42,688 bases of DNA from Patescibacteria group bacterium. Lineage in GTDB: Bacteria; Patescibacteriota; Minisyncoccia; Phycocordibacterales; VMEP01. The position numbers and the translations under genes are program-made. Location of the stretch: NCBI GenBank assembly GCA_038063255.1, contig JBBTVL010000015.1, positions 1 through 42,688 of the forward strand, given 5' to 3'. A model generated the notes under the pieces. It was not told where the DNA came from, did no database searches, and worked only from the letters and a program-made list of their open reading frames with translations. Each line of letters starts with the position of its first letter. Positions within the stretch are counted from its first letter, which is position 1. Positions 1 to 42,688 of this stretch are shown here, piece by piece.

Positions 1-53
1 CAACACAGCTCCCTGTGGCGGAGTTATCTCGGGTTCAAATCCCGATAGGCACC
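1..53 (+). tRNA. tRNA-His (anticodon GTG), 3' two-thirds only (5' end outside window)
   Basis: Anticodon arm gctcc-cTGTGgc-ggagt (8-24) gives U33-GUG-G37. T arm is tcggg-ttcaaat-cccga (29-45). A 7-nt acceptor 3' strand is followed by C at the discriminator position (53), the bacterial tRNA-His hallmark. CCA is not encoded. Confidence 0.7.
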
Positions 54-78
54 CCCGGTTCGCTGATATAATTCAATA

Positions 79-801
79 ATGGTAATATTTTTTATTTTAC
101 TCACTTTCGTTTCCACTTTTTTAGGCGGTTTTTTAGCGCTTAAGTACCGGGACAAGCTTCACTTGGTTTTGGGTTTTACCGCGGGCGTACTCTTAGGGGT
201 GGTAGCTTTCGACCTCTTACCGGAGATTATTGAAAAAGTTGCAGAGCTCGGTGTCAATCCGTTGTATCCAATGATTGCTCTGGTCTTGGGGTTTTTCATT
301 TTTCATATTATTGAAAAGTGGATTCTGATTCATCACTCTCAAGAAGAAACATACGGTCCGCACAAGCATCCGACCGTGGGAATTTTTTCGGCTTTAGCTA
401 TAGCCGGCCACTCGTTTTTGGATGGCGTGGGTATCGGGCTTGGGTTTCAGATTTCACCGGAGGTGGGGACTCTGGTGGCGGTAGCCGTAATTTCCCACGC
501 TTTCTCTGACGGCTTGAACACTGTTTCTTTGATGATTGTCCATGAAAATCCCGTGAAAAGAATCATTAAACTTCTCTTTCTTACTGCTATCGCTCCCGTA
601 CTGGGCGGTTTGTCCACGCTATTTTTTACCCTGCCGGAGAGCGCGCTTCTTCTCTATCTTGGGTTTTTTGCCGGATTTTTCCTCTATATTGGGGCATCCA
701 ACATTTTGCCGGAAGCTCACAGCAAGGATTCTTCGCTAAAGACCGTTTTGGCGACGGTTCTAGGCACCCTACTTATCTTCTTTGTAACTGGCGCGCTCTA
801 G
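79..801 (+). CDS. ZIP-family (ZupT-like) divalent metal transporter
   Basis: 240-aa multi-TM ORF with a His-rich loop (HHSQEETYGPHKH) and paired motifs HSFLDGVGIG / HAFSDGLN typical of ZIP transporters. Confidence 0.8.
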   Translation: MVIFFILLTFVSTFLGGFLALKYRDKLHLVLGFTAGVLLGVVAFDLLPEIIEKVAELGVNPLYPMIALVLGFFIFHIIEKWILIHHSQEETYGPHKHPTVGIFSALAIAGHSFLDGVGIGLGFQISPEVGTLVAVAVISHAFSDGLNTVSLMIVHENPVKRIIKLLFLTAIAPVLGGLSTLFFTLPESALLLYLGFFAGFFLYIGASNILPEAHSKDSSLKTVLATVLGTLLIFFVTGAL

Positions 802-853
802 GTGATATACTGTAGGGAATTATTAAATTAATAAAAATAATCTATATACGCGT

Positions 854-1297
854 ATGGAAACAATAATGAATAAATGTATGGGTTGGTGCGGACACCCTTA
901 TATGGGCATAGCCGCGCGAGTTTTCCTTTCAGCTATTTTCGTAATAGTGGGTTTCAATAAACTGATTAATTTTTCTTCAACGGCGCAGTTTATTGGGAGC
1001 TCCGGACTGCCGATGCCTGAAGTATTAACCGCACTTGCGATTATCTTTGAACTGGGCGGCGGCGTTATGCTCCTCCTAGGGTGGAAAAAGCGCATTGCAA
1101 TCTTCATGCTTATCGTCTTTACCGTGCTTGCGACAGTGCTCTTTCATCTGAAGAACCTTACCATCGACCAAGTACAGCAGATTATGTTTCTCAAGAACTT
1201 GGCGATAGTGGGCGGCCTTATTGCCCTGTGGCAGGGTTCCGAATGCAGTAAAGAGGGATGCGCCAATTGCGCGAATGGCACCTGCTCTTCAGTTTAA
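854..1297 (+). CDS. DoxX-family membrane protein
   Basis: 147-aa 4-TM ORF. The GFNKL...FELGGGVMLLLGW pattern is typical of DoxX. It has a Cys-rich C-terminal tail. Start could be a nearby downstream ATG. Confidence 0.7.
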   Translation: METIMNKCMGWCGHPYMGIAARVFLSAIFVIVGFNKLINFSSTAQFIGSSGLPMPEVLTALAIIFELGGGVMLLLGWKKRIAIFMLIVFTVLATVLFHLKNLTIDQVQQIMFLKNLAIVGGLIALWQGSECSKEGCANCANGTCSSV

Positions 1298-1314
1298 TAG
1301 TAACTATAAAAGTC

Positions 1315-1347
1315 AAACAAAAAACACCTTTGAGATGTTTTTTGTTT
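1315..1347 (+). terminator. A/T-rich hairpin after the DoxX gene (weak terminator candidate)
   Basis: aaacaaaaaaca (1315-1326) pairs perfectly with tgttttttgttt (1336-1347). Confidence 0.35.
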
Positions 1348-1410
1348 ATTTCCATTTTTCCCATGGCAAGCCATGTGGTATTATGAACAAATAATAAACA
1401 CATATTTTTT

Positions 1411-2205
1411 ATGCAAAACGAAAATCTTTTGAGTAACAAAAAAATTATTCAGGCCACACTGGCGCTTCTGGTGATGTCATCCCTTTTCTTTGTTGCAAAA
1501 TTCATATCTGAATTGAAATCGTACGAATACATCGGCGGCGGCGTTTTGGCCAGCAACACAATATCGGTCTCTGGAGTTGGCGAAGTGTTCGCCGTGCCCG
1601 ATATCGCAACAATTAATTTTTCCGTAACGCATCAAGGCAAGACCGTGGCCGAAACGCAGAAAGAAGTAAGCAAAAAAATTGACGCGGCTCTCTCGTTTTT
1701 GAAAAATTCCGGAATTGCCGATAAAGACATAAAAACAACAAACTATAGCGCCTATCCGCGGTATGAATACAATAGCGTACCTTGCACGGTATCCTACTGC
1801 CCACCGGGGAAGCAAACCCTTGCTGGTTTTGATGTAACTCAAAATATTTCTGTAAAGGTTAGAAACACTGACAAAGCTCCCGCCGTGCTTGAAGGTCTGG
1901 CCAAGGCGGGAATTACCGAAATCTCGGGACCGAATTTTGAAATTGACGACGACGAAGCCCTGAAAGCCGAGGCGCGCAGGAAAGCAATCGCCGACGCCAA
2001 AGAGAAAGCCGGAATTTTGGCGCGCGACCTCGGAGTATCACTGGTGCGCATTATTGGTTTTTCCGAAGGGGGCAATTACCCGATTTATTATGCTAAGGCA
2101 CTTGAATCAGCCGATGGGCGTGGCGGTGCAGTTTCATCTCCCGAGCTTCCGAAAGGGGAGAATAAGATAAGTTCAAGCGTGACTATTACTTACGAGATAA
2201 GGTAG
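1411..2205 (+). CDS. SIMPL/DUF541 (YggE-like) periplasmic protein
   Basis: 264 aa with an N-terminal TM. The VSGVGEVFAVPDIATINFSV start and overall pattern up to ...VTITYEI resemble the SIMPL family. Confidence 0.7.
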   Translation: MQNENLLSNKKIIQATLALLVMSSLFFVAKFISELKSYEYIGGGVLASNTISVSGVGEVFAVPDIATINFSVTHQGKTVAETQKEVSKKIDAALSFLKNSGIADKDIKTTNYSAYPRYEYNSVPCTVSYCPPGKQTLAGFDVTQNISVKVRNTDKAPAVLEGLAKAGITEISGPNFEIDDDEALKAEARRKAIADAKEKAGILARDLGVSLVRIIGFSEGGNYPIYYAKALESADGRGGAVSSPELPKGENKISSSVTITYEIR

Positions 2206-2270
2206 AACTAGCGTTTAGCTATTAGCGGTTAGGGTGTAGTGAAAGAGGATAAGACGAATACAAAAAACTG

Positions 2271-2310
2271 CTTAATCCGCCAGCTGGCGGATGAGGGGTT
2301 TTTGTTTTGC
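2271..2310 (+). terminator. Intrinsic terminator after the SIMPL gene
   Basis: Stem centred on ccgcca-gc-tggcgg (2277-2290), extended by flanking pairs and followed by ggtttttgtttt. Confidence 0.6.
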
Positions 2311-2324
2311 CTGAATATTTTAAA

Positions 2325-2351
2325 CCACTTGGAAACCAGGTTTCCAAGTGG
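2325..2351. promoter_or_regulatory. Perfect 13-1-13 palindrome CCACTTGGAAACC-a-GGTTTCCAAGTGG just upstream of TTGACA boxes (operator candidate)
   Basis: Read directly. TTGACA occurs at 2365-2370 and 2373-2378. A ~40-bp block including TCATAAAATGGC is repeated at 38411-38450 upstream of the TPR gene promoter. Confidence 0.6.
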
Positions 2352-2488
2352 TCATAAAATGGCCTTGACAAGTTGACATTTTTATGTAAGTATTGTAATT
2401 GGATAAACAACCCCAAGGAGAAAAGGGGTTTAGTACCTTAAAACATGTAGTAAGAATTACCCTTTCCAACAACCTTCGAGAGATAACC

Positions 2489-3631
2489 ATGAAAACCGAA
2501 AAAGAAACAAGTACGGGTAGCACCGCGATATCAATCGCTTTCGCGTCTGCAAAGCCGTTTCCCGCCAAAAAGTCGGCATTGCTTTCCGTCAAGGGTGGTG
2601 ACGGGCTCAACTTTCCGACTATCGTCAAGCCGAAGCCCGGTGCCGCCGATGAGTTCCGCGAGCACCGGCAGAAGGTCAGGCAGTTCGCGGGCGACGCGAT
2701 CGATGCGCTCCCCGAGCTCCGCAATTATGTCGCGGAACTCACGGCAATCGAGGGGTGGCAAGAAGACCCGAAGATCGAGGCCGAAGTCAGGTCCGCCAAC
2801 CTCCAGATCGTCGAGATCGAAAAGGTTCCGGCGGTAAGGGACCAGCTGTTGTACAAGATGGTTGAGCTGGCAAAAACCGGCGACGAGTTTCTGGCGGCGC
2901 TTCACTTCGGACAGACCGTTTCAGCCCGCGCCGAAGAGTACCAAGCGGGGCGGGAGCACAAGTACCCGCGTCTTAGGGAAATATCCGGTGAAGATATGAA
3001 GCAGTTCAACGAATCCGCGAGGGTCGAGGGCGGCAGGAGGGACAACAAAAAGTTCTTCCAGTACGCCACAACTTTTCGTGGCGCCGTGTTTCTGTATTTT
3101 GAGCCGGACGGCGGCTTTGGGAACGACACTCCGTTCCAGTCGAAGCTCAAGAAGCTGATTCAGGACCGCAGGGGGCAATTCGTCCAAGCGGAACTGGGTA
3201 CGCTTCAGGAGAAGGATGCCGGCGAAAAGGCCAAGATCGTGGAAATCATGAAAGACCCGCGGTTCAAGCCAATCTCCGTCCTCAAGGATAACATCGCTCC
3301 CGGTCTTTACTGGGCGCACGCGTCGGAGAGGAATTTGGAGGGGAGGTCGCGGCCGGAAGGATTGTCGGTCATTGAGGTGTACGAGAATCCCAGTAACAAC
3401 AGGGGAATCCTGTACTTCAAGGTGAAAGATGCTTACGGCAGCGACCGTGACTTTACCGAACTCATCGGCAAGTGGAGTGCGCCCATAGAAAGGACGCTTC
3501 ACGGCGTCGTGCCCGAACGGGTGCTCGACAAGCTTGACGGGGAAATGGGCGAGAAAGTGAAGAGATTCACCAACATGCTCTACAAGCGGTTCTTCCACGC
3601 CGCTCGCATTCCCCTGCCGGACTCGCGCTAA
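2489..3631 (+). CDS. Hypothetical protein (380 aa), G+C-rich island gene, no domain recognised
   Basis: The ORF-track ORF opens at TTG 2399; I chose the first ATG at 2489 (MKTEKETS...). Long uninterrupted frame followed by strong hairpins. Confidence 0.6.
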   Translation: MKTEKETSTGSTAISIAFASAKPFPAKKSALLSVKGGDGLNFPTIVKPKPGAADEFREHRQKVRQFAGDAIDALPELRNYVAELTAIEGWQEDPKIEAEVRSANLQIVEIEKVPAVRDQLLYKMVELAKTGDEFLAALHFGQTVSARAEEYQAGREHKYPRLREISGEDMKQFNESARVEGGRRDNKKFFQYATTFRGAVFLYFEPDGGFGNDTPFQSKLKKLIQDRRGQFVQAELGTLQEKDAGEKAKIVEIMKDPRFKPISVLKDNIAPGLYWAHASERNLEGRSRPEGLSVIEVYENPSNNRGILYFKVKDAYGSDRDFTELIGKWSAPIERTLHGVVPERVLDKLDGEMGEKVKRFTNMLYKRFFHAARIPLPDSR

Positions 3632-3649
3632 AAACGCGAATGCAGTTTT

Positions 3650-3709
3650 CCGCCGCGGCAAGTAAAACTTGCCGCGGCGGATGAAGGGGGGCTCGTACTC
3701 CCCTTTTTT
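3650..3709 (+). terminator. Double hairpin terminator after the 380-aa gene
   Basis: 13-bp perfect stem ccgccgcggcaag/cttgccgcggcgg (3650-3680), then a gggg...cccc hairpin followed by a T-run (to 3709). Confidence 0.6.
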
Positions 3710-3757
3710 GTTTTTTTCTGCTAGACTCACGCAAGACTTTGAAGAAGGAGGTGTATT

Positions 3758-4270
3758 ATGGCAAAAGGCCATGACAGGTGTCGGCCTCAGCCCGAGAAAC
3801 TTGTACTTCTCTGCGATGGTGGTATCCGTGTTGAGCCATTCAAACAAGGGTATCTGATTGACCTGTCTCGCATCAGAGAAAGAGCGAGCTCCATCGCCCC
3901 GATAGCGTTGTCGTTCATGTTCGATTACCAAGACGGGCTCTATGAGCACCGAATCAGGAATCTCTACGACGAAAACTTCTTTTACATTACCTGTCCGAGA
4001 ATCCAAGAGGCCCAGAAAAATAAAGACAAGACAGACTGGGTTCTTAGCAAGTTCGGGTACATAGCTATTCCTCTCATGCCGGAGATTACCGATGTGGTCA
4101 TAGTTGCGAACGACGGAGACTTTGTTCCGCTTGTATCGCTTCTTAAGGACCACGGGAAGAGAGTAACCCTCTTTTACTACAAGAAACCTGCTGAGGGATA
4201 CTATTCCGTTCTTGGCAAGGAAATGATGTTCGATATCGCTGATTTCGGGCTAACGGCACAGCCGACCTAG
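3758..4270 (+). CDS. NYN/LabA-like (PIN-fold) nuclease-domain protein
   Basis: 170 aa with AGGAGG 6 nt upstream. LVLLCDGG near the N-terminus and VVIVANDGDFVPLVSLLKDHGKRV match the NYN acidic-residue pattern. Confidence 0.65.
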   Translation: MAKGHDRCRPQPEKLVLLCDGGIRVEPFKQGYLIDLSRIRERASSIAPIALSFMFDYQDGLYEHRIRNLYDENFFYITCPRIQEAQKNKDKTDWVLSKFGYIAIPLMPEITDVVIVANDGDFVPLVSLLKDHGKRVTLFYYKKPAEGYYSVLGKEMMFDIADFGLTAQPT

Positions 4271-4290
4271 CCGACCGTGGTTGTATTGCT

Positions 4291-4319
4291 GGCCCGTGAT
4301 GAAAGTCGCGGGCCTTTTT
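4291..4319 (+). terminator. Intrinsic terminator after the NYN gene
   Basis: ggcccg (4291-4296) pairs with cgggcc (4309-4314), followed by ttttt. Confidence 0.6.
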
Positions 4320-4465
4320 GTTTGGCCCCTCGGGGGTACTCGGGATTCTCAATTTTTATAGTCGCTCCGCTCCTTAAAAATTGGAACTTGACTATGAATA
4401 AACATAAGTATAGTATTCCCCCAAAGCCCTGCGGGGTGTTTTTTTTACAAAGTTTTATAAGTTTA

Positions 4466-4538
4466 AAAAGTTGGATAAGTTATATAAGTTTTAGAATTTT
4501 ATACTTATGAAACTTATTAAACTAAAGCGGAGCGTAAC
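4466..4538 (+). repeat. secE upstream element, homologous to the rplJ-rplL spacer (41909-41970)
   Basis: aaaagttgRataagtt..ataagttt..gaaacttattaaactaaagcgRagcgtaac is shared between the two loci. Confidence 0.6.
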
Positions 4539-4553
4539 TTCTTAACTTACATC

Positions 4554-4736
4554 ATGTCATTTATAGATTATTTAAGAGAAACAAAAGGAGAATTGAAGCA
4601 TGTCAGTTGGCCTACGAATCGGCAGACAATAGTTTTCACGATTATAGTTGTCATTATTTCTATTGTTATCGCTTATTTTTTGGGCCTCTTTGATTATATT
4701 TTTAAAATAGCGCTTGAGAAATTGATTCTTAAGTAA
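4554..4736 (+). CDS. secE: Preprotein translocase subunit SecE
   Basis: 60 aa with a single C-terminal TM. The ETKGELKHVSWPT motif and the position upstream of nusG support the call. Confidence 0.85.
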   Translation: MSFIDYLRETKGELKHVSWPTNRQTIVFTIIVVIISIVIAYFLGLFDYIFKIALEKLILK

Positions 4737-4814
4737 GTTTTATAAGGTAATAAGTTCAATAAGTTAGATAAGTTTAAAATCAGTCACTTCACTCATTAAA
4801 AATCAATCACTTGT

Positions 4815-4913
4815 CCCGTTAGAAATTCACCTTGATTTTAAATATAGATAAAAATAACCAAGTAATTGAAGTAATGAAAAACAAAAAATTTATTAGTTTT
4901 AATTTCTAATGGG
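4815..4913 (+). repeat. Start-codon-abutting leader hairpin (nusG copy)
   Basis: CCCGTTAGAAATT (4815-4827) pairs with AATTTCTAATGGG (4901-4913). The ATG follows at 4914. Confidence 0.65.
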
Positions 4914-5459
4914 ATGTCAAAGCAAGAAGTACAAGGAATGCGCAATTGGTACGCCATTCATACATATGCCGGTTATGAAAACGCGGTTATGCGCAATTTA
5001 AAACAGCGCATTGAATCGCTCGGCATGGAGGGAAAAATTTTCAATGTCATTGTGCCGATTGAAAAGAAAATAAAAATCAAAGGCGGCAAGCGCGTCGAAA
5101 TTGAAGAGAAAATTTATCCCGGTTATGTGCTGGTAGACATGGTGGTGGATGACGATTCGTGGTATGTGGTGAGAAATACCCCTAGAGTAACCGGTTTCGT
5201 CGGTGCCGGTGTCAATCCGGTGCCTTTGGAAAAAAACGAAGTTGACCTCCTTTTCGGACGGATGCGTTCGGACACCGTTAAGCACAACATTGACCTTGCG
5301 ATGGGTGAGTCGGTAATGGTGACCGACGGACCTTTCAAAGACCTTGAAGGAAAAGTGAATGAAGTAGACGATGAAAGAGGTAAAGTGAAAGTACTTGTTT
5401 CAATGTTCGGGCGCGAAACCCCTGTCGAATTAGATTTTTTGCAAGTGAAGAAAATCTAA
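4914..5459 (+). CDS. nusG: Transcription termination/antitermination factor NusG
   Basis: 181 aa with [17 protein letters not shown] start and a C-terminal KOW ([10 protein letters not shown]). Synteny secE-nusG-rplK. Confidence 0.9.
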
Positions 5460-5525
5460 TTCGACAAGTTATGTAAGGTAATAAGTTATAAAAGTTCAAT
5501 AAGGAATAAAAAAATAAAAAATAGA

Positions 5526-5897
5526 ATGGCAACGGGGCTTGAAAATCTAAAAATTTACCAGATGGCAGAGGAATTAGAGTTGATGCTTCATAAAGTCACT
5601 GGCAAATTTCCCAATAATGAAAGGTTTAGAAGTGTAGACCAGATTAAAATATCTTTGGCGGCAGTTGCAAATAATATATCGGAGGGGTACACTAGGCATT
5701 CATATAAGAAAAAAGTCAGGTATCTTTATATAGCTAAAGGAGAAGCTGAAGAGACAAAAAGAAATATTATACGGTCTTTCAAGAAAGGATTTCTTGAGAA
5801 AAAAATAGCAGAAGAAATAACTGATAAATATACAGAATTATTGAAGGCAATCAGTGGTTATATAAAATTTTTAAAATCAAAAGATATAAACTTATAA
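5526..5897 (+). CDS. Four-helix-bundle protein (23S rRNA intervening-sequence protein / Avd-like family)
   Basis: 123 aa. LKIYQMAEEL...FP..ERF...DQI..S..AVANNISEGY is the typical family signature. It is inserted between nusG and rplK. Confidence 0.75.
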   Translation: MATGLENLKIYQMAEELELMLHKVTGKFPNNERFRSVDQIKISLAAVANNISEGYTRHSYKKKVRYLYIAKGEAEETKRNIIRSFKKGFLEKKIAEEITDKYTELLKAISGYIKFLKSKDINL

Positions 5898-5932
5898 AAC
5901 TTCTTAAACTTATTTAACTTATAAAACTAATC

Positions 5933-6355
5933 ATGGCAAAGAGAATTACGAAGAAAATAAAACTCCAAGTGCCGGCAGGCCGTGCTACGCCCGCGCCACC
6001 ACTGGGTCCCGCGTTAGGCCAAGCCGGCGTCAATATAGGTGAATTTGTCACTAAATTTAATGCCGCCAGCAAAGATATGGCGGGGAATATTGTCTCGGTA
6101 AAGGTCCGGGTATATGAAGACAGGAGCTTTGATTTTGTGGTAAAAACTCCTCCAGTATCGGGGCTTATTTTAAAAGCGGCCGGCATAGAGAAAGGTTCCG
6201 GGAAAAACACAGCAACAAAGGTTGGCAAAATCAGTAAAGCTCAAGTGCGCGAAATCGCCGAAAAGAAAATGAAAGACCTCACCGCCAACGACATAGAAAG
6301 CGCGATGAAAATAATTGAAGGCAGTGCCCGGAGCATGGGGATAGAAGTCAAATAG
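5933..6355 (+). CDS. rplK: 50S ribosomal protein L11
   Basis: 140 aa with [26 protein letters not shown]. Confidence 0.95.
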
Positions 6356-6360
6356 TCGAT

Positions 6361-6457
6361 GGCTAAAACAATTTGCTCGGCAAATTGTTCGCCCGATTTT
6401 GCCTGTGGCAAAATTTAGGGGGATTAATGTGAAGTAAAAATAGCTAGCGCTATTTTT
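6361..6457 (+). repeat. Multi-hairpin repeat, copy A (GGCTAAA-hp1-CGCCCGA-hp2-TTTAGGG-hp3)
   Basis: hp1 is acaatttgc/gcaaattgt, hp2 is ttttgcc/ggcaaaa, hp3 is aaaaatagc/gctattttt. Related copies lie at 33917 and 41174-41258 (inverted). Confidence 0.6.
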
Positions 6458-6530
6458 ACGGAATCCCGCACTAATTTTGCTGTTTGTTGCAATAAAAAAC
6501 ACAATAACAACAAAATTCCATAAATATTTT

Positions 6531-6588
6531 GCGAAATGCGTGCGCGAATAGCGCAACCCTCGTCTCGGGCGAAGCATTTCGCTTTTTT
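6531..6588 (+). terminator. Branched hairpin plus T-run (probable terminator of the secE-nusG-rplK transcript)
   Basis: gcgaaatgc (6531-6539) pairs with gcatttcgc (6574-6582) and is followed by tttttt. Two small inner hairpins. Confidence 0.5.
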
Positions 6589-6683
6589 AGACAGACACAA
6601 AATTAGTGCTGGATGAAATAAACTAGTTTGTAGTTAGTAGTTTATAGTCAGTAGAAAATTAGAAACCTAAATAAAAAGAGATA

Positions 6684-6713
6684 AAAAAACGCCCCGCAGT
6701 GCGGGGCTTTTTT
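6684..6713. terminator. Bidirectional intrinsic terminator (3' of folA on the minus strand)
   Basis: gccccgc-agt-gcggggc flanked by an A-run and a T-run. Confidence 0.75.
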
Positions 6714-6719
6714 ATTGTT

Positions 6720-7229
6720 TCACTTACGACGAATGGTCAAAAACCTGGTCAGGGGATATGAAGGCAAAATTCTTTCTGCCACAATTTCCCCAAAATCTCT
6801 CCATTCGGGAAAGTAGGCGTCACCAGAAATGGGCTTATTTCCTCCGATGATGGTAAGGTACATAATTTTCACTTGGGGTAGAAACGCGCGATATATTTCC
6901 GCACCCCCACCGACAAAAATCGTTTTACTTTTCAATTTGTCGGCGTATTCGTATCCCCAAGCCAACGCTCTCTCAACCGAACATGCGAGAGTAACACCAT
7001 TTGGAACTTGCGATAGCGTTTTACTTACAACAATTAGCTTCCGCCCCGGGAGTTTTCCAGGAAGTGATTCCCATGTTTTTCTGCCGAAGATAATCGGTTT
7101 GCCCATTGTCAGTTCACGGAAATTTTTCATATCTTCCGGCGATTTCCACGGCAATCGACCGTTGCTCCCGATAATTCCTGTCGTCTCATGAAGCGCGGCG
7201 ATTATTGCAACTTGCGGTTTTTGCATCAC
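6720..7229 (-). CDS. folA: Dihydrofolate reductase
   Basis: 169 aa with VAIIAAL....IG..G.LPW....D...F...T.G..II.GRKT.ES and VGGG.IY motifs. Confidence 0.85.
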   Translation of the reverse strand: MMQKPQVAIIAALHETTGIIGSNGRLPWKSPEDMKNFRELTMGKPIIFGRKTWESLPGKLPGRKLIVVSKTLSQVPNGVTLACSVERALAWGYEYADKLKSKTIFVGGGAEIYRAFLPQVKIMYLTIIGGNKPISGDAYFPEWRDFGEIVAERILPSYPLTRFLTIRRK

Positions 7230-7339
7230 ACGTCTCCCTTGAAAGAGTCTGTGTTAAAATTACCAGAGGCTTTACTTTTTGGCAATAAAAGTATAGAAGT
7301 AATGACAGTCTAGTTACTTCAAATTTGGAGGATTCCAAA

Positions 7340-7951
7340 ATGATTAACAAGGGAATATTTGGTCCTAGCGTTGAGCTAAAGGACCGCCTAAAAACGCTGG
7401 AAGAAATCGGTTCCTTAGCAGAACATTGCAGGGGGCTTGGCCTTAGAGTTTCGATGACCCAGGGAAGTTGGGATTTGTACCACGATGCCCACAAGAAGTA
7501 TCTTGCCAAGGCGCGTTCGTTTGGCGATCTCCTTATCGTGGGGGTCGACTCGGATGAGAAGATTCGTCACCGAAAAGGAAAAGACAGGCCGATGGTTCCT
7601 CAAGGAGAACGACTTGATCTTCTGGCGGGAAACCGCAGCGTCGACGTGGTGGTGCTCAAGGAGCTTAACCACGAGAAGTGGGCCCTCATCAAGGCGGTAC
7701 GGCCAGATGTTCTTATCGTTTCGGAGACGACGAGGAAAAATAAACCGATTCCGCAAGAGGAGATAGACGAGATTAAGCAGTATTGCGGTGAGATCGTCGT
7801 TCTTCCGGCCCAGGGGGAAACGACAACAAGCGCGCGTGTTGCCCACTTTACTCTCAATATTGGTAGACAAATAAAGAAAGCGCTCGAAGATTCGATTCCA
7901 GGAATCATAGAACGTGTCACAGGCCCTCTCGGCGAAGGGGAGGAAAGATGA
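7340..7951 (+). CDS. Cytidylyltransferase-family nucleotidyltransferase, HldE/RfaE domain-II-like
   Basis: GGAGG 7 nt upstream of ATG 7340. Has the GSWDLYHDAH (GxxDxxHxxH) signature, GDLLIVGVDSD, RPMVPQGER..LL and a C-terminal TTTS. The stop overlaps the next start (ATGA). Confidence 0.7.
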   Translation: MINKGIFGPSVELKDRLKTLEEIGSLAEHCRGLGLRVSMTQGSWDLYHDAHKKYLAKARSFGDLLIVGVDSDEKIRHRKGKDRPMVPQGERLDLLAGNRSVDVVVLKELNHEKWALIKAVRPDVLIVSETTRKNKPIPQEEIDEIKQYCGEIVVLPAQGETTTSARVAHFTLNIGRQIKKALEDSIPGIIERVTGPLGEGEER

Positions 7952-8817
7952 AAATCTTAATTCTGTACATGCCAGTGCTCCACAAGGGCTACCTTGATCT
8001 CTTCGACCGCGTGAAGCCGGAAGTAATCGCGCTTCTCACGGAAGAAGTGCTTCGGGATCTGCCTGAAGGACTCTCCTACATCGCTAAGAAGGATTCGATT
8101 CGTGCAGTGCCTTCCAAAGAGATGTGGGTGGCGGTTTCATCGTTGTTTTCTTCGCAAGAAGTCACTGTAATGCGCGCTACGGTTGCCGATATTTCCTCGC
8201 TTGGTGGAAATTCTCATCAGATACTCATGCCCGACGAGGACGTCAGTCTGTCGGTGGCGGAGAAGTATTTCGGTGTAGGAAGGGTAACATTTGTCACCCC
8301 GCCGTCACGACTTCGCTATCACCGGAATAACGTCGAGGAAAAGAAACTTCTGGTGCCCGACCGCCGTCTCCCGCTCAGTAATCTTGACCGAGAAATGATG
8401 GCCATTGTGGGCAAAGCTTCCGAGCGGAGTCCGGACTGGTGGCGGCAGGTGGGCGGCGTGCTCGTTACCCCGGATGGCCGCAGTATCGTCGCCTACAACG
8501 AGCATCAGCCGCACGAACAGATCGCGGCAACTCTCGGCGATCCGCGCAGCATTTTCAAAAGCGGGGTGCGAACGGATCTTTCAAATGCCGAGCACGTGGA
8601 GCGCATAGTCATTGGCGAAGCCGCGCGGCAGAAGATCGGAACCGACAACTCGATTTTGTACCTCACGACGTTCCCATGTCTTCCGTGCGCCCATCTTATG
8701 GCTCGCGCTGGCGTAAAACGCCTTTTCTACCGCGACCCATCGTATGGACTTCTCGACGCCGACGAGTTCCTTCGTGGCAAGGAAATAGAGCTCATCGAAG
8801 TCTCTGATGGAACATGA
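7948..8817 (+). CDS. Fusion protein: unknown ~140-aa N-domain plus dCMP/cytidine-deaminase-fold domain
   Basis: C-terminal half has the zinc motifs HVE (in NAEHVERIVIGEA) and PCLPC, plus VGGVLV..DG..V..NE. The N-terminal half was not recognised. Confidence 0.7.
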   Translation: MKILILYMPVLHKGYLDLFDRVKPEVIALLTEEVLRDLPEGLSYIAKKDSIRAVPSKEMWVAVSSLFSSQEVTVMRATVADISSLGGNSHQILMPDEDVSLSVAEKYFGVGRVTFVTPPSRLRYHRNNVEEKKLLVPDRRLPLSNLDREMMAIVGKASERSPDWWRQVGGVLVTPDGRSIVAYNEHQPHEQIAATLGDPRSIFKSGVRTDLSNAEHVERIVIGEAARQKIGTDNSILYLTTFPCLPCAHLMARAGVKRLFYRDPSYGLLDADEFLRGKEIELIEVSDGT

Positions 8818-8887
8818 TTCAAGCGGCCTTAGCGGGTCGCTTTTTTTTGCATAAAAAAATCCCCCGGTTGGTTTCCGGGAGATGAAT

Positions 8888-9352
8888 CTATTTCGCTTTG
8901 TAGCCGAGCTTGACGCGGAGTGCTTCACCTTCTTTCCCGCCGCCGAAAATGAGTTGGGCATGGAAGTGGGAGATGGAAGCACCAGTGAAGTCGGTGTCGC
9001 CGAAGCGGAAGAAGAATCCGCCCGCAGGCAACCTATACTCTTCAATAGCCCATTCGATGAGCACCCCGAGGTCCTGCCATGCTTCCGGTGGTAAGTTGGG
9101 AAAGAGCACATGTCTTTCTTCGTCGAAGAATTTACTGACTATGAGGAAGTGCTTTTCAGCCCCCTCATATTTCGGGAAGCTTTCAGTGAAAGCCCAGTGC
9201 TCGGTTTCCTTGATGACGGGGTTGGGGTGATAGGTCGGCGACTTCCCTTGGCAAAAGTCAACGCAGAAGGAACACACCCTATCTCCCTGTATCCGCTCGT
9301 ACAACCTTCGCTGCTCTTCCGTGCGCGCATGGCGCATGTTCACTTCTGGCAT
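8888..9352 (-). CDS. HIT-superfamily protein, GalT/Apa branch (HxHxQ) single-repeat
   Basis: 154 aa with ISHFHAQLIF (H-x-H-x-Q rather than HxHxH) and an N-terminal CSFC. AAGGAGG lies 4 nt upstream and overlaps the stop of the upstream TS-fold gene. Confidence 0.6.
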   Translation of the reverse strand: MPEVNMRHARTEEQRRLYERIQGDRVCSFCVDFCQGKSPTYHPNPVIKETEHWAFTESFPKYEGAEKHFLIVSKFFDEERHVLFPNLPPEAWQDLGVLIEWAIEEYRLPAGGFFFRFGDTDFTGASISHFHAQLIFGGGKEGEALRVKLGYKAK

Positions 9353-9361
9353 AGCGCCTCC

Positions 9362-10276
9362 TTATGGGCTGACCGGAATGTCTTTTATTGCCGGATACGG
9401 ATGGTAATTCGCGACCTCAAAGTGCTCCTTGCGGAACGCGAAGAAGTCATCCGGCGGGTTTTTGAGCGTCACGGTCGGGAATGGCCGCGGCTCGCGAGAG
9501 ATTATTTCTTCAAGCACTCCCCTTTGGTTCTCGTAGTAATGAGCGTTGAGATATACGATGCTCATCTTTCCTGGTTCGTACCCAAGGACATGACAAAACG
9601 CGAGCCAAAATGCGGAAAACATCAGTCGATCGTGCGCTTCTCCGACGACCATGTCGGCTGAGCGCATCACCATCTCGAGATGAAGTTTCCCATCGAGGAC
9701 GAAGATGTTGATCACCGTGCCCCAACAGGGGACTGTCACCACCATTTGACGCTTGCCTTTCCCTCGGAAAATTCCCGGAGGGTAGAGCGTGGTCATAGTG
9801 TGGGTTTTCAAATGGGGCAGTTCCCGAACTTGGTCGATGACAGCCTGGATCTGGTTGAACATCGTTCCATCATGGGCGGGGAAGTCATGCAGGACTACGT
9901 AGCTCGCCGGCCCTAGATCTCCCTGCGCCAGACCGCGCTTTTCGCACTTCCTCGGATCCTCGAACGTTGAGTTCCAGAATGGGACTTGCCAGTCCCGATT
10001 GAGTTCGTTGTTCATCCGCACGCCATTAGCGAGCGCGAACCCTTCATTGATGCTCGCCTTGCCGATTTGCCGGCAGGTTTCCATGGGGCAACCGTTCTTG
10101 ATGTCATAGACATGCGAAATGGCGAATGGCAGACTGTACGTCGCCCGTTCGGTTTCCCCGGCTTTCTTGCTTTGCTGGGTTTCCGAACGGATGCCTTCGC
10201 GAAGAAGGCGTATGCACAGACTGCGAAATTGCATATCTGGCACCCGTTCTTTATACATCAAGTATGCAATGTTCAT
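9362..10276 (-). CDS. Thymidylate-synthase-fold enzyme, divergent (deoxycytidylate hydroxymethylase/methylase-like)
   Basis: 304 aa. GDLGP, VPCW (nucleophile Cys), DGKLHLEMVMRSADMVVG, NAHYY and ISREPRPFP align by eye with ThyA. Asp sits at the ThyA Asn177 position. Confidence 0.75.
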   Translation of the reverse strand: MNIAYLMYKERVPDMQFRSLCIRLLREGIRSETQQSKKAGETERATYSLPFAISHVYDIKNGCPMETCRQIGKASINEGFALANGVRMNNELNRDWQVPFWNSTFEDPRKCEKRGLAQGDLGPASYVVLHDFPAHDGTMFNQIQAVIDQVRELPHLKTHTMTTLYPPGIFRGKGKRQMVVTVPCWGTVINIFVLDGKLHLEMVMRSADMVVGEAHDRLMFSAFWLAFCHVLGYEPGKMSIVYLNAHYYENQRGVLEEIISREPRPFPTVTLKNPPDDFFAFRKEHFEVANYHPYPAIKDIPVSP

Positions 10277-10368
10277 TTTTTTTCCTCTCGAAATATTGTG
10301 AATGTGCTACGCTGGCATCAAGCTACGCTTTTTGGTACCCGATGTCAATGCCGTGTTAGAATTCGCCT

Positions 10369-11913
10369 ATGATGAGAGAGACTATTAAGGATGCGCTTAA
10401 AGGAGCGGTTCCGCATGTGATGCCCGAAGTGATGTTTTCGGAGGGGAATAAAAACGGTCACCTCACTACTAATTGCGCTCTTATATCAGCAAAAGTAACG
10501 GGGATATCGCCACTCGAATTGGCAGAGAAGATAAAGGGGGAGATTGAACCGAAGCTTAAGGGTGTTATTGAACGCATTGAAATTGCCGGCCCCGGTTTCA
10601 TCAATTTTTTTCTGAAAGACGAAGCGATTATAAATGAACTTAAAGAAGTTGAGAAAAAAATAAAAAAAGGATTTGATTTTAGAAAGGGGGAGAAAATAAA
10701 TATTGAATTTATTTCCGCCAATCCGACCGGCGAACTTCACATCGGCCACGGCCGAGGCGCTTTTTACGGCGACACAATCGCAAACATCTTGGAATTTTCG
10801 GGCGCCAAAGTAACGCGCGAATACTATATAAACGATTCTCGCGAGAGCAATCAGATAAAAGAACTTGGTAAAACCGCCCTTGGAATGGGGGAGACATATC
10901 TTACCGAAAAATTAAAAAAACAAATTTCAAAACTTAAAATAGGGTTAAGTGATGCTGGCGAAGCGGGATTTAAATTGGCTCTAGTTATACAAAAAGACAA
11001 CAAAGAATTTATAGAAAAGAAACTCGGCATAAGATTTGACGAGTGGTATTCAGAAGATGAAAAATTACGTGCGTCAAAACTCAACGACCGCACATTTCTT
11101 GCTCTTAAAATGAAAGAGTTAGTTTATGAAAAAGATGGGGCTATGTGGCTTAAAACTTTAGAATATGGCGATGATGAAGACAGGGTTGTAGTACGTTCCG
11201 ATGGAACGAACAGTTATTTTCTTTCCGATATTTCTTATCATAGTGAAAAATTCTTGCGTGGTTATGACGTAGTGATTAATGTTTGGGGGGCGGACCACCA
11301 TGGGCATGTAAAACGAATGGAGGCAGTGAAGAAAATGCTCGGATGGAAGGGGGATTTAAAAATTTTTATTACGCAATTGGTTTCGCTTAAAGATGGCAAG
11401 ATGTCGAAGCGTGCGGGTAATGTAATTTTACTTAGAGATTTAGTTAATGAATTTGGCCTTGACGTAGTTCGATGGTTCTTTAGTGAAAAAGCGCTGACCA
11501 CTCACATGGAATTTGATGCTGTGCGTGCTAAAGAACAATCAGAAAAAAATCCCGTATTTTATGTGCAGTATGCTCATGCTCGCATGAATTCTATTTTAGA
11601 AAAAGCCAAAGATTTTAAAAAAGATAACACTACAATCTTGGAAGTGGTGAAAATTCCATCCGCTCGCGCCCTCGCGTTAAAATTGGCTCAACTGGAAGAA
11701 ATTATTGAATCAATTGTGGAAGAATATCAAGTACAAAAATTAACCACTTATGCATATGAACTTGCTACCGTTTTTTCACAATTTTATCGCGACGTGCGAG
11801 TGATAGAAGAAACTTCTTATAACAACGGCGCCCTTGAAATGATTGAAACGACAAAAAATGTTTTGGCAAAATCCCTCTCGCTTCTTGGAATTTCCGCGCC
11901 AAATAAAATGTGA
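10369..11913 (+). CDS. argS: Arginine--tRNA ligase
   Basis: 514 aa with SANPTGELHIGHGRG (HIGH) and GKMSKRAGN. Confidence 0.9.
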   Translation: MMRETIKDALKGAVPHVMPEVMFSEGNKNGHLTTNCALISAKVTGISPLELAEKIKGEIEPKLKGVIERIEIAGPGFINFFLKDEAIINELKEVEKKIKKGFDFRKGEKINIEFISANPTGELHIGHGRGAFYGDTIANILEFSGAKVTREYYINDSRESNQIKELGKTALGMGETYLTEKLKKQISKLKIGLSDAGEAGFKLALVIQKDNKEFIEKKLGIRFDEWYSEDEKLRASKLNDRTFLALKMKELVYEKDGAMWLKTLEYGDDEDRVVVRSDGTNSYFLSDISYHSEKFLRGYDVVINVWGADHHGHVKRMEAVKKMLGWKGDLKIFITQLVSLKDGKMSKRAGNVILLRDLVNEFGLDVVRWFFSEKALTTHMEFDAVRAKEQSEKNPVFYVQYAHARMNSILEKAKDFKKDNTTILEVVKIPSARALALKLAQLEEIIESIVEEYQVQKLTTYAYELATVFSQFYRDVRVIEETSYNNGALEMIETTKNVLAKSLSLLGISAPNKM

Positions 11914-12068
11914 AGTGTGTGCAGGTGAACCCGCATAAATACCCCATAGGACTCTCCTATGGGGCTCCTAATGAGGGTGTTTTACTTTCTTTAATTGACT
12001 TTTACCAGGGTTGACATAATGTTCTCAGTTTGAGAGTCTTTCGGTAGATGGCTCCTAAGGAGGAATTT

Positions 12069-12422
12069 ATGCAACAAACCATTAATCCGAATAATGTAAT
12101 CGTTTTCGGCTCCGCGTCTGTTGTCATCAACCTGCTGTTTCTCGCCCTTGCCGTCCGTGGCGAGCTGAAGGGTAAAACTCCCCAAGAGATACTCCAGCAA
12201 CAAACACCCCGCTGTGTTTCAGCTTTTCTGGGGTTGCTCGTCGCGTGCTATGCATACGCCTACGCCCCGCTCCTTTTTGCGATACACCCTCCGATTGCAA
12301 TTGAATTCGGCCGTTGGGTCATTGGGCTTGCGACTGGCGCAATCGTAACATGTAGTGCGCTCTACCTATTCCATCTTGGCGGTTACTTCAAGGAGTTACT
12401 AAGACGGTCTTTCCTCCGGTAG
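12069..12422 (+). CDS. Hypothetical small membrane protein (G+C-rich patch)
   Basis: AAGGAGG 5 nt upstream of ATG 12069. About 3-4 hydrophobic segments. A terminator-like hairpin follows. Confidence 0.5.
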   Translation: MQQTINPNNVIVFGSASVVINLLFLALAVRGELKGKTPQEILQQQTPRCVSAFLGLLVACYAYAYAPLLFAIHPPIAIEFGRWVIGLATGAIVTCSALYLFHLGGYFKELLRRSFLR

Positions 12423-12585
12423 AGCGATTCAAAGAATTTGCTGGACGGTGATTTTTTCGCAATATAGCGCTGTGCCCGATGTGGTACGGCGCTTTTTCCT
12501 TGTATTTCGAAAAATAGAGTGCTACACTCTCTTTCATCTGGAATGGGTCCAGATTTTTTATTTCCAAAAACAGTTCTTTCAGGGG

Positions 12586-12960
12586 ATGAAATTGACAAAA
12601 GCCACAGAAGTGAAAAAGCCTCTCTCTGAAGAGGCCATCAGGCAGGTTCGTTCAGCCCTCACTCTTCCGGAACATGTTCGCGAGATGGTAGAGGACAGCG
12701 AAATCCATCTTTTTGCCGAGTCCCTCTGGCATTGGTGGCAGCATATGAAGACATTCAATCGGTACATGGTTTCCATATGCGACAAGTACTGGCACCCCGC
12801 GCCAATTCCGGTGGCGGAGTGTCCGGAAAAACTTTTGCTCTGGGTCGTGCGCCAGCTCGGGCAAGGGCGGAAGATTGTCGCTGTCGGCCACAAAAACAAG
12901 ACGGTGGAGGCCAGAATCTTCGAGTGGTTTTCCTACTTCGCTCCCGTCCCCGCCGTCTAG
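12586..12960 (+). CDS. Hypothetical protein (124 aa, G+C-rich patch)
   Basis: First ATG in the ORF-track ORF 12448-12960. The upstream part overlaps the previous gene's terminator. Trp-rich, no domain recognised. Confidence 0.45.
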   Translation: MKLTKATEVKKPLSEEAIRQVRSALTLPEHVREMVEDSEIHLFAESLWHWWQHMKTFNRYMVSICDKYWHPAPIPVAECPEKLLLWVVRQLGQGRKIVAVGHKNKTVEARIFEWFSYFAPVPAV

Positions 12961-13046
12961 AACGGTCCGTCCGCGCAAGCGGACGCAAAATCGCTCCGTG
13001 CTTCTGTACTTGGGCGGTTTTTTTATTTAATAAGTGCGTCTGTATT

Positions 13047-13154
13047 AATTTACCCGCCTAAATTTGTGTAATTTTTAGTAGAGCGATTAGAAAAATTTTG
13101 TGTGGTAAACTCAATACATTACTCGATTTCTAGTAAAAATTTAGGTGGGTAAAT
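13047..13154 (+). repeat. Long imperfect hairpin element upstream of the ileS leader
   Basis: atttacccgcctaaattt (13047-13064) pairs with aaatttaggtgggtaaat (13137-13154), 17/18. Confidence 0.5.
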
Positions 13155-13163
13155 AGTATGAAT

Positions 13164-13286
13164 CCCGTTAGAAGCCGCGGTCACGGTTTAAATAGGAGCT
13201 TAAAACAATTATGAATCACGATCGTGTTATTATTTACAAAAATAACTTTGCAAGGCGCGGGCTGACCGCGACCTGCTTCTAACGGG
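13164..13286 (+). repeat. Start-codon-abutting leader hairpin (ileS copy)
   Basis: CCCGTTAGAAGC (13164-13175) pairs with GCTTCTAACGGG (13275-13286), with a second helix CGCGGTC/GACCGCG. ATG at 13287. Confidence 0.7.
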
Positions 13287-16200
13287 ATGAAACTAGAGGA
13301 AGAAATACTAAAATTTTGGCAAGAAAAGGGGATATTCAAAAAAACTTTAACTGAAAGGGCTTCCGGTAAAAAATTCGTATTTTACGACGGACCGCCCTTT
13401 GCTACCGGACTCCCTCATTACGGGCATATTTTGGCCGGAACTATCAAGGATGTCATTCCGCGCTATCAAACCATGCGCGGGCGATTTGTGCGCCGAGAGT
13501 GGGGCTGGGATTGTCATGGGCTTCCGCTTGAAAATATTATTGAAGAAGAACTAGGGCTCAAGCATAAGAAAGATATAGAAAAATTCGGCATTGAGAATTT
13601 TAATGATGCCGCCTCGCGCGCAGTACTTCGTTATGAAAATGACTGGAAAAAAATAATTCCTAAAACCGGGCGTTTCGTGGATATGGAGAATCCCTACAAA
13701 ACAATGGACGCCACATACACGGAATCCGTCTGGTGGTCCTTCAAAACTCTTTATGACAAAGGGCTGATATACGAAGGGCATAAAATAATGCTGGTGTGTC
13801 CGCGCTGTGAGACCACTCTTGCTCAGAGTGAAGTCGCTTTGGGCGGGTACCACGATGTTACTGATATTTCGGTGATAGTGAAATTTGAACTTATTGATGA
13901 GCCAGGAACATTTCTTTTGGCGTGGACGACGACACCGTGGACATTGCCTGGGAACACAGCCCTTGCGGTAAACAAGAATGTTGAATATGTAAAAGTCAGT
14001 ATCAAAAATTATCAGAATGTTCCTGATGGAATATATATATTTTCTAAAAAAGATTACGAAGATTATAAAAAAGAAATTGACAACGAAAAAAATAGAGAGA
14101 TAAAAACAAAGGTTGATATTTTAAAAACTTTCAAGGGAAGCGAACTTGTTGGTAAATCTTATATTCCTCCGTTTGATTATTTTTATAAAGATGAAAAAAT
14201 AAAAAATCACAAAAACGGATGGAAAGTTTATCATGCTGATTTTGTTACGACGGAAACCGGAACCGGAATCGCCCATGAGGCGCCGGCCTTCGGCGAAGAC
14301 GATATGCAACTCGCGCTCAAAAACAACATTCCCATTGTTCAGCATGTAGGAATGGATGGCAAAATGAAAAACGAAGTCAAAGATTTTCGCGGTTTATATG
14401 TAAAACAAAAGGGCGATACTCAGTCAACCGACATTGAAATTGTAAAATATCTCGCCCAAAAAGAACTTCTCTTTGCCAAAGAAAAAGTGGTGCACCCATA
14501 TCCTCTCTGCTGGCGCTGCGACACGCCGCTTTTAAACTATGCAACAAATTCATGGTTTGTTAAAGTAACGGATTTTAAGGACAAGCTGATAAGAGAAAAC
14601 AAAAAAATCGTCTGGGTGCCAGCGCACATGCGAGATGGCCGTTTCGGTAAATGGCTCGAAGCGGCCAAGGATTGGGCGATTTCGCGAACTCGTTTTTGGG
14701 GCGCACCCCTTCCGGTCTGGCGCTGTGAAAAATGTAAAAAAATTGAAATTATTGGAAGTTTAGGTGAACTTCAGAAATCAATACCTAAAAGCGGAAATAA
14801 ATATTTTGTTATGCGACATGGGCAAGCTGAGAGCAATATTTCTGGTACTAACGATTCCACAGGCAACCCGAATAATCATCTAACCGAGAATGGGCGAGAA
14901 AGTATACGGCGTTTTGCTAAAGAATTTTCTAAAAAAGGGATAACTCGTATTATGACTTCACCGTTCGCTCGTGCTAAGGAAAGCGCAGAAGTTATCGCAC
15001 ACGAACTTGGACTCCCGGAACAAAATATCTTGTCCGACCAACGATTGATTGAATTTAATCACGGCTCCGACCGTCAGGGTAAAAAAATAAGTAACAATAA
15101 TCCAGAACCATTTAATGAAAATGATCTTTATATTCGCCATGATGACGGTGAGAGCCACGCAGAGGTTAGATCACGGGTAGTTTCGGTGATATTTGATATG
15201 GAAAAAACCTATAAAAATGAGACGATACTTATTGTTACCCATGGTTCTCCAATGTGGATGCTTATCACCGGGGCTTTAGGTATGAGTGACAAGGAAACAA
15301 TAAAATATCAGGAAGAACGCAAAAAAGACAATGGGGACTATTTTATTTCAAACGGCCAGATTGAGAAAATTGACTTTGTCCCGTTTCCCCATAACAAAGA
15401 GTACGAACTTGATTTTCACCGCCCGTATATAGACGAAGTGAAGCTATCTTGCACTTGCGGTGGAGAGATGGAGCGCATCAAAGATGTCTTTGACTGCTGG
15501 TTTGAATCTGGCTCCATGCCCTACGGGCAATTTCATTATCCTTTTGAGAACAAAAAAGTTTTTAAAGAAAATTTTCCCGCCGATTTCATCGCCGAAGGAC
15601 TGGATCAAACCCGCGGATGGTTTTACAGCATGATGGTACTTGGCGTTGCGCTTTTCGGCGAGACGCCGTTTAAGAATGTTATCGTGAATGGCCTTATTTT
15701 GGGCGAAGACGGCCAGAAGATGGCCAAAAAACTTAAGAATTATCCGGATGTGACGGAGTTGATTGAAAAATACGGCGCTGATGCGCTCCGTTATTATTTT
15801 CTCTCGTTACCGGTAATGCGCGGAGAAGACATTGCTTTCTCGGAAAAGGGAATTAGTGATGTCTATAAGAAGATTATATTACGGCTCCTTAATGTCTATA
15901 GTTTCTACAAAATGTATGCCCATGAACTTCGTTTTGAGGACTCGTTCAAGAAGAGCAAAAATGTACTGGACCAATGGATATTGTCGCGCCTTTCAGAATT
16001 ATCTATAGAGATGACGCGCGGAATGGATGCTTACGAGCTTGATGTTGCTGTGCGCGGAATTGAAAAATTTGTTGACGATTTTTCCACCTGGTACTTGCGC
16101 CGCTCCAGAGAAAGAGTGAAGGGAGATGATAAAGAGGACAAAGAAATGTCACTTTCGACCATCCGTTTTGTCCTTTTTGAATTTTCCAAATTAATCGCTC

Positions 16201-16808
16201 CCGCAATGCCGTTTGTTGCGGAAGATATTTATCAGAAAGTGAAAGGATTAAAAGATAAAGAAAGCGTGCATCTTGAAGCTTGGCCCGAAGCGGGGAAGAT
16301 TGATAAAAAAAATATCGCCAAAATGGAAACAACCAGGTGTCTTGTTGAGCTTGCCCTCGCCCTTCGCGCGGAGAAAGGAATAAAAGTGCGTCAGCCACTT
16401 GCCATTTTGGAAGTAAGCAAAGAGGAAGGTGAATTTTTTGAAGAACTAATTAGAGACGAGGTTAATGTTAAAAAAATCTTTGTGGGAGCATTTTCCAAGG
16501 GGGCGGTGACACTGGACACAAATATTACACCCGAACTCAAGGAAGAAGGACAGTTTCGCGACCTAACGCGAGCAATCCAAGAATTGCGTAAAAAAGAAAA
16601 ACTTACGCATCATGATGTCGTTTCATTTGTAATTGATACCGATACAAGGGGGCGGGAATTAATTTCAAAATTTGAAGTACAATTAAAAAAGGCGGTATCG
16701 GCGGACAAAATTGTGTTTGAAAAAAATAACGGCGAAGAAATATTGATTAACGATACTATTTTAAAAGTTTCGCTAAAAAATCCCATTAGAAGTTCAGAAA
16801 AATTATAG
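13287..16808 (+). CDS. ileS: Isoleucine--tRNA ligase with an internal histidine-phosphatase-like insertion
   Basis: 1173 aa with PHYGH (HIGH), an editing-domain region, WAISRTRFWGAPLPVW, CxxC pairs, FHRPYIDEV and KMAKKLKN (KMSKS-like). Confidence 0.9.
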   Translation: MKLEEEILKFWQEKGIFKKTLTERASGKKFVFYDGPPFATGLPHYGHILAGTIKDVIPRYQTMRGRFVRREWGWDCHGLPLENIIEEELGLKHKKDIEKFGIENFNDAASRAVLRYENDWKKIIPKTGRFVDMENPYKTMDATYTESVWWSFKTLYDKGLIYEGHKIMLVCPRCETTLAQSEVALGGYHDVTDISVIVKFELIDEPGTFLLAWTTTPWTLPGNTALAVNKNVEYVKVSIKNYQNVPDGIYIFSKKDYEDYKKEIDNEKNREIKTKVDILKTFKGSELVGKSYIPPFDYFYKDEKIKNHKNGWKVYHADFVTTETGTGIAHEAPAFGEDDMQLALKNNIPIVQHVGMDGKMKNEVKDFRGLYVKQKGDTQSTDIEIVKYLAQKELLFAKEKVVHPYPLCWRCDTPLLNYATNSWFVKVTDFKDKLIRENKKIVWVPAHMRDGRFGKWLEAAKDWAISRTRFWGAPLPVWRCEKCKKIEIIGSLGELQKSIPKSGNKYFVMRHGQAESNISGTNDSTGNPNNHLTENGRESIRRFAKEFSKKGITRIMTSPFARAKESAEVIAHELGLPEQNILSDQRLIEFNHGSDRQGKKISNNNPEPFNENDLYIRHDDGESHAEVRSRVVSVIFDMEKTYKNETILIVTHGSPMWMLITGALGMSDKETIKYQEERKKDNGDYFISNGQIEKIDFVPFPHNKEYELDFHRPYIDEVKLSCTCGGEMERIKDVFDCWFESGSMPYGQFHYPFENKKVFKENFPADFIAEGLDQTRGWFYSMMVLGVALFGETPFKNVIVNGLILGEDGQKMAKKLKNYPDVTELIEKYGADALRYYFLSLPVMRGEDIAFSEKGISDVYKKIILRLLNVYSFYKMYAHELRFEDSFKKSKNVLDQWILSRLSELSIEMTRGMDAYELDVAVRGIEKFVDDFSTWYLRRSRERVKGDDKEDKEMSLSTIRFVLFEFSKLIAPAMPFVAEDIYQKVKGLKDKESVHLEAWPEAGKIDKKNIAKMETTRCLVELALALRAEKGIKVRQPLAILEVSKEEGEFFEELIRDEVNVKKIFVGAFSKGAVTLDTNITPELKEEGQFRDLTRAIQELRKKEKLTHHDVVSFVIDTDTRGRELISKFEVQLKKAVSADKIVFEKNNGEEILINDTILKVSLKNPIRSSEKL
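14799..15390 (+). other. Histidine-phosphatase (PGAM-superfamily) domain inserted in frame in IleRS (about residues 505-700)
   Basis: YFVMRHGQAESN (RHG), TSPFARAKESAEVIA (SPxxRAxxTA-like) and LIVTHGSPM (second His). It lies between ...CEKCKKIEIIGSLGEL and DFHRPYIDEV. Confidence 0.7.
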
Positions 16809-16861
16809 AGTATAATGACTTTTGTGAGAGAATTCGCCCGTGGCTTAATAAGTTTTAAAAT

Positions 16862-17458
16862 ATGATTATGCAAAAAACTTCTAACAGGACAAGAAAACGA
16901 GTATTCATAATCCATGGGTGGGAAGCTAGTTCTAGTTCAGACTGGTTCCCTTGGCTCAAGAAGGAATTAGAAAACCGGGGATTCGAAGTTACCGTTCCCG
17001 ATATGCCAGATACCGAGCGTCCTAATAAAGAGGTATGGATAACATATCTAGCTTCTCTCATCGGAGCACCAGACGAGCAGACTTATTTGGTAGGACATAG
17101 TATCGGGGGGAATACGGTATTGAGATATCTGGAATCATTGGATAATAAAAAGATCGGTGGGGCAGTACTTGTCGCTCCTTATTTCGGGAAAGTGGTGCTC
17201 GAATCTGGAGAAGCAAAAAAGATTGCGGACCCATGGCTCAATACGCCGATTGATTTTTCAAGAATCAAAAATGTTTGTAGTAATCTCACTTTTATTTTCT
17301 CGGATAACGATGAGTGGGTACCGCTTGAAAATAAAGAATTTTTCAAGGAGAAACTTTCCCCAAAGATTATTATTGAGAGAGGCAAAGGACATTTTAACGA
17401 AGAGGATGATATTGCTGAACTCCCTTCTGCGCTTGAAGCGTTACTTTCTTTTTCATAA
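16862..17458 (+). CDS. Alpha/beta serine hydrolase (YdeN/RBBP9-like)
   Basis: 198 aa with VFIIHGW, nucleophile elbow GHSIGG and a C-terminal GHF. Confidence 0.65.
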   Translation: MIMQKTSNRTRKRVFIIHGWEASSSSDWFPWLKKELENRGFEVTVPDMPDTERPNKEVWITYLASLIGAPDEQTYLVGHSIGGNTVLRYLESLDNKKIGGAVLVAPYFGKVVLESGEAKKIADPWLNTPIDFSRIKNVCSNLTFIFSDNDEWVPLENKEFFKEKLSPKIIIERGKGHFNEEDDIAELPSALEALLSFS

Positions 17459-18045
17459 TGTCCTACCATCTCTATCAGACAGAAGGAATCGTGCTCGGTG
17501 GCGCTCCGATAGGTGATTCCAACCGCTACTACTATCTTTTTACTAAAGAATTAGGGCTTACTATTGCTTTCGCCCAGGGGGTGCGCGAAGTTAAATCAAA
17601 ATTGCGCGGGCATCTCCAAGATTTTTCCTATATCGCTGTAGACCTTATCAGGGGCAGGGATACTTGGCGTATTGTAAATGCGAGAGAGAAAGATAAATTT
17701 GGGAGTAGCTCTCTTTCCCCTGCCTCGCTTAAAATCGTCGCCAGAATTACTGACCTTCTTAAGAGATTTCTCCACGGCCAAGAGAAAAACGAAAAGCTTT
17801 TTAACTATCTGGTCGGAGGTTTTTCTTTTTTGGAAAAAGAGAAAATGGAACCAGAAACACTTAAAAATCTGGAAATTGTCTTATTGGCGAGGATTCTATA
17901 CGCCTTAGGATATTGGGACGGGGAAGGAAAGACAAAGACAATTCTTTCCTCGGAGCTCTCAACCGAACTTCTTAAAGAAGCGGGCAGTAGAAGCAAGGAA
18001 TTGCTTGACGAAATAAACCGTGCCCTTAAAGAAAGTCACCTATAG
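17458..18045 (+). CDS. recO: DNA repair protein RecO
   Basis: 195 aa with a TEGIVLG......DSNRYYYLFTKELG OB-fold start. TAATG overlap with the upstream gene. Confidence 0.7.
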   Translation: MSYHLYQTEGIVLGGAPIGDSNRYYYLFTKELGLTIAFAQGVREVKSKLRGHLQDFSYIAVDLIRGRDTWRIVNAREKDKFGSSSLSPASLKIVARITDLLKRFLHGQEKNEKLFNYLVGGFSFLEKEKMEPETLKNLEIVLLARILYALGYWDGEGKTKTILSSELSTELLKEAGSRSKELLDEINRALKESHL

Positions 18046-18088
18046 TATTTAGTTTTTTTGACCACCTTGTTTCTAATCGTTCTATCCC

Positions 18089-18118
18089 CATTTACCCATT
18101 CGCACGAATGGGTAAATG
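18089..18118. promoter_or_regulatory. 30-bp palindrome CATTTACCCATTCG-ca-CGAATGGGTAAATG upstream of the ArsR-type gene
   Basis: Perfect 14-bp arms, no following T-run, about 34 bp before ATG 18152. Confidence 0.5.
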
Positions 18119-18151
18119 TAGTAAAATGGTAGACACATAAAAATAAAAGAT

Positions 18152-18421
18152 ATGATGAAAGAAAAAGAAATGGAGCGTGTTCTTAAAGCCCTAGCCAACA
18201 GACGGCGGTTGGCTATAATTAAATTTATTAAAAAAGAAAAAGAGGCATCGGTGGGGGATGTGGCCGAAGAAATTAAATTATCTTTTAAATCAACCTCAAA
18301 ACATCTGGCCCTGCTTGCGGCGGCCGATATTTTAGAGAAAGAACAGAGAAGTTCCCAGATGTTTTACCGTTTAATGGGGAACTCTTCCGAAACCATCAGG
18401 AGTCTTTCCCAATTTTTTTAA
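18152..18421 (+). CDS. ArsR/SmtB-family winged-helix transcriptional regulator
   Basis: 89 aa with LKALANRRRLAIIKFI....ASVGDVAEEI.LS..STSKHL..L..A.IL. Confidence 0.75.
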   Translation: MMKEKEMERVLKALANRRRLAIIKFIKKEKEASVGDVAEEIKLSFKSTSKHLALLAAADILEKEQRSSQMFYRLMGNSSETIRSLSQFF

Positions 18422-18442
18422 TTATATAATCCTAATTCAAGT

Positions 18443-18478
18443 CCCCATTTACCAATTCGTGCGAATGGGTAAATGGGG
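18443..18478. promoter_or_regulatory. Second copy of the CATTTACC(C/A)ATTCG palindrome, downstream of the ArsR-type gene
   Basis: ccccatttaccaattcg-tg-cgaatgggtaaatgggg with one arm mismatch and no T-run. Confidence 0.5.
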
Positions 18479-18558
18479 GAATGTCAGTAGCGTGTAGCGA
18501 TTAGGGAAATTCTTTACGCGTCCCCTTAACTAACCGCTCAACGCTAAACATTTACCTC

Positions 18559-18820
18559 TGTTATAATTGGCAGCGAGAGAGAAATGTATAAGACTACTGC
18601 TTTATACATTTCAACCGAGCGAACCAATTTTATTGTACCCAGTTATATAATTGGCAGCGAGAGAGAAATGTATAAGACTACTGCTTTATACATTTCAACC
18701 GAGCGAACCAATTTTATTGTACCCAGTTATATAATTGGTAGTGAGTGAGAAATGGAAAGGGCTCCTGCCTTTTCTATTTCGAAAGAACGAACTAATTATA
18801 TTGTATTCCGTTATATAATA
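18559..18820 (+). repeat. Tandem 84-bp structured repeat: 3 units plus a partial 4th
   Basis: Units start at about 18559, 18643 and 18727. Units 1 and 2 are near identical. Unit 3 is diverged, but its inner hairpin is kept by compensatory changes. Confidence 0.85.
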
Positions 18821-18826
18821 AACCTC

Positions 18827-20737
18827 ATGGCTATAGAAGATAGGGAAAAAGATTCGATTGAAAAAATATCAGAACGCCTGTACCGCAACGACGGCGCGGT
18901 TACAAGGCATCGTCGCGGAGTGCTCCATAAGGGGCAGTACGATGTTTCGGATGATTGGCCCGAGGAAGAAAAGCTCCCTATGCGCCCTGTCGATCGGAAT
19001 TTGATGTTTAAAAAGATTTTTATAGGGTCGGCGATATTTTTCTTTCTCTCCATTATTTTTGCGCTTTATACTTTTTACGGCGGTTTCAATATAGTTTCCA
19101 ACGAAAATATCGGCTTGTCGGTGCTTGGTCCGGCCTTTACCGAAGGCGGCAGCGATCTTAACCTCCAATTTGAGATTAAGAACGGCAATCGACAGGCGCT
19201 AGAGTACGCTGACCTAATTATTGAGTATCCCAGAGGCGCCACTCTTTTTGGCGACAAGGACATAGTGCGCCTGACGAAGTCAATCGGCAATATCGGAGCG
19301 GGAAAATCGGCATCAGAAAGTATTAAAATTGTTGTCTTCGGCGATGAAGGCAGCGAACGTATTGTAAAAGCAACACTGGAATATCGGCTAGAGGGTTCAA
19401 ACGCTATTTTTCTGAAAGAAACGACTTTCCCCGTGCATGTCAAATCAAGCCCCATATCTATTTCAGTAAGCGATTTAAGAGAGGTAAACGCCAATCAAGA
19501 AATTTCGATTGATGTAGAAGTGCTGGCTAACTCCGACAAGATTTTGAGAAATATGTTGCTTCGCATCGAGTATCCCACCGGATTCACGCTTTCAGGCGTA
19601 ACTCCGGAGGCGACTTACAGCAACAATGTTTGGCGCTTGGGAGATCTTGATAAGTTGGCCAGGAAAAAAATAACTATTCGCGGCAAACTCGCCGGCGAGG
19701 ACGGAGAAGAGCGCTCCTTCCGAATATACTCGGGGCAGGAGGACGACAAAGACGGAGAAGTAATCGGCATAATTTACGGCTCGGTTTTAGAAACGCTTAC
19801 CATCAAGCGCCCTTTTATTGAGACAAAACTTTTGATAAACGGAGAGTCCGGCACGGAATTTGTAATTCCGGCTAGTGGGCGTATTAATGGAGAGCTTTCT
19901 TGGGTAAATAATTTACCCGACCGCGTGCTTGATGCTGAATTATTCGTCCACATTGAGGGCGATGCAATTGATAAGCAAACTGTTTCCGGCTTCCCCGGTT
20001 TTTTCAGTTCGCAGGACAACACCATTACATGGAATAAAGATACGGTGCCTAAGTTAGAGCAGATTCAGGGCGGAGACAGCGGCAATTTTAGTTTTTCATT
20101 CAATGTTTTGCCGGCATTTTCCGGTAATCGCCTTATTCTGAAAAACCCAAAGCTTACGCTTGAAGTCGGAGTGCGCGCCAGGCGGGTCAAAGAAGGGAAT
20201 GTGCCGGAAAGAATAACTTCTTCAGAAAAGAAGGTGATTAAAGTCAGCTCCAATGTGCAACTCTCGTCATTTGTCCGTTACTATGATGGTCCATTCAAAA
20301 ATAGCGGCGGAGTTCCCCCTAGGGCCGATAACGAAACTACTTATACTATCACTTGGACCGTATTGAACTCTTCCAACAATCTTTCTAATGCTTCGGTAAA
20401 AACCACCTTGCCAAACTATGTGCGCTTTCTGGGAAATGTTTTCCCAAACGGCGAAGAAGTTTCATTTGATGATAAATCTAGAGAAATAATTTGGAATATC
20501 GGATCCGTCGGAGAGGGGGTTGGTGTTGATAGCCCAATACGCCAATTATCGTTTCAAATAGGATTTACCGCTTCGCTTTCCCAAGTTGGTATCAGCGCCA
20601 CGGTTACAGGCGAATCTTCATTGACGGCCAAAGACACATTTACCAACGCCAATATCGCCGTTACAAAAAGTGCGCTTACCACAAGGATTTCAAGCGACAG
20701 CGGTATTAAAGCGGGGGATGATATAATCCAAAAATAG
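18827..20737 (+). CDS. Membrane-anchored beta-rich hypothetical protein (636 aa)
   Basis: I chose ATG 18827 because the ORF-track N-extension (18752-) lies inside repeat unit 3. One N-terminal TM (FIGSAIFFFLSIIFALYTFYGGF) is followed by repeated beta-sandwich-like segments. Confidence 0.65.
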   Translation: MAIEDREKDSIEKISERLYRNDGAVTRHRRGVLHKGQYDVSDDWPEEEKLPMRPVDRNLMFKKIFIGSAIFFFLSIIFALYTFYGGFNIVSNENIGLSVLGPAFTEGGSDLNLQFEIKNGNRQALEYADLIIEYPRGATLFGDKDIVRLTKSIGNIGAGKSASESIKIVVFGDEGSERIVKATLEYRLEGSNAIFLKETTFPVHVKSSPISISVSDLREVNANQEISIDVEVLANSDKILRNMLLRIEYPTGFTLSGVTPEATYSNNVWRLGDLDKLARKKITIRGKLAGEDGEERSFRIYSGQEDDKDGEVIGIIYGSVLETLTIKRPFIETKLLINGESGTEFVIPASGRINGELSWVNNLPDRVLDAELFVHIEGDAIDKQTVSGFPGFFSSQDNTITWNKDTVPKLEQIQGGDSGNFSFSFNVLPAFSGNRLILKNPKLTLEVGVRARRVKEGNVPERITSSEKKVIKVSSNVQLSSFVRYYDGPFKNSGGVPPRADNETTYTITWTVLNSSNNLSNASVKTTLPNYVRFLGNVFPNGEEVSFDDKSREIIWNIGSVGEGVGVDSPIRQLSFQIGFTASLSQVGISATVTGESSLTAKDTFTNANIAVTKSALTTRISSDSGIKAGDDIIQK

Positions 20738-20825
20738 TTGCTAGAAAATCAGGAGCTAGGAGTTAGGAAAATACGGATATTTAAATACCGAATACTACAT
20801 GAAAAAAAATAATGAAGAAACATTG

Positions 20826-20915
20826 ATGGATAAAATAGTGTCGCTTGCTAAACGGCGCGGGTTTTTGTATCAGAGTTCGGAAATTTACGGCGGGCTCGCC
20901 CTGCCAAATTTCTAG
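20826..20915 (+). pseudogene. Truncated remnant of a glycyl-tRNA synthetase 5' end
   Basis: It translates to MDKIVSLAKRRGFLYQSSEIYGGLALPNF*, against the GlyRS N-terminus MTDLEKIVSLCKRRGFIYSSSEIYGGLAGAWDY that starts 13 nt downstream. Confidence 0.7.
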
Positions 20916-20927
20916 TTCATCACTTAT

Positions 20928-22286
20928 ATGACCGATTTAGAAAAAATTGTAAGTTTATGTAAACGTCGAGGTTTTATATATTCCAGCTCTGAAATTTATG
21001 GAGGGCTCGCCGGCGCTTGGGATTACGGCCCGTACGGCCTGGCACTCAAGCAAAATATAAAAAATCTCTGGTGGAAGCGCTTTGTCGATAGCAAGGATGA
21101 AATGTACGGCATGGATGCTTCCATTTTAATGAACCCGCGAGTTTGGCAGGCCTCCGGGCATATTTCCGGGTTTTCAGACCCATTATCGGATTGTGAAGAC
21201 TGTAAAAAACGGTTTCGTACCGATGCTCTTGAAAAAAGAGTTTGCCCGGAATGCGGAGGCAAGTTGGGCGCCTCGCGCCAATTCAATATGATGTTTGAAA
21301 CGAAAATCGGGGCAATGGAAGATTCGTCGGCAACAGTTTATCTCCGTCCCGAGACAGCGCAGGGAATGTTCGTCAATTTCAAAAATATCGTCGATAGTTT
21401 TCATCCTAAAATTCCATTCGGCATAGCCCAGATAGGCAAGGCATTCCGCAACGAAATAACTCCGCGCGATTTTATTTTTCGTACGCGCGAGTTTGAGCAG
21501 ATGGAAATTGAATATTTTGTAAAAGAATCCGAATGGAAAGATTCATTTGAGTATTGGCGCAAAGAAATGCTTGGGTGGATGAGCGACATCGGCCTTTCTA
21601 AAAAAAGTATTCATGAACTTGAAGTTCCGGATGACGAACGCGCGCACTATTCAAAAAGAACTATTGATTTTGAATTCGATTATCCGTTCGGCAGAAAGGA
21701 GTTATATGGTTTGGCATACAGAACAGATTTTGATCTATCTGCGCACTCAAGCGAGAGTACTGTCGATTTATCCTACTATGACGAAGAAACAAAAGAGCGA
21801 TTTATCCCAAATGTAATTGAGCCGTCATTCGGCGTAGATCGCACTGTGCTCGCCGTACTACTTTCTGCTTATACCGAAGACGAACTTGGCGGGGCTAAAC
21901 CGGATCATGATAATCCGGTCGCCCGAACTGCCAAAGGCGGTTCTAGGGAGAAGCGAGTCTATTTGAAATTAAAGCCCTCGCTTGCGCCGGTGAAAGTTGC
22001 CGTGTTTCCGCTTCTTAAAAATAAGCCAGAACTTATGGAGAAAGCGCGTGAAGTTTATGCGATGCTTAAAAAAGAAATTCCGCAAATTGCATTTGATGAT
22101 AACGGCAATATCGGCAAGCGCTATCGGCGCCAAGACGAAATCGGCACGCCCTTTTGCGTTACTATTGATTTTGAAACACTGGATAATGACACGGTTACCA
22201 TCAGATATCGTGACGATGGACGACAAGAGCGATCTAAAATTTCTGAAATTTCTTCATTTATCACGGAGAAATTGAAGACAAACTAA
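20928..22286 (+). CDS. glyQS: Glycine--tRNA ligase (homodimeric class II)
   Basis: 452 aa with RRGFIYSSSEIYGGLAGAWDYGPYG, YLRPETAQG, FRNEITPR and an anticodon-binding C-terminus. Confidence 0.9.
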   Translation: MTDLEKIVSLCKRRGFIYSSSEIYGGLAGAWDYGPYGLALKQNIKNLWWKRFVDSKDEMYGMDASILMNPRVWQASGHISGFSDPLSDCEDCKKRFRTDALEKRVCPECGGKLGASRQFNMMFETKIGAMEDSSATVYLRPETAQGMFVNFKNIVDSFHPKIPFGIAQIGKAFRNEITPRDFIFRTREFEQMEIEYFVKESEWKDSFEYWRKEMLGWMSDIGLSKKSIHELEVPDDERAHYSKRTIDFEFDYPFGRKELYGLAYRTDFDLSAHSSESTVDLSYYDEETKERFIPNVIEPSFGVDRTVLAVLLSAYTEDELGGAKPDHDNPVARTAKGGSREKRVYLKLKPSLAPVKVAVFPLLKNKPELMEKAREVYAMLKKEIPQIAFDDNGNIGKRYRRQDEIGTPFCVTIDFETLDNDTVTIRYRDDGRQERSKISEISSFITEKLKTN

Positions 22287-22381
22287 TTAGTAGAGATTGG
22301 GTCACAAATTGCGCACCAGCTAAAACTGCGTTAGAATCCTTTTATAGATAAATAATAAGCGGTAAACGAAGGGCGGTGGCA

Positions 22382-22436
22382 ACTTACAAGGGCGACCTTT
22401 GTGAGCACGAGGGATACAAGGGTCGCCCTTGTAAGT
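22382..22436. repeat. 16-bp perfect inverted repeat with 23-nt spacer
   Basis: acttacaagggcgacc (22382-22397) pairs with ggtcgcccttgtaagt (22421-22436). Confidence 0.6.
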
Positions 22437-22530
22437 CTTGTCTTTGGTGTTAATTAAAATGTAATTCACTAAACATTTCAGCCAGAGGCTGATCCGCCTT
22501 TGGCGGAAATAGCTAAAACCTATTAAAATC

Positions 22531-23595
22531 ATGGAGAAATCTCAAGTAGAATTTTCAGTAACCGCGGGGAGTATTGTAAAAATACTTGCCGTACTTTTGG
22601 TGTTCGTGGCGCTGTATAAAATATGGGATTTAGTGCTGGTAATCCTTACCTCGGTGGTTATTGCCTCGTCGCTTGAACCGCTTACCAAGCACCTTATTAG
22701 ATTCAGAATCCCGCGCGTCATCGCCGTAATTTTTCTTTTTCTAGTATTCATAGTCCTTTTCTTGGCTCTTTTCTATTTTTTTATTCCTCCGCTCCTTACC
22801 GAACTTTCCAGCTTTATTGAATCAATTCCGCAATATATCGGTTTCATTGAAGGATTTGATTCAACGCTGGACAGCTTATTCGGCGCCCAAAATTTATTAA
22901 GCAACCTGGCGTCAAACTTATCCGTTAATGATTTGCTGACAAATGCCAAGACGACCGTTTTCGGCATTGGGGGCGGAGCGATCCAAGCGGTTAACTTTGT
23001 TTTCGGCGGTCTCACCGGTTTTGTTCTTATTCTTGTGATTTCTTTTTATCTTTCGGTGCAAGACCGAGGTATTGAGAATTTTTTGCGCATAGTGACGCCG
23101 GCGCGCCACGAAAAATACGCCATAGACCTATGGCAGCGCTCGCAAAATAAAATTGCCCTTTGGATGCAAGGTCAATTTCTACTCGCTCTCTTGATAGGCG
23201 TATTGGTTTATTTAGGCCTCACTATTTTGGGCGTAAAATACGCCTTTCTCCTTGCCATAATTGCCGCTATATTTGAACTTATTCCTGTTTTCGGTCCGAT
23301 TATGGGAGCCATACCGGCTGTGATTATGGCCTTTGTCGATGGCGGGGTAACCCTCGGGCTTATGGTTATCGGCTTTTACTTCATTATTCAGCAGTTTGAA
23401 AATCATTTGATTTATCCTCTAGTGGTGCGCAAGGTGACTGGCGTGCCGCCGCTTTTAGTTATTCTATCCCTTCTTATCGGCTTCAAGCTGGCCGGTTTTC
23501 TGGGAGTGGTTCTTGCCATACCGATAGCAACCGCGCTTCTTGAGTTCACCAGCGATATAGAAAAAAGGAAAATGGTCGCCGCAGAGGCGAAGTAG
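22531..23595 (+). CDS. AI-2E family (PerM/UPF0118) transporter
   Basis: 354 aa with about 8 TM segments. The C-terminal region ELIPVFGPIMGAIPAVI...NHLIYPLVV is typical of the family. Confidence 0.8.
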   Translation: MEKSQVEFSVTAGSIVKILAVLLVFVALYKIWDLVLVILTSVVIASSLEPLTKHLIRFRIPRVIAVIFLFLVFIVLFLALFYFFIPPLLTELSSFIESIPQYIGFIEGFDSTLDSLFGAQNLLSNLASNLSVNDLLTNAKTTVFGIGGGAIQAVNFVFGGLTGFVLILVISFYLSVQDRGIENFLRIVTPARHEKYAIDLWQRSQNKIALWMQGQFLLALLIGVLVYLGLTILGVKYAFLLAIIAAIFELIPVFGPIMGAIPAVIMAFVDGGVTLGLMVIGFYFIIQQFENHLIYPLVVRKVTGVPPLLVILSLLIGFKLAGFLGVVLAIPIATALLEFTSDIEKRKMVAAEAK

Positions 23596-23618
23596 CTCCA
23601 TTCGCGATTTCTGATTTT

Positions 23619-25166
23619 ATGAAGGAGAAATTTTATCTCACGACGTCTATTGTATATACCAATGCGGCTCCGCATCTCGGGTTTGCTTATGAGCTTGTGC
23701 TTGCCGATATTATTGCAAGATATAAACGCTCACAGGGCATAGACACCTATTTTTTGACCGGAACAGACGAGCACGGCGCCAAAATCGCCAAGGCGGCCGA
23801 AAAAGAAGGTCTTTCCACAAAGGCCTTTGTTAACGAAAACACCAAGCATGTGAAAGCGCTTATCAAGTCGCTTGGCGTTTCAAACGACGGATTTATTCGC
23901 ACTTCTGACAAGTTGTGCCATTGGCCGGGGGCGATAAAACTTTGGAAAAAAATCGCGGCTAAAGGAGATTTGTATAAAAAGAAATATAAAGGACTCTACT
24001 GCATGGGGGACGAAGCATTTCATGGAGAGAACACGCTCCTGTGTGGCGAGTGCCCCAACTATCCCGGGCAGGCGCTTGAGGTTGTCGAAGAAGAGAATTA
24101 TTTTTTCAAACTCGGGAACTACACTTCGGAAATTAAAAAAAGAATAACGAGCGGAGAATTAAAAATTATTCCTGCTTCGCGCGGGAAAGAAATAATATCG
24201 CTTCTTGATGAAGGACTTTCTGATGTGAGTTTTTCGCGCCTTGAGGGAGCCATACCATGGGGGATTCCAGTACCCGGCGATTTTTCCCAGATGATGTATG
24301 TCTGGTGCGACGCGCTTTCCAACTATGTTTCGGCGCTTGGTTATGGGTCTTCCGACAAAAAAATGTTTAAGAAATATTGGCCGGCCGATCTGCACCTGAT
24401 TGGCAAGGACATTCTTCGTTTTCATGCTGCAATCTGGCCGGCAATGTTAATATCGGCCGGCCTGCCGCTTCCAAAGTCTATAATGGTGCACGGATTTATC
24501 ACTTCCGACGGAAAAAAAATGTCGAAAAGTCTAGGTAATGTAATTGACCCGATGGCGCTTATAAATGAATTCGGCAAAGACGCCTTTCGCCATTATTTTT
24601 CAAGCGAGATGTCTCCATATGAAGACGGTGATTTTAGCCGCGAAAAATTTATTGAAAATTATAATGGGAATCTTGCCAACGGACTCGGTAACTTGGTTTC
24701 CCGCGTGCTTAAAATGTCTTCTCTTTATTTCGGTGGTATCGTAAAAGGCAATACATGCGATCTGGCGCCTCTTCAGGATCATATGAAAACTGTGTCGGGT
24801 GAGGTGTTGCGGGAGCTCGGCAGTATCGAAAATTTTATAAATTCTAAAATTTTTCCGGAATACCAGCGGGCGATGGAGGTTTACGAAATCCACAAGGCCT
24901 CAAACGCGATATGGCGGCTTATCAAGACACTTGATTTATATGTGTCCGGTTACGAGCCGTTTAAGCTTATAAAAACAAATAGAGAAAAAACAGAAGGAGT
25001 AATATTCAATCTTCTTTTCGGACTTGAGAAAATTTCTGAAATGCTTTTGCCATTTCTCCCAGATACCGCCCTAAAAATTACGGAGCTTATTGGCAGAGTT
25101 GGAAAGGGGAATATGGAGTATCGTACAAGCATACTAGATACCCCGCTTTTCCCGCGCAAGGATTAA
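23619..25166 (+). CDS. metG: Methionine--tRNA ligase
   Basis: 515 aa with YLTTSIVYTNAAPHLGFAYE, a Cys knuckle and KMSKSLGN. Confidence 0.9.
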   Translation: MKEKFYLTTSIVYTNAAPHLGFAYELVLADIIARYKRSQGIDTYFLTGTDEHGAKIAKAAEKEGLSTKAFVNENTKHVKALIKSLGVSNDGFIRTSDKLCHWPGAIKLWKKIAAKGDLYKKKYKGLYCMGDEAFHGENTLLCGECPNYPGQALEVVEEENYFFKLGNYTSEIKKRITSGELKIIPASRGKEIISLLDEGLSDVSFSRLEGAIPWGIPVPGDFSQMMYVWCDALSNYVSALGYGSSDKKMFKKYWPADLHLIGKDILRFHAAIWPAMLISAGLPLPKSIMVHGFITSDGKKMSKSLGNVIDPMALINEFGKDAFRHYFSSEMSPYEDGDFSREKFIENYNGNLANGLGNLVSRVLKMSSLYFGGIVKGNTCDLAPLQDHMKTVSGEVLRELGSIENFINSKIFPEYQRAMEVYEIHKASNAIWRLIKTLDLYVSGYEPFKLIKTNREKTEGVIFNLLFGLEKISEMLLPFLPDTALKITELIGRVGKGNMEYRTSILDTPLFPRKD

Positions 25167-25215
25167 TAAAAAACGCGCGGCCATTTGACCACGCGCTGTC
25201 ACTTCTCGGAAAGTT

Positions 25216-25755
25216 TTATGTGCGAAGATGTTGCCATCCTTGCGCGAATAACTCTCGGAAATCGCGCCGAACCTTCTCGACTCGTGTGCGCAGGCCAAAA
25301 CTGTTCCTGATGGCCGCAAAGATCTGATGCTGGCCAACAAAGATTTCCGAAATAGGCGTTGTCTTTTCTCCGAAAATCTTTTCGCCCATAAGGTAGTGTC
25401 GTGGAATGGAAAAATCAATATCCTCGTCGCGAATTTCCATTCCTTCCCCAGTTCGCTGTTGAAAGGCAAAGCACCGACAGCGGACATAGAATTCCTGGCC
25501 AGCGTAGTTGTAGCCAATGCCACCGCTTGATATTGCCACCGACAGATTGGTAGCAATATGACTGCTTCTTGGGTTGTCTCCGAAATGATTGATTTTCAAG
25601 ACCCAACACCCCCGCTTGAGTCGCTTGTCCAAGGTGAGCAATTTCTTAAGCACTACGTCCTCGATATTGCGCAAGGCAGTGTCGTAAGCAGAAGCTTTTT
25701 TGAACCACTCGCGGAACTGCTTTTCCCGTTGCTGAAACGGAAGATGGCTTCTCAT
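25216..25755 (-). CDS. Hypothetical protein (179 aa), G+C-rich orphan on the opposite strand
   Basis: Longest frame in a G+C-rich patch between metG and tatD. On the minus strand a gcgcg/cgcgc hairpin plus T-run follows it. No domain recognised. Confidence 0.45.
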   Translation of the reverse strand: MRSHLPFQQREKQFREWFKKASAYDTALRNIEDVVLKKLLTLDKRLKRGCWVLKINHFGDNPRSSHIATNLSVAISSGGIGYNYAGQEFYVRCRCFAFQQRTGEGMEIRDEDIDFSIPRHYLMGEKIFGEKTTPISEIFVGQHQIFAAIRNSFGLRTRVEKVRRDFRELFAQGWQHLRT

Positions 25756-25828
25756 GGTGTTCCCTTTTTGTGAAGGTTGGACTTCAGTCTAAACGCACAA
25801 TATACTTTGTCTAAACAACTGTCAATTT

Positions 25829-26638
25829 ATGAAAATAAATTATATAGACATACATTCCCACATCCACGACAAAGAATTTGATAAAGACCGTGATGAGGTT
25901 TTGGCGAGAATGAAGGAAAGTAATATAGCCACGATTACAATAGGAACACATCTTGAAAGTTCAAGAAAAGCCGTCGCGCTTGCTGAAAAAGAATCTCTAG
26001 TTTATGCAACAGTTGGAATTCACCCAACTGACACAAAAGTTGAAATAGTTTCCAAAGAACTTGAAGAATTGGCTCATCACAAAAAAGTTGTGGCGATAGG
26101 CGAGTGCGGGTTAGATTATTTTCGCGGGAGTACATCAGAAGTCGAGAAAAAACGCCAACGTGCGCTTTTTGAATCGCAAATTGAACTAGCGATTAAAGTT
26201 GATAAGCCACTAATGATTCATGGCAGGCCTTCCCGCGGCAGCATGGACGCCTATTTGGATATTTTAGAAATTCTTACCCCGTACAAATTGGAACACGGGG
26301 AACATTTAAGGGGAAACATTCATTTTTTCTCAGGAAATAAAGAAATTGCCCAAAAATTTCTGGATTTGGGGTTCACGATGTCGTTTACGGGAGTGGTAAC
26401 ATTTACCCACGATTACAATGACGTTATTCGTTTTCTTCCTCTTACTTCAATTATGTCCGAAACGGATTCGCCCTATGTGGCGCCCGTACCTTATCGCGAC
26501 AAGCGCAACGAACCGTTATTTATACGTGAGACGGCCGCCCAAATAGCCAGAATTAGAGGAGAAAACGAGAATATGGTGGCGGAAGCGCTCTTCAAAAATG
26601 CAATAGATAGCTTCGGATTACATGACCTTTTTGACTAA
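25829..26638 (+). CDS. tatD: TatD-family metal-dependent hydrolase
   Basis: 269 aa with IDIHSHI (HxH), GECGLDY, HGR and SETDSPY. Confidence 0.85.
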   Translation: MKINYIDIHSHIHDKEFDKDRDEVLARMKESNIATITIGTHLESSRKAVALAEKESLVYATVGIHPTDTKVEIVSKELEELAHHKKVVAIGECGLDYFRGSTSEVEKKRQRALFESQIELAIKVDKPLMIHGRPSRGSMDAYLDILEILTPYKLEHGEHLRGNIHFFSGNKEIAQKFLDLGFTMSFTGVVTFTHDYNDVIRFLPLTSIMSETDSPYVAPVPYRDKRNEPLFIRETAAQIARIRGENENMVAEALFKNAIDSFGLHDLFD

Positions 26639-26676
26639 TATACCCTCCTCTGATAGCATGGGGGAATTCAGAACTT

Positions 26677-26789
26677 ACTTGTCCTGTTAGAAGTTTAAGA
26701 TTAAGGTTAAAATACCGTGGGTGAAGCCGTAAGGCGCTACGCTAACAAAAATTCATTAAAAGAAATAATTAATACGAACTTCTAATAGG
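26677..26789 (+). repeat. Start-codon-abutting leader hairpin (rpsF copy), inverted duplicate of 28624-28736
   Basis: CCTGTTAGAAGTT (26683-26695) pairs with AACTTCTAATAGG (26777-26789). ATG at 26790. 110/113 identical to the efp copy. Confidence 0.8.
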
Positions 26790-27260
26790 ATGGTAAAAAA
26801 CGCTCCCGCAGTTGAAGTAAAAGAAGAGGGGAAGAGAATCTACGAAGTGGGCTATCTTCTAACGGCTTCTTTGTCCGAAGAAAAACTTTTCCAACTGGTG
26901 GAAGACTTGAAGGGCGCCATTGTAAAAGACGGAGGCGCCATCATCACCCTAGAATTTCCTAAACTCCGCGATCTTGCTTACCCGATGTCTAAAATGATAG
27001 GCCACAAAAAAGAAATTTTCGGGAGCGCCTATTTTGGTTCTATTAAGTTTGAACTTGAAGCGGAAAATATTTCAAATATTAAAAAATATTTTGAATCGCT
27101 GGAGTCTGTGGTAAGATTTCTCCTAATTACTACTGTTCGCGAGAATACCATGTATTCGCGCCGCGTAGCATTCCGCCCGAATGATCGCCCCCGCGCCAAA
27201 AAAGGAGCGAAGATGAGCGAAGAAGAAATGGAGAAAACGGTCGCCGAATTAGTTAAATAA
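26790..27260 (+). CDS. rpsF: 30S ribosomal protein S6 (with C-terminal extension)
   Basis: 156 aa with a YEVGYLL start and LAYPM. Synteny rpsF-ssb-rpsR. Confidence 0.8.
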   Translation: MVKNAPAVEVKEEGKRIYEVGYLLTASLSEEKLFQLVEDLKGAIVKDGGAIITLEFPKLRDLAYPMSKMIGHKKEIFGSAYFGSIKFELEAENISNIKKYFESLESVVRFLLITTVRENTMYSRRVAFRPNDRPRAKKGAKMSEEEMEKTVAELVK

Positions 27261-27265
27261 AAATT

Positions 27266-27706
27266 ATGTATTTAAACAAAGCACTAATTGTAGGAAATCT
27301 TACCCGCGACCCGGAGATGAAATCTCTTCCTTCGGGTTCGAAAGTAACGACATTTTCTTTGGCGACGAACCGTGTCTGGAAAAATGCTTCAGGCGAGAAA
27401 CAAGAGTCGGTTGATTATCACAATATCGTAGTTTTCGGGCGTCAGGCCGAAACTTCGGCACAATATTTGAAGAAAGGGCAGTCTGTTCTCATTGAAGGGC
27501 GCATCCAGACGAGAAGCTGGGATGATAAGGGTACGGGTGAAAAGAAGTATCGTACTGAAATTGTCGCCGACAGAGTACAGTTTGGGCCAAAAAGCGGAAT
27601 GGGTGGTGGCACTAGTGCTAGTGCTCCTAAACAAGAAACGCCAGAGGCAGAAGGTGGAATCGAGTACCCAACAGAAGAGGCAAATCCGGAAGATATACCC
27701 TTCTAG
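27266..27706 (+). CDS. ssb: Single-stranded DNA-binding protein
   Basis: 146 aa with NKALIVGNLTRDPE, an OB fold, a Gly-rich linker and the acidic tail ...EDIPF. Confidence 0.9.
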   Translation: MYLNKALIVGNLTRDPEMKSLPSGSKVTTFSLATNRVWKNASGEKQESVDYHNIVVFGRQAETSAQYLKKGQSVLIEGRIQTRSWDDKGTGEKKYRTEIVADRVQFGPKSGMGGGTSASAPKQETPEAEGGIEYPTEEANPEDIPF

Positions 27707-27824
27707 CGAAGGCGATACCAATATACAAATGAATACTAATATACGAATGACTACAAATAAGGGTTTAAAATATTAGTATCCATTAGTATAATTCGTAACA
27801 TTAGTAGATTAGTATGTTTATCTT

Positions 27825-28028
27825 ATGAAAAAACAGTGCTATTTCTCGCAAAATAATATTAAGTATATTGATTATAAGGATATTGAAATTCTGAAGAAAT
27901 TTTTGACGCCCCACGCGCGTCTCCAGTCCAGGAAACGTTCCGGCGTTTCTTCAAAAAGTCAGCACCAATTGGCACTCGCCGTCAAGCGCGCCCGATTTTT
28001 AGGACTCTTACCCTATGTCTCCCGTTAA
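27825..28028 (+). CDS. rpsR: 30S ribosomal protein S18
   Basis: 67 aa with IDYKD...LKKFLT....L.SR.SG.S.K.Q..LA.AVKRAR.LGLLPY. Confidence 0.9.
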   Translation: MKKQCYFSQNNIKYIDYKDIEILKKFLTPHARLQSRKRSGVSSKSQHQLALAVKRARFLGLLPYVSR

Positions 28029-28035
28029 CTAAAGA

Positions 28036-28623
28036 CTACTTTTTTTCCACACGCTCCACATATTCTCCAGTTTCAGTATTTACGCGGATTACATCGTCAA
28101 CATTAACAAAGAAGGGGACTGTTACAGTTGCTCCGGTTTCAAGCACTGCCGTTTTTCCCCCACCTGAAGCGGTATTTCCTTTTATAGAGGGCGGTGCGTC
28201 GGTAACCTTAAGTTCAACTTTAATAGGCAAACGAATGCCAATAATTTTCGGTTCCTCATCGTCATCTTCTGAAAAAGTAAGCACTTCCACTAAAATATTG
28301 CCTTTTAGAAATTTTTTTGGTTCGCCTAACAGTTTTTCGTCTATTTTAAACCGCTTGCTCGGATCTTTTTCCTCGCAAAACCAATATTCTCCTTTATTGT
28401 GATACAAAAATTTAACAGTTCTTTTTCCTAAATCGGCTTCTTCTACTTTGTCCGTGGCATGAAATGTCGCCGGCACGATTCTGCCGTTCAAAAGACTCCT
28501 TAATTTAGTTTGGTTTTGCGGTTTGCGCATCTGTGTCCGTGCCACATGTGAATCAATCACCTCATAGGGCTCTTTATTGTAGATAATATATTTTCCAGGA
28601 CGTATTTCGCTGTATTCAAGCAT
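28036..28623 (-). CDS. efp: Elongation factor P (non-canonical beta3-beta4 loop)
   Basis: 195 aa. EPYEVIDSHV....TKLRSLLNG and three-domain length support the call. The PGKG loop is replaced by RTQMRKP. Confidence 0.85.
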   Translation of the reverse strand: MLEYSEIRPGKYIIYNKEPYEVIDSHVARTQMRKPQNQTKLRSLLNGRIVPATFHATDKVEEADLGKRTVKFLYHNKGEYWFCEEKDPSKRFKIDEKLLGEPKKFLKGNILVEVLTFSEDDDEEPKIIGIRLPIKVELKVTDAPPSIKGNTASGGGKTAVLETGATVTVPFFVNVDDVIRVNTETGEYVERVEKK

Positions 28624-28736
28624 CCTATTAGAAGTTCGTATTAATTATTTCTTTTAATGAATTTTTGTTAGCGTAGCGCCTCTCGGCTTCACTCACGGTA
28701 TTTTAACCTTAATCTTAAACTTCTAACAGGACAAGT
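28624..28736 (-). repeat. Start-codon-abutting leader hairpin (efp copy)
   Basis: Reverse complement of this span equals the rpsF leader apart from 3 substitutions. The arm ends at position -1 of the efp ATG (28623). Confidence 0.8.
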
Positions 28737-28781
28737 GGATACCGGCTTATTGTAAGGATTTTTTTAAAAATGTCTATAACT

Positions 28782-28814
28782 CCCCCACTTGGCGGTTAAA
28801 CCGCCAAGTGGGGG
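28782..28814. repeat. CACTTGG-family hairpin (14-bp perfect stem) between recA 3' end and the efp leader
   Basis: cccccacttggcgg-ttaaa-ccgccaagtggggg. Confidence 0.7.
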
Positions 28815-28851
28815 GGTGAGAAAAGATATAATCAACAATAGGGCGGATTTT

Positions 28852-29871
28852 TTACTTCGGTTCTTCGGATAGTTTTTTTCTAATGTCTTTTTCTATAGTA
28901 TTTGCTACTTTCGGATTCTCTCTCAAAAATGTTCTAGTGGCGTCATATCCGCGCCCGAGTTTGGTGTCGCCATATTCATAACTCTGCCCTCCTTTTTTAA
29001 TTATTCCGAACTTTTCCCCGAGAGCGATAAGTTCACCCTCTTTGGAAATGCCTTCGCCGTATATAATATCGAATTCAGTGCTTTTAAATGGCGCGGCTAC
29101 TTTATTTTTCACTACTTTCACCCGCGTGCGCGAGCCGACGGTCTCCTCTCCTTTTTTAATCGAGGCAATTTTCCTGATATCAATGCGTACTGATGTATAA
29201 AACTTGAGTGCTTTCCCGCCCGGCGTGGTCTCTGGATTGCCGAACATTACCCCGATTTGCATTCTGATTTGATTGATGAAAATAACCACGGTTTTTGATT
29301 TGGCGGTGATGGCGGTCAATTTGCGGAGCGCTTGAGACATCAATCGCGCCTGCTTGCCGACATGGTACGCCCCCATATCGCCCTCGATTTCGTCTTTAGG
29401 CGTCAAGGCCGCCACCGAGTCAATAACAACGACATCAATTTTTCCCGAACGCACCAAGCTTTCCACAATTTGAAGCGCTTGTTCACCGGTGTCCGGCTGG
29501 GAGATAAGCAGGTCGTTTATTTTTAGCCCTAATTTTTTTGCGTATTCCGGGTCCATAGCGTGTTCAGCGTCAACGAAAGCGCATATTCCGCCGGCTTTCT
29601 GCGCCTCGGCAATGATATGGAGAGTGAGCGTAGTTTTGCCTGAAGATTCTGGGCCGAAAACTTCAATGATTCTGCCGCGCGGAATCCCGCCCGCTCCTAG
29701 AGCGTAGTCAAGACCGATCGAACCGCTGGAGATAACTCCCACACTGCTCACTTTCGGTTTATCGCCCAACTTCATAATGGCTCCCTCGCCGAATTTCGTT
29801 TCTATTTCGCGAATCGTGTCTTCTATTGAAGCGCCTATTTCCTTATCTTCTTTTTTTATTTTTTTAATCAT
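28852..29871 (-). CDS. recA: Recombinase RecA
   Basis: 339 aa with GPESSGKTT (Walker A) and FINQIR. Preceded by ATAACGGG directly before the ATG. Confidence 0.95.
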
Positions 29872-29913
29872 CCCGTTATTTTTTTTATTTTTAATTTTTC
29901 AACTTTTATTTTT

Positions 29914-30270
29914 TTACTGCCGTTCTTTGCGTACGATTTCTAATTCAACTTTTTTTGTTTTTCCAAAACGATCTGTCCCCGCCACACTTATTATATTATA
30001 ACCTTCCGTCACTACCAATTGATCCTTAAATACTCCATTTTGGTCGATTGAAATCGTCCGGCCGTTGATGGAAATTTTGGAGATATTTTTCGTTATGCCT
30101 TCTATGGGTAAAGTTGAGCTTAGAACTACTGCTCCACTGCGCGGAGTCTGCACGGTTATTTTTGGTCCCATGATAAGGTTTTTAGTTTTATCAAACGCGT
30201 AGAGCACGATTATAAGCGCAAGCGCGATACCTAGGGATAATTTAAGCGCGCGCCGCGGATCTTTGTTCAT
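29914..30270 (-). CDS. Small membrane-anchored protein with a beta-rich ectodomain (118 aa)
   Basis: I chose ATG at 30270 (MNKDPRR...) because the leader hairpin ends at position -1. The ORF-track extension to 30309 lies in the hairpin arm. Confidence 0.55.
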   Translation of the reverse strand: MNKDPRRALKLSLGIALALIIVLYAFDKTKNLIMGPKITVQTPRSGAVVLSSTLPIEGITKNISKISINGRTISIDQNGVFKDQLVVTEGYNIISVAGTDRFGKTKKVELEIVRKERQ

Positions 30271-30389
30271 CCCGTTAGAGGCAGGTCGCGTTCGTAACGC
30301 CCTGCGCAAAATTATTATTAAAAATTTGGATTATTTCTATCATATTACATTAATTATGCGAAATTTACTCGACCGCGGCCTCTAACGGG
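30271..30389 (-). repeat. Start-codon-abutting leader hairpin (copy downstream of ftsK)
   Basis: On the minus strand, CCCGTTAGAGGCCGCGGTC ... CGCGACCTGCCTCTAACGGG-ATG. It fills the whole gap from 2 nt after the ftsK stop to the ATG. Confidence 0.7.
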
Positions 30390-30391
30390 AT

Positions 30392-32599
30392 TCATGGTTG
30401 TTCACCCTCCCCCGTCCCTTTCGCGCTAAGAAGTACATCGCGCGCTTTGGCGCCGTCGCCCGGCCCGATTACGCCCTTTTCTTCAAGCATATCGATAAGC
30501 CGGGCCGCCCGGGCATAGCCGACTTTTAATTTGCGCTGAAGATACGACGATGAAGCTTTGCCGGCTTCAGTCACCACCCGCCTAGCTTCTTCATAAAGTT
30601 CATCATCGTCTTCAATGGTGCTATCGTCATCAACCGTCGCCTCAAATATTGATTTGTTGCTGGGCGCGTCAGTCATCGTTACTTCGGTGGGTAGCTCGTC
30701 TTTGTATTGGTCGGCAAGATATTTCACTACTTTTTTGACTTCCTGCTCGCTGATATATGCCGATTGGATGCGCTCCGGTTTTGACATGTCGCCCGAAATG
30801 TAAAGCATATCGCCGGCACCGAGAAGCGTCTCCGCTCCGCCGGTATCCAAAATCGTGCGCGAATCAATCTGTGAAGAGACCTGAAGCGCGATTCGAGCGG
30901 GAATATTGGCCTTAATAAGACCGGTGATGACATCAACGCTCGGACGCTGGGTGGATAAAATGAGATGAAGGCCCACCCCCCGCGCCATTTGCGCCAGACG
31001 CACCACGCCGGCCTCAAGCTCCCTAGGATAGGTTGACATAATGTCGGCCAGCTCATCAATGACGATGACGATATAAGGCATTCGCTCGGGCAGTTCTACG
31101 AATTCGTCGCTTACTTTTTTATTTTTGTGTTTTGAATAAGCCGGGAAGACGATATTGGAATGATACGATTCTATGTCGCGCACGGATTCAGTTTCTAATA
31201 TGTCATAACGGCGCTCCATTTCTTTAGCCGCCCACTTAAGCGCCAGAATCGCTTTCTTAGCGTCGGTTATAACAGGAGTGAGAAGATGGGGGATTCGGTT
31301 ATAAAGCGTCAGCTCGACACGCTTAGGGTCTATCATGATGAAGCGAAGGTCTTCCGGAGAATTGCGGTATATGAGCGAGTTGATGATGGCATGTATGGTA
31401 ACCGATTTCCCAGAACCAGTTGCCCCGGCGATTAAAAGGTGCGGCATCTTTCCCAAGTTGGCAAAAATTGATTTACCGGAAACGCTTCGTCCCAAAGTAA
31501 GCATCAGCGGCCTGGTAGCACCCGTGAATTTTTCATCGGAAAAAAGCGTCGCCAGTCCCACTGTTGCTCTCACTGTGTTTGGAATTTCAACGCCGACCAG
31601 GGATTTGCCCGGAATCGGCGCTTCTATGCGAAGAGGGTGGGCGGCAAGCGCTAGCGAAAGATCATTTTTGAGTCCGACAATCCGCGAAAGTTTTATTCCC
31701 TCGGCGGGTTTAAGGGCATAACGAGTGACGGTCGGGCCGATTGATACTTCATCCATTTCCACATCAATGCCAAAATTCTGAAGTGTGCGTTTTATAATGT
31801 TGGCGTTGGTCTTGATGTCGCCGACATCGGGCTTGCCTCTGTCAGTCTCAAATATAGAAAGCGGCGGGGGAGCGTAATTGGCAAATCTGCGGATGTCTTT
31901 TAATCCCTTGGGACTTATCAGGATTTCTTCTTCTTTTTCATTTTTCTTTGAGGCGATACCAAGAACTTTAGCGACGGACGATTCTTCTTTTTTACCGTCG
32001 TCTCCGTTTTGGGTAGCGCCGTTTACTACCAAGGGAGTGATTTCCGTTTCGCTATCATTTTCTTTTGCATCTCTTTTGCCCAAAAATCGCCTCCAGAAAA
32101 AAAATAATTCTTTGCTGGGACGGGCATCAAATATTACCAAAAAGGAAATTAAAAGAAGACCTATAAGTGCCACCAAGCTCACATAGACATCAAAAAGCAA
32201 GATGAGCGGATACGACACAAGTCCGCCGATGATTCCGCCAGCGTCCCCCGGAAGAGTTATATCAATGATTCCCAATCCCGATATAAGGAAAAGAATAGAC
32301 CCAAGTATATGGGCTAGAGCTAGAGCGGGGCGAACCCCGCGCACAAAAGAAATTGCAAGCATGAGAGAGAGCGTCGGGAGAAGGTAATAACCGACCCCAA
32401 AAAAAAGCGTCAAGTATTCAAATAGAGTGTTCCCGGCGGGTCCTGATTTACCAAGAGAGGCAAGCACAAAAAGGATAGCAAGAATAAAGAATATAATTGC
32501 CAAGACCGCATGCACCGTATCTTCCTTAAGCCCCGGGTTTAGTTTTCCTATGCGAGAGAACAAATTTATTTCGTCCCTTTTCCCATTCTTTTTAGCCAT
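30392..32599 (-). CDS. ftsK: DNA translocase FtsK
   Basis: 735 aa with N-terminal TM segments, GATGSGKS Walker A, the LVVIDELADL-like IVIVIDELADIM, and a C-terminal gamma wHTH (YLQRKLKVGYARAARLID). Confidence 0.9.
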   Translation of the reverse strand: MAKKNGKRDEINLFSRIGKLNPGLKEDTVHAVLAIIFFILAILFVLASLGKSGPAGNTLFEYLTLFFGVGYYLLPTLSLMLAISFVRGVRPALALAHILGSILFLISGLGIIDITLPGDAGGIIGGLVSYPLILLFDVYVSLVALIGLLLISFLVIFDARPSKELFFFWRRFLGKRDAKENDSETEITPLVVNGATQNGDDGKKEESSVAKVLGIASKKNEKEEEILISPKGLKDIRRFANYAPPPLSIFETDRGKPDVGDIKTNANIIKRTLQNFGIDVEMDEVSIGPTVTRYALKPAEGIKLSRIVGLKNDLSLALAAHPLRIEAPIPGKSLVGVEIPNTVRATVGLATLFSDEKFTGATRPLMLTLGRSVSGKSIFANLGKMPHLLIAGATGSGKSVTIHAIINSLIYRNSPEDLRFIMIDPKRVELTLYNRIPHLLTPVITDAKKAILALKWAAKEMERRYDILETESVRDIESYHSNIVFPAYSKHKNKKVSDEFVELPERMPYIVIVIDELADIMSTYPRELEAGVVRLAQMARGVGLHLILSTQRPSVDVITGLIKANIPARIALQVSSQIDSRTILDTGGAETLLGAGDMLYISGDMSKPERIQSAYISEQEVKKVVKYLADQYKDELPTEVTMTDAPSNKSIFEATVDDDSTIEDDDELYEEARRVVTEAGKASSSYLQRKLKVGYARAARLIDMLEEKGVIGPGDGAKARDVLLSAKGTGEGEQP

Positions 32600-32734
32600 A
32601 ATTTAGTAAAGTATAACACAGAGAAAATTATATTTTTTACTCTTTTTGTTGATATTTCAATATTATTTGTTAATTGTTTCCCTCTAATTCCTAATTCCTA
32701 ATCAACTACCAACTACCCTAACCCTTCCCCTCTT

Positions 32735-32762
32735 TTGACTTTCCCAATGTCCCATATATAAT
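32735..32762 (+). promoter_or_regulatory. Sigma70-like promoter TTGACT-16-TATAAT
   Basis: TTGACT at 32735-32740 and TATAAT at 32757-32762. The -10 overlaps the ORF-track ATG at 32761. Confidence 0.5.
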
Positions 32763-32799
32763 GGACATAATTTTTTCTCACAAACTTTATAAAGGACAC

Positions 32800-33585
32800 A
32801 TGGACAACAAAAAGGACAATTCTGATGTTAAAGGACAACAAAAAGAAGCCGTTGTTAACAACTCTTTAGTTAATCTTTTTGATGTTGATTCAATTATAAA
32901 AAAGACCCAAAAGATATCAACTGCAACATATCTTCTGACAGAGCACATTGAAGTAAGCGACCCGGTTCGCGGCCGTACGCGCGAATGCGCCATTATTATT
33001 TTAAAGGACATATATGCGTCTTCCCATGGGAGCGCTCACAAGGATAAACGCGATCGACTGACTCGGCTGGCCCAAATGATTGAAGAGATGATTGTCCTTT
33101 TTGAAATCATGTTGCTTGCCAAAATGGTTTCGGAAAACAATCACGCCATTATGCGCCAAGAACTTGTCTCTCTAAAAGAAATGACGCTTAAAGGAGGTAT
33201 GGCATTAGACAGCCATATAGTATTTCCCGAAAAGCTTTTTGAAGAATTGGAAATATCGCTTAAAAAAAGGGACAATATTTTGATAGGAGAAGAGGGAGGT
33301 ATCCATAAAGGACAAAACGATAATGTCCTTTATGGGCGCAGTAGCCGTTCCTCTGTCGGACATGCGATGTCCGACAAGGGGGGTCCAAGCGAGAACAAAG
33401 GAAATCGCCGTCTCCACATATTGAAATTAATCAGAAAAAACAAGGATTTGGGCATAAAAAATATATATAACTCGTTTACCGGGGTAAGCGAAAAGACCAT
33501 TCAAAGAGAGCTTACAAAGATGGTTAATGACAAGGTTATTGTAAGAAAAGGCGATAAACGCTGGAGCAGATATTCGCTGGCCTAG
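32800..33585 (+). CDS. Hypothetical protein with a C-terminal DeoR-like winged HTH (261 aa)
   Basis: I chose ATG 32800, downstream of the predicted promoter. The C-terminus HILKLIRKNKDLGIKNIYNSFTGVSEKTIQRELTKMVNDKVIVRKG resembles an HTH. Confidence 0.55.
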   Translation: MDNKKDNSDVKGQQKEAVVNNSLVNLFDVDSIIKKTQKISTATYLLTEHIEVSDPVRGRTRECAIIILKDIYASSHGSAHKDKRDRLTRLAQMIEEMIVLFEIMLLAKMVSENNHAIMRQELVSLKEMTLKGGMALDSHIVFPEKLFEELEISLKKRDNILIGEEGGIHKGQNDNVLYGRSSRSSVGHAMSDKGGPSENKGNRRLHILKLIRKNKDLGIKNIYNSFTGVSEKTIQRELTKMVNDKVIVRKGDKRWSRYSLA

Positions 33586-33916
33586 GGGTTCCCCCCTGTT
33601 TTCCTTTTCTCTTCCCCGTTGTCGGTAGTTGGTTGTTGGTACCCCTTCCAATTATTGACTTGAATAGTTACTTATGCGAAGATAACCCTACGCGATAAAG
33701 GCGTAAAAGGTGCTTTCAATGCCGCTCGGACGCTGTGTGAGTGATTACACTCCCACGCGCTCCTCGCTCGTTGAAATGACCATGAAATTACAAGCTTTTT
33801 TTAAAAAGCTTGTCCCGTGGTTATCCACATATAGCGTTTTAGGGAGAATCCCTAAATGCTATATAATGTACCCAGTTAGCATAAAGCGTTTCGCGCATTA
33901 TGTTATACTGTTTTTA

Positions 33917-34009
33917 GGCTAAAACAATTTCTATGTAGGAAATTGTTCGCCCTAGGGCGACGGGTACACCCGGGCTAGCCCGAACATTTGCTTCGCAAAT
34001 GTTTTAGGG
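33917..34009 (+). repeat. Multi-hairpin repeat, copy B
   Basis: GGCTAAA-acaatttcc/ggaaattgt-TCGCCC-[three extra mini-hairpins]-GA-acatttgc/gcaaatgt-TTTAGGG. Confidence 0.55.
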
Positions 34010-34410
34010 TCATTTTCCTAACATTTTTTGTGTTAGAAAATAGTGTGTAAGTCGGTTTCACTAGTCGGGTGAGCCGGAAGACACAGGAGAGCTCGTTGAC
34101 AACAGAATAACGAAACAGTATCAGTTTTTTCCGAATGGTTTCCATGTATAAAGTTAGAGAGACGATAGTTATCAGTCAGCACTGAGGCCAGCAATCGAGC
34201 GTGAGCGAGGGAGTACTGAGCTCAACAGAGCGAATGTGTAGGCCGAATGTGTTCCAATTTTGTCAGCTAATTCTCCGCTTAAGGGCGGAGGGTAAGTTTG
34301 TAATATCACACGGCGAGTTAGCGATGTCGAAGCTAATGATTAAGTTGTGTGGTGTTCCGTTTCCATATAACAGTGGTTACGGAATTAAAGTTAGTTATTA
34401 AATAAAAATT

Positions 34411-37400
34411 ATGAGTATAACGCAATCAAAAGTAACAGGATTGCTTGTGTTCGTAGCTGTGCTGGCTATTGCAATGTTTGCATTAGTGGCTCTGGCTCCG
34501 ACCGTACAAGCAGCCACCTTTTCGACCAACCTCAAGCAAGGAAGCACTGGTAGCGATGTGATGGAGCTACAAAAAGCTCTTAACACAAACGCGGCTACAC
34601 AGGTTTCCACTTCTGGCGCGGGTTCTCCGGGAAGCGAGTCAAGCTACTTTGGCGCAAAAACCAAGGCGGCGGTGATTAAATTCCAGGAGCTCTACGCATC
34701 AGAAATTCTTGCTCCGATTGGTCTCACATCGGGAACAGGCTTCGTGGGAGCTATGACCAGAGCAAAATTGAATGCTATGGGTGGCGGAACCACAGGCTCT
34801 ACTTCTACGGTGCCGGGTTGTACATCAACTGCCGGCTTTAGCCCAACAACGGGTCAGAAGTGCGATAGCACAGTTACGACAGTTCCAGTAGCAGGTGGAG
34901 CTCTTTCAGTATTAGGAGCGACACAGCCGGCTAACGGCCTCTTGGTTCAGAGCGCATCACGCGTTCCGTTCACCAGAGTTACCCTTACAGCAGGTTCAAA
35001 CGATGTAACTGTAACCGGCATCACGGTTGAGCGCGGAGGCGCCGCAGTTGATTCTGTTTTCTCGGGAGTAGTTCTCTTGGATGAAGACGGCTCGCAACTC
35101 GGTATTGCCAAGACCTTCAATTCAAATCACCAGGCAATAGTCGGTGACGCGTTCACGGTTAAGGCCGGGACTTCAAAGACAATGACAATCGCAGGTAACT
35201 CGGCGGCTGACAATAGTACGAAAGCAGGCCAAGTTGTTGCTATTAATGTCATCGCAGTAAACACCAGTGGCACTGTGTCAGGTTCGCTCCCAATCTCGGG
35301 CGCGATGCACACAGTCAACTCTTCGCTCACTATAGGTACAGTGACGAATGCGGTTTCGTCTTTTGACCCAAATTCAACACAGTCCAAAGAAATCGGCACG
35401 ACGAATTTCAAGTTCGCTGGTATCCGCATAACAGCCGGTTCAGCAGAACAAATTCGCCTAAAGTCAATTCGTTGGAACCAAGTTGGTTCAGTTGGCTCGG
35501 GTGACCTTGCCAATATGAAGACTTATTTTGACGGTGTGGCCTACGATGCAGTCGCATCAGCAGACGGCAAATACTACACATCCCTCTTCGGTTCGGGCAT
35601 CGTTATTGACAAAGGTCTCGGTAAGGATATTTATATCCAGGGAGATATTGTCGGTTCCGGGGCCGCAGGACGCACAGTCGAGTTTGACATCTACAAGAAT
35701 ACCGATGTCTATATGACTGGCGAAACCTATGGTTATGGAATAACGCCTCCAGTAGGTTCAGGCACAGCTAGCACTGCAACTTCAGAATTCCTAGCCGGGA
35801 CCCCTTGGTTTAGTGGTTCCCGTCAGGATGTTTCAGCAGGTTCGGTAACCACGGTTTCAAAGGCAACGACAGTTGCCGCGCAGAACATCGCGGTTAATGT
35901 TCCTGGCCAAATACTCGGCGGATATGAAATTGACCTCAAAGGTGAGCCGATTTCTATTCAGTCGCATGTATTCACTGTTGCTTCAACCACTCCATCTGGA
36001 GTTGGAACGGTAGTAAGTGTTCTAACTAGTATTTCTCTCTATGGTCCTAACGGTAATGTTGTTGCAGGTCCGGTTGACGCAGTAGCAGCCACCACTGGCG
36101 GTAGCAAAGAACAGACAGTCACTTTCACAGACACAGTAACTTATCCTATTGGTAAGGGTGTCTACACTCTTAAGGGTAAGGTTCCATCCAGCATTGGTAA
36201 TGGTTCAACTTACATTGTTTCAACCACTCCTTCAACGCAGTGGACGACTGTAACTGGTCAAACGACTGGCAACACAATCAGTCTGTCAACGCTTTCAACC
36301 GCGGTGACTATGAACACCATGACGGTTGGGGCAGCTTCATTGGCGATTACAGTTTCCGCTTCACCTTCAGCCCAGACAATCACTTCAGGTACAGGCAAGC
36401 TTTTTGCCAACTACCAATTTGATGCCTCGCAGTCAGGTGAGGATGTCAGGTTCTCGTCTATTCCGCTTAGATTTACTTTTGCTGGTAGCGCAGCAGTTAC
36501 CAGCGCCACGGCTTGTCAGTTATATGACGGCGCAACCCCTCTTAACACCGGTTCAAATGTTGTAAACGCAGCAGGCGCAACCGATGCTAATAACACATTT
36601 ACACTTGACCAACCGCTCACTGTTACAAAAGGCACAGTGAAAACGATTGCCTTGAAGTGTAATTTGGCTAACACGGCAACCGGCAACACATTCTCATGGG
36701 GTATTGCTACAGCTCCGTCAATCACGGTAACTGGAGTAACTTCAGGAAATGATGTTACGGAGACGATAACGGCATCAGTTGGTCCTACACAGACAATTGG
36801 CGCAGGAGCTCTCACTGTAACCAAAGATGCTTCAAGTCCTTCGTACGCAGTTGTTGCCGGCGGGACAAGCGGAGTTACTATGGGCTCGCTTAGATTCCAC
36901 GCTACCAACGAAGCAATCAACCTTACTAAAGTAGCTCTCCAGCTTACAAATGGTGCTTCAAGCTCGCCAGCCAGCTTGGTACAGGTATCACTGTGGGATG
37001 GCGCAACGCCAGTTGGTACAGCTACCTTCACAGGTAACAACATAAACGCAACATCGACTATTTCCGCATTCCAAGTTCCTAAAGATGGTGACAAGATTAT
37101 GACCATCAAGGTTGACCTTGGGGCTATCGGCGTAAGTTCTGCCACAAGCTCGTCTGGAGCACTCGTTGCAGTTGATTACAACGGCACTGATTCAACAGGC
37201 ACGCAAGGTACAGGTGTTGACTCTGGAACAACAATTTCTCAGGGCTCATCATCTGACACAGCCATGGACGGTGTTCGCGTCATGAAGTCGTATCCAACGG
37301 TTGCTAGAATCGCTCTTTCATCTGCAACTCTTATTGCACAAGCTGGGATCGATCTATATCGCTTCTCAGTTACCGCAAATTCATCAGGCGATGTTGCCTT

Positions 37401-37884
37401 AAACAAAGTGGTTATCAACATAGCTACCTCTTCGGCTTCAACTCCGAATGGTACGACTACAGTTACTAATCTTCTTGTTAAGGCGTACACAGATTCAGGG
37501 TTCTCAAGTGTAGTCCCTGGATTCACTGATGGACAAGTTGTAACGACACTCGCGGGTGTTGCCGACGGCAACAATACCGCAGCGTTCTCGTCAGTTCTTA
37601 CTATTCCTGCCGGTGCCACTCGCTACTTTAGGGTAGTAGGTAGCATTACGCAGGTAGCAGGAACGACTGGCTCTGCAGGTACCGTGACAACCAAGATTTC
37701 AGGCGATACGTCTTATCCATCGCTCTCGTCCCTCATGGGCCAGTACGCGACCGGTGTAGGCAACTTTGTTTGGTCTCCGGTGTCTACGACTACGGCAGCA
37801 ACAACGAACCTCGACTGGACGAACGGATACCAGATTTCTGGTCTTCCTTCGGGCGGTATGGACTCGTTCACGCTGACGAAGTAA
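34411..37884 (+). CDS. Giant secreted/cell-surface protein with an N-terminal peptidoglycan-binding domain
   Basis: 1157 aa. Signal/TM sequence (LLVFVAVLAIAMFALVALAPTVQA), a PG_binding_1-like segment (GSTGSDVMELQKALN...KAAVIKFQ), a CTSTAGFSPTTGQKC loop, then a T/S/G/V-rich beta-repeat body. Confidence 0.75.
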   Translation: MSITQSKVTGLLVFVAVLAIAMFALVALAPTVQAATFSTNLKQGSTGSDVMELQKALNTNAATQVSTSGAGSPGSESSYFGAKTKAAVIKFQELYASEILAPIGLTSGTGFVGAMTRAKLNAMGGGTTGSTSTVPGCTSTAGFSPTTGQKCDSTVTTVPVAGGALSVLGATQPANGLLVQSASRVPFTRVTLTAGSNDVTVTGITVERGGAAVDSVFSGVVLLDEDGSQLGIAKTFNSNHQAIVGDAFTVKAGTSKTMTIAGNSAADNSTKAGQVVAINVIAVNTSGTVSGSLPISGAMHTVNSSLTIGTVTNAVSSFDPNSTQSKEIGTTNFKFAGIRITAGSAEQIRLKSIRWNQVGSVGSGDLANMKTYFDGVAYDAVASADGKYYTSLFGSGIVIDKGLGKDIYIQGDIVGSGAAGRTVEFDIYKNTDVYMTGETYGYGITPPVGSGTASTATSEFLAGTPWFSGSRQDVSAGSVTTVSKATTVAAQNIAVNVPGQILGGYEIDLKGEPISIQSHVFTVASTTPSGVGTVVSVLTSISLYGPNGNVVAGPVDAVAATTGGSKEQTVTFTDTVTYPIGKGVYTLKGKVPSSIGNGSTYIVSTTPSTQWTTVTGQTTGNTISLSTLSTAVTMNTMTVGAASLAITVSASPSAQTITSGTGKLFANYQFDASQSGEDVRFSSIPLRFTFAGSAAVTSATACQLYDGATPLNTGSNVVNAAGATDANNTFTLDQPLTVTKGTVKTIALKCNLANTATGNTFSWGIATAPSITVTGVTSGNDVTETITASVGPTQTIGAGALTVTKDASSPSYAVVAGGTSGVTMGSLRFHATNEAINLTKVALQLTNGASSSPASLVQVSLWDGATPVGTATFTGNNINATSTISAFQVPKDGDKIMTIKVDLGAIGVSSATSSSGALVAVDYNGTDSTGTQGTGVDSGTTISQGSSSDTAMDGVRVMKSYPTVARIALSSATLIAQAGIDLYRFSVTANSSGDVALNKVVINIATSSASTPNGTTTVTNLLVKAYTDSGFSSVVPGFTDGQVVTTLAGVADGNNTAAFSSVLTIPAGATRYFRVVGSITQVAGTTGSAGTVTTKISGDTSYPSLSSLMGQYATGVGNFVWSPVSTTTAATTNLDWTNGYQISGLPSGGMDSFTLTK

Positions 37885-38004
37885 ACACGAAATTAAGCTA
37901 ACCTAGTATCTTTTTGGGAGCCGAGCTTCCAACTTGTGAAAAGATACTCAGGTGATTCACTAAAAGTTTTGTTTCTAGAACCAAACTAAATGTGGATAGC
38001 TGGC

Positions 38005-38037
38005 AAAAACCCCTCTTACGAGGGGTTTTTGTTTTTT
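38005..38037 (+). terminator. Intrinsic terminator after the surface-protein gene
   Basis: aaaaacccctc-ttac-gaggggttttt followed by gtttttt. Confidence 0.8.
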
Positions 38038-38159
38038 GTTCATTATCCAATGCAAAGCATTGGCTTAGTGGATAAAAAACAAAAACGGCCGGAGGCGCGG
38101 GACCCAGTTAACTGGGACGCCGAGGCGGGTGAGGCGCGAGACCCGCAAGCGCCGCAAGA

Positions 38160-38435
38160 CCTTTTGGATTTTTGTTCCAAAAATCCAAAAGGTGTACTGC
38201 TCCTGTAAGGAGAGCGAACGGCCTGTTTTTCTTAGGCCGATTTGTGGGGTTTGTTTTGCCCAATTTCCCCCGAGGTTAAACCTATGGGAGAATTTAAACA
38301 CTTGGAAGTCGAACTTCCAAGTCGACAAGATTGAACCTTTTCCTCCCACTTGGAGGTTTCGCTTCCAAGTGGGAGGAAAAGAATCTAAACTCCCCTAGGT
38401 TGGACCTAAAACACTTGGAAACCTGGTTTCCAAGT
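38160..38435. repeat. Array of four TTGGA/TCCAA-core palindromes (three of the CACTTGG family)
   Basis: 38160-38192 has a 14-bp stem, 38300-38322 a 10-bp stem, 38338-38380 a 19-bp stem with one G:T, and 38413-38435 has 11-bp arms. Confidence 0.75.
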
Positions 38436-38446
38436 TGGTCATAAAA

Positions 38447-38475
38447 TTGCAAATGGCATGCTTTTTAGCTAGAAT
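38447..38475 (+). promoter_or_regulatory. Sigma70-like promoter TTGCAA-17-TAGAAT for the TPR gene
   Basis: TTGCAA at 38447-38452 and TAGAAT at 38470-38475. ATG at 38482, so the leader is very short or absent. Confidence 0.55.
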
Positions 38476-38481
38476 CTTTTC

Positions 38482-39273
38482 ATGTCTTCGTTTTTTTCTA
38501 AACAAATCATCTTTGTATTGGTGTTCATATTAATTGCGGTTGGCGCCATATTTGTTTTGCCGAAAAAGGCCGAAACACCTACAACCATAAAAGAGGTGAA
38601 AACGGAGGATGCCACTATAAAAGGAACGGGGGATTTCACCATAGAGCAAATACCTATTGAAAATATTCCTAAGGCACCCTCGCTTGACCGACCAGTCTAT
38701 TTCAATGCCAATCTGTCGGAAGAGGTTAAGAAAATTTTAACGGATAGAATTTCGGCCGATATTGCGATGCTCAAGAAAAATATTGGCGATATTGAAACTT
38801 GGATTCTACTCGGCGCGGATTATAAAGCTGCTGGAGATTACGGCGGCGCGCGACTTGCGTGGGAATATGCAAACGCTATCCGCCCCGCAAATTATGTTTC
38901 ATTCAGTAATTTAGGAGATTTGTGCCATTTTTATTTAAAAGATTATCCGTGCGCCGAGAAAAATCTTCTTATTTCAATAAAAAATGAACCTGCTTATATC
39001 GCTGGGTACCGCGCGCTTTATGATTTATACGCACTGTCATACAAAGAAAAATTCTCTGAAGCTCCAAAGATTCTTTTAAAAGGCCTCGCCGTTAATCCAA
39101 AAAGTGTTGATTTGATGATACTTCTGGCGCAGTATTATCGTGATACCGGCGACAAGGGAAACGCGCTTTTGTACTACGACAAAGCCATTGCCCTGCTCAC
39201 CACGGCGGGCGACACCGCCCGCCTTGAAGCCGTGAAATCCGACCGCACCGCCTTAATCCCACTAACCCCCTAA
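38482..39273 (+). CDS. TPR-repeat protein with an N-terminal membrane anchor
   Basis: 263 aa. TM segment IIFVLVFILIAVGAIFVL, then W..LG..Y...GDY..A...Y..A-type repeats. Confidence 0.7.
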   Translation: MSSFFSKQIIFVLVFILIAVGAIFVLPKKAETPTTIKEVKTEDATIKGTGDFTIEQIPIENIPKAPSLDRPVYFNANLSEEVKKILTDRISADIAMLKKNIGDIETWILLGADYKAAGDYGGARLAWEYANAIRPANYVSFSNLGDLCHFYLKDYPCAEKNLLISIKNEPAYIAGYRALYDLYALSYKEKFSEAPKILLKGLAVNPKSVDLMILLAQYYRDTGDKGNALLYYDKAIALLTTAGDTARLEAVKSDRTALIPLTP

Positions 39274-39325
39274 GGGATGCCTTAGGTATAATAAACACAT
39301 AAGAATGCCTTAGGTATAAAAAATA

Positions 39326-39466
39326 ATGTTCAATAATTTTCTAAAATTTTTTATCGGCTTCACCCTTCTCATAATTTTGGGCATTAGTGCCCTGGCTTTA
39401 ACCTCCTACTCTGCCCCGTATCTAAAAGACATCAAAGCCACCATTCTCCAAGCATTCAGTAAATAA
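39326..39466 (+). CDS. Possible 46-aa membrane peptide (not in the ORF track)
   Basis: Translates to MFNNFLKFFIGFTLLIILGISALALTSYSAPYLKDIKATILQAFSK*. Preceded by the duplicated atgccttaggtataa motif. Speculative. Confidence 0.3.
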   Translation: MFNNFLKFFIGFTLLIILGISALALTSYSAPYLKDIKATILQAFSK

Positions 39467-39606
39467 AAGCGACTTGGAGATGAAACCCCCAAGTTAGTCA
39501 ATAATACTTGCGGTTTTTTTGGTGGAGGTATAAAATTAATTTGGGTGGAGATTGTCGTAGGGATGCGACAATTTCTTTTTTGTTGTTTTTAACAGGGGGA
39601 CCATAC

Positions 39607-40089
39607 ATGGACCGTATTGGAATGCATGCGCTTGCGACTTCGGCAGGCAGAATCGCGCAAGGCGTTTCCCGGCGGAAAGCCGAAGAGAAATTCAGGCCAC
39701 CGCAGCAGCAGGCAATTGGTGGCCTCGATTCAATCGACTTTCTTCCAGTAAGGGGGACTTGGCGGCTTGAAATAGATACGGCTTGCCTTAGGTCGCAGAT
39801 TGATGAAGTCTCGGCGATCAAGGTGGACACTTTCCATGTTCGCATCTGCAAAGTCTGTTCCAGGGAGCTTTGGCAGATTTTTGTTTCGTTCGGCATCCCT
39901 GAGCGTTTGCGTGCGCAGGTAATCGGTCAGGGAACGAGTAAGACCGATTCCAAGGCGGGCGAATTTCTCAAAATTAGACTCGCCACCACTTCCAACAAGG
40001 AACTCGGGACCATCGTAGTTCCCAAATCACTTCTTTGCCCCTGTGGCAAAATTGGCAAGGCGGTACTAGGTCAGTTCATCAAGCACTAG
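39607..40089 (+). CDS. Hypothetical protein (160 aa, G+C-rich patch)
   Basis: ATG 39607 follows GGGGGA. The plus frame ends just before a terminator hairpin. Strand and frame are uncertain. Confidence 0.4.
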   Translation: MDRIGMHALATSAGRIAQGVSRRKAEEKFRPPQQQAIGGLDSIDFLPVRGTWRLEIDTACLRSQIDEVSAIKVDTFHVRICKVCSRELWQIFVSFGIPERLRAQVIGQGTSKTDSKAGEFLKIRLATTSNKELGTIVVPKSLLCPCGKIGKAVLGQFIKH

Positions 40090-40103
40090 TTACCGCAACT
40101 CTG

Positions 40104-40135
40104 AAAAGCCCCGGCCGCGCGCTTCGGGGTTTTTT
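40104..40135 (+). terminator. Intrinsic terminator
   Basis: gccccg...cggggt followed by tttttt. Confidence 0.6.
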
Positions 40136-40148
40136 CTTTGCCATTCTC

Positions 40149-40157
40149 TGGTATAAT
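40149..40157 (+). promoter_or_regulatory. Extended -10 element TGgTATAAT, 7 nt before ATG 40165 (leaderless-mRNA candidate)
   Basis: Read directly: tg-g-tataat-agcccgc-ATG. Confidence 0.45.
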
Positions 40158-40164
40158 AGCCCGC

Positions 40165-40683
40165 ATGGAAAATAATTTTTTACCCAAGCCGCTTCAAAAC
40201 GAGCAAAATTTATGGAATTTTATTTTTAGCGTTATATTTGCTGTAATCTTACTTCTTATGACTGCGGGGTTGGGCGATATATCCGCCCGTGTTTCCGCCG
40301 TGTCCGCCATTGATTTCTTTATTTTGGTGCTTGCCTCGTTCCGTCTGACTCGCTTATTTATTTATGACAAAATTACTCAATTTGTCCGCGACTTCTTTTT
40401 GGACATTGAAGAATCCCCAAGAGGGAGTGACACTACTGTAAAAATAAAACCTAGGGCAGGTCCGCGTCGCACTATTGCCGATTTACTTGATTGTCCATGG
40501 TGCACCGGCGTCTGGCTTGCCCTCTTTGCCACTTTTTTCTATTTTTACACCCCCTATGCTAAATTTCCACTCCTCGTACTCGCCATCGCCGGTCTGGCTA
40601 CCCTTTTTCAGCTTTTCGCCAATGCTATAGGATGGAAAGCGGAGAATCTAAAAATGGAAGCGCAGGGAAAAGGTAGAAGTTGA
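40165..40683 (+). CDS. DUF1360-like membrane protein
   Basis: 172 aa with 3-4 TM segments. The LLDCPWCTGVWLALF motif (CPxCxxxW) is recalled as typical of DUF1360. Confidence 0.55.
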   Translation: MENNFLPKPLQNEQNLWNFIFSVIFAVILLLMTAGLGDISARVSAVSAIDFFILVLASFRLTRLFIYDKITQFVRDFFLDIEESPRGSDTTVKIKPRAGPRRTIADLLDCPWCTGVWLALFATFFYFYTPYAKFPLLVLAIAGLATLFQLFANAIGWKAENLKMEAQGKGRS

Positions 40684-40761
40684 CATCTCTGCAGGTTCTC
40701 TGTTTTAATGCCCTTGGGAGTTGCTCGATTCCACCTATCTATATTTTGCAGAAGGGGTCAA

Positions 40762-41061
40762 ATGGACTACACGATTAAGCATGCTACGTTCGAAGGGGGC
40801 GAGGAGAGGGAGTTCTTCGAGATATTTGAAGGCAAAACACAGATAGCAGTATCCCCGAAGCTTGAGTATGCGGAGCTCCTTATAAGGGGATTGAAAGTAG
40901 TTGAATATTTGGAGCGAGACGGAATGTCCTCTGTCGGGGAACTTCTAGCCAAAGTTTCAAGGGCCAACGGGGAATCCCAGGCAGTGATTGGGGAGCTTGA
41001 GAATAAGCTCAAAAATATGAAGACCCCGGACGAGTTTTTGAAGGAGCTTTTTGGGGACTAA
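40762..41061 (+). CDS. Hypothetical protein (99 aa, G+C-rich patch)
   Basis: ATG 40762 follows GAAGGGG. A terminator follows the gene. Confidence 0.5.
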   Translation: MDYTIKHATFEGGEEREFFEIFEGKTQIAVSPKLEYAELLIRGLKVVEYLERDGMSSVGELLAKVSRANGESQAVIGELENKLKNMKTPDEFLKELFGD

Positions 41062-41081
41062 GTGACCAGCAGATAATCGAG

Positions 41082-41118
41082 AACCGCCTTGCCCCACTTT
41101 TTGCTCGGCGGTTTTTTT
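41082..41118 (+). terminator. Intrinsic terminator
   Basis: aaccgcc (41082-41088) pairs with ggcggtt (41107-41113), followed by a T-run. Confidence 0.6.
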
Positions 41119-41173
41119 CTTGACTTTTAAATAGTTTTTTAATATCTTTGATATGTAAGCCGTAGAGACGATA

Positions 41174-41258
41174 GGCGGCGCTTCGGCGCCTTAAATAAGT
41201 CCCTAAATTTTTCGCTTTGCGAAAAATCGGGCGACCAATCCTTCGGATTGGTTTAGCC
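41174..41258 (-). repeat. Multi-hairpin repeat, copy C (inverted orientation), in the rplJ upstream region
   Basis: Reverse complement reads GGCTAA-accaatcc/ggattggt-CGCCCGA-tttttcgc/gcgaaaaa-TTTAGGG-...-ggcgcc/ggcgcc hairpin. Confidence 0.55.
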
Positions 41259-41399
41259 TATCCAATGGTCGATTTACCCGTCCCGTTAGGGATTAGGGCT
41301 GATTACACGGCTCCATTAGGAGCTTTTATTGTTTGTAGTTTGAGTTTTATTCTTTTGATTTACTAAAGACTAAAAACTATAAACTAACAACTAATTCAA

Positions 41400-41900
41400 A
41401 TGGCATTAAAAAAAGAAAAAAAGATAGAAGTAATTGAGACGCTTAAGAAAGCTATTAAAAGCGCAAAGTCGCTTGTGTTCGTGAATTTTCATGGGCTCAC
41501 GGTGGCCGATGTAACAACGCTTAGAAAGCATCTTGTGAGCTTGGGGATTGGATACAAAGTTTCCAAGAAAACGCTTTTGAAGCGCGCCCTGGAAGACGCC
41601 AAGTTTGAAGGAACGATGCCCGCGCTTCCAGGAGAAATAGCGCTGGCGTACGGCGAAGATCTGCTTGCTCCGTCGCGTGAGATTTACAACTTCCATAAAG
41701 ACCACAGAGAGACGATTAAAATCGCCGGTGGAATTTTTGAAGGTAAATTCTTGGATGCGGAGGCGATGCTTTCCATAGCGATGATTCCTGGAAGAGAAAT
41801 ACTGCTTGGACAATTTGTAAATATTATCAATTCTCCGATTGCGCACTTTGCAGTGATATTGGGACAGATTGCCAGAAAAAAAGAAACAGCAGTAAGTTGA
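41400..41900 (+). CDS. rplJ: 50S ribosomal protein L10
   Basis: 166 aa with K..VIE.L......AKSLVFVNFHGLTVADVT.LR and the position before rplL. Confidence 0.9.
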   Translation: MALKKEKKIEVIETLKKAIKSAKSLVFVNFHGLTVADVTTLRKHLVSLGIGYKVSKKTLLKRALEDAKFEGTMPALPGEIALAYGEDLLAPSREIYNFHKDHRETIKIAGGIFEGKFLDAEAMLSIAMIPGREILLGQFVNIINSPIAHFAVILGQIARKKETAVS

Positions 41901-41908
41901 TAAGTCAG

Positions 41909-41970
41909 AAAAGTTGAATAAGTTCGATAAGTTTAGAAAGGGAACTTATTAAACTAAAGCGAAGCGTAAC
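41909..41970 (+). repeat. rplJ-rplL spacer element homologous to the secE upstream element
   Basis: aaaagttgaataagttcgataagttt...gaacttattaaactaaagcgaagcgtaac. Confidence 0.6.
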
Positions 41971-41995
41971 CTATTAAACTAATTAAACTAAAACA

Positions 41996-42361
41996 ATGTC
42001 AGATAAATTTAAAAATCTTATAGATGAAATAGACAAAATGTCAGTAATAGACCTTCATGAGCTGGTGAAGACTCTTGAAGAGAAGTTTGGAGTCTCCGCC
42101 GCCGCAGTTGCAGCAGCGCCAGCTGTTGGTGCTGCCGTAGCCGAAGAGAAGGATTCATATTCTGTTCATTTGGTTGATGCCGGAGCGCAGAAAATTGCTG
42201 TGATGAAAGTGGTGAAAGAAGCGCTCGGGGTAGGTCTTAAAGAGGCCAAAGACCTTGTTGACGGCGTACCGTCGCTTCTTAAGGACGCGGTAAAGAAAGT
42301 CGAAGCGGAGGAAATTAAGAAAAAAATAGAAGGTGCTGGTGGTAAAGTAGAGCTAAAGTAA
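41996..42361 (+). CDS. rplL: 50S ribosomal protein L7/L12
   Basis: 121 aa with an Ala-rich hinge and C-terminal [26 protein letters not shown]. Confidence 0.95.
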
Positions 42362-42494
42362 CTACTTTGCTTCGTATCTGAAGTCCCGCACCTACCCAGG
42401 CCGAGCGCGGGTGCCGAATAGGCACAAACCTTTACGGGCGAAGCGGGAGACTGTATGACCTTATGGTGCTGGGGTAAAACTCAAATAAAAAGAA

Positions 42495-42524
42495 CAAAAA
42501 AAGACCCGAAAGGGTCTTTTTTTG
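42495..42524 (+). terminator. Intrinsic terminator downstream of rplL
   Basis: aaaaaagaccc-gaaa-gggtcttttttt. Confidence 0.8.
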
Positions 42525-42525
42525 T

Positions 42526-42553
42526 TTGACACAACCAAGGTCTTGAATATACT
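42526..42553 (+). promoter_or_regulatory. Sigma70-like promoter TTGACA-16-TATACT
   Basis: TTGACA at 42526-42531 and TATACT at 42548-42553, followed by AAGGAG and ATG 42585. Confidence 0.6.
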
Positions 42554-42584
42554 TCTCTCCAGATAATTACAAGGAGATCTTTGT

Positions 42585-42688
42585 ATGGAACTACCACCAC
42601 GCGCAATAGTTGCAATTGGGGTAACGCTCTGTCCTCACTGCAAAACCGACAAGACTCCTTATCCAAAAGGAAGAATTGTTGTTGAAGG
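42585..42688 (+). CDS. Partial CDS (5' end only), CPHC-containing, not rpoB
   Basis: AAGGAG 7 nt upstream. MELPPRAIVAIGVTLCPHCKTDKTPYPKGRIVVEG... runs off the window. Confidence 0.4.
   Translation, partial: MELPPRAIVAIGVTLCPHCKTDKTPYPKGRIVVE

Follow-up and report, generated by a model that had tools for sequence, protein, structure and literature searches.

Hairpin elements inserted at start codons in Patescibacteria, a mobile family that may neutralise its own insertions

Hairpin elements in the window

The window analysed here, a stretch of 42,688 nt, carries six copies of a hairpin element, which lie before nusG, ileS, rpsF, efp and a Glucodextran_B-domain gene downstream of ftsK, and at the junction of ileS with a hydrolase gene; a remnant is present before recA (table 1). 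A covariance-model search had been suggested with the original prediction, and the six copies are all of the matches in the window to a model built from 68 family members. Five of them had been correctly described as having an ATG directly after the 3' arm, and copy 6 had been missed. The arms described for them are real, except that they are one base short on each side; an invariant T before the CC pairs with an invariant A after the GG, and this is the A of the ATG. Each copy can form a long hairpin, with minimum free energies of -20.8 to -50.3 kcal/mol (z -2.3 to -5.9 relative to shuffled sequences). With 94% identity over 125 nt, the copies before rpsF and efp are a recent duplicate and are counted here as one event.

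The copies have either a target duplication or ACTTG (CTTG in copy 6) on the 5' side. The flank ATGAAT shared by the ileS and ftsK-downstream copies had been read as part of the element, but it comes from the target gene, as its duplicated start codon. The motifs AGGTGGG (ileS) and GGAGGG (ftsK-downstream) lie 8–9 nt upstream of this 5'-side ATG; thus the claim that these genes have no Shine-Dalgarno (SD) sequence is true of the hairpin-adjacent ATGs and not of the upstream ATGs of these two copies.

Table 1. Hairpin elements and the recA remnant in the window
Feature	Coordinates	Strand	Flank	CC to GG bounds	Support	Details
Copy 1, before nusG	4814..4914	+	ACTTG ("type 2")	4815-4913	-20.8 kcal/mol; covariance model 33.6 bits	Arms 4814-4826 and 4902-4914; terminal A (4914) is A of nusG ATG (4914-4916); ACTTG 4809-4813; TTG 4811-4813 in frame with 5'-arm TAG 4820-4822
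Copy 2, before ileS	13158..13289	+	Duplication ("type 1")	13164-13286	-50.3 kcal/mol; z -5.9; 99 bits	Upstream ATGAA 13158-13162; element 13163-13287; regenerated ATG 13287-13289; SD-like AGGTGGG 13143-13149; short ORF from upstream ATG closed by TGA 13212-13214; second short ORF (ATG 13211, overlapped by the first ORF's stop) ends at arm TAA 13280-13282, 4 nt before ileS ATG
Copy 6, ileS/hydrolase junction	16781..16889	-	CTTG; ATT next		Covariance model	Encloses ileS stop (16806-16808) and hydrolase start (ATG 16862)
Copy 3, before rpsF	26682..26790	+	ACTTG	26683-26789	Covariance model, fold	Terminal A is A of rpsF ATG (26790)
Copy 4, before efp	28623..28731	-	ACTTG	28624-28730	Covariance model	
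recA remnant, 3' arm ATAACGGG	29872..29879	-				Flush with recA ATG
Copy 5, Glucodextran_B-domain gene downstream of ftsK	30268..30395	-	Duplication	30271-30389	96 bits	Upstream ATGAA 30395-30391 contains ftsK stop TGA 30394-30392; element 30390-30270; regenerated ATG 30270-30268; SD-like GGAGGG upstream; short ORF from upstream ATG stopped by TAA 30356-30354

Architecture and fold

The elements are about 100–125 nt long and are bounded by terminal inverted repeats of 13–14 bp, whose outer 10 bp (TCCCGTTAGA / TCTAACGGGA) are invariant across phyla. The compensatory changes first seen in the window copies, C:G to T:A at arm position 3 (with a T:G intermediate in copy 6) and A:T to G:C at position 10, are confirmed, and the larger sample extends them: stem P1 is 99% paired, three inner P1 pairs show 27–31 double substitutions each, and all six of the P2 pairs covary. 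The real alignment scored higher than every shuffled and slid control for pairing (percentage of paired cells), for the number of cells with changes on both sides and for covariation, but not for the count of pairs changed on both sides or of further pair types. The covariation thus supports selection on a fold, as originally argued, and is compatible with that fold acting either as RNA or as single-stranded DNA. Among 68 aligned copies the A of the start codon is always paired and the U is paired in 65, so the suggested start-codon occlusion holds structurally, although ribosomes translating an upstream short ORF probably relieve it (below).

The interiors are unrelated among copies, and the same interior is found in both orientations; relative to the gene the orientation is biased 68:6. 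In orthologous copies the arms are perfectly conserved, with interiors and neighbouring synonymous sites saturated (third codon positions are 48% identical). Such conservation would not be expected of a neutral MITE, and it goes beyond what reinitiation alone would demand. No Rfam family, ribozymes included, matched the element, so the alternative that it belongs to a known Rfam family is not borne out.

Family size and choice of target

Additional copies do exist beyond the window, with more than 270 in Patescibacteria genomes and metagenomes. The two-arm pattern was found at no fewer than 120 loci in species-representative genomes and at least 120 more in metagenomes; by our own estimate random sequence would give about 17 matches. 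Among the matches listed from the genome scan there are 144 copies, 132 of which are followed directly by ATG, with an ORF of at least 60 codons running from that ATG in 123; an ATGNN duplication is present in 95 of the 144 (NN is AA in 52, GA in 17 and AG in 16). The metagenome scan, in which the flanks were left unconstrained, gave a similar picture among the matches listed: 118 of 130 copies form an ATG, 113 with a long ORF, and the duplication extends past the A by 4 nt in 75 copies, by 3 nt in 7 and by 5 nt in 2. Overall, about 90% of the copies adjoin an ATG that takes its A from the final base of the element, and most are bounded by a direct duplication of ATG plus 1–3 nt, most commonly ATGAA. 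Insertion is thus between the A and the TG of ATG-R-R, with 3–5 nt (usually TGAA) duplicated, and since the element's last base is A, the duplicated TG beside it recreates an ATG flush with the 3' arm.

Target specificity is limited to ATG-R-R with no extended context, and the occupied sites are nearly always true start codons, those of essential genes included. Unoccupied ATGRR sequences number 377 at ORF starts and 1326 in non-ORF space, and the near-exclusive use of real start codons is not explained by sequence targeting alone. Homologues of the EF-P protein have equal length and full coverage from the hairpin-adjacent ATG, so this ATG is the real N-terminus. The genes that the copies precede are unrelated and are spread across many phyla. 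There is no upstream ATG in the ACTTG-flanked copies (nusG, rpsF and efp among them), and in some other copies it has decayed, for example to ATAGA or ATCAA. SD-like motifs precede only 19 of 150 upstream ATGs, and most of the host genes have no SD.

Evidence for mobility

Both filled and empty orthologous sites are known at the ftsK/downstream junction, the ftsK start, recA, metG, rpsF and efp. Relative L121 has seven copies in 20.6 kb, and L124, L126 and L127 have none. The copy 5 site is empty in L124 (ccATGAcgg), where the position of copy 6 is also a simple overlapping ATGA junction. At efp, L121 (EF-P 90% identical) and L025 (66% identical) have an element in the same position, and L124 and L126 have an empty site. 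The 3' half-element reported before recA is present, and in L121, a 90%-related genome, a full ACTTG-flanked element occupies the same position (empty in L124), so the window copy is a decayed remnant of a full element. Tandem copies occur at single start codons in L095, L016 and L099. In four young pairs, whose interiors are 96–98% identical, all eight members adjoin an ATG: six are at the starts of long ORFs, a seventh is the upstream copy of a tandem pair at a start codon, and the eighth lies before an ORF of 27 codons.

A search of about 1.7 Mb of flanking DNA found neither an autonomous element nor a transposase enclosed by arms of this type, and no transposase is encoded in the window; as the element itself contains none, a single trans-acting enzyme encoded elsewhere in the genome is plausible. 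With its target duplications, empty sites, tandem and decayed copies and hundreds of locations before unrelated genes, the family agrees with the earlier idea of a MITE-like element with a start-proximal target, and the elements are best explained, from sequence comparison, as copies of a non-autonomous foldback (MITE-like) mobile family of Patescibacteria.

Short ORFs within the element

Short-ORF statistics were gathered from 233 non-identical copies. In about half of the copies a short ORF, which often begins at the duplicated upstream ATG, ends at the 3'-arm TAA, 4 nt before the ATG of the gene, compared with 7–13% in shuffled controls; a long ORF that reaches the arm stop in this way is absent from about half of the copies. 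Starting from the upstream ATG, the ORF is open as far as the arm TAA in 45 of 83 cases (12% expected, p ~1e-20) and as far as the overlapping TGA in 21 of 60 (11.5% expected), and only 3 of 44 are fused in frame to the gene. ATG-initiated ORFs of at least 20 codons that end at the arm TAA are present in 39% of copies and in 7% of shuffles. The frame of the gene itself is open less frequently than expected.

A start-codon insertion that may be read through by coupled translation

We think it probable, from these comparative data, that the family inserts into start codons, rebuilds the ATG, and has its hairpin read through by termination-reinitiation coupling. The original ATG remains on the 5' side after insertion. 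The element would be co-transcribed with its gene, its stem sequestering the A and U of the regenerated ATG. Ribosomes would initiate at the upstream ATG, at an internal ATG or at the TTG of the ACTTG form, using the native signals of the gene, and translation of a short, non-conserved ORF would carry them through the hairpin and open it. At a stop in the 3' arm, either the UAA 4 nt before the AUG or a UGA that overlaps it as AUGA, they would terminate and then reinitiate at the start codon of the gene. Selection presumably acts against in-frame read-through into the gene. A stem that begins 6 nt after the upstream ATG is expected to hinder initiation there.

Removal or processing at the RNA level, in which a sequence-specific endonuclease would recognise the invariant stem, is the strongest competitor of coupled reinitiation, and an unlikely one. 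Either the hairpin would be excised and religation between the ATGNN copies would restore the original mRNA, much like an intron, or a cut at the base of the stem would yield a leaderless mRNA. Arms that are invariant across phyla, and unchanged in orthologues with saturated interiors, suggest recognition in place; the direct repeats would permit scarless removal, the orientation bias fits, and the scarcity of SD motifs is compatible with a leaderless-friendly translation apparatus. On the other hand, frame-specific selection on the short ORFs implies that many copies are still part of the mRNA when it is translated, the interior shows no conservation, no ribozyme or other Rfam family matches, and no candidate enzyme was found. 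For the leaderless form in particular, which the original prediction had raised, we found no support, and the short-ORF conservation argues weakly against it.

Less probable still is a translational shunt or bypass, in which the hairpin loops out and the initiation complex or signals pass from the upstream to the downstream ATG over an untranslated insert, in the manner of T4 gene 60 hopping or the split ribosome-binding site of T4 gene 38. The identical ATGNN sequences on the two sides of the stem base would serve as a matched pair of take-off and landing sites, no gap separates the closed stem from the ATG, and the length is tightly constrained. This model does not predict short ORFs that are open far above chance, however, and there is no stop after the upstream ATG codon pair, a nascent-peptide signal is impossible at codon 1, and the ACTTG-flanked copies and those with a decayed ATG have no take-off site of this kind.

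It is very doubtful that the elements are vertically inherited cis-regulatory leaders of housekeeping genes (protein-binding, thermosensor or riboswitch-like): a conserved, covarying hairpin does sequester the start codon, and the window hosts nusG, ileS, rpsF and efp are translation-related, but the idea is contradicted by the empty sites in close relatives as well as by the target duplications, tandem copies and decay, the unrelated interiors present in both orientations, the unrelated host genes of many phyla and the lack of an Rfam match. Equally remote is a site-specific recombination site (attC-like or Xer/dif-like, for a tyrosine recombinase), with the "duplication" a shared crossover core: the arm GTTAGAR/YTCTAAC is close to the integron core GTTRRRY/RYYYAAC (PMC8876359), joined ends would give two inverted arms around a 4–6 nt spacer and the hairpin matters, but the two boxes stand in the opposite order to those of attC, with GTT outermost on the 5' side, arms are absent from the target sites, the duplication ranges from 3 to 5 nt, and the elements lie at the 5' ends of syntenic housekeeping genes rather than at cassette 3' ends or in arrays.

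Comparison with other small mobile repeats

We found no prior description of a start-codon hairpin element. The Correia elements of Neisseria (CREE/NEMIS), classic bacterial MITEs of about 100–150 nt, duplicate TA and land at variable intergenic positions in a single genus. Like them, the family described here has terminal inverted repeats whose transcripts can form a hairpin, is present many times in a genome, shows insertion polymorphism between strains and has no transposase of its own, and it lies beside genes with which it is probably co-transcribed and whose expression it would affect. It differs in its target (ATGRR at true starts, cut after the A, the terminal A rebuilding the ATG), in its unrelated arm sequences and in its spread over many Patescibacteria lineages. 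Rickettsia palindromic elements (RPE) are likewise small palindromic mobile repeats that survive in genes of reduced genomes through insertion compatible with expression, but they keep the reading frame and become part of the host protein, whereas the start-codon elements avoid in-frame fusion and the insert is kept outside the protein. In phage T4 gene 60 and in the "byps" of Magnusiomyces mitochondria the insert interrupts coding sequence, and elongating ribosomes skip it. Such inserts resemble the present elements as mobile stem-loops between identical codons that are tolerated in essential genes; here, however, the insert is at codon 1, and the preserved short ORFs and ATG-adjacent stops point to reinitiation, not hopping. 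REP/BIME sequences with their RAYTs and the IS200/IS605-derived palindromic elements (PATEs) do not duplicate their target; they are either extragenic or inserted on the 3' side of a fixed tetranucleotide. Like the present elements they carry no transposase gene inside. In them, as in the covarying inner stem here, the hairpin structure and not the sequence alone matters; the present family differs in its 3–5 nt duplication of variable sequence and in a perfect terminal inverted repeat at both ends.

The nearest parallel for the proposed translation is in integrons, where short ORFs (ORF-11, ORF-17 and ORFs inside attC) drive cassette translation. In this experimentally studied system, termination-reinitiation on attI/attC short ORFs relieves the attC stem-loops, and ORF-11 has its stop codon within the recombination core site (PMC8876359). 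In the proposed scheme, as in integrons, an mRNA hairpin of a mobile element blocks ribosomes, a short ORF of unconstrained sequence reads through it, a conserved sequence supplies the stop (TAG in GTTRRRY there, TAG and TAA in GTTAGA and TCTAAC here), and a downstream gene without its own SD is translated by coupling, which here is deduced from comparative statistics. Unlike attC sites, the start-codon elements are not in cassettes, have inverted box order and target duplications, and insert at the starts of chromosomal housekeeping genes. Because the ATG is duplicated on insertion, even essential genes retain a start codon flush with the hairpin, and an insertion of this kind would largely neutralise itself and so be tolerated before genes such as nusG, ileS, rpsF, efp, recA and ftsK.

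Copies of the element in the window

Direct inspection of the sequence finds all five hairpin elements of the original prediction, and in each of them the 3' arm ends at position -1 of the start codon. Alignment of the five bears out the predicted arm consensus, except that it was one base short on each side (a T and an A are extra); the core is T-CC(C/T)GTTAGA...TCTAA(C/T)(G/A)GG-A, and the last paired base of the stem is the A of the gene's own ATG. A 9-mer search of the window uncovered a sixth copy on the minus strand, and a covariance model built from 68 family members recovered the five predicted copies together with this sixth one, and nothing else. All of the window copies fold into a long hairpin (-20.8 to -50.3 kcal/mol, z-scores -2.3 to -5.9). 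They form two groups: the nusG, rpsF, efp and sixth copies have (A)CTTG as their 5' flank (over 125 nt the identity between the rpsF and efp copies is 94%), and the ileS copy and the copy downstream of ftsK have ATGAA there and a second helix. That these last two share the second helix had been predicted correctly; their common 5' flank, given as ATGAAT, is ATGAA, and it stands on both sides of the element. The proposed lack of a Shine-Dalgarno (SD) sequence holds between the stem and the adjoining ATG, but in the same two copies an SD-like motif (AGGTGGG for ileS, GGAGGG downstream of ftsK) lies 8–9 nt 5' of the first ATG, not of the one that adjoins the hairpin. At recA only the 3' half is present, as predicted, and a relative has the full element there. 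The arm stem of the family carries TCCCGTTAGA; a stretch 5' of rplJ at 41279-41290 (CCCGTTAGG) was rejected as a member, having neither a partner arm nor a covariance-model match.

Positions of the elements, of empty and filled sites, and of other repeats and genes mentioned in the text (window coordinates unless another locus is named)
Feature	Position	Empty site	Filled site
Element, nusG	4815-4913		
Element, ileS	13164-13286		
Element, sixth copy	16781-16889 (-)		
Element, rpsF	26683-26789		
Element, efp	28624-28730 (-)		
Element downstream of ftsK	30271-30389 (-)		
ftsK/downstream junction		ccATGAcgg (L124)	ATGAA[element]ATGAAC (window); ATGAG[element]ATGACT (L121)
ftsK start	5788-5991 (L121)	taaattATGGCT (window)	taaattATGG[192-nt element]ATGGCT (L121)
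recA		L124	full element (L121); TAACGGG remnant only (window)
metG		window	L121
ileS/hydrolase junction		simple overlapping ATGA (L124)	sixth copy (window)
Element with mutated 5' arm	12418-12539 (L121)		
CACTTGG...CCAAGTG palindromes, family 1	2321-2349, 38294-38322, 38407-38435		
CACTTGG...CCAAGTG palindromes, family 2	28784-28822, 38345-38383, 39469-39507		
9-nt periodic runs, ATAAGTTnn and complement	4437-4545, 4735-4779, 5466-5514, 5857-5933, 41894-41992		
23S rRNA-intervening-sequence protein gene	5526-5897		
Three copies of 84-nt unit	18562-18813		
DUF11-domain protein gene	18752-20737		
Palindrome TCCCCATTTACCCATTCGCACGAATGGGTAAATG	18085-18118, 18442-18478		
89-aa gene	18152-18421		
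Overlapping 410-codon ORFs	2399-3631 (+), 2921-4153 (-)		
52-nt stretch and its repeat	20849-20900, 20960-21011		
tRNA-synthetase gene	start 20928		
Structured-looking region 5' of rplJ	41100-41400		

Fold and covariation

When 68 copies of the major subfamily are aligned, the arm stem (P1) has 14 bp and 99% pairing; its outer 10 bp never vary, and its three inner pairs interchange A:U with G:C or C:G with U:A, with 27–31 double changes each (arm length is 13–14 bp across the family). Next to the element on its 5' side stands an A or a G that in 65 of the 68 copies forms a pair with the U of the ATG; of the start codon, the A is thus sequestered in all 68 copies and the U in 65. The second helix (GCGGTC/GACCGC and variants) covaries at six of six pairs. 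Between it and P1 lies an asymmetric loop with NNCTR on its 3' side, and in another subfamily the place of the helix is taken by a local hairpin beside the 3' arm. Against shuffled and slid controls the pairing scores higher in three measures (the share of cells that are paired, the number of cells with a change on either side of the pair at once, and the covariation score) but not in the count of pairs changed on both sides or the count of further pair types. The fold is therefore under selection, as the original prediction had argued from covariation, and the same evidence fits a fold in RNA or in single-stranded DNA. An excess of G:U over A:C mismatches was dropped as a test between these two, as the counts in the 68-copy alignment (9 versus 4) are too few and the copies are not independent.

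Empty sites and mobility

Syntenic loci of relatives were fetched through their EF-P homologues, which are 90% (L121), 84% (L124) and 73% (L126 and L127) identical to that of the window. The covariance model finds six copies in the 42.7-kb window, seven in 20.6 kb of L121, and none in L124, L126 or L127, and at several orthologous sites one genome has the element and another does not (see the table). The duplicated sequence differs from site to site and is present in a single copy at empty sites. At the ileS/hydrolase junction the sixth copy supplies the ileS stop and an in-element ATG, and the hydrolase gains about 10 residues (start 16862). The copy at the ftsK start of L121, at 192 nt, is longer than usual. 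Tandem copies with the 4-nt repeat alone between them occur at single start codons in three further carrier loci (L095, L016 and L099). Four young pairs have interiors that are 96–98% identical, and an ATG adjoins eight of the eight members; six of them mark the start of a long ORF, one stands upstream in a tandem pair at a start codon, and the remaining one lies ahead of an ORF of 27 codons. Not every copy is flush with a start: in L121, one whose 5' arm is mutated (CCCCGATTAGA) precedes the rpsF ATG by 47 nt, and a -10-like TAGTAT follows it.

The fetched loci span about 1.7 Mb, and in them we found no gene between arm pairs spaced 250–6000 nt and no element longer than about 300 nt between such arms, and none of the 20 window proteins has a transposase, integrase or reverse-transcriptase domain. 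The family is thus probably non-autonomous, or mobilised in trans. L121 has an RVT_1 reverse-transcriptase gene that adjoins the orthologue of the large DUF11-domain protein of the window; it lies near the L121 locus but adjoins no element, and was rejected as an autonomous parent. A phage vector was likewise rejected, as only two viral contigs match the element.

Distribution and target

The two-arm pattern is present at at least 120 loci in a collection of one genome per species. Nearly all of the listed matches are Patescibacteria MAGs (Saccharibacteria, Paceibacterota/Parcubacteria, Kaiserbacteria, Nomurabacteria, Wolfebacteria, Jorgensenbacteria, Levyibacteria and Kerfeldbacteria), and a few listed bins are labelled Omnitrophota, Elusimicrobia or Planctomycetia. 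Among the matches listed in this genome scan, whose pattern demanded AT on one flank, an ATG lies directly 3' of 132 of 144 copies, and from 123 of these 132 ATGs an ORF runs for 60 codons or more; 95 of the 144 have ATGNN as their 5' flank, where NN are the two bases that follow the downstream ATG (AA in 52, GA in 17 and AG in 16). A metagenome rescan left the flanks free, and among the matches listed the terminal A of the element forms an ATG in 118 of 130 copies (about 12% by chance), with a long ORF from 113 of the 118. A direct repeat of TG and 1–3 nt, with an A before it, marks the 95 genome copies and, among the matches listed, 84 of the 118 metagenome copies; counted after its A, the repeat has 4 nt in 75 of these 84, 3 nt in 7 and 5 nt in 2. 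In the metagenome scan, several of the copies that form no ATG have ATAAA...TAAA as their flanks, one mismatch off the usual target. Specificity in the reconstructed target is confined to A-T-G-R-R (76% A and 19% G at position 4; 82% A and 17% G at position 5), and no context beyond ATG-R-R was found in the reconstructed sites; an SD-like motif precedes 19 of 150 upstream ATGs. Among the matches listed, 272 of the 314 arm-to-arm spans below 200 nt are 100–149 nt, 36 are 50–99 nt and 6 are 150–199 nt. ORFs internal to the element are not conserved and have at most about 42 codons. Scored from the asymmetric interior, 68 copies are forward relative to the gene and 6 are flipped.

A minority class has the 5' flank ACTTG in place of the duplicated ATG, and usually a G:T wobble in the 3' arm. 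It includes the nusG, rpsF and efp copies of the window, those at recA and efp in L121, and copies in several other genomes, and makes up 3 of 130 metagenome copies among the matches listed and about 2–6% of the total. ACTTG travels with the element, for example in the rpsF and efp copies. An origin by IS91-type targeting of CTTG was rejected, because ACTTG moves with the element and the duplicated-ATG majority is incompatible with it. Two small families of GC-rich, terminator-like palindromes built on CACTTGG...CCAAGTG are found at gene ends in the window; that they have the pentamer ACTTG in common with this flank may be coincidence.

Proposed translation through the element

Both arms contain stops, TAG within GTTAGA and TAA within TCTAAC, the latter 4 nt 5' of the gene's ATG, and in a second frame the common start ATGA yields an overlapping TGA. 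Among the matches listed, we analyzed short ORFs in 233 non-identical copies. The ORF from the upstream ATG is open to the arm TAA in 45 of the 83 copies in that frame, compared with 12% in interior shuffles (p ~1e-20), and to the overlapping TGA in 21 of 60 (11.5% expected); an in-frame continuation into the gene occurs in only 3 of 44, and the frame of the gene itself is less often open than expected. ORFs that start at any ATG and end at the arm TAA are present in 48% of copies at a length of at least 10 codons and in 39% at 20 or more, versus 13% and 7% of shuffles. The sole stretch shared by the short peptides is the arm-encoded M-x-P-V-R. In the ileS copy two such ORFs are linked: that of the upstream ATG (13158) ends at a TGA overlapping an internal ATG (13211), whose own ORF ends at the arm TAA (13280).

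As in translationally coupled cistron pairs, the stop adjoins or overlaps the start, and there is no SD sequence between stem and ATG. The pattern reads as a signature of termination-reinitiation coupling, in which ribosomes would enter at the initiation site that the gene had originally, melt the stem as they translate a disposable ORF, halt beside the regenerated ATG and then restart on the gene. The stop-restart arrangement that is built into the ends of the element appears to be relied on. For the ACTTG-flanked copies we can only speculate that a three-codon mini-ORF could do the unwinding, the TTG of the flank being in frame with the arm TAG (TTG-TCC-CGT-TAG).

In bypassing of the T4 gene 60 type the codons of take-off and landing match, take-off is followed at once by a stop, and a stem-loop stands at the take-off site. 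The matched ATGNN copies and the stem are present here, but the stop after the take-off site is absent and ORFs in the gap are kept open above chance. An SD-like role for the GGGA by the ATG was dropped because its spacing is zero, as was an outward promoter in the 3' arm, because TCTAAC, as read from sequence, does not have the A2 and T6 that are key to a -10 box.

Relationship to known elements

In its terminal repeats, duplicated target, small non-coding size, presence in multiple copies and polymorphism of insertion, the family has the features that define MITEs; a cognate autonomous IS was not found in the fetched loci or in the window. In integrons, short ORFs at attI/attC relieve attC stem-loops by termination-reinitiation, and the stop of ORF-11 lies within the core GTTRRRY (PMC8876359); these are the closest experimentally studied analogue of the coupling that we infer for the element. 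An attC site has R'' (RYYYAAC) at the 5' end and R' (GTTRRRY) at the 3' end of its hairpin and lies at the 3' end of promoterless cassettes. The boxes of the element are similar, but it is not an attC site because their order is reversed (GTTAGAR 5', YTCTAAC 3') and its context differs, with target duplications and a position 5' of syntenic housekeeping genes. Correia elements, RPEs, REPs and bypass elements all differ from it in its start-codon target, its ATG-rebuilding terminal base and its apparent stop-restart ends. An intrinsic terminator was rejected, as ATG-R-R and not a T-run directly follows the 3' arm.

The comparison with Rfam that the original prediction had suggested gave no relevant family, including ribozymes and ribosomal-protein or tRNA-synthetase leaders. 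Rfam 15 has no match in the whole window at gathering score, the ileS copy has no overlapping match at E up to 10, and 26600-30450 has chance-level matches only, of which one (a 13-bit antisense speF) overlaps an element; a curated Rfam family was therefore rejected. No earlier description of the family was found in the full-text literature searched, and prior work in subscription journals is possible.

Other features of the window

Three head-to-tail copies of an 84-nt unit, two identical and the third 75% identical, lie where the third overlaps the start of the gene for a 661-aa DUF11-domain protein. Runs with a 9-nt period surround nusG, the 23S_rRNA_IVP gene and rplK and recur between rplJ and rplL; they make long imperfect inverted repeats (I2, 72 nt) that flank the nusG-IVP block. 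The 23S rRNA-intervening-sequence protein gene (PF05635, a four-helix bundle) lies between nusG and rplK, bracketed by ATAAGTT runs, and looks like a small cassette inserted into an otherwise conserved operon. A palindrome of 33–34 nt flanks an 89-aa gene, its copies being 91% identical as direct and 97% complementary as inverted repeats. Overlapping ORFs of 410 codons lie one on each strand, and the plus-strand one has no Pfam match. A 52-nt stretch 5' of a tRNA-synthetase gene (its orthologue has PF00587/PF03129) is repeated with 77% identity in the first 30 codons, and may be a duplicated 5' end. A long structured-looking region 5' of rplJ contains several local hairpins that are rich in GC, as would be expected of an L10 leader, and has no Rfam match at gathering score.

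Start-codon precision and implications

In the same loci, unoccupied ATGRR sites number 377 at the starts of long ORFs, 1326 outside ORFs and 5444 within them. Sequence targeting with loss of lethal insertions would thus predict about 22% of copies at starts, and about 96% of ATG-type copies are there. Either mechanistic recognition or strong differential persistence could lie behind such precision, and the few young copies speak for recognition. The arms are also conserved in place. Between the window and L121 the third codon positions of efp are 48% identical and the interiors of its element about 50–60%, with many gaps, and all 27 arm and flank bases compared are identical; L025, whose EF-P is 66% identical, has an element of the same kind at efp. 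We think it rather unlikely that start-codon specificity and arm conservation hide a new mechanism. A specific version, which we likewise regard as doubtful, is that start-codon occupancy has a mechanistic cause and does not stem from survivorship: the element, or a conserved reader of the invariant 10-bp stem, would recognise functional starts, or the stem would be needed in place for CPR-specific expression (by enzymatic excision or cleavage of the hairpin from mRNA, or by ribosome transfer across it). If true, the element would be a "start-codon parasite" of a new class, linked to a so far undescribed activity of Patescibacteria in initiation or RNA processing. Start-codon precision and in-place arm conservation are concrete, testable puzzles.

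The occupancy in the window genome and L121 is roughly one gene in six to one in three. If our reading is correct, a selfish element has settled at the first codon in a large share of the genes of some Patescibacteria, essential genes included, and would be tolerable there because its ends bring an A that rebuilds the ATG and stops placed for reinitiation. Gene calling in CPR genomes should beware of mis-set starts, short ORFs called within elements and N-terminal extensions such as that of the hydrolase. The element would also be a polymorphic marker for strain-level population genetics of uncultured lineages, and a natural system for translation initiation and coupling across strong structure in SD-poor bacteria with reduced genomes.

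What the first reader, a model, noticed from the sequence alone, without database searches (positions are those of the whole stretch)
6720..10300. G+C-rich pyrimidine-nucleotide cluster: cytosine-type TS-fold enzyme + GalT-type HIT + HldE-like nucleotidyltransferase + deaminase fusion, next to folA
Between rplK/folA and argS lies a visibly G+C-richer block holding two divergent two-gene operons. On the plus strand, an HldE-domain-II-like nucleotidyltransferase (7340-7951) has a stop that overlaps (ATGA) the start of an unknown-N-domain::dCMP-deaminase fusion (7948-8817). On the minus strand, a TS-fold protein (10276-9362) ends in a TAA that sits inside the AAGGAGG of a 154-aa HxHxQ HIT protein (9352-8888). 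TS + DHFR + dCMP deaminase alone would be ordinary dTMP synthesis. Here, though, the TS-fold protein carries the cytosine-specifying Asp (see the separate finding). A sugar-phosphate-type nucleotidyltransferase and a GalT-branch nucleotidyl-transfer enzyme also have no role in that pathway. My inference is a pathway that makes a C5-substituted (methyl or hydroxymethyl) pyrimidine nucleotide which is then activated or transferred. That could mean phage-like DNA base hypermodification on a cellular chromosome, a nucleoside-type metabolite, or an unconventional dCMP -> 5-methyl-dCMP -> dTMP route, which would fit the DHFR linkage.
Basis: partly seen in the sequence, partly recalled or inferred. 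Interest (0 to 1): 0.8.

Follow-up and report, generated by a model that had tools for sequence, protein, structure and literature searches.

The report
Thymidylate gene cluster with cytosine-type synthase
This is the ordinary thymidine-nucleotide synthesis gene cluster of a tiny Patescibacteria (CPR) bacterium, but in this lineage the thymidylate synthase carries the residue that specifies cytosine and its partner deaminase has changed with it, suggesting these cells make dTMP by methylating dCMP first and deaminating second.

Summary
The four ORFs, the ATGA overlap, the TAA-in-RBS junction, the Asn177->Asp replacement and the G+C-rich block are all real. The two operons are convergent, not divergent, and the HIT protein is Hint-like, not GalT-like.

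In 80 metagenome loci chosen without regard to TS type, the accessory genes are core partners of thymidylate synthase across Patescibacteria. The NT is upstream of the deaminase fusion in 60/60 loci, HIT is downstream in 58/63, and TS is present in 44/45. Most of those TSs have canonical Asn. DHFR-HIT and NT-deaminase fusion proteins exist. The accessory genes therefore do not indicate hypermodification.

The Asp-type TS is a clade nested within Patescibacteria ThyA. It sits in the same argS/rplK slot, is 24-27% identical to E. coli ThyA, and shares only a 30-residue local match with T4 gp42. It keeps the ThyA C-terminal tail and lacks the published hydroxymethylase signatures. TS, deaminase and HIT co-diverge (each 100/100 bootstraps) while adjacent L11+NusG do not (0/100). 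The deaminase zinc motif is PC-L-xC in 14/14 Asp-type loci and in 0/54 Asn-type loci.

Best reading, about 50% confidence: dCMP -> 5-methyl-dCMP -> dTMP, with DHFR/SHMT recycling folate. This is unproven biochemically, and I could not check for a second TS elsewhere in these genomes.

The parts
6720..7229 (-). folA, dihydrofolate reductase; separately transcribed, divergent from the NT gene
   Evidence: PF00186 E 4e-37. DHFR is adjacent to the cluster in 6 of 14 non-redundant Asp-type loci and in many Asn-type loci. It has no Asp-group-specific positions.
6691..6707 (.). bidirectional intrinsic-terminator-like hairpin between rplK and the 3' end of folA
   Evidence: 7-bp all-GC stem with T-runs on both strands. 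This is a consensus match only.
7340..7951 (+). NT: cytidylyltransferase-superfamily nucleotidyltransferase (HxAH and TTTSxR motifs), first gene of the plus-strand operon; substrate unknown
   Evidence: PF01467 7e-13; TIGR02199 96 bits, below its 181.5 cut-off. Nearest solved structures are HldC-like 5x9q (2e-14) and ECT 3elb. GGAGG lies before the ATG at 7340. It is immediately upstream of the fusion in 60/60 loci and is fused to it in P0406.
7948..8361 (+). N-terminal domain of the fusion protein: Rossmann-like alpha/beta domain with invariant PxxHxGY, PDEDVS and LR[YW] motifs; function unknown
   Evidence: Invariant P9 H12 Y15 E97 D98 R123. AF2 gives a beta-alpha-beta fold, pLDDT mostly >90. 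No Pfam or PDB sequence match. hhalign against the NT family gives E 0.21. It occurs in only 582 of 1.84 billion representative clusters, nearly always N-terminal to the deaminase.
8383..8817 (+). dCMP-deaminase domain of the fusion protein (HxE ... PCxxC), here with the Asp-type-specific PC-L-PC zinc motif
   Evidence: PF00383 1e-11. H216 E218 C244 C247 are invariant. Foldseek best hits are dCMP deaminases 2hvw, 1vq2, 2w4l and 4p9e at E ~1e-9. PC-L-xC is found in 14/14 Asp-type and 0/54 Asn-type loci.
8821..8883 (.). two facing intrinsic-terminator-like hairpins ending the two convergent operons
   Evidence: Plus strand 8821-8842 followed by T8; minus strand 8883-8859 followed by T7.
8888..9352 (-). 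HIT-superfamily protein (Hint-like fold, CxxC(xxx)C ... HxHx[QH]); second gene of the minus-strand operon; substrate unknown
   Evidence: Homologs carry PF01230. Profile against PDB hits Hint/Fhit. AF2 pLDDT 93.4. Foldseek matches ecHint and hHint1. It is downstream of the fusion in 58/63 loci and fused to DHFR in L011, L026 and L031. The Asp-type-specific 'DFC' insertion is described.
9362..10276 (-). ThyA-lineage thymidylate-synthase-fold enzyme with Asp at the Asn177 position (motif G-E-A-H-D-R); predicted dCMP C5-methyltransferase
   Evidence: PF00303 2e-33, but below all NCBIfam ThyA equivalog cut-offs. Asp shown. Clade with intermediates 100/100. Full-length BLASTP to EcThyA at 4e-23, against a 30-aa local match to T4 gp42. 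Cys146, R166, S167, D169, H207, Y209, E58, W80, Y94 and the C-terminal tail are retained.

Best explanation
The block is this Patescibacteria genome's thymidylate-synthesis cluster. It is the positional orthologue of a cluster that is conserved across the phylum between argS and rplK/nusG. That cluster has two convergent operons, [NT -> N-domain::dCMP deaminase] and [ThyA (-> DHFR) -> HIT], with DHFR, SHMT, dUTPase and thymidylate kinase variably adjacent.

In the sub-lineage to which the window belongs, the ThyA has become cytosine-specific (Asn177->Asp plus about 30 other fixed changes) while keeping the reductive-methylation architecture. I infer that it methylates dCMP to 5-methyl-dCMP using CH2-THF and releases DHF, which folA recycles. 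I further infer that the co-adapted deaminase fusion then deaminates 5-methyl-dCMP to dTMP. The two steps of the usual dCMP -> dUMP -> dTMP route would thus run in reverse order, bypassing dUMP.

Shown: gene identities at family level, synteny, co-conservation, fusion proteins, the residue pattern and the co-divergence. Inferred: the substrates and products of both enzymes and the order of steps.

The NT, the N-domain and the HIT protein are conserved but functionally unassigned components of the cluster in both its canonical and variant forms.
For: (1) Same slot and same partners as canonical ThyA: Asn-type loci L011 and L012 lie between argS and rplK-nusG with the fusion, NT, DHFR and HIT. 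In the FUS-centred sample, NT is present in 60/60, HIT in 58/63, TS in 44/45 and ThyX in 0/28.
(2) Functional linkage by fusion: DHFR-HIT in L011, L026 and L031; NT+N-domain+deaminase in P0406; ATGA and RBS-overlap coupling.
(3) Asp at 177 is fixed in a clade. Asp-type sequences plus three Asn 'intermediates' group in 100/100 bootstraps, with the sister being Asn-type Patescibacteria ThyA.
(4) Asn177/229->Asp converts TS into a dCMP methylase making 5mdCMP (Liu & Santi 1992; Hardy & Nalivaika 1992, as cited in PMC8670742).
(5) Hydroxymethylase signatures from PMC6400193 are absent: the C-terminal tail is kept (IPVSP), Cys-3 is Thr rather than Asp/Glu, position 83 is Phe, and there is no S-x-Y.
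(6) Deoxyribose-type Ser167 is invariant (determinant from PMC5175136).
(7) DHFR is adjacent in 6 of 14 Asp-type loci and SHMT in others. Only the methylase reaction yields DHF (PMC6400193).
(8) Co-divergence: Asp-group-specific positions number 31 in TS, 21 in FUS and 9 in HIT, against 3 in NT and 0 in DHFR, L11 and NusG. Bootstrap support for the Asp-type split is 100/100/100 for TS/FUS/HIT and 0 for L11+NusG.
(9) The deaminase zinc motif is PC-L-xC in 14/14 Asp-type and 0/54 Asn-type loci. The Asn-bearing intermediate L013 keeps PC-P-PC.
(10) dCMP deaminases are documented to accept 5-methyl-dCMP (PMC12088426).
Against: There is no biochemical evidence, and substrate assignments rest on one residue plus precedent.

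An ordinary dUTPase is still divergently adjacent to the Asp-type TS in L003, L010 and L018, so dUMP is still produced next to the enzyme.

Most scaffold changes (Thr at Cys-3, Phe83, Asn205) and the HIT insertion already exist in Asn-bearing intermediates. Much of the co-divergence could therefore reflect a divergent or laterally transferred module rather than adaptation to new substrates. The block's GC deviates from its flanks in both directions in Asp-type loci.

The link between the deaminase zinc motif and N177D rests phylogenetically on essentially one transition and one intermediate locus. The trees are NJ on simple distances, and the L11+NusG control has only 320 columns.
Confidence: 0.5

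Rival explanations
1. The Asp-type enzyme is still a dUMP-methylating thymidylate synthase. The Asp is tolerated or compensated by the neighbouring Glu174, His176 and Arg178 and by the reciprocal Asp205->Asn change, and the pathway order is the usual dCMP -> dUMP -> dTMP. The co-divergence of TS, deaminase and HIT would then only reflect a divergent, possibly laterally transferred, version of the same module.
For: An ordinary dUTPase is retained next to the Asp-type TS. Asn-bearing intermediates already share the scaffold and the HIT insertion. His147 is kept in most members. There is a reciprocal N177D/D205N swap. GC deviations suggest module transfer, and thyA horizontal transfer is reported in Patescibacteria (PMC12455944).
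Against: Mutagenesis precedent says Asn->Asp switches specificity to dCMP (PMC8670742). Natural Asp enzymes in this family use cytosine substrates (PMC5175136). Glu, His and Arg also occur together with Asn (P0040), so they are not obviously compensators for Asp. The deaminase active-site motif changes exactly with residue 177.
Confidence: 0.22
2. The enzyme makes 5-methyl-dCMP that is, wholly or partly, phosphorylated and incorporated, so that the organism's DNA carries 5-methylcytosine in place of cytosine (as in phage XP12). The deaminase would divert part of the pool to dTMP.
For: Same evidence for dCMP methylase activity as in the best explanation. The HIT protein co-diverges with the TS scaffold, which would fit an enzyme handling phosphorylated forms of the intermediate.
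Against: Nothing in the loci resembles a dCTPase or another dCTP-exclusion function, which XP12/T4-type full replacement would need. The cluster composition is otherwise identical to canonical dTMP clusters. No modification-specific genes were seen. DNA modification cannot be read from assemblies.
Confidence: 0.1
3. One reading: a dCMP or CMP hydroxymethylase feeding phage-like base hypermodification or a nucleoside-type secondary metabolite, with the NT and HIT activating or transferring the modified nucleotide.
For: Asp at the cytosine-specifying position. Lys at the Arg126' position as in MilA/BcmA. Nucleotidyl-transfer-type enzymes are adjacent.
Against: NT, HIT and the fusion accompany canonical Asn-type ThyA in most loci. 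Hydroxymethylase signatures are not met. Ser167 is the deoxy type, and Lys126' also occurs in 14/57 Asn-type enzymes. Identity to phage TS-family proteins is at most 26%, and the match to T4 gp42 is only a 30-aa local one. DHFR linkage is not expected for a hydroxymethylase (PMC6400193). The cluster sits in a core chromosomal slot next to ribosomal and tRNA-synthetase genes. PADLOC shows no defence system.
Confidence: 0.06

Closest known systems
Canonical bacterial ThyA (thymidylate synthase, EC 2.1.1.45) with DHFR, dCMP deaminase, SHMT, Dut and Tmk: the standard dTMP pathway
   Same: TS fold with full-length alignment to E. coli ThyA (E 4e-23). Catalytic Cys, Arg166, Ser167, Asp169, His207, Tyr209, Glu58, Trp80, Tyr94 and the C-terminal tail are present. 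It branches within Patescibacteria ThyA and occupies the same chromosomal slot with the same partner genes.
   Different: Asp replaces the uracil-specifying Asn177, together with Glu174, His176, Arg178, Asn205, Phe83 and Thr at Cys-3. It scores below every NCBIfam ThyA equivalog cut-off. The partner deaminase carries a different zinc motif.
Engineered TS N177D (E. coli) / N229D (L. casei) dCMP methylases and the phage XP12-type dCMP methyltransferase
   Same: An Asp at the same position in an otherwise TS-like enzyme with intact folate and hydride-transfer features. The predicted product is 5-methyl-dCMP plus DHF (PMC8670742).
   Different: This is a natural, cellular enzyme in a chromosomal core-metabolism context, paired with a dCMP-deaminase-family enzyme, so the predicted end product is dTMP rather than 5mC DNA. 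It is at most 26% identical to any phage TS-family protein. Activity is untested.
T4 gp42 dCMP hydroxymethylase
   Same: The cytosine-specifying Asp aligns with T4 Asp179, and the RSxD motif and catalytic Cys are shared.
   Different: 17.6% identity, and only a 30-residue BLASTP match. It has the C-terminal tail that gp42 lacks, Thr rather than Asp at Cys-3, no Ser-x-Tyr geometry, and a bulky Phe where gp42 has Val85.
MilA / BcmA CMP hydroxymethylases of nucleoside-antibiotic pathways
   Same: Asp at the base-specifying position, and Lys at the Arg126' position.
   Different: Ser rather than Ala at the Ser167 position, which is the primary ribose determinant. There is no secondary-metabolite context. 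Lys126' is also common in Asn-type Patescibacteria ThyA.
Hint/Fhit-branch HIT nucleotide hydrolases, and DCTD-type dCMP deaminases
   Same: The HIT protein has the fold, the CxxC zinc site and the histidine triad. The deaminase domain has HxE/PCxxC, the dCMP-deaminase fold and an [AG][YF]N remnant of the allosteric motif.
   Different: The HIT protein gives no Pfam or NCBIfam hit on its own, has HxHx[Q/H], is tightly linked to ThyA and is sometimes fused to DHFR. The deaminase carries a unique N-terminal domain and is coupled or fused to a nucleotidyltransferase.

Membership tests
Thymidylate synthase ThyA (dUMP-specific) | TS fold / PF00303 match over the full length | tested here: met
   PF00303 E 2.4e-33, residues 16-299. 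BLASTP to E. coli ThyA at 4e-23 over 284 columns.
Thymidylate synthase ThyA (dUMP-specific) | Catalytic Cys146 and the core residues Arg166, Ser167, Asp169, His207, Tyr209, Glu58, Trp80, Tyr94 | tested here: met
   All are conserved in 81/81 homologs, apart from one Phe at position 209.
Thymidylate synthase ThyA (dUMP-specific) | Asn177 (E. coli numbering), which specifies uracil | tested here: not met
   Asp in the window and in 40 of 81 homologs; motif G-E-x-H-D-R.
Thymidylate synthase ThyA (dUMP-specific) | Reaches NCBIfam equivalog cut-off | tested here: not met
   Best is NF002497 at 97.5 bits against a cut-off of 327; TIGR03284 scores 77 against 108.
Thymidylate synthase ThyA (dUMP-specific) | dUMP -> dTMP activity / complementation of a thyA mutant | not testable with these tools
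   Requires an enzyme assay or genetics.
dCMP C5-methyltransferase (TS N177D / XP12 type) | Asp at position 177 in a TS-fold enzyme | tested here: met
   Precedent cited in PMC8670742.
dCMP C5-methyltransferase (TS N177D / XP12 type) | Intact reductive-methylation architecture: C-terminal tail sealing the site, Asp169, a hydrophobic residue at position 83 | tested here: met
   The tail IPVSP is the same length as in E. coli, Asp169 is invariant, and position 83 is Phe. This is a sequence-level inference only.
dCMP C5-methyltransferase (TS N177D / XP12 type) | DHF produced, hence dependence on DHFR | tested here: inconclusive
   folA is adjacent in the window and in 5 other non-redundant Asp-type loci, but DHFR is equally common beside Asn-type TS, and product identity is untested.
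dCMP C5-methyltransferase (TS N177D / XP12 type) | Formation of 5-methyl-dCMP from dCMP | not testable with these tools
   Requires an in vitro assay with LC-MS.
T4 gp42-type dCMP hydroxymethylase | No C-terminal tail | tested here: not met
   A full ThyA-type tail is present; criterion from PMC6400193.
T4 gp42-type dCMP hydroxymethylase | [quoted passage not shown] | tested here: not met
   Thr in 13/13 Asp-type sequences.
T4 gp42-type dCMP hydroxymethylase | Ser/Thr-x-Tyr geometry, and a small residue at the EcTS Trp83 position | tested here: not met
   The motif is G-P-A-S-Y, with Ser directly before Tyr, as in Asn-type relatives. Position 83 is Phe.
T4 gp42-type dCMP hydroxymethylase | Cytosine-specifying Asp179 | tested here: met
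   BLASTP aligns ...GEAHD with ...GFRND.
MilA/BcmA-type CMP hydroxymethylase | Ala at the EcTS Ser167 position (room for the 2'-OH) | tested here: not met
   Ser in 81/81; criterion from PMC5175136.
MilA/BcmA-type CMP hydroxymethylase | Lys at the EcTS Arg126' position | tested here: inconclusive
   Lys in 13/13 Asp-type but also in 14/57 Asn-type sequences, so it is not diagnostic here.
HIT superfamily, GalT branch | HIT fold with a histidine triad | tested here: met
   H129 and H131 are invariant. Profile hits to HIT proteins. Foldseek match to Hint.
HIT superfamily, GalT branch | Conserved HxHxQ and closest similarity to GalT / Ap4A-phosphorylase-type enzymes | tested here: not met
   Q and H alternate across the family. 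GalT scores E 0.15 against Hint/Fhit at 5e-4 to 2e-3. The top 50 structural matches are all HIT-family hydrolases, mostly Hint-type, and none is GalT.
HldE domain II / RfaE heptose-1-P adenylyltransferase | Reaches the TIGR02199 equivalog-domain cut-off | tested here: not met
   96.3 bits against a cut-off of 181.5. Membership holds only for the PF01467 superfamily.
dCMP deaminase (DCTD/ComEB type) | HxE and PCxxC zinc/catalytic motifs and the CDA fold | tested here: met
   H216 E218 C244 C247 are invariant. Foldseek hits 2hvw, 1vq2 and 2w4l at E ~1e-9.
dCMP deaminase (DCTD/ComEB type) | Allosteric G(Y/W)N(A/G) motif; single-domain architecture; NCBIfam cut-off | tested here: not met
   Only [AG][YF]N with invariant N184 (motif from PMC12088426). 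There is an extra ~140-aa N-domain. ComEB scores 28.8 bits against 219.

The most novel reading that the evidence does not exclude
A lineage of free-living or episymbiotic cellular organisms (Patescibacteria) makes dTMP without a dUMP intermediate. A ThyA-derived dCMP methyltransferase produces 5-methyl-dCMP, and a co-evolved dCMP-deaminase-family enzyme converts it to dTMP. In addition, dTMP synthesis throughout Patescibacteria depends on three conserved, uncharacterised components: a cytidylyltransferase-fold enzyme, a novel domain fused to the deaminase, and a Hint-like HIT protein sometimes fused to DHFR.
Probability: 0.4. Interest if true: 0.8.

Novelty: new variant of a known kind. Interest (0 to 1): 0.62.

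Why it matters
Thymidylate synthesis is among the most conserved and most drug-targeted steps of metabolism, and only two enzyme solutions (ThyA and ThyX), both acting on dUMP, are known in cells. A natural cellular ThyA that has switched to cytosine, embedded in the organism's only visible dTMP cluster and co-varying with its deaminase, would be a third route at pathway level. It would bypass dUMP and so reduce dUTP/uracil load. It would also be a natural replay of the classic N177D/N229D specificity-switch experiments.

Independently, the analysis shows that hundreds of Patescibacteria lineages keep a nucleotidyltransferase, a novel domain and a HIT protein tightly linked, and sometimes fused, to ThyA, DHFR and dCMP deaminase. 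That points to unrecognised steps or regulation in dTMP synthesis in a phylum that makes up a large part of bacterial diversity.

All of this is directly testable with four small soluble proteins.

Tried and rejected
- **Exact look-up of the window TS** in the assembly index failed, because public gene calls use a shorter start (290 aa, P0001).
- **GalT identity of the HIT protein** is rejected.
- **Phage origin of the TS** is rejected: all 1883 phage hits are below 60% identity and the best listed are about 26%.
- **Defence-system identity** is rejected: PADLOC gives only a local zinc-motif hit to dCTPase.
- **N-domain assignment failed.** Pfam at E<=10, a PDB profile search, PHROGs and hhalign against the NT family (E 0.21) found nothing.
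- **Dut in Asp-type loci** is not specialised (for example as a dCTPase): it is an ordinary dUTPase.
- **No riboswitch or RNA element and no tRNA** in the window. The promoter scan is at chance level.
- **Technical failures:** a first Biopython tree run timed out, a first TS-type regex was off by one (fixed), two literature queries were malformed, and one review held nothing relevant.
- **Literature searches** for a prior description of this cluster or of a cellular dCMP-methylation route to dTMP found none. This covers open-access text only.

Full report

- folA, 6720-7229(-): DHFR_1, E 4e-37.
- NT, 7340-7951(+): CTP_transf_like, E 7e-13. It scores 96 bits on the rfaE-domain-II model, well below that model's 181.5-bit cut-off.
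- Fusion, 7948-8817(+): a dCMP/cytidine-deaminase domain at residues 146-261 behind about 140 residues that match nothing.
- TS, 9362-10276(-): Thymidylat_synt, E 2e-33, but below every NCBIfam ThyA equivalog cut-off.
- HIT, 8888-9352(-): 154 aa, no Pfam or NCBIfam hit at all.

The fine-scale claims hold. The NT stop and the fusion start overlap as ATGA at 7948-7951. The TS stop TAA lies inside TAAGGAGG, five bases before the HIT ATG. The NT has GGAGG before the ATG at 7340. The block 7340-10276 is the most G+C-rich 2.9-kb stretch in the window (0.533 against a mean of 0.446, SD 0.030), with GC3 of 0.54-0.66 against 0.36-0.49 in folA, rplK and argS.

The Asn177->Asp replacement is visible directly. 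The query reads 'mrsadmvvgeahDrl' against 'qrsadvflgvpfNia' in solved ThyA structures, and BLASTP aligns the same Asp with Asp179 of T4 dCMP hydroxymethylase.

Two details are wrong. The two operons are convergent, not divergent: two facing terminator hairpins occupy the 8818-8887 gap. And the HIT protein is not of the GalT type (section 4).

**2. What organism, and how common is the arrangement?**

Homologs of all four proteins come only from Patescibacteria/CPR metagenome-assembled genomes (Minisyncoccia, Paceibacterota, Campbell-, Taylor- and Kerfeldbacteria). The rest of the window is ordinary chromosome: tRNA synthetases, RecA, FtsK, SSB, EF-P and ribosomal proteins.

Contexts for three close TS homologs showed the same four-gene block between argS and rplK-nusG. 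DHFR, SHMT or a dUTPase were variably adjacent.

The decisive control was the context of the more distant TS homologs that have the canonical Asn. In Campbellbacteria (L011) and Taylorbacteria (L012) these sit in the same slot with the same 281-288-aa deaminase fusion, the same NT, DHFR and a HIT protein.

To sample without bias toward TS type, I scanned metagenomes with the fusion-protein profile. That gave at least 543 relatives, of which the best 80 loci were kept. Wherever the flanks were long enough:
- NT lies immediately upstream of the fusion in 60/60 loci.
- HIT lies downstream in 58/63.
- TS is present in 44/45.
- DHFR, dUTPase and SHMT each lie within the locus in 12-16 of 28, and Tmk in 3 of 28.
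- ThyX is present in 0/28.

Three independent Asn-type loci encode a DHFR-HIT fusion protein. One representative, P0406, is a single polypeptide of NT + N-domain + deaminase.

The accessory genes are therefore standing members of the Patescibacteria thymidylate cluster. They are not markers of a special pathway tied to the Asp variant. This removes the main argument behind the hypermodification reading.

**3. What is special about the window's version?**

Among 81 TS homologs the family splits cleanly. Sequences at least 58% identical to the window carry G-E-[APV]-H-D-R. Those at 43% or below carry G-V-P-S-N-M or similar, with Asn. Three sequences (P0040, P0042, L013) have Asn in an otherwise Asp-like scaffold.

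In an NJ tree rooted on T4 gp42:
- Asp-type sequences plus these intermediates form a clade in 100/100 bootstraps.
- Their sister groups are Asn-type Patescibacteria ThyA.
- The window protein is 26.7% identical to E. coli ThyA and 17.6% to gp42.

BLASTP aligns it end to end with E. coli ThyA (E 4e-23). Against gp42 it aligns only over 30 residues (E 0.047). No phage TS-family protein exceeds about 26% identity. The enzyme is therefore a derived member of the local ThyA lineage.

I then scored published discriminators.

*Hydroxymethylase signatures.* The T4 dCH ternary-complex paper (PMC6400193) defines them as loss of the C-terminal tail, Asp/Glu three residues before the catalytic Cys, a Ser-x-Tyr geometry, and a small residue at the EcTS Trp83 position. 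It also notes that hydroxymethylases release THF whereas TS releases DHF and needs DHFR. The Asp-type enzymes keep a full-length tail (IPVSP against APVAI), have Thr at Cys-3 and Phe at position 83, and read S-Y as their Asn-type relatives do. The signature is not met.

*Sugar specificity.* The MilA paper (PMC5175136) assigns ribose preference to Ala at the Ser167 position with Lys at Arg126'. Here Ser167 is invariant. Lys126' is present but also occurs in 14/57 Asn-type enzymes.

*Base specificity.* The Asn->Asp change alone converts E. coli and L. casei TS into dCMP methylases that form 5-methyl-dCMP (references cited in PMC8670742).

By sequence, the best-fitting activity is reductive C5-methylation of dCMP.

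**4. The partners**

*HIT.* More distant homologs carry PF01230. C27, C30, H42, H81, H129 and H131 are invariant, but the third triad position is Q or H. The family profile matches Hint/Fhit proteins at E 5e-4 to 2e-3 and GalT only at 0.15. A confident AF2 model (pLDDT 93.4) matches E. coli and human Hint. It is a Hint-like HIT protein of unknown substrate.

*Fusion protein.* H216, E218, C244 and C247 are invariant. The C-terminal domain of the model matches dCMP deaminases from S. mutans, T4, human and cyanophage S-TIM5 at E ~1e-9.

The N-domain is a Rossmann-like beta-alpha-beta domain with invariant PxxHxGY, PDEDVS and LR[YW] motifs.
- It has no match in Pfam, PHROGs or PDB sequences.
- It shows no significant profile-profile similarity to the NT family (E 0.21).
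- It occurs in only 582 of 1.84 billion representative clusters, essentially always in this fusion.

Its function is unassigned.

*NT.* It keeps the HxAH and TTTSxR motifs. It is closest to heptose-1-phosphate adenylyltransferase and ethanolamine-phosphate cytidylyltransferase.

PADLOC finds no defence system.

**5. Co-divergence**

I compared Asp-type and Asn-type loci protein by protein. An Asp-group-specific position is one that is at least 90% fixed in the Asp group while its residue occurs in at most 10% of the Asn group.

| Protein | Asp-group-specific positions | % of length |
|---|---|---|
| TS | 31 | 10.2 |
| Fusion | 21 | 7.3 |
| HIT | 9 | 5.8 |
| NT | 3 | 1.4 |
| DHFR | 0 | 0 |
| L11 | 0 | 0 |
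| NusG | 0 | 0 |

Across 34 loci that have all the markers:

| Marker | Bootstraps separating Asp-type loci | Between/within distance ratio |
|---|---|---|
| TS | 100/100 | 2.2 |
| Fusion | 100/100 | 1.7 |
| HIT | 100/100 | 1.6 |
| NT | 75/100 | 1.4 |
| L11+NusG | 0/100 | 1.1 |

One of the fusion's switch positions lies inside the zinc motif. In the non-redundant set, PC-L-xC occurs in 14/14 Asp-type loci and in 0/54 Asn-type loci, which have P (52), M (1) or Q (1).

The one intermediate locus with context, L013, is informative. Its TS has Asn177 in the Asp-like scaffold. Its deaminase keeps the Asn-type motif PC-P-PC. Its HIT already has the Asp-type 'DFC' insertion. The deaminase active-site change therefore coincides with N177D, while the HIT and scaffold changes came earlier. 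This rests on a single locus.

Asp-type blocks also deviate in G+C from their flanks in both directions (-0.06 to +0.12, SD 0.051, against SD 0.024 for Asn-type). That suggests the module moves laterally. thyA transfer has been reported in this phylum (PMC12455944).

**6. Most likely mechanism**

The Asp-type cluster replaces the canonical one in the same slot. It keeps DHFR/SHMT linkage and the methylation architecture, and its deaminase changes with residue 177. dCMP deaminases are known to accept 5-methyl-dCMP (PMC12088426).

The best-supported model is therefore dCMP -> 5-methyl-dCMP (TS-Asp, CH2-THF -> DHF) -> dTMP (fusion deaminase), with folA and SHMT closing the folate cycle. Inputs and outputs are the same as in the usual dCMP -> dUMP -> dTMP route. 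Only the order of steps and the intermediate differ.

I put this at about 0.5.

**7. What argues against it**

- No enzyme data exist.
- I could not search the rest of these genomes for thyX, another thyA or tdk.
- An ordinary dUTPase is still divergently adjacent to the Asp-type TS in three loci, so dUMP is still made there.
- Much of the co-divergence predates N177D and could reflect a divergent or transferred module.
- The motif-residue coupling rests on what is effectively one evolutionary transition.

The main rival, at about 0.22, is that the enzyme still methylates dUMP with a rewired recognition site. Partial or complete use of 5-methyl-dCMP for DNA (XP12-like) is about 0.1. The hydroxymethylase, hypermodification or metabolite reading is about 0.06.

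**8. Novelty and verdict**

Known relatives are canonical ThyA, the engineered N177D/N229D methylases, phage dCMP methylases and hydroxymethylases, and MilA/BcmA. I found no description of a cellular, core-metabolism Asp-type ThyA, of a dCMP-first route to dTMP, or of this NT/N-domain/HIT-containing cluster (open-access literature only).

I class it as a new variant of a known kind. It is a specificity-switched ThyA with a co-varying deaminase, inside a conserved cluster that also contains three uncharacterised components.

Its preferred interpretation is not supported, but its third listed alternative is the one the evidence favours.

Noticed in passing
window 13287-16808 (+): The isoleucyl-tRNA synthetase carries an inserted histidine-phosphatase (His_Phos_1) domain at residues 507-671. 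The same architecture appears in the IleRS of related loci L005, L007, L009 and L012.
   Followed up: no
window 5526-5897 (+): A 23S-rRNA-intervening-sequence-family four-helix protein (PF05635), with very low G+C (0.31), is wedged between nusG and rplK.
   Followed up: no
window 5933-6355 and 41400-42361: rplK is not followed by rplA, and rplJ-rplL lie about 35 kb away, so the usual rplKAJL cluster is split and no L1 gene is visible next to L11.
   Followed up: no
window 10369-11913 (+); L004, L014 against the other loci: The window's ArgS (514 aa) is 57-61% identical to ArgS in L004 and L014 but only about 25% to the 551-593-aa ArgS in the same position in all other loci. Two very different ArgS types occupy the same slot.
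   Followed up: partly
L011 8921-9862; L026; L031: DHFR and the HIT protein are fused into one polypeptide in three independent Asn-type loci.
   Followed up: yes
protein P0406 (469 aa, metagenomic representative): A single polypeptide combines the nucleotidyltransferase (45% identical to the window's), the novel N-domain and the dCMP deaminase.
   Followed up: yes
L011 11713-13300: This Campbellbacteria locus has, between the NT and rplK, a thymidylate kinase, an AAA_17-type kinase and a second stand-alone 165-aa dCMP deaminase in addition to the fusion deaminase.
   Followed up: no
window 9362-10276 (-), residue 185: The window's TS has Trp at the E. coli His147 position (PCWG). Only it and its database copy P0001 do so among 81 homologs, which otherwise have His or, rarely, Asn. 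Position 147 is the second specificity-associated site reported in PMC8670742.
   Followed up: partly
window 2921-4153 (-), 12048-12960 (+), 34411-37884 (+): There are other G+C-rich patches. One holds a 410-aa ORF with no Pfam match, another holds two small ORFs with no match, and a third holds a 1157-aa protein with only a peptidoglycan-binding domain.
   Followed up: no
L003, L010, L018 (Asp-type loci); L013: An ordinary dUTPase gene is transcribed divergently 57-396 bp from the Asp-type TS, indistinguishable from those next to Asn-type TS.
   Followed up: yes

Follow-up and report, generated by a model that had tools for sequence, protein, structure and literature searches.

A Patescibacterial thymidylate synthase homologue with aspartate at the base-specificity position suggests that thymidine is made by methylation of dCMP before deamination

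A gene of the analysed DNA (the window, i.e. the whole stretch of 42,688 nucleotides) of a Patescibacterial organism with a tiny genome raises the question of which base a thymidylate synthase (TS) homologue methylates if the asparagine that reads uracil is replaced by aspartate. The gene is located on the minus strand at positions 9362..10276 and was defined by the ORF call, Pfam and alignments. Its ATG start, giving a protein of 304 amino acids, was preferred over that of a 290-aa call because the N-terminus then agrees with the family consensus. The product matched the Pfam family PF00303 (Thymidylat_synt) with E=2.4e-33 and 115.9 bits (cutoff 24.3) over positions 2-262 of the 266 profile positions. 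Its AF2 model (pLDDT 93.2, pTM 0.92) revealed bona fide ThyAs as best Foldseek matches in the PDB, with target-normalised TM-scores of 0.91-0.94 to E. coli ThyA and E-values of about 1e-25. As modelled, the protein has the ThyA fold and belongs to the thymidylate synthase/dCMP hydroxymethylase superfamily. It remained far below the cutoffs of the NCBIfam ThyA equivalog models, the best value being 97.5 vs. 327 bits and that for TIGR03284 77 vs. 108, while databases annotate these Asp-type genes simply as 'thymidylate synthase'. Rfam and tRNA scans of the window gave no matches.

Residues were mapped by phmmer against PDB ThyA chains and by MAFFT against E. coli ThyA, for which the reference used was identical to PDB 1aob at 264 of 264 positions. 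Both computed alignments agreed with the one made by eye in the initial annotation. The nucleophile Cys146 corresponds to Cys184 (9725-9727), Arg166-Ser167 to Arg205-Ser206, Asp169 to Asp208, His207 to His246 and Tyr209 to Tyr248. Glu58 and Tyr94 are kept as well, Trp101 is equivalent to Trp80, and the C-terminal SREPRPFP stretch was confirmed as homologous to ThyA, with a full ThyA-like tail (...PAIKDIPVSP) present. At the position of Asn177, which reads O4 and N3 of uracil in canonical ThyA, the protein has Asp216 (codon GAT, 9629-9631), surrounded by Glu213, His215 and Arg217. Since the motif GEAHDRLMF is devoid of Asn, a shift of the register cannot place this residue at the specificity position, and the aspartate proposed from the by-eye alignment stands. 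Gln165, which supports Asn177 structurally in ThyA, is replaced by Met204. Further exchanges are Asn244 at Asp205, Phe105 at Trp83, Thr181 three residues ahead of the catalytic Cys (VVTVPC) and Trp185 at His147, the last one occurring only in the window protein among 43 Asp-type sequences. The four arginines of the ThyA phosphate site (Arg21, Arg166, Arg126' and Arg127') are represented by Gln34, Arg205, Lys157 and Thr158. According to the register P-H-L-K-T-H vs. P-D-S-R-R-I, Lys157-Thr158-His159 are found at Arg126-Arg127-Ile128. The reported loss of both clamp arginines is thus correct for Arg127, while Arg126 was conservatively exchanged for Lys; on the other hand, Gln34 is a further replacement in the phosphate site that goes beyond this observation. 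The insertion noticed ahead of the Cys does exist, though it comprises seven rather than about six residues, among them the nearly invariant Arg171.

To place these exchanges, about 160 Patescibacterial relatives were aligned, 43 of the Asp type and 117 of the Asn type. The Arg127 to Thr and Arg21 to Gln exchanges and the seven-residue insert were present in all of them, Ile128 to His is likewise family-wide, alongside a new basic Gly-rich insert, and Arg171 was encountered in 159 of 160 sequences. The Asn177 relatives, whose genes lie in canonical thymidylate clusters together with those for dUTPase, thymidylate kinase, DHFR and SHMT, share the clamp and insert features, so these are not special to the window protein and lose their value as a sign of an altered phosphate requirement. 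Nor does an altered ribose requirement find support. The main ribose determinant of MilA is the exchange of Ser167 for Ala (PMC5175136), and the Ser206 kept at this position of the window protein points to a deoxyribonucleotide.

Of 1.84 billion representatives, the Asp form accounts for one 50%-identity cluster, and it was present in four of the 80 GTDB species loci that were retrieved, out of 355 found; it is a small derived clade. All 43 clade members (55-76% identity) possess the Asp, encoded by GAT (twice) and GAC (five times), and it is therefore not noise. Glu58, Trp80, Tyr94, Cys146, Arg166, Ser167, Asp169, His207 and Tyr209 are kept in 100% of these members. Due to the conservation of Asp through both codons and of the catalytic residues, an active enzyme under selection is predicted. 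Position 165 is Gln in 117 of 117 Asn forms, whereas the 43 Asp forms have Trp (34), Phe (4), His (2), Met (1) or Gln (2). Two features count against a preference for cytosine: His147, a residue that the phage cytosine enzymes no longer have (Pro in Xp12, Thr in T4), is retained in 39 of the 43 Asp forms, and all clade members possess Glu213 and Arg217 on either side of the Asp, which could alter its behaviour. Lys at position 126, also present in 45 of 117 Asn forms, does not discriminate here. Most of the roughly 50 clade-specific substitutions are older than the Asn to Asp change, hence scaffold differences are uninformative on the choice of the base.

In a fast-distance tree, the Asp protein nested inside Patescibacterial ThyA with a bootstrap value of 100/100, which places the origin of the Asp form inside this family and independent of the phage enzymes. 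Apparent intermediates are still visible in metagenomes: a changed TS scaffold with Asn177 retained, then the Asn to Asp exchange together with a new deaminase subtype, and finally the disappearance of Gln165 and, in most cases, of the neighbouring dUTPase gene. Asn-type Patescibacterial ThyAs from Paceibacterota/Minisyncoccia (e.g. P0045 and P0053) are 37-43% identical to the window protein and occupy the orthologous position within the same gene module. Like it, they possess Lys/Arg-Thr-His where ThyA has Arg-Arg-Ile, a Gln at the Arg21 position and the seven-residue insert with its invariant Arg. They differ by Asn177, Gln165, Trp83, Val143 and Asp205, by lacking a seven-residue Lys-rich insert in the Arg21 loop, by a PC-P-xC deaminase subtype and by a dUTPase gene that is more often adjacent. 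A phage origin of the Asp form was rejected, as a tblastn search of 50,697 phage records yielded only matches that were about 25% identical and carried an ordinary TS annotation, and a scan of IMG/VR viral contigs with the Asp-clade alignment pattern found no relative.

The genes next to TS belong to two convergent units separated by 70 bp. Leftward, a gene for a HIT-superfamily protein of 154 amino acids with the motifs CxFC ... HxHxQ/H (8888..9352, minus strand) follows TS after 9 bp in the same transcription unit. The rightward unit consists of the genes for a cytidylyltransferase-like protein (TagD/ECT-like, HxxH; 208 aa; 7325..7951, plus strand), which is a conserved member of the module, and for a 'long' protein of the dCMP-deaminase family (289 aa; 7948..8817, plus strand) with a HVE ... 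PCLPC zinc deaminase domain; the end of the former overlaps the start of the latter by 4 bp. Two terminator-like hairpins (8821-8842, plus strand; 8859-8883, minus strand) occupy the gap between the units. The four genes form a compositional island (7325..10276) with GC3 values of 0.54-0.66 vs. 0.36-0.50 in the flanking housekeeping genes, the neighbourhood consisting of ribosomal-protein and tRNA-synthetase genes. A dihydrofolate reductase gene (6720..7229, minus strand) adjoins the module. Because of its native composition (GC3 0.44), it lies outside the apparently transferred unit.

Modules of TS, HIT, long deaminase and cytidylyltransferase-like genes, with or without DHFR, SHMT, dUTPase and Tmk, occurred in more than 85 loci. 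Of the Asp loci, about nine, the window among them, have an adjacent DHFR gene and two more an adjacent SHMT gene. Other Patescibacteria encode the HIT domain as a fusion with DHFR or with the cytidylyltransferase-like protein, and cytidylyltransferase-deaminase fusions exist as well. By its syntenic position, the Asp-type gene is a replacement of the housekeeping Asn-type ThyA gene. A second TS gene was not detected within 10 kb on either side of any match, and the 42.7-kb window contains no second TS gene either. TS, HIT and deaminase share 55-71% identity across genomes in which IleRS, ArgRS and L11 resemble each other no more than they resemble those of Asn-type genomes. Moreover, three Asp loci have a module GC3 that is 0.15 to 0.27 higher than that of the flanks, compared to +0.011 (sd 0.057) in 67 Asn loci. 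From these similarities and compositions, TS, HIT and deaminase appear to travel laterally together as a unit.

The partner deaminase is composed of an uncharacterised N-terminal domain of about 145 residues and the zinc deaminase domain. For the former, Pfam gave nothing even at E<=5, and the idea that it is a degenerate cytidylyltransferase (PVLHKGY vs. HxGH) was rejected at an hhalign probability of 0.1%. The Asp-linked deaminase subtype is marked by PC-L-xC, Ala194 and the one-residue insert DPSYG. Counted over unique loci, PC-L-xC together with the insert was present in 17 of 17 Asp loci and in none of 93 Asn loci; the latter include two transitional lineages with an Asp-type TS scaffold, and L043 and L086 were counted as Asn according to the alignment. 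The transitional loci L092 and L097, which combine an Asp-like TS scaffold with Asn177, have an Asn-type deaminase, that of L092 being 63% identical to a distant Asn-type deaminase vs. 41-51% to Asp-type ones. By contrast, the basal Asp lineage L093, in which Gln165 is still present, already has the Asp-type deaminase. For P0040, the Asn-bearing sister of P0037, no locus including a deaminase was found. Thus, the deaminase subtype switches exactly with TS residue 177. As this association involves one main Asp clade and two transitional lineages, it reflects few independent events. A dUTPase gene borders on TS in three of 20 Asp loci (L014, L093 and L103), about 30% of Asn loci and three of three transitional loci, which is a trend only; its presence in the three Asp loci would fit an ongoing use of dUMP and was counted against dCMP as the substrate.

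Taken from its sequence, the protein most probably represents a cytosine-nucleotide C5 transferase, as the initial annotation had predicted; the Asp switch, the release of Gln165 and the matched change of the deaminase all support this. Mutagenesis of the E. coli, L. casei and T4 enzymes identified position 177 as the switch between uracil (Asn) and cytosine (Asp) preference (Hardy & Nalivaika 1992, Liu & Santi 1992 and Graves 1992, cited in PMC8670742). Among phage TS homologues with Asp, five of seven tested make 5mdCMP, in addition to the Xp12 enzyme (PMC8670742; bioRxiv 10.1101/2024.12.05.627091). With a probability of roughly 0.55, we consider the window protein to be a dCMP C5-methyltransferase, the product of which is converted to thymidylate by deamination, i.e. 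a cellular, independently evolved analogue of the phage Xp12 system. The base preference of a folate-dependent C5 methyltransferase with ThyA fold would have been switched from uracil to cytosine, converting it into a deoxycytidylate 5-methyltransferase. Cys184 would attack C6 of dCMP while Asp216 would read and protonate N3/N4 of the cytosine, and CH2-THF would provide the carbon and the hydride, resulting in 5-methyl-dCMP and dihydrofolate. The latter could be recycled by the neighbouring DHFR (with SHMT in sister genomes), and the co-inherited long deaminase would convert the 5-methyl-dC nucleotide into the thymidine nucleotide. We infer the substrate and the product as well as the phosphorylation state that the deaminase uses. 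The only phage partner deaminase characterised so far, mSCD-B5, takes the triphosphate rather than the monophosphate (bioRxiv 10.1101/2024.12.05.627091), and the order of steps given here is therefore tentative. The same two enzyme families as in the Asn-type relatives would be employed in reversed order, methylation first and deamination second. The data suggest that the cell makes thymidine by methylation of dCMP before deamination, a route so far known only from phages.

It is conceivable that the protein is an ordinary dUMP-methylating TS in which Asp is tolerated or compensated by Glu213, His215 and Arg217, and that the deaminase supplies dUMP from dCMP. The locus and module, which are organised as in the Asn-type orthologues, would fit this assumption, as would the His147 of most members, the few adjacent dUTPase genes and the database label. 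However, it is unlikely in view of the Asn/Asp switch established by mutagenesis (cited in PMC8670742), of the natural Asp-bearing homologues so far tested, which are cytosine enzymes, and of the equivalog scores. It also conflicts with the Gln165 that is invariant in the Asn forms and released in the Asp forms, and with a deaminase that changes along with residue 177.

Alternatively, 5-methyl-dCMP might mainly be a DNA precursor, much or all genomic C being replaced by 5mC as in Xp12, with the deaminase diverting part of the 5-methyl-dCTP to dTTP. Xp12 possesses the same gene trio (Asp TS, dCMP-deaminase family and DHFR), the module behaves as a mobile unit and the characterised phage partner deaminase uses 5mdCTP (bioRxiv 10.1101/2024.12.05.627091). 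This alternative is nevertheless quite improbable, since the scan of IMG/VR viral contigs found no member of the Asp clade and the best phage TS matches are so distant, since the housekeeping ThyA has been replaced in a neighbourhood of ribosomal-protein and tRNA-synthetase genes, and since the window lacks a dedicated 5mdCMP kinase and a dCTPase look-alike. In addition, we know of no report on bulk 5mC DNA in any cellular organism.

A third explanation concerns the whole Patescibacterial family, Asn and Asp forms alike, which might use a deoxynucleotide other than a plain 5'-monophosphate (nucleotidyl-linked or more phosphorylated), loaded onto and unloaded from a carrier by the cytidylyltransferase-like and HIT proteins. 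The family-wide exchanges of Arg21, Arg127 and Ile128 together with the basic Gly-rich insert, the almost universal linkage of TS to these two proteins and the DHFR-HIT, cytidylyltransferase-deaminase and cytidylyltransferase-HIT fusions point in this direction. On the other hand, the family retains Arg166, Ser167 and a basic residue at 126, and a monophosphate site might just have been re-formed with the help of the invariant Arg171. The dUTPase and thymidylate kinase genes of these clusters also agree with ordinary dUMP/dTMP chemistry. We regard such a substrate as very unlikely, though it is compatible with, and not exclusive of, the methylation of dCMP. Finally, a hydroxymethylase forming a 5-hydroxymethyl-C nucleotide from dCMP or CMP for DNA hypermodification or a nucleoside antibiotic (mildiomycin, bacimethrin) would agree with Asp at 177 as in T4 gp42, MilA and BcmA, with Lys157 at Arg126' as in MilA and BcmA and with the exchanges Trp83 to Phe and Leu143 to Thr at two positions controlling solvent access in ThyA, but it can hardly be reconciled with the absent T4 signature (Thr181 in 43/43 where T4 has Asp, tail present, Phe rather than Val at 83), Ser206 kept in 43/43 where ribo-specific enzymes have Ala, Lys126 in many Asn forms, the DHFR retained beside the gene, the lack of neighbouring genes in the window for a glycosidase, kinase or transferase of these pathways, and ThyAs as nearest structures, none of the top 50 matches being a hydroxymethylase. 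The C-terminal tail, the missing Asp at Cys-3 and the DHFR or SHMT retained beside the gene favour a predicted methylase over a hydroxymethylase, in line with Phe in place of Trp83 as in Xp12.

To our knowledge, every textbook cellular route to thymidylate passes through dUMP, and only for phages with 5mC DNA has a 5-methyl-dCMP route been put forward so far. If dCMP is indeed methylated first, a lineage of Patescibacteria has reversed two steps with enzymes descended from its own ThyA and dCMP deaminase, and a pathway was rewired by one specificity residue and a co-adapted partner. The annotation 'thymidylate synthase' would then mis-assign the substrate in metabolic reconstructions of such genomes, and FdUMP and other dUMP analogues should have no effect on the enzyme. 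It is a bold speculation, with only a slight chance of being correct, that the module-bearing bacteria have abandoned the dUMP route, obtain all dT from 5-methyl-dC nucleotides and replace C in their DNA by bulk 5mC as in Xp12, the three-gene module spreading this trait laterally among Patescibacteria. The partner deaminases are candidate 5mC-selective deaminases and as such of biotechnological interest (bioRxiv 10.1101/2024.12.05.627091).

Compared to known systems, the protein shares with E. coli ThyA (EC 2.1.1.45) the fold, the catalytic Cys, Glu58, Tyr94, Arg166-Ser167, Asp169, His207, Tyr209 and the C-terminal tail. It is only 24% identical to this enzyme and differs by the absence of two of the four phosphate arginines, by extra inserts and by the loss of Gln165. 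In the E. coli N177D and L. casei N229D (PDB 1NJC) mutants, Asp alone redirects methylation to dCMP. T4 gp42, a dCMP hydroxymethylase that BLASTP does not match significantly with the window protein (E=0.38), likewise has Asp at the specificity position and a residue other than Gln (Met) at 165. By contrast, it possesses Asp145 at Cys-3, Val85 and no C-terminal tail (signature PMC6400193), an intact Arg-Arg and Thr at 147. Going by published residue rules only, the CMP hydroxymethylases MilA and BcmA resemble the window protein in Asp at the specificity position and Lys at Arg126' (PMC5175136), but have Ala instead of Ser206 and are encoded in antibiotic clusters with an N-glycosidase. The closest parallel is the deoxycytidylate 5-methyltransferase of Xp12, which combines the ThyA fold with Asp at 177, a residue other than Gln (Leu) at 165 and Phe at 83. 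The window protein reveals the same Asp on a ThyA scaffold with C-terminal tail, Trp101 and Asp208, and its linked deaminase (7948-8817) and DHFR (6720-7229) genes recall the TS-deaminase-DHFR trio of Xp12 (MT664984, 44377-46195). For Xp12 and the MetaGPA phage TS(Asp)/mSCD pairs too, dT has been proposed to stem from a deaminated 5-methyl-dC nucleotide. Common descent is not supported, the identity to Xp12 being 29% over 124 aa and the window gene being of independent Patescibacterial origin. In the Xp12 enzyme, Arg21 and the Arg126-Arg127 pair are intact and position 147 is occupied by Pro. The window gene is chromosomal, replaces the housekeeping ThyA, is accompanied by a two-domain deaminase of 289 amino acids and shares its module with HIT and cytidylyltransferase-like proteins.

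The open reading frame of the thymidylate synthase (TS) homologue (9362..10276, minus strand, 304 amino acids) is real. Its product, named 'thymidylate synthase' by NCBI, matches Pfam Thymidylat_synt over nearly the full profile (E=2.4e-33) and scores far under every cutoff of the NCBIfam ThyA equivalog models (e.g. 97 versus 327 bits). An AlphaFold2 model calculated from 58 family sequences (pLDDT 93.2, pTM 0.92) is closest to the solved ThyA structures of E. coli, M. tuberculosis and human (TM 0.91-0.94, target-normalised), and a hydroxymethylase is absent from its best 50 structure matches. Residues were assigned by HMMER alignment with PDB ThyA chains and by MAFFT alignment with E. coli ThyA, whose reference sequence is that of PDB 1aob (264/264 identical). 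Both reproduced the by-eye alignment of the initial annotation, which had catalytic residues kept and an Asp at the Asn177 position: Cys184 corresponds to Cys146 of E. coli ThyA, Arg205-Ser206 to Arg166-Ser167, Asp208 to Asp169, Asp216 to Asn177, and His246 and Tyr248 to His207 and Tyr209. A shift of register bringing an Asn to the specificity position cannot occur, since the segment GEAHDRLMF contains none.

The supposed loss of both clamp arginines holds for Arg127, which is Thr158, while Arg126 is conservatively replaced by Lys157 (P-H-L-K-T-H versus P-D-S-R-R-I); Arg21 is also changed, to Gln34 (10175-10177). The insert before the catalytic Cys is present and comprises seven residues rather than about six; the stretch from Lys157 of the clamp to Arg171 of the insert is encoded by 9764-9808. 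Homologues were collected from a protein database (82), from GTDB species genomes (80 loci) and from metagenomes (68 loci), and 160 full-length sequences of the first two sets were aligned with E. coli ThyA. Among these relatives, position 127 is Thr in 158, position 128 (Ile in E. coli) is His in all 160 and position 21 is Gln in most, while the insert carries Arg171 in 159 of 160, followed by G-K-G-K. Asn177 is found in 117 sequences, 45 of which also have Lys at position 126, and the neighbourhoods of these Asn forms are those of textbook thymidylate synthesis (DHFR, SHMT, dUTPase, thymidylate kinase). The weakened clamp and the insert thus characterise Patescibacterial ThyA as a family, Asn forms included, and do not bear on the substrate of the window TS, contrary to what the initial annotation had proposed. 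Of the four arginines that bind the phosphate, Asn and Asp forms alike lack two, Arg21 being replaced by Gln and Arg127 by Thr; the invariant His128 and the insert with its Arg and G-K-G-K may form a rebuilt phosphate site.

The window represents ordinary Patescibacterial (CPR) chromosome, with genes including those for NusG, L11, ArgRS, IleRS, MetRS, RecA, FtsK and SSB, and the TS homologues carry the source labels Minisyncoccia or Paceibacterota. The 1173-aa IleRS (13287-16808) contains a complete histidine-phosphatase domain (His_Phos_1) inserted at residues 507-671, an architecture shared by four relatives' loci (L001, L003, L005, L008). The ArgRS adjoining the TS (10369-11913) is about 25% identical to the same-position ArgRS in most loci of either TS type and 61% to that of locus L015, so two very different ArgRS types occur at this position. 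A PF05635 (23S rRNA intervening-sequence protein) gene between nusG and rplK (5526-5897) has a very low GC content compared to its neighbours (0.31, GC3 0.28), and a region of raised GC (0.52, 2399-4153) contains two 410-aa ORFs without Pfam match that overlap each other, one on each strand (2399-3631 plus, 2921-4153 minus).

In more than 85 Patescibacterial loci of both types (window 6720-10276, L001-L009 and L012-L091), the TS is almost always followed by three genes. These encode a HIT-superfamily protein of about 150 aa (8888-9352, minus strand), a long dCMP-deaminase-family protein of 280-290 aa with an unknown N-domain and an HxE/PCxxC deaminase domain (7948-8817, plus strand), and a cytidylyltransferase-like protein (7325-7951, plus strand). 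A DHFR gene lies at 6720-7229 on the minus strand. The window module is laid out as two convergent transcription units with terminator-like hairpins between them, and the deaminase domain is closest to the dCMP deaminases of S. mutans, a cyanophage, T4 and human. Domain fusions were observed for DHFR and HIT (L007, L009), for cytidylyltransferase and deaminase (318-aa ORF; L016, L025 and others) and for cytidylyltransferase and HIT (488-aa ORF; L080). Together, the linkage and the fusions look like an undescribed candidate thymidylate 'metabolon'.

The window TS is one of 43 sequences that form a small derived clade. A single representative (505 bits, next match 245 bits) stands for this clade in a 50%-identity library of 1.84 billion proteins, and the Asp type accounts for only 4 of the 80 loci retrieved from GTDB species, where 355 relatives were found. 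Besides Asp177, encoded by both GAT and GAC, about 50 differences are fixed, including Trp83 to Phe, Leu/Val143 to Thr and Asp205 to Asn, as well as Glu174, His176 and Arg178; the Arg21 loop has a Lys-rich insert of 7 aa. Conservation is 100% at the catalytic and folate-site positions so that, judged by sequence, the Asp-clade TS is a working enzyme. In a bootstrapped NJ tree, the Asp forms and two Asn-bearing proteins, P0040 and the basal P0042, constitute one group (100/100). These two proteins and the metagenome lineage L097 possess the new scaffold (Phe83, Thr143, Asn205, His176), yet Asn177 and Gln165, which puts the scaffold changes first and the switch from Asn to Asp later. Gln165 supports the Asn177 carboxamide in ThyA structures. 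It is present in 117/117 Asn forms, whereas Asp forms have Trp (34), Phe (4), His (2), Met (1) or, in two early-branching members, Gln; Xp12 has Leu and T4 gp42 Met. Gln165 was released after the switch, as expected if the base-recognition network had changed its function. Among the 149 next-best TS representatives, P0189 has Asp at 177 on a different scaffold with Gln165 kept (…LQRSGDLPIGVPFDIMQY) and may be another independent switch.

The key observation concerns the deaminase, which occurs as two subtypes: the one present tracks TS residue 177. Few independent evolutionary events lie behind this coupling. The PC-L-xC subtype occurs in 17/17 Asp loci versus 0/93 Asn loci (unique loci) and is also marked by Ala at window position 194, a one-residue insert (DPSYG) and usually a His after the HxE motif, which is Arg219 in the window deaminase. 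Both transitional loci combining the new TS scaffold with Asn177 (L092, L097) have an Asn-type deaminase; the L092 fragment shares 63% identity with the deaminase of a distant Asn-type genome and just 41-51% with Asp-type deaminases, the reverse of the pattern of its TS. In L093, an early Asp lineage with Gln165 still present, the deaminase is already Asp-type. The deaminase therefore probably changed on the same branch as residue 177.

The four genes of the window module (7325-10276) have a GC3 of 0.54-0.66, compared to 0.36-0.50 in flanking genes, while DHFR (0.44) is of native composition. The difference between module and flanks is +0.15 in the window, +0.23 in locus L014 and +0.27 in L015, versus +0.011 (sd 0.057) in 67 Asn-type loci. 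Moreover, in TS, HIT protein and deaminase the window shares 55-71% identity with other Asp-type genomes, whose IleRS (38-51%), L11 (57-65%) and ArgRS (25%) are no closer to the window than those of Asn-type genomes and often more distant. From this GC3 island and the discordant identities, TS, HIT and deaminase genes, sometimes with the cytidylyltransferase-like gene and not with DHFR, seem to have taken the place of the resident module in situ by lateral transfer between divergent Patescibacteria. Such joint movement speaks for a dependence of the Asp-type TS on a deaminase of its own.

According to the summary in PMC8670742, experiments have established residue 177 as the switch between uracil and cytosine (Hardy & Nalivaika 1992; Liu & Santi 1992; Graves et al. 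1992). Five of seven tested Asp-bearing phage TS homologues, plus that of Xp12, make 5-methyl-dCMP, and cis-encoded phage dCMP-deaminase-family enzymes convert 5-methyl-dC to dT nucleotides (bioRxiv 10.1101/2024.12.05.627091). We infer all chemistry here and assign a probability of roughly 0.55 to dCMP methylation followed by deamination, the relatives' two-step pathway in opposite order. The window TS would convert dCMP and CH2-THF to 5-methyl-dCMP and DHF, and the co-adapted deaminase would turn the 5-methyl-dC nucleotide, at one phosphorylation level or another, into the dT nucleotide. The main rival, a dUMP enzyme tolerating Asp, is rather unlikely. Caveats to dCMP methylation are the flanking of Asp216 by Glu213 and Arg217 in every clade member, a dUTPase beside the TS in 3/20 Asp loci, and His147, which 39/43 Asp forms keep and the phage enzymes do not. 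Position 147 ranks second among the residues that discriminate cytosine-modifying from canonical phage TS (PMC8670742); the window TS alone among 160 family members has Trp there (Trp185, 9722-9724; TGG versus CAY for His). The dUTPase beside the early-branching Asp-type TS of the P0037 lineage (L093 896-1246, L094 721-1071) has 116 aa, versus 140-175 elsewhere, and may be a decaying gene. A hydroxymethylase is disfavoured since DHFR or SHMT, which adjoins the TS in many Asp loci, makes sense there only if dihydrofolate is produced; moreover, the signature of the T4 dCH ternary complex (Asp at Cys-3, C-terminal tail absent, Val for Trp83; PMC6400193) is replaced by Thr181, a full tail and Phe105. 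A ribonucleotide substrate, and with it the altered ribose requirement suggested initially, is disfavoured by Ser206, kept where the CMP hydroxymethylases MilA and BcmA have Ala (PMC5175136); Lys157 does not speak for such a substrate, Lys being found at position 126 in 45 of 117 Asn forms as well.

A published description of Asp-type Patescibacterial TS was not found, and CPR papers mentioning thyA treat it as ordinary. Given its predicted function, the closest known system is the deoxycytidylate methyltransferase of phage Xp12 with its deaminase and DHFR, encoded in a row as TS-deaminase-DHFR. The Xp12 TS and the Asp clade share Asp177, a residue other than Gln at 165, and Phe83. By descent, on the other hand, the window TS is not a member of the phage group, since it is only 29% identical to Xp12 TS over 124 aa, relatives of the Asp clade were not found in IMG/VR, and it nests inside Patescibacterial ThyA with full bootstrap support. 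On this evidence the window TS is probably a convergent, cellular and chromosomal version of the Xp12-type system which, if true, would provide cells with a dUMP-independent thymidylate route whose evolutionary intermediates are preserved.

Follow-up and report, generated by a model that had tools for sequence, protein, structure and literature searches.

The isoleucyl-tRNA synthetase (IleRS) gene in this window, the whole 42,688-nucleotide stretch of Patescibacteria DNA analysed here, raises the question of why a second catalytic domain should be nested inside a synthetase and what it might do there. A sequence-only reading had proposed that the enzyme carries about 190 extra residues with the hallmarks of a histidine phosphatase, in a continuous frame between conserved synthetase segments. 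The gene, ileS (13287..16808; this and all other features below lie on the forward strand), is indeed a single, complete and uninterrupted open reading frame of 1173 amino acids, and the whole protein exceeds the cutoff of the TIGR00392 ileS equivalog model (863.5 bits versus 621.4). Within it, Pfam finds tRNA-synt_1 in two stretches that lie either side of a His_Phos_1 match, and the region singled out by that reading (14799–15390) corresponds to residues 505–701, that is, to the insert.

The synthetase is of type-2 architecture, the eukaryote-like, mupirocin-insensitive class of IleRS, as seen from the sequence E-values, the presence of DUF5915 and the Foldseek ranking. Its top PDB sequence matches are IleRS2 8c8v and 1ile (E ~1e-220), with IleRS2 and eukaryotic structures at E ~1e-200 to 1e-220 versus ~1e-81 to 1e-84 for type-1 enzymes (8c9e, 1ffy), and Foldseek likewise ranks type-2 over type-1. 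The AF2 model of the full-length protein (pLDDT 90.2, pTM 0.85) matches IleRS2 structures at target-normalised TM scores of 0.81–0.90. The enzyme belongs to the same family as Priestia megaterium IleRS2 (8C8V), T. thermophilus IleRS (1ILE) and yeast IleRS (8WND, 7D5C), and shares with type-2 IleRS the domain order of Rossmann fold, CP core, CP1 editing domain, CP2, CP3, anticodon-binding domain and type-2 C-terminal domains.

The flanking synthetase motifs had been taken to be intact, which holds for the HIGH signature and the zinc cysteines, with one correction at the KMSKS loop. The HIGH signature reads HYGH (residues 44–47, 13416..13427), with H44, G46 and H47 invariant among 119 relatives, as is the Thr-rich motif of the CP1 editing domain, WTTTPWT (residues 213–219, 13923..13943); a GTG..H.AP.FG.DD motif is also conserved. 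Both cysteine pairs of the CP3 zinc knuckle are present, CEKC at residues 480–483 (14724..14735) and CTC at residues 722–724 (15450..15458), matching the CxxC...CxC knuckle of T. thermophilus IleRS (PMC7191050), and a WFESG motif follows at residues 738–742. The KMSKS-loop signature, in contrast, reads KMAKK (residues 811–815, 15717..15731), unlike that of known type-2 IleRS; both lysines are kept and the serine is replaced by alanine, a rare form found in three of 119 close relatives. The anticodon-binding helical domain (residues 895–1040, 15969..16406; Pfam Anticodon_1, E=1.7e-31) and the type-2 C-terminal domain DUF5915 (residues 1073–1164, 16503..16778; Pfam E=1.1e-14) lie further downstream.

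In the alignment to P. megaterium IleRS2 (8c8v), chain residue 477 corresponds to residue 498 of the window protein and chain residue 482 to residue 704; therefore about 205 residues stand for about four, and it is this whole enzyme domain that also sets the protein apart from known type-2 IleRS. Alignment to solved IleRS2 structures agrees with the earlier placement of the extra residues between a segment ending in GSLGEL and one beginning with DFHRPYID. The insert (residues 502–703, 14790..15395, ~200–205 residues) separates the first Cys pair of the CP3 zinc knuckle from the second. Residue 497 aligns with residue 490 of the yeast enzyme and residue 497 of the C. albicans enzyme, in which CP3 spans residues 459–526 and 473–534, respectively (PMC7955072, PMC7191050); the CP3 zinc motif has been described for T. 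thermophilus IleRS (PMC7191050). CP3 joins directly to the second half of the Rossmann fold and to the CP2–CP3 linker at the active-site cleft (PMC7191050, PMC7955072), and this linker lines the tRNA 3'-end pocket (PMC7955072). The insert lies ~30 residues downstream of the linker (window residues 460–472), and the N-terminal tether of the phosphatase domain is only ~6 residues long. Given this short tether and the pTM of the full-length model, the orientation of the phosphatase domain may be fixed, and in such a model it could face the tRNA 3'-end channel.

An HMM search matches residues 507–671 of the insert to Pfam His_Phos_1 (PF00300) at E=2.7e-30 (105.9 bits versus a gathering cutoff of 21.7), and the AF2 model of the domain alone (pLDDT 93.6, pTM 0.91) adopts the histidine-phosphatase fold, in agreement with what had been read from the sequence. 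The nearest solved structures by Foldseek (4ij5/4ij6, 1h2e, 4qih, 9mmh and 6nru, at TM 0.69–0.75 and a Foldseek probability of 1.00) are those of the small-molecule phosphatases PspA, PhoE, GpgP, a riboflavin-pathway HFP and CobC, and a profile search against PDB sequences matches PhoE at E=1e-29. The insert resembles the broad-specificity phosphatase PhoE/YhfR (1H2E, 1EBB) and the phosphoserine phosphatase PspA (4IJ5), both of branch 1 of the histidine phosphatase superfamily, in fold, in length (~200 amino acids), in its catalytic residues and in having the cap region of small-molecule phosphatases; unlike these free-standing enzymes, it is nested within another enzyme.

The hallmark residues lie where they had been proposed. 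The RHG motif (residues 510–512, 14814..14822), comprising R510 and the nucleophile H511, is invariant in an unbiased, diverse set of 41 sequences and is found in 81/81 loci, RHG itself being part of the search pattern for these loci. The second phosphate-pocket arginine, R562 in SPFARAKES (14970..14972), and the second active-site histidine, H652 in VTHGS (15240..15242), are each present in all 81 loci and invariant in the 41-sequence set, with N517 invariant alongside them. The putative general acid, E589 (15051..15053; 79/81 loci, ≥90% in the diverse set), aligns with the glutamate of the PhoE motif EIHLGDWEGK, which the insert motif E-I-x-x-G-x-F-D-G-K resembles, and a GES motif is found at residues 621–623. 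In the insert the His_Phos fold is complete, as is the catalytic set of R510, H511, N517, R562, E589 and H652, and this set is kept despite an overall insert identity of only about 35–40%.

Such conservation makes it very improbable that the insert is a catalytically irrelevant expansion, serving only to stabilise the zinc knuckle of CP3 or to take its place, or to provide a protein-interaction surface. The knuckle cysteines are lost in many more distant fused IleRS (for example P0001 and L001), so the insert might compensate structurally; however, the close clade retains the zinc cysteines (C480 and C483, and likewise the second pair, ≥90% conserved) as well as the insert, five catalytic residues are invariant and E589 nearly so at about 35% overall identity, and a dN/dS of ~0.12 indicates that the insert is under purifying selection.

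There is a negligible chance that the architecture is an artefact of chimeric assembly, a frameshift or a mis-called gene. The same in-frame fusion was found in 80/80 independent loci examined, of at least 306 species-level genomes found by genome scan, and PF00133 together with PF00300 in 120/120 best protein homologues, from many studies and assemblers. IleRS continues on both sides of the insert in the same frame, the GC content of the insert (0.398) matches that of the remaining gene (0.413), and an identical protein is on record on three contigs (P0154). Chimeric assembly and frameshift are ruled out by the loci, the homologues and the uniform GC.

The extent of the family depends strongly on how it is searched for: a word-indexed homologue search with the insert returned only three matches, badly underestimating the family compared with the genome scan and with an index-free HMM search, in which ~283 clusters at 50% identity matched at E≤1e-30. 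Both flanks and the cassette are present in 108 of the top 150 of these ~283 clusters. With at least 306 genomes and ~283 clusters, the fusion is a lineage trait and not peculiar to this genome; all of its named sources are Patescibacteria, in which it is a lineage-wide trait, mostly in Paceibacterota/Parcubacteria. The earlier reading had named wide occurrence of the insertion among the findings that would count against it. Full-text literature searches found no paper describing an IleRS–phosphatase fusion, and a 2026 preprint on IleRS domain evolution makes no mention of one, yet some fused IleRS have been in public databases since 2013–2015, and the fusion is widespread yet apparently undescribed. 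Many of the fused proteins are labelled only "class I tRNA ligase family protein" or "hypothetical protein"; therefore IleRS or phosphatase activity can be miscounted in metabolic reconstructions.

Several candidate identities of the domain were rejected. For a glycolytic dPGM, the scores fall below cutoff (82 versus 225 for NF038349, archaeal dPGM; 20.8 versus 81.7 for TIGR01258) and the structures superpose worse, with an rmsd of 6–8 Å versus about 3 Å for phosphatases. Orthology to PspA (NF045917, 65 bits versus 350), CobC (TIGR03162, 70.5 versus 162.9) and SixA (TIGR00249, 38.5 versus 74.5) was likewise rejected. As no NCBIfam equivalog cutoff is reached, the substrate is not transferable from known enzymes. 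The earlier reading had suggested tRNA 2'/3'-phosphate ends, adenylate or Ap4A by-products, or a regulatory nucleotide as possible targets. An RNA-binding surface is unsupported, the median pI of the insert being 6.1 and its net charge -3, values that leave it without a conserved basic surface. An intein or other mobile-element insertion was also dismissed, as Pfam finds only His_Phos_1 in residues 502–703 and the fold is that of His_Phos. The conserved PHN at the C-terminal junction bears only a superficial resemblance to an intein.

We give a roughly even chance to the reading that the protein is bifunctional, a complete type-2 IleRS with an autonomous, tethered phosphomonoesterase in CP3. 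By sequence and domain content, the IleRS body would be complete and editing-competent, and a PhoE/PspA-like phosphatase, probably structurally autonomous, would sit at the tip of the CP3 zinc knuckle. The phosphatase would hydrolyse phosphomonoesters independently, by way of a phospho-histidine intermediate, its substrate probably being a small soluble phosphomonoester, and would be tethered to the synthetase without mechanistic integration with the aminoacylation or editing sites. IleRS may then serve as an essential, constitutively expressed carrier for a module that would be exchanged between IleRS genes by recombination through conserved junctions, would occasionally be duplicated into other surface loops and would also exist as a free-standing gene.

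Comparison of fused IleRS from different lineages is consistent with such exchange. Between the window protein and L001, the exchanged block (residues ~500–716, 14784..15434) comprises the phosphatase and the conserved junctions KSGNKYFVMRHG and DFVPFPHN.EYELDFHRPYID; nucleotide identity is 0.77–0.90 within the block and 0.48–0.70 immediately outside it, and the edges are sharp and located at the junction motifs. The two inserts are 84% identical (dS 0.74, dN 0.09), while the bodies are ~63–65% identical with dS saturated. The same pattern is seen with P0163 (body 65%, insert 84%), and the reverse with P0158 (body 83%, insert 32%) and between P0200 and P0252 (body 89%, insert 37%). More than one cassette type occurs in 7 of the 21 multi-member body clusters, and the median identity of the insert is 22 points below that of the body. 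In some IleRS the cassette is present two to four or more times, at other sites. A free-standing form is real as well: the 206-amino-acid gene P0002 is preceded by non-coding sequence of its own, and it and P0056 are the nearest to the window-type cassette. Judging from these sequence comparisons, the phosphatase domain behaves as an exchangeable cassette between lineages. Cassette exchange, variable sites, copy number and free-standing relatives argue for an autonomous module and against geometric coupling to the synthetic site.

There is a slim chance of a metabolic sensor, in which the domain would bind, or be transiently phosphorylated by, a phosphometabolite such as a glycolytic intermediate or a nucleotide and tune IleRS allosterically through CP3. 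The position of CP3, adjoining both the second Rossmann-fold half and the active-site cleft linker, would provide a route for such tuning, and the tight tether and confident full-length model are in keeping with it. However, cassette swaps between diverged bodies make a co-adapted allosteric interface less likely, variants with several copies or with other insertion sites are hard to reconcile with it, and the invariance of the catalytic machinery, general acid included, points to turnover and not to mere binding.

The tethered, autonomous phosphomonoesterase does not account for everything. The insert is absent from the ArgRS, MetRS and class II synthetase of the same window and the extra copies go to IleRS, which suggests some functional connection with IleRS, left unexplained if the synthetase is purely a carrier; fast evolution with cassette turnover is unusual for a housekeeping metabolic phosphatase; and an orientation that may be fixed by the short tether also counts against autonomy. 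The first two features would fit a phosphatase that instead guards or repairs, removing the phosphate in cis from some phosphorylated participant in the IleRS reaction and so restoring charging. Candidate targets are the acceptor end of tRNA(Ile) bearing a 2'/3'-phosphate or pyrophosphate (from nucleases or toxSAS-type toxins) or a phosphorylated residue of IleRS, for example the KMSKS serine, which is the site hit by HipA/HipT kinases in GluRS and TrpRS. A domain found only in IleRS and repeatedly added to it, located in CP3 just past the linker that lines the tRNA 3'-end pocket, held by a short N-terminal tether and evolving faster than the body, as under conflict, would fit this role. We nevertheless consider it possible but doubtful, as cassettes in very different bodies and different loops argue against a fixed geometry relative to the acceptor end or the KMSKS loop, the nearest folds belong to phosphatases of small molecules that have a cap and not to SixA, a protein phosphatase that lacks one, the insert is without a conserved basic surface, and a free-standing form exists.

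The genomic context also offers little to a guard role. The gene order ArgRS-IleRS-RecO-GlyRS is conserved among relatives, in keeping with a lineage-wide trait, the neighbour clusters are all housekeeping (ArgRS, RecO, a DUF11 protein, GlyRS, and dUTPase-, SHMT-, HAD- and thymidylate-kinase-like proteins), and the conserved neighbourhood, covered to ±6 kb in related genomes, holds no kinase or toxin. No PADLOC model matched the cassette or the free-standing P0002 at E≤0.01, and nothing related turned up when viral contigs were scanned by pattern. Within the window, no tRNA or other structured RNA was found. It is improbable, too, that the nested phosphatase is a countermeasure against phosphorylation by a competitor, host or phage, maintaining isoleucine charging by freeing the acceptor end of tRNA(Ile), or IleRS (for example the KMSKS serine), of an inhibitory phosphate or pyrophosphate group. 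If it were, the fast sequence turnover, the horizontal replacement of cassettes and the expansion to two to four or more domains per IleRS would be traces left by an arms race, and an aminoacyl-tRNA synthetase with repair or immunity built in as a phosphatase would be without precedent.

Few enzymes have been studied as closely as the synthetases, and an entire catalytic domain within CP3, spread across a large group of bacteria and in some lineages present in two to four or more copies, appears to be undescribed. The fusion widens the known range of appended and inserted synthetase domains at a time when IleRS domain evolution is under active study, and it is unusual in evolution for an internal domain to be exchanged, like a cassette, among diverged versions of an essential gene. 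Candidate phyla radiation bacteria have minimal genomes, and most of the domains that they keep are presumed to be important; the fusion offers an experimental handle on the link between phosphate chemistry and translation in these organisms. That CP3 tolerates the insertion of a 200-residue domain in nature is useful for the engineering of split or switchable synthetases.

Histidine-phosphatase domains have been joined to other machinery elsewhere. The yeast TFIIIC subunit tau55 has a His_Phos domain within tRNA-related machinery, its physiological substrate being unresolved; by description it differs from the window IleRS in being a eukaryotic transcription factor whose domain is N-terminal and not nested. 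In the bifunctional RNase H/acid phosphatase family (PRK07238; Rv2228c/SCO2299 type), His_Phos_1 is likewise joined to an enzyme acting on nucleic acid, and PRK07238 ranks second among the NCBIfam matches of the insert, although far below cutoff (81 bits versus 326); unlike the nested insertion seen here, that fusion is end-to-end, and partner and phylum differ. We know of no clear biological reason for the Rv2228c/SCO2299-type fusion. That IleRS can house a foreign catalytic domain has a precedent, at the level of database curation, in NF040702 'ileS_w_GNAT', which differs in fold and in that the GNAT insertion lies in the editing-domain region and not in CP3. The window IleRS falls outside this family (282 versus a cutoff of 1999), with no acetyltransferase domain by Pfam. 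The two insertions occur together in another Patescibacteria genome, whose IleRS (P0202) carries both a GNAT domain (residues 285–415) and the His_Phos cassette.

The two predicted enzymes are encoded together in ileS (13287–16808, forward strand), a single uninterrupted ORF of 1173 aa, in agreement with the continuous frame claimed in the sequence-only reading. In a Pfam search of the protein, PF00133, the catalytic domain of class I synthetases, is divided in two by a His_Phos_1 domain (aa 507–671, E = 2.7e-30, 105.9 bits against a cutoff of 21.7), with the anticodon-binding domain (aa 895–1040) and DUF5915, the type-2 C-terminal domain, encoded on the same strand. This match bears out the histidine-phosphatase assignment made in that reading, whose interval of 14799–15390 translates to aa 505–701, i.e. 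the insert. The protein is an isoleucine–tRNA ligase by NCBIfam (TIGR00392, 863.5 bits, above the curated cutoff of 621.4), and its top sequence matches among solved structures are type-2 or eukaryote-like IleRS (E ~1e-200 to 1e-220; P. megaterium IleRS2 8c8v, T. thermophilus 1ile and the yeast or human enzymes), with type-1 IleRS (8c9e, 1ffy) at ~1e-81 to 1e-84. The full-length model (pLDDT 90.2, pTM 0.85) is disordered only in a cap loop specific to the window protein (603–614), and it superposes on IleRS2 structures with target-normalised TM-scores of 0.81–0.90, which indicates that the synthetase body is intact. The motifs quoted from the sequence are all present, but the one described as KMSKS-like (15717–15731, forward strand, aa 811–815, located by sequence reading) is KMAKK, a rare variant in which Ala replaces the Ser kept in 116 of 119 close relatives and which is found in the remaining three, including the window protein.

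The alignment with 8c8v is interrupted at query residue 498 (chain residue 477) and picked up again at 704 (chain residue 482), so that ~205 residues stand in place of ~4 of IleRS2, in line with the ~190 extra residues first estimated. The insertion point lies between the Cys pairs of the connective peptide CP3, here CEKC (480–483) and CTC (722–724). Published bounds of CP3 are 473–534 in C. albicans IleRS and 459–526 in the yeast enzyme, and a zinc-binding motif is present in CP3 of T. thermophilus (PMC7191050; PMC7955072). Query residue 497 is aligned opposite C. albicans 497 and yeast 490, within these bounds, which places the phosphatase at the tip of the zinc knuckle in CP3, on an N-terminal tether of ~6 residues. 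The pocket for the tRNA 3′ end and reveromycin in yeast is lined by the CP2–CP3 linker ARDWNVSRNRYWG (PMC7955072), the counterpart of which in the window protein (aa 460–472) lies ~30 residues upstream of the insert.

Modelled alone from an alignment of 41 sequences, the insert is predicted with high confidence (pLDDT 93.6, pTM 0.91). Its top Foldseek matches in the PDB are small-molecule histidine phosphatases (TM 0.69–0.75, rmsd ~3 Å), namely PspA phosphoserine phosphatase (4ij5/4ij6), PhoE (1h2e/1ebb), glucosyl-3-phosphoglycerate phosphatase, the riboflavin-pathway HFP and CobC, whereas superposition on true mutases is poorer (6–8 Å); among PDB sequences, the insert profile finds PhoE at 1e-29. 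Identity of the insert to that of the window is ~35–40% across 81 sequences, in which N517, G536, S558, R562 and H652 are conserved throughout, E589 in 79 of 81 and E622 in 79 of 80. R510, H511 and G512 are likewise found in 81/81, although all three belonged to the search pattern; a diverse alignment not selected by pattern has R510 and H511 without exception and G512 in at least 90%. Between the window and the related locus L001, the insert has a dN of 0.09 and a dS of 0.74 (ratio ~0.12). The predicted catalytic set is under purifying selection, and the insert is a complete and probably active phosphatase. A purely structural role for the domain appears very unlikely. Taken together, sequence and models show two enzymes, both predicted to be intact, within one chain. 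The NCBIfam equivalogs archaeal dPGM (82 bits against a cutoff of 225), RNase H/acid phosphatase (81 against 326), CobC (70.5 against 162.9), PspA (65 against 350) and SixA (38.5 against 74.5) were each rejected; since every curated cutoff is missed, homology transfers no substrate to the insert.

The same insertion was recovered in related genomes and is not unique to this contig. Scanning 185,579 species, each represented by one genome, yielded at least 306 relatives of the insert confirmed by tblastn, a lower bound because the scan relies on exact peptide patterns such as KYFVMRHG. In an index-free HMM search, 283 clusters matched at E ≤ 1e-30 among 1.84 billion cluster representatives. The best 80 of the 306 all come from metagenome-assembled genomes of Patescibacteria (Nomura-, Campbell-, Adler-, Niyogi-, Yonath-, Vogel-, Taga- and Zambryskibacteria, RAAC4_OD1_1, and further genomes with the label Paceibacterota or Parcubacteria); ~30 of them carry the label "uncultured Candidatus Saccharibacteria", and their IleRS and gene order look Paceibacteria-like. 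With the whole window protein as tblastn query, all 80 loci have IleRS on both flanks in the same frame, 77 as a single HSP; frame breaks in the other three (L062, L070, L073), confined to the C-terminal part after the cassette, reflect errors of sequencing or assembly, or else pseudogenisation. The window protein also occurs as an identical copy on three contigs, and an artefact is extremely improbable. Among the best 150 of the 283 clusters, 108 have the cassette between an N-flank and a C-flank, 31 are versions of this truncated at an end, seven have more than one cassette and four are cassette-only proteins (≤220 aa). PF00133 and PF00300 co-occur in 120/120 of the best full-length homologues, among them sequences from Lloydbacteria (66% identity) and Yonathbacteria and GW2011 Parcubacteria entries that UniRef already lists. 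Fused proteins are often named just "class I tRNA ligase family protein" or "hypothetical protein", and one "GNAT family N-acetyltransferase". The order ArgRS–IleRS–RecO–DUF11 protein–GlyRS is kept in 38–51 of 81 loci. These surveys establish lineage-wide conservation of the predicted IleRS–phosphatase chain.

In evolution the phosphatase acts like a cassette that can be swapped. Across 7021 pairwise comparisons, insert identity is typically 22 percentage points below body identity, with strong outliers both ways: the window and L001 share 84% in the insert and 65% in the body, whereas the values are 32% and 83% for the window and the homologue P0158, and 37% and 89% for the homologues P0200 and P0252. 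Of 21 body clusters with several members (≥80% identity), seven have more than one cassette type (<55% identity), and five types are spread over several body clusters. At the DNA level, the window and L001 share 62–66% identity, with dS saturated, in the body (N-terminal, catalytic and anticodon-binding parts), and 83.5% in the insert. The block of high identity stops abruptly at aa ~500 and ~716, exactly on the conserved junctions KSGNKYFVMRHG and DFVPFPHN.EYELDFHRPYID, and the zinc-knuckle segments beside it are unrelated (the window has CEKC/CTC, L001 neither). Such comparisons document modular exchange of the putative phosphatase, and the simplest reading is that the cassette has been replaced between lineages by recombination via these junctions.

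Copy number and position vary as well. Two cassettes are present in P0108 and P0103 (in CP3 and directly before the anticodon-binding domain), in P0110 (after the WFESG region and before the anticodon domain) and, as a tandem pair in CP3, in P0118; P0006 has at least four, and P0135 is a further multi-cassette IleRS (the range in this group is two to four or more). Sites comprise tandem positions in CP3, before CP2/CP3, after WFESG and directly before the anticodon-binding domain. Copies in one protein are ~35% identical, and the R-H...H set is kept in every one except the C-terminally cut last copy of P0006, a protein that ends after 1161 aa. In another Patescibacteria IleRS (P0202), a GNAT domain is nested in the editing-domain region (aa 285–415) in addition to a CP3 cassette (aa 664–827); the counterpart of the GNAT site in the window protein (aa ~221–280) is the least conserved stretch of its body, and an NCBIfam exception model for IleRS with GNAT (NF040702) already exists. 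P0002 (L081:239–859) is a genuine free-standing relative of 206 aa that starts at a GTG of its own, is preceded by non-coding DNA and has DUF6884 and SecY as neighbours. P0002 and P0056 (205–206 aa) are nearest to the window-type cassettes (40–46% identity) and retain junction-like ends (KNTY...RHG first, ...NVPPELHD last), and may be cassette donors or escapees.

On this basis we give an even chance to the phosphatase being an autonomous phosphomonoesterase, which would act on a small, soluble substrate with phospho-H511 as the intermediate and would be tethered to IleRS without mechanistic coupling. Autonomy is suggested by an 84% identical cassette in bodies of only 65% identity, by near-identical bodies with cassettes of 32–37% identity, by variable sites and copy number and by the free-standing form; a small substrate is suggested by the nearest structures, which are capped small-molecule phosphatases, and by the lack of a conserved basic surface (median pI 6.1). 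However, the domain is confined to IleRS, with no insert in the ArgRS, MetRS or class II synthetase of the window, has been added to IleRS repeatedly, sits on a short tether and turns over faster than expected of a housekeeping enzyme. These same observations leave some probability for a guard or repair function, in which the domain would remove a phosphate from a blocked 3′ end of tRNA(Ile) or from a phosphorylated loop of IleRS; we consider this doubtful, and checks against PADLOC, viral contigs and the gene neighbourhood gave a conflict system no support. A sensor role would also fit these observations but seems less likely still.

Full-text literature searches found no paper on IleRS, or any synthetase, joined to a histidine phosphatase or PGAM domain, including in CPR/Patescibacteria, and the words phosphatase, CPR and Patescibacteria are absent from a 2026 preprint on IleRS domain evolution. 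Both parts belong to well-known families, and years in public databases with automatic Pfam annotation mean that the fusion is no new discovery at the sequence level; it appears to be undescribed as a biological feature.

Elsewhere the window carries ordinary chromosomal genes (thymidylate synthase, dCMP deaminase, MetRS, TatD, RecA, FtsK). A Ser_hydrolase (alpha-beta hydrolase) gene of 198 aa (16862–17458) lies directly 3′ of ileS, before recO, and is found near ileS in just 9 of 81 loci. ArgRS directly adjoins IleRS in many related loci; the spacer between them here (12001–13286) has a GC content of 0.507 against ~0.40 on either side and holds two ORFs without a Pfam or PADLOC match (12048–12422, 124 aa, hydrophobic; 12448–12960, 170 aa). 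Positions 2300–4300 are also GC-rich (0.51–0.54) and carry two 410-aa ORFs on opposite strands that overlap almost fully (2399–3631, forward; 2921–4153, reverse), candidate genes with no Pfam match. A second GC-rich block at 8001–10000 (0.54–0.55, against ~0.40–0.45 for the rest of the window) covers the dCMP-deaminase-like gene (7948–8817) and the thymidylate synthase gene (9362–10276, reverse strand).
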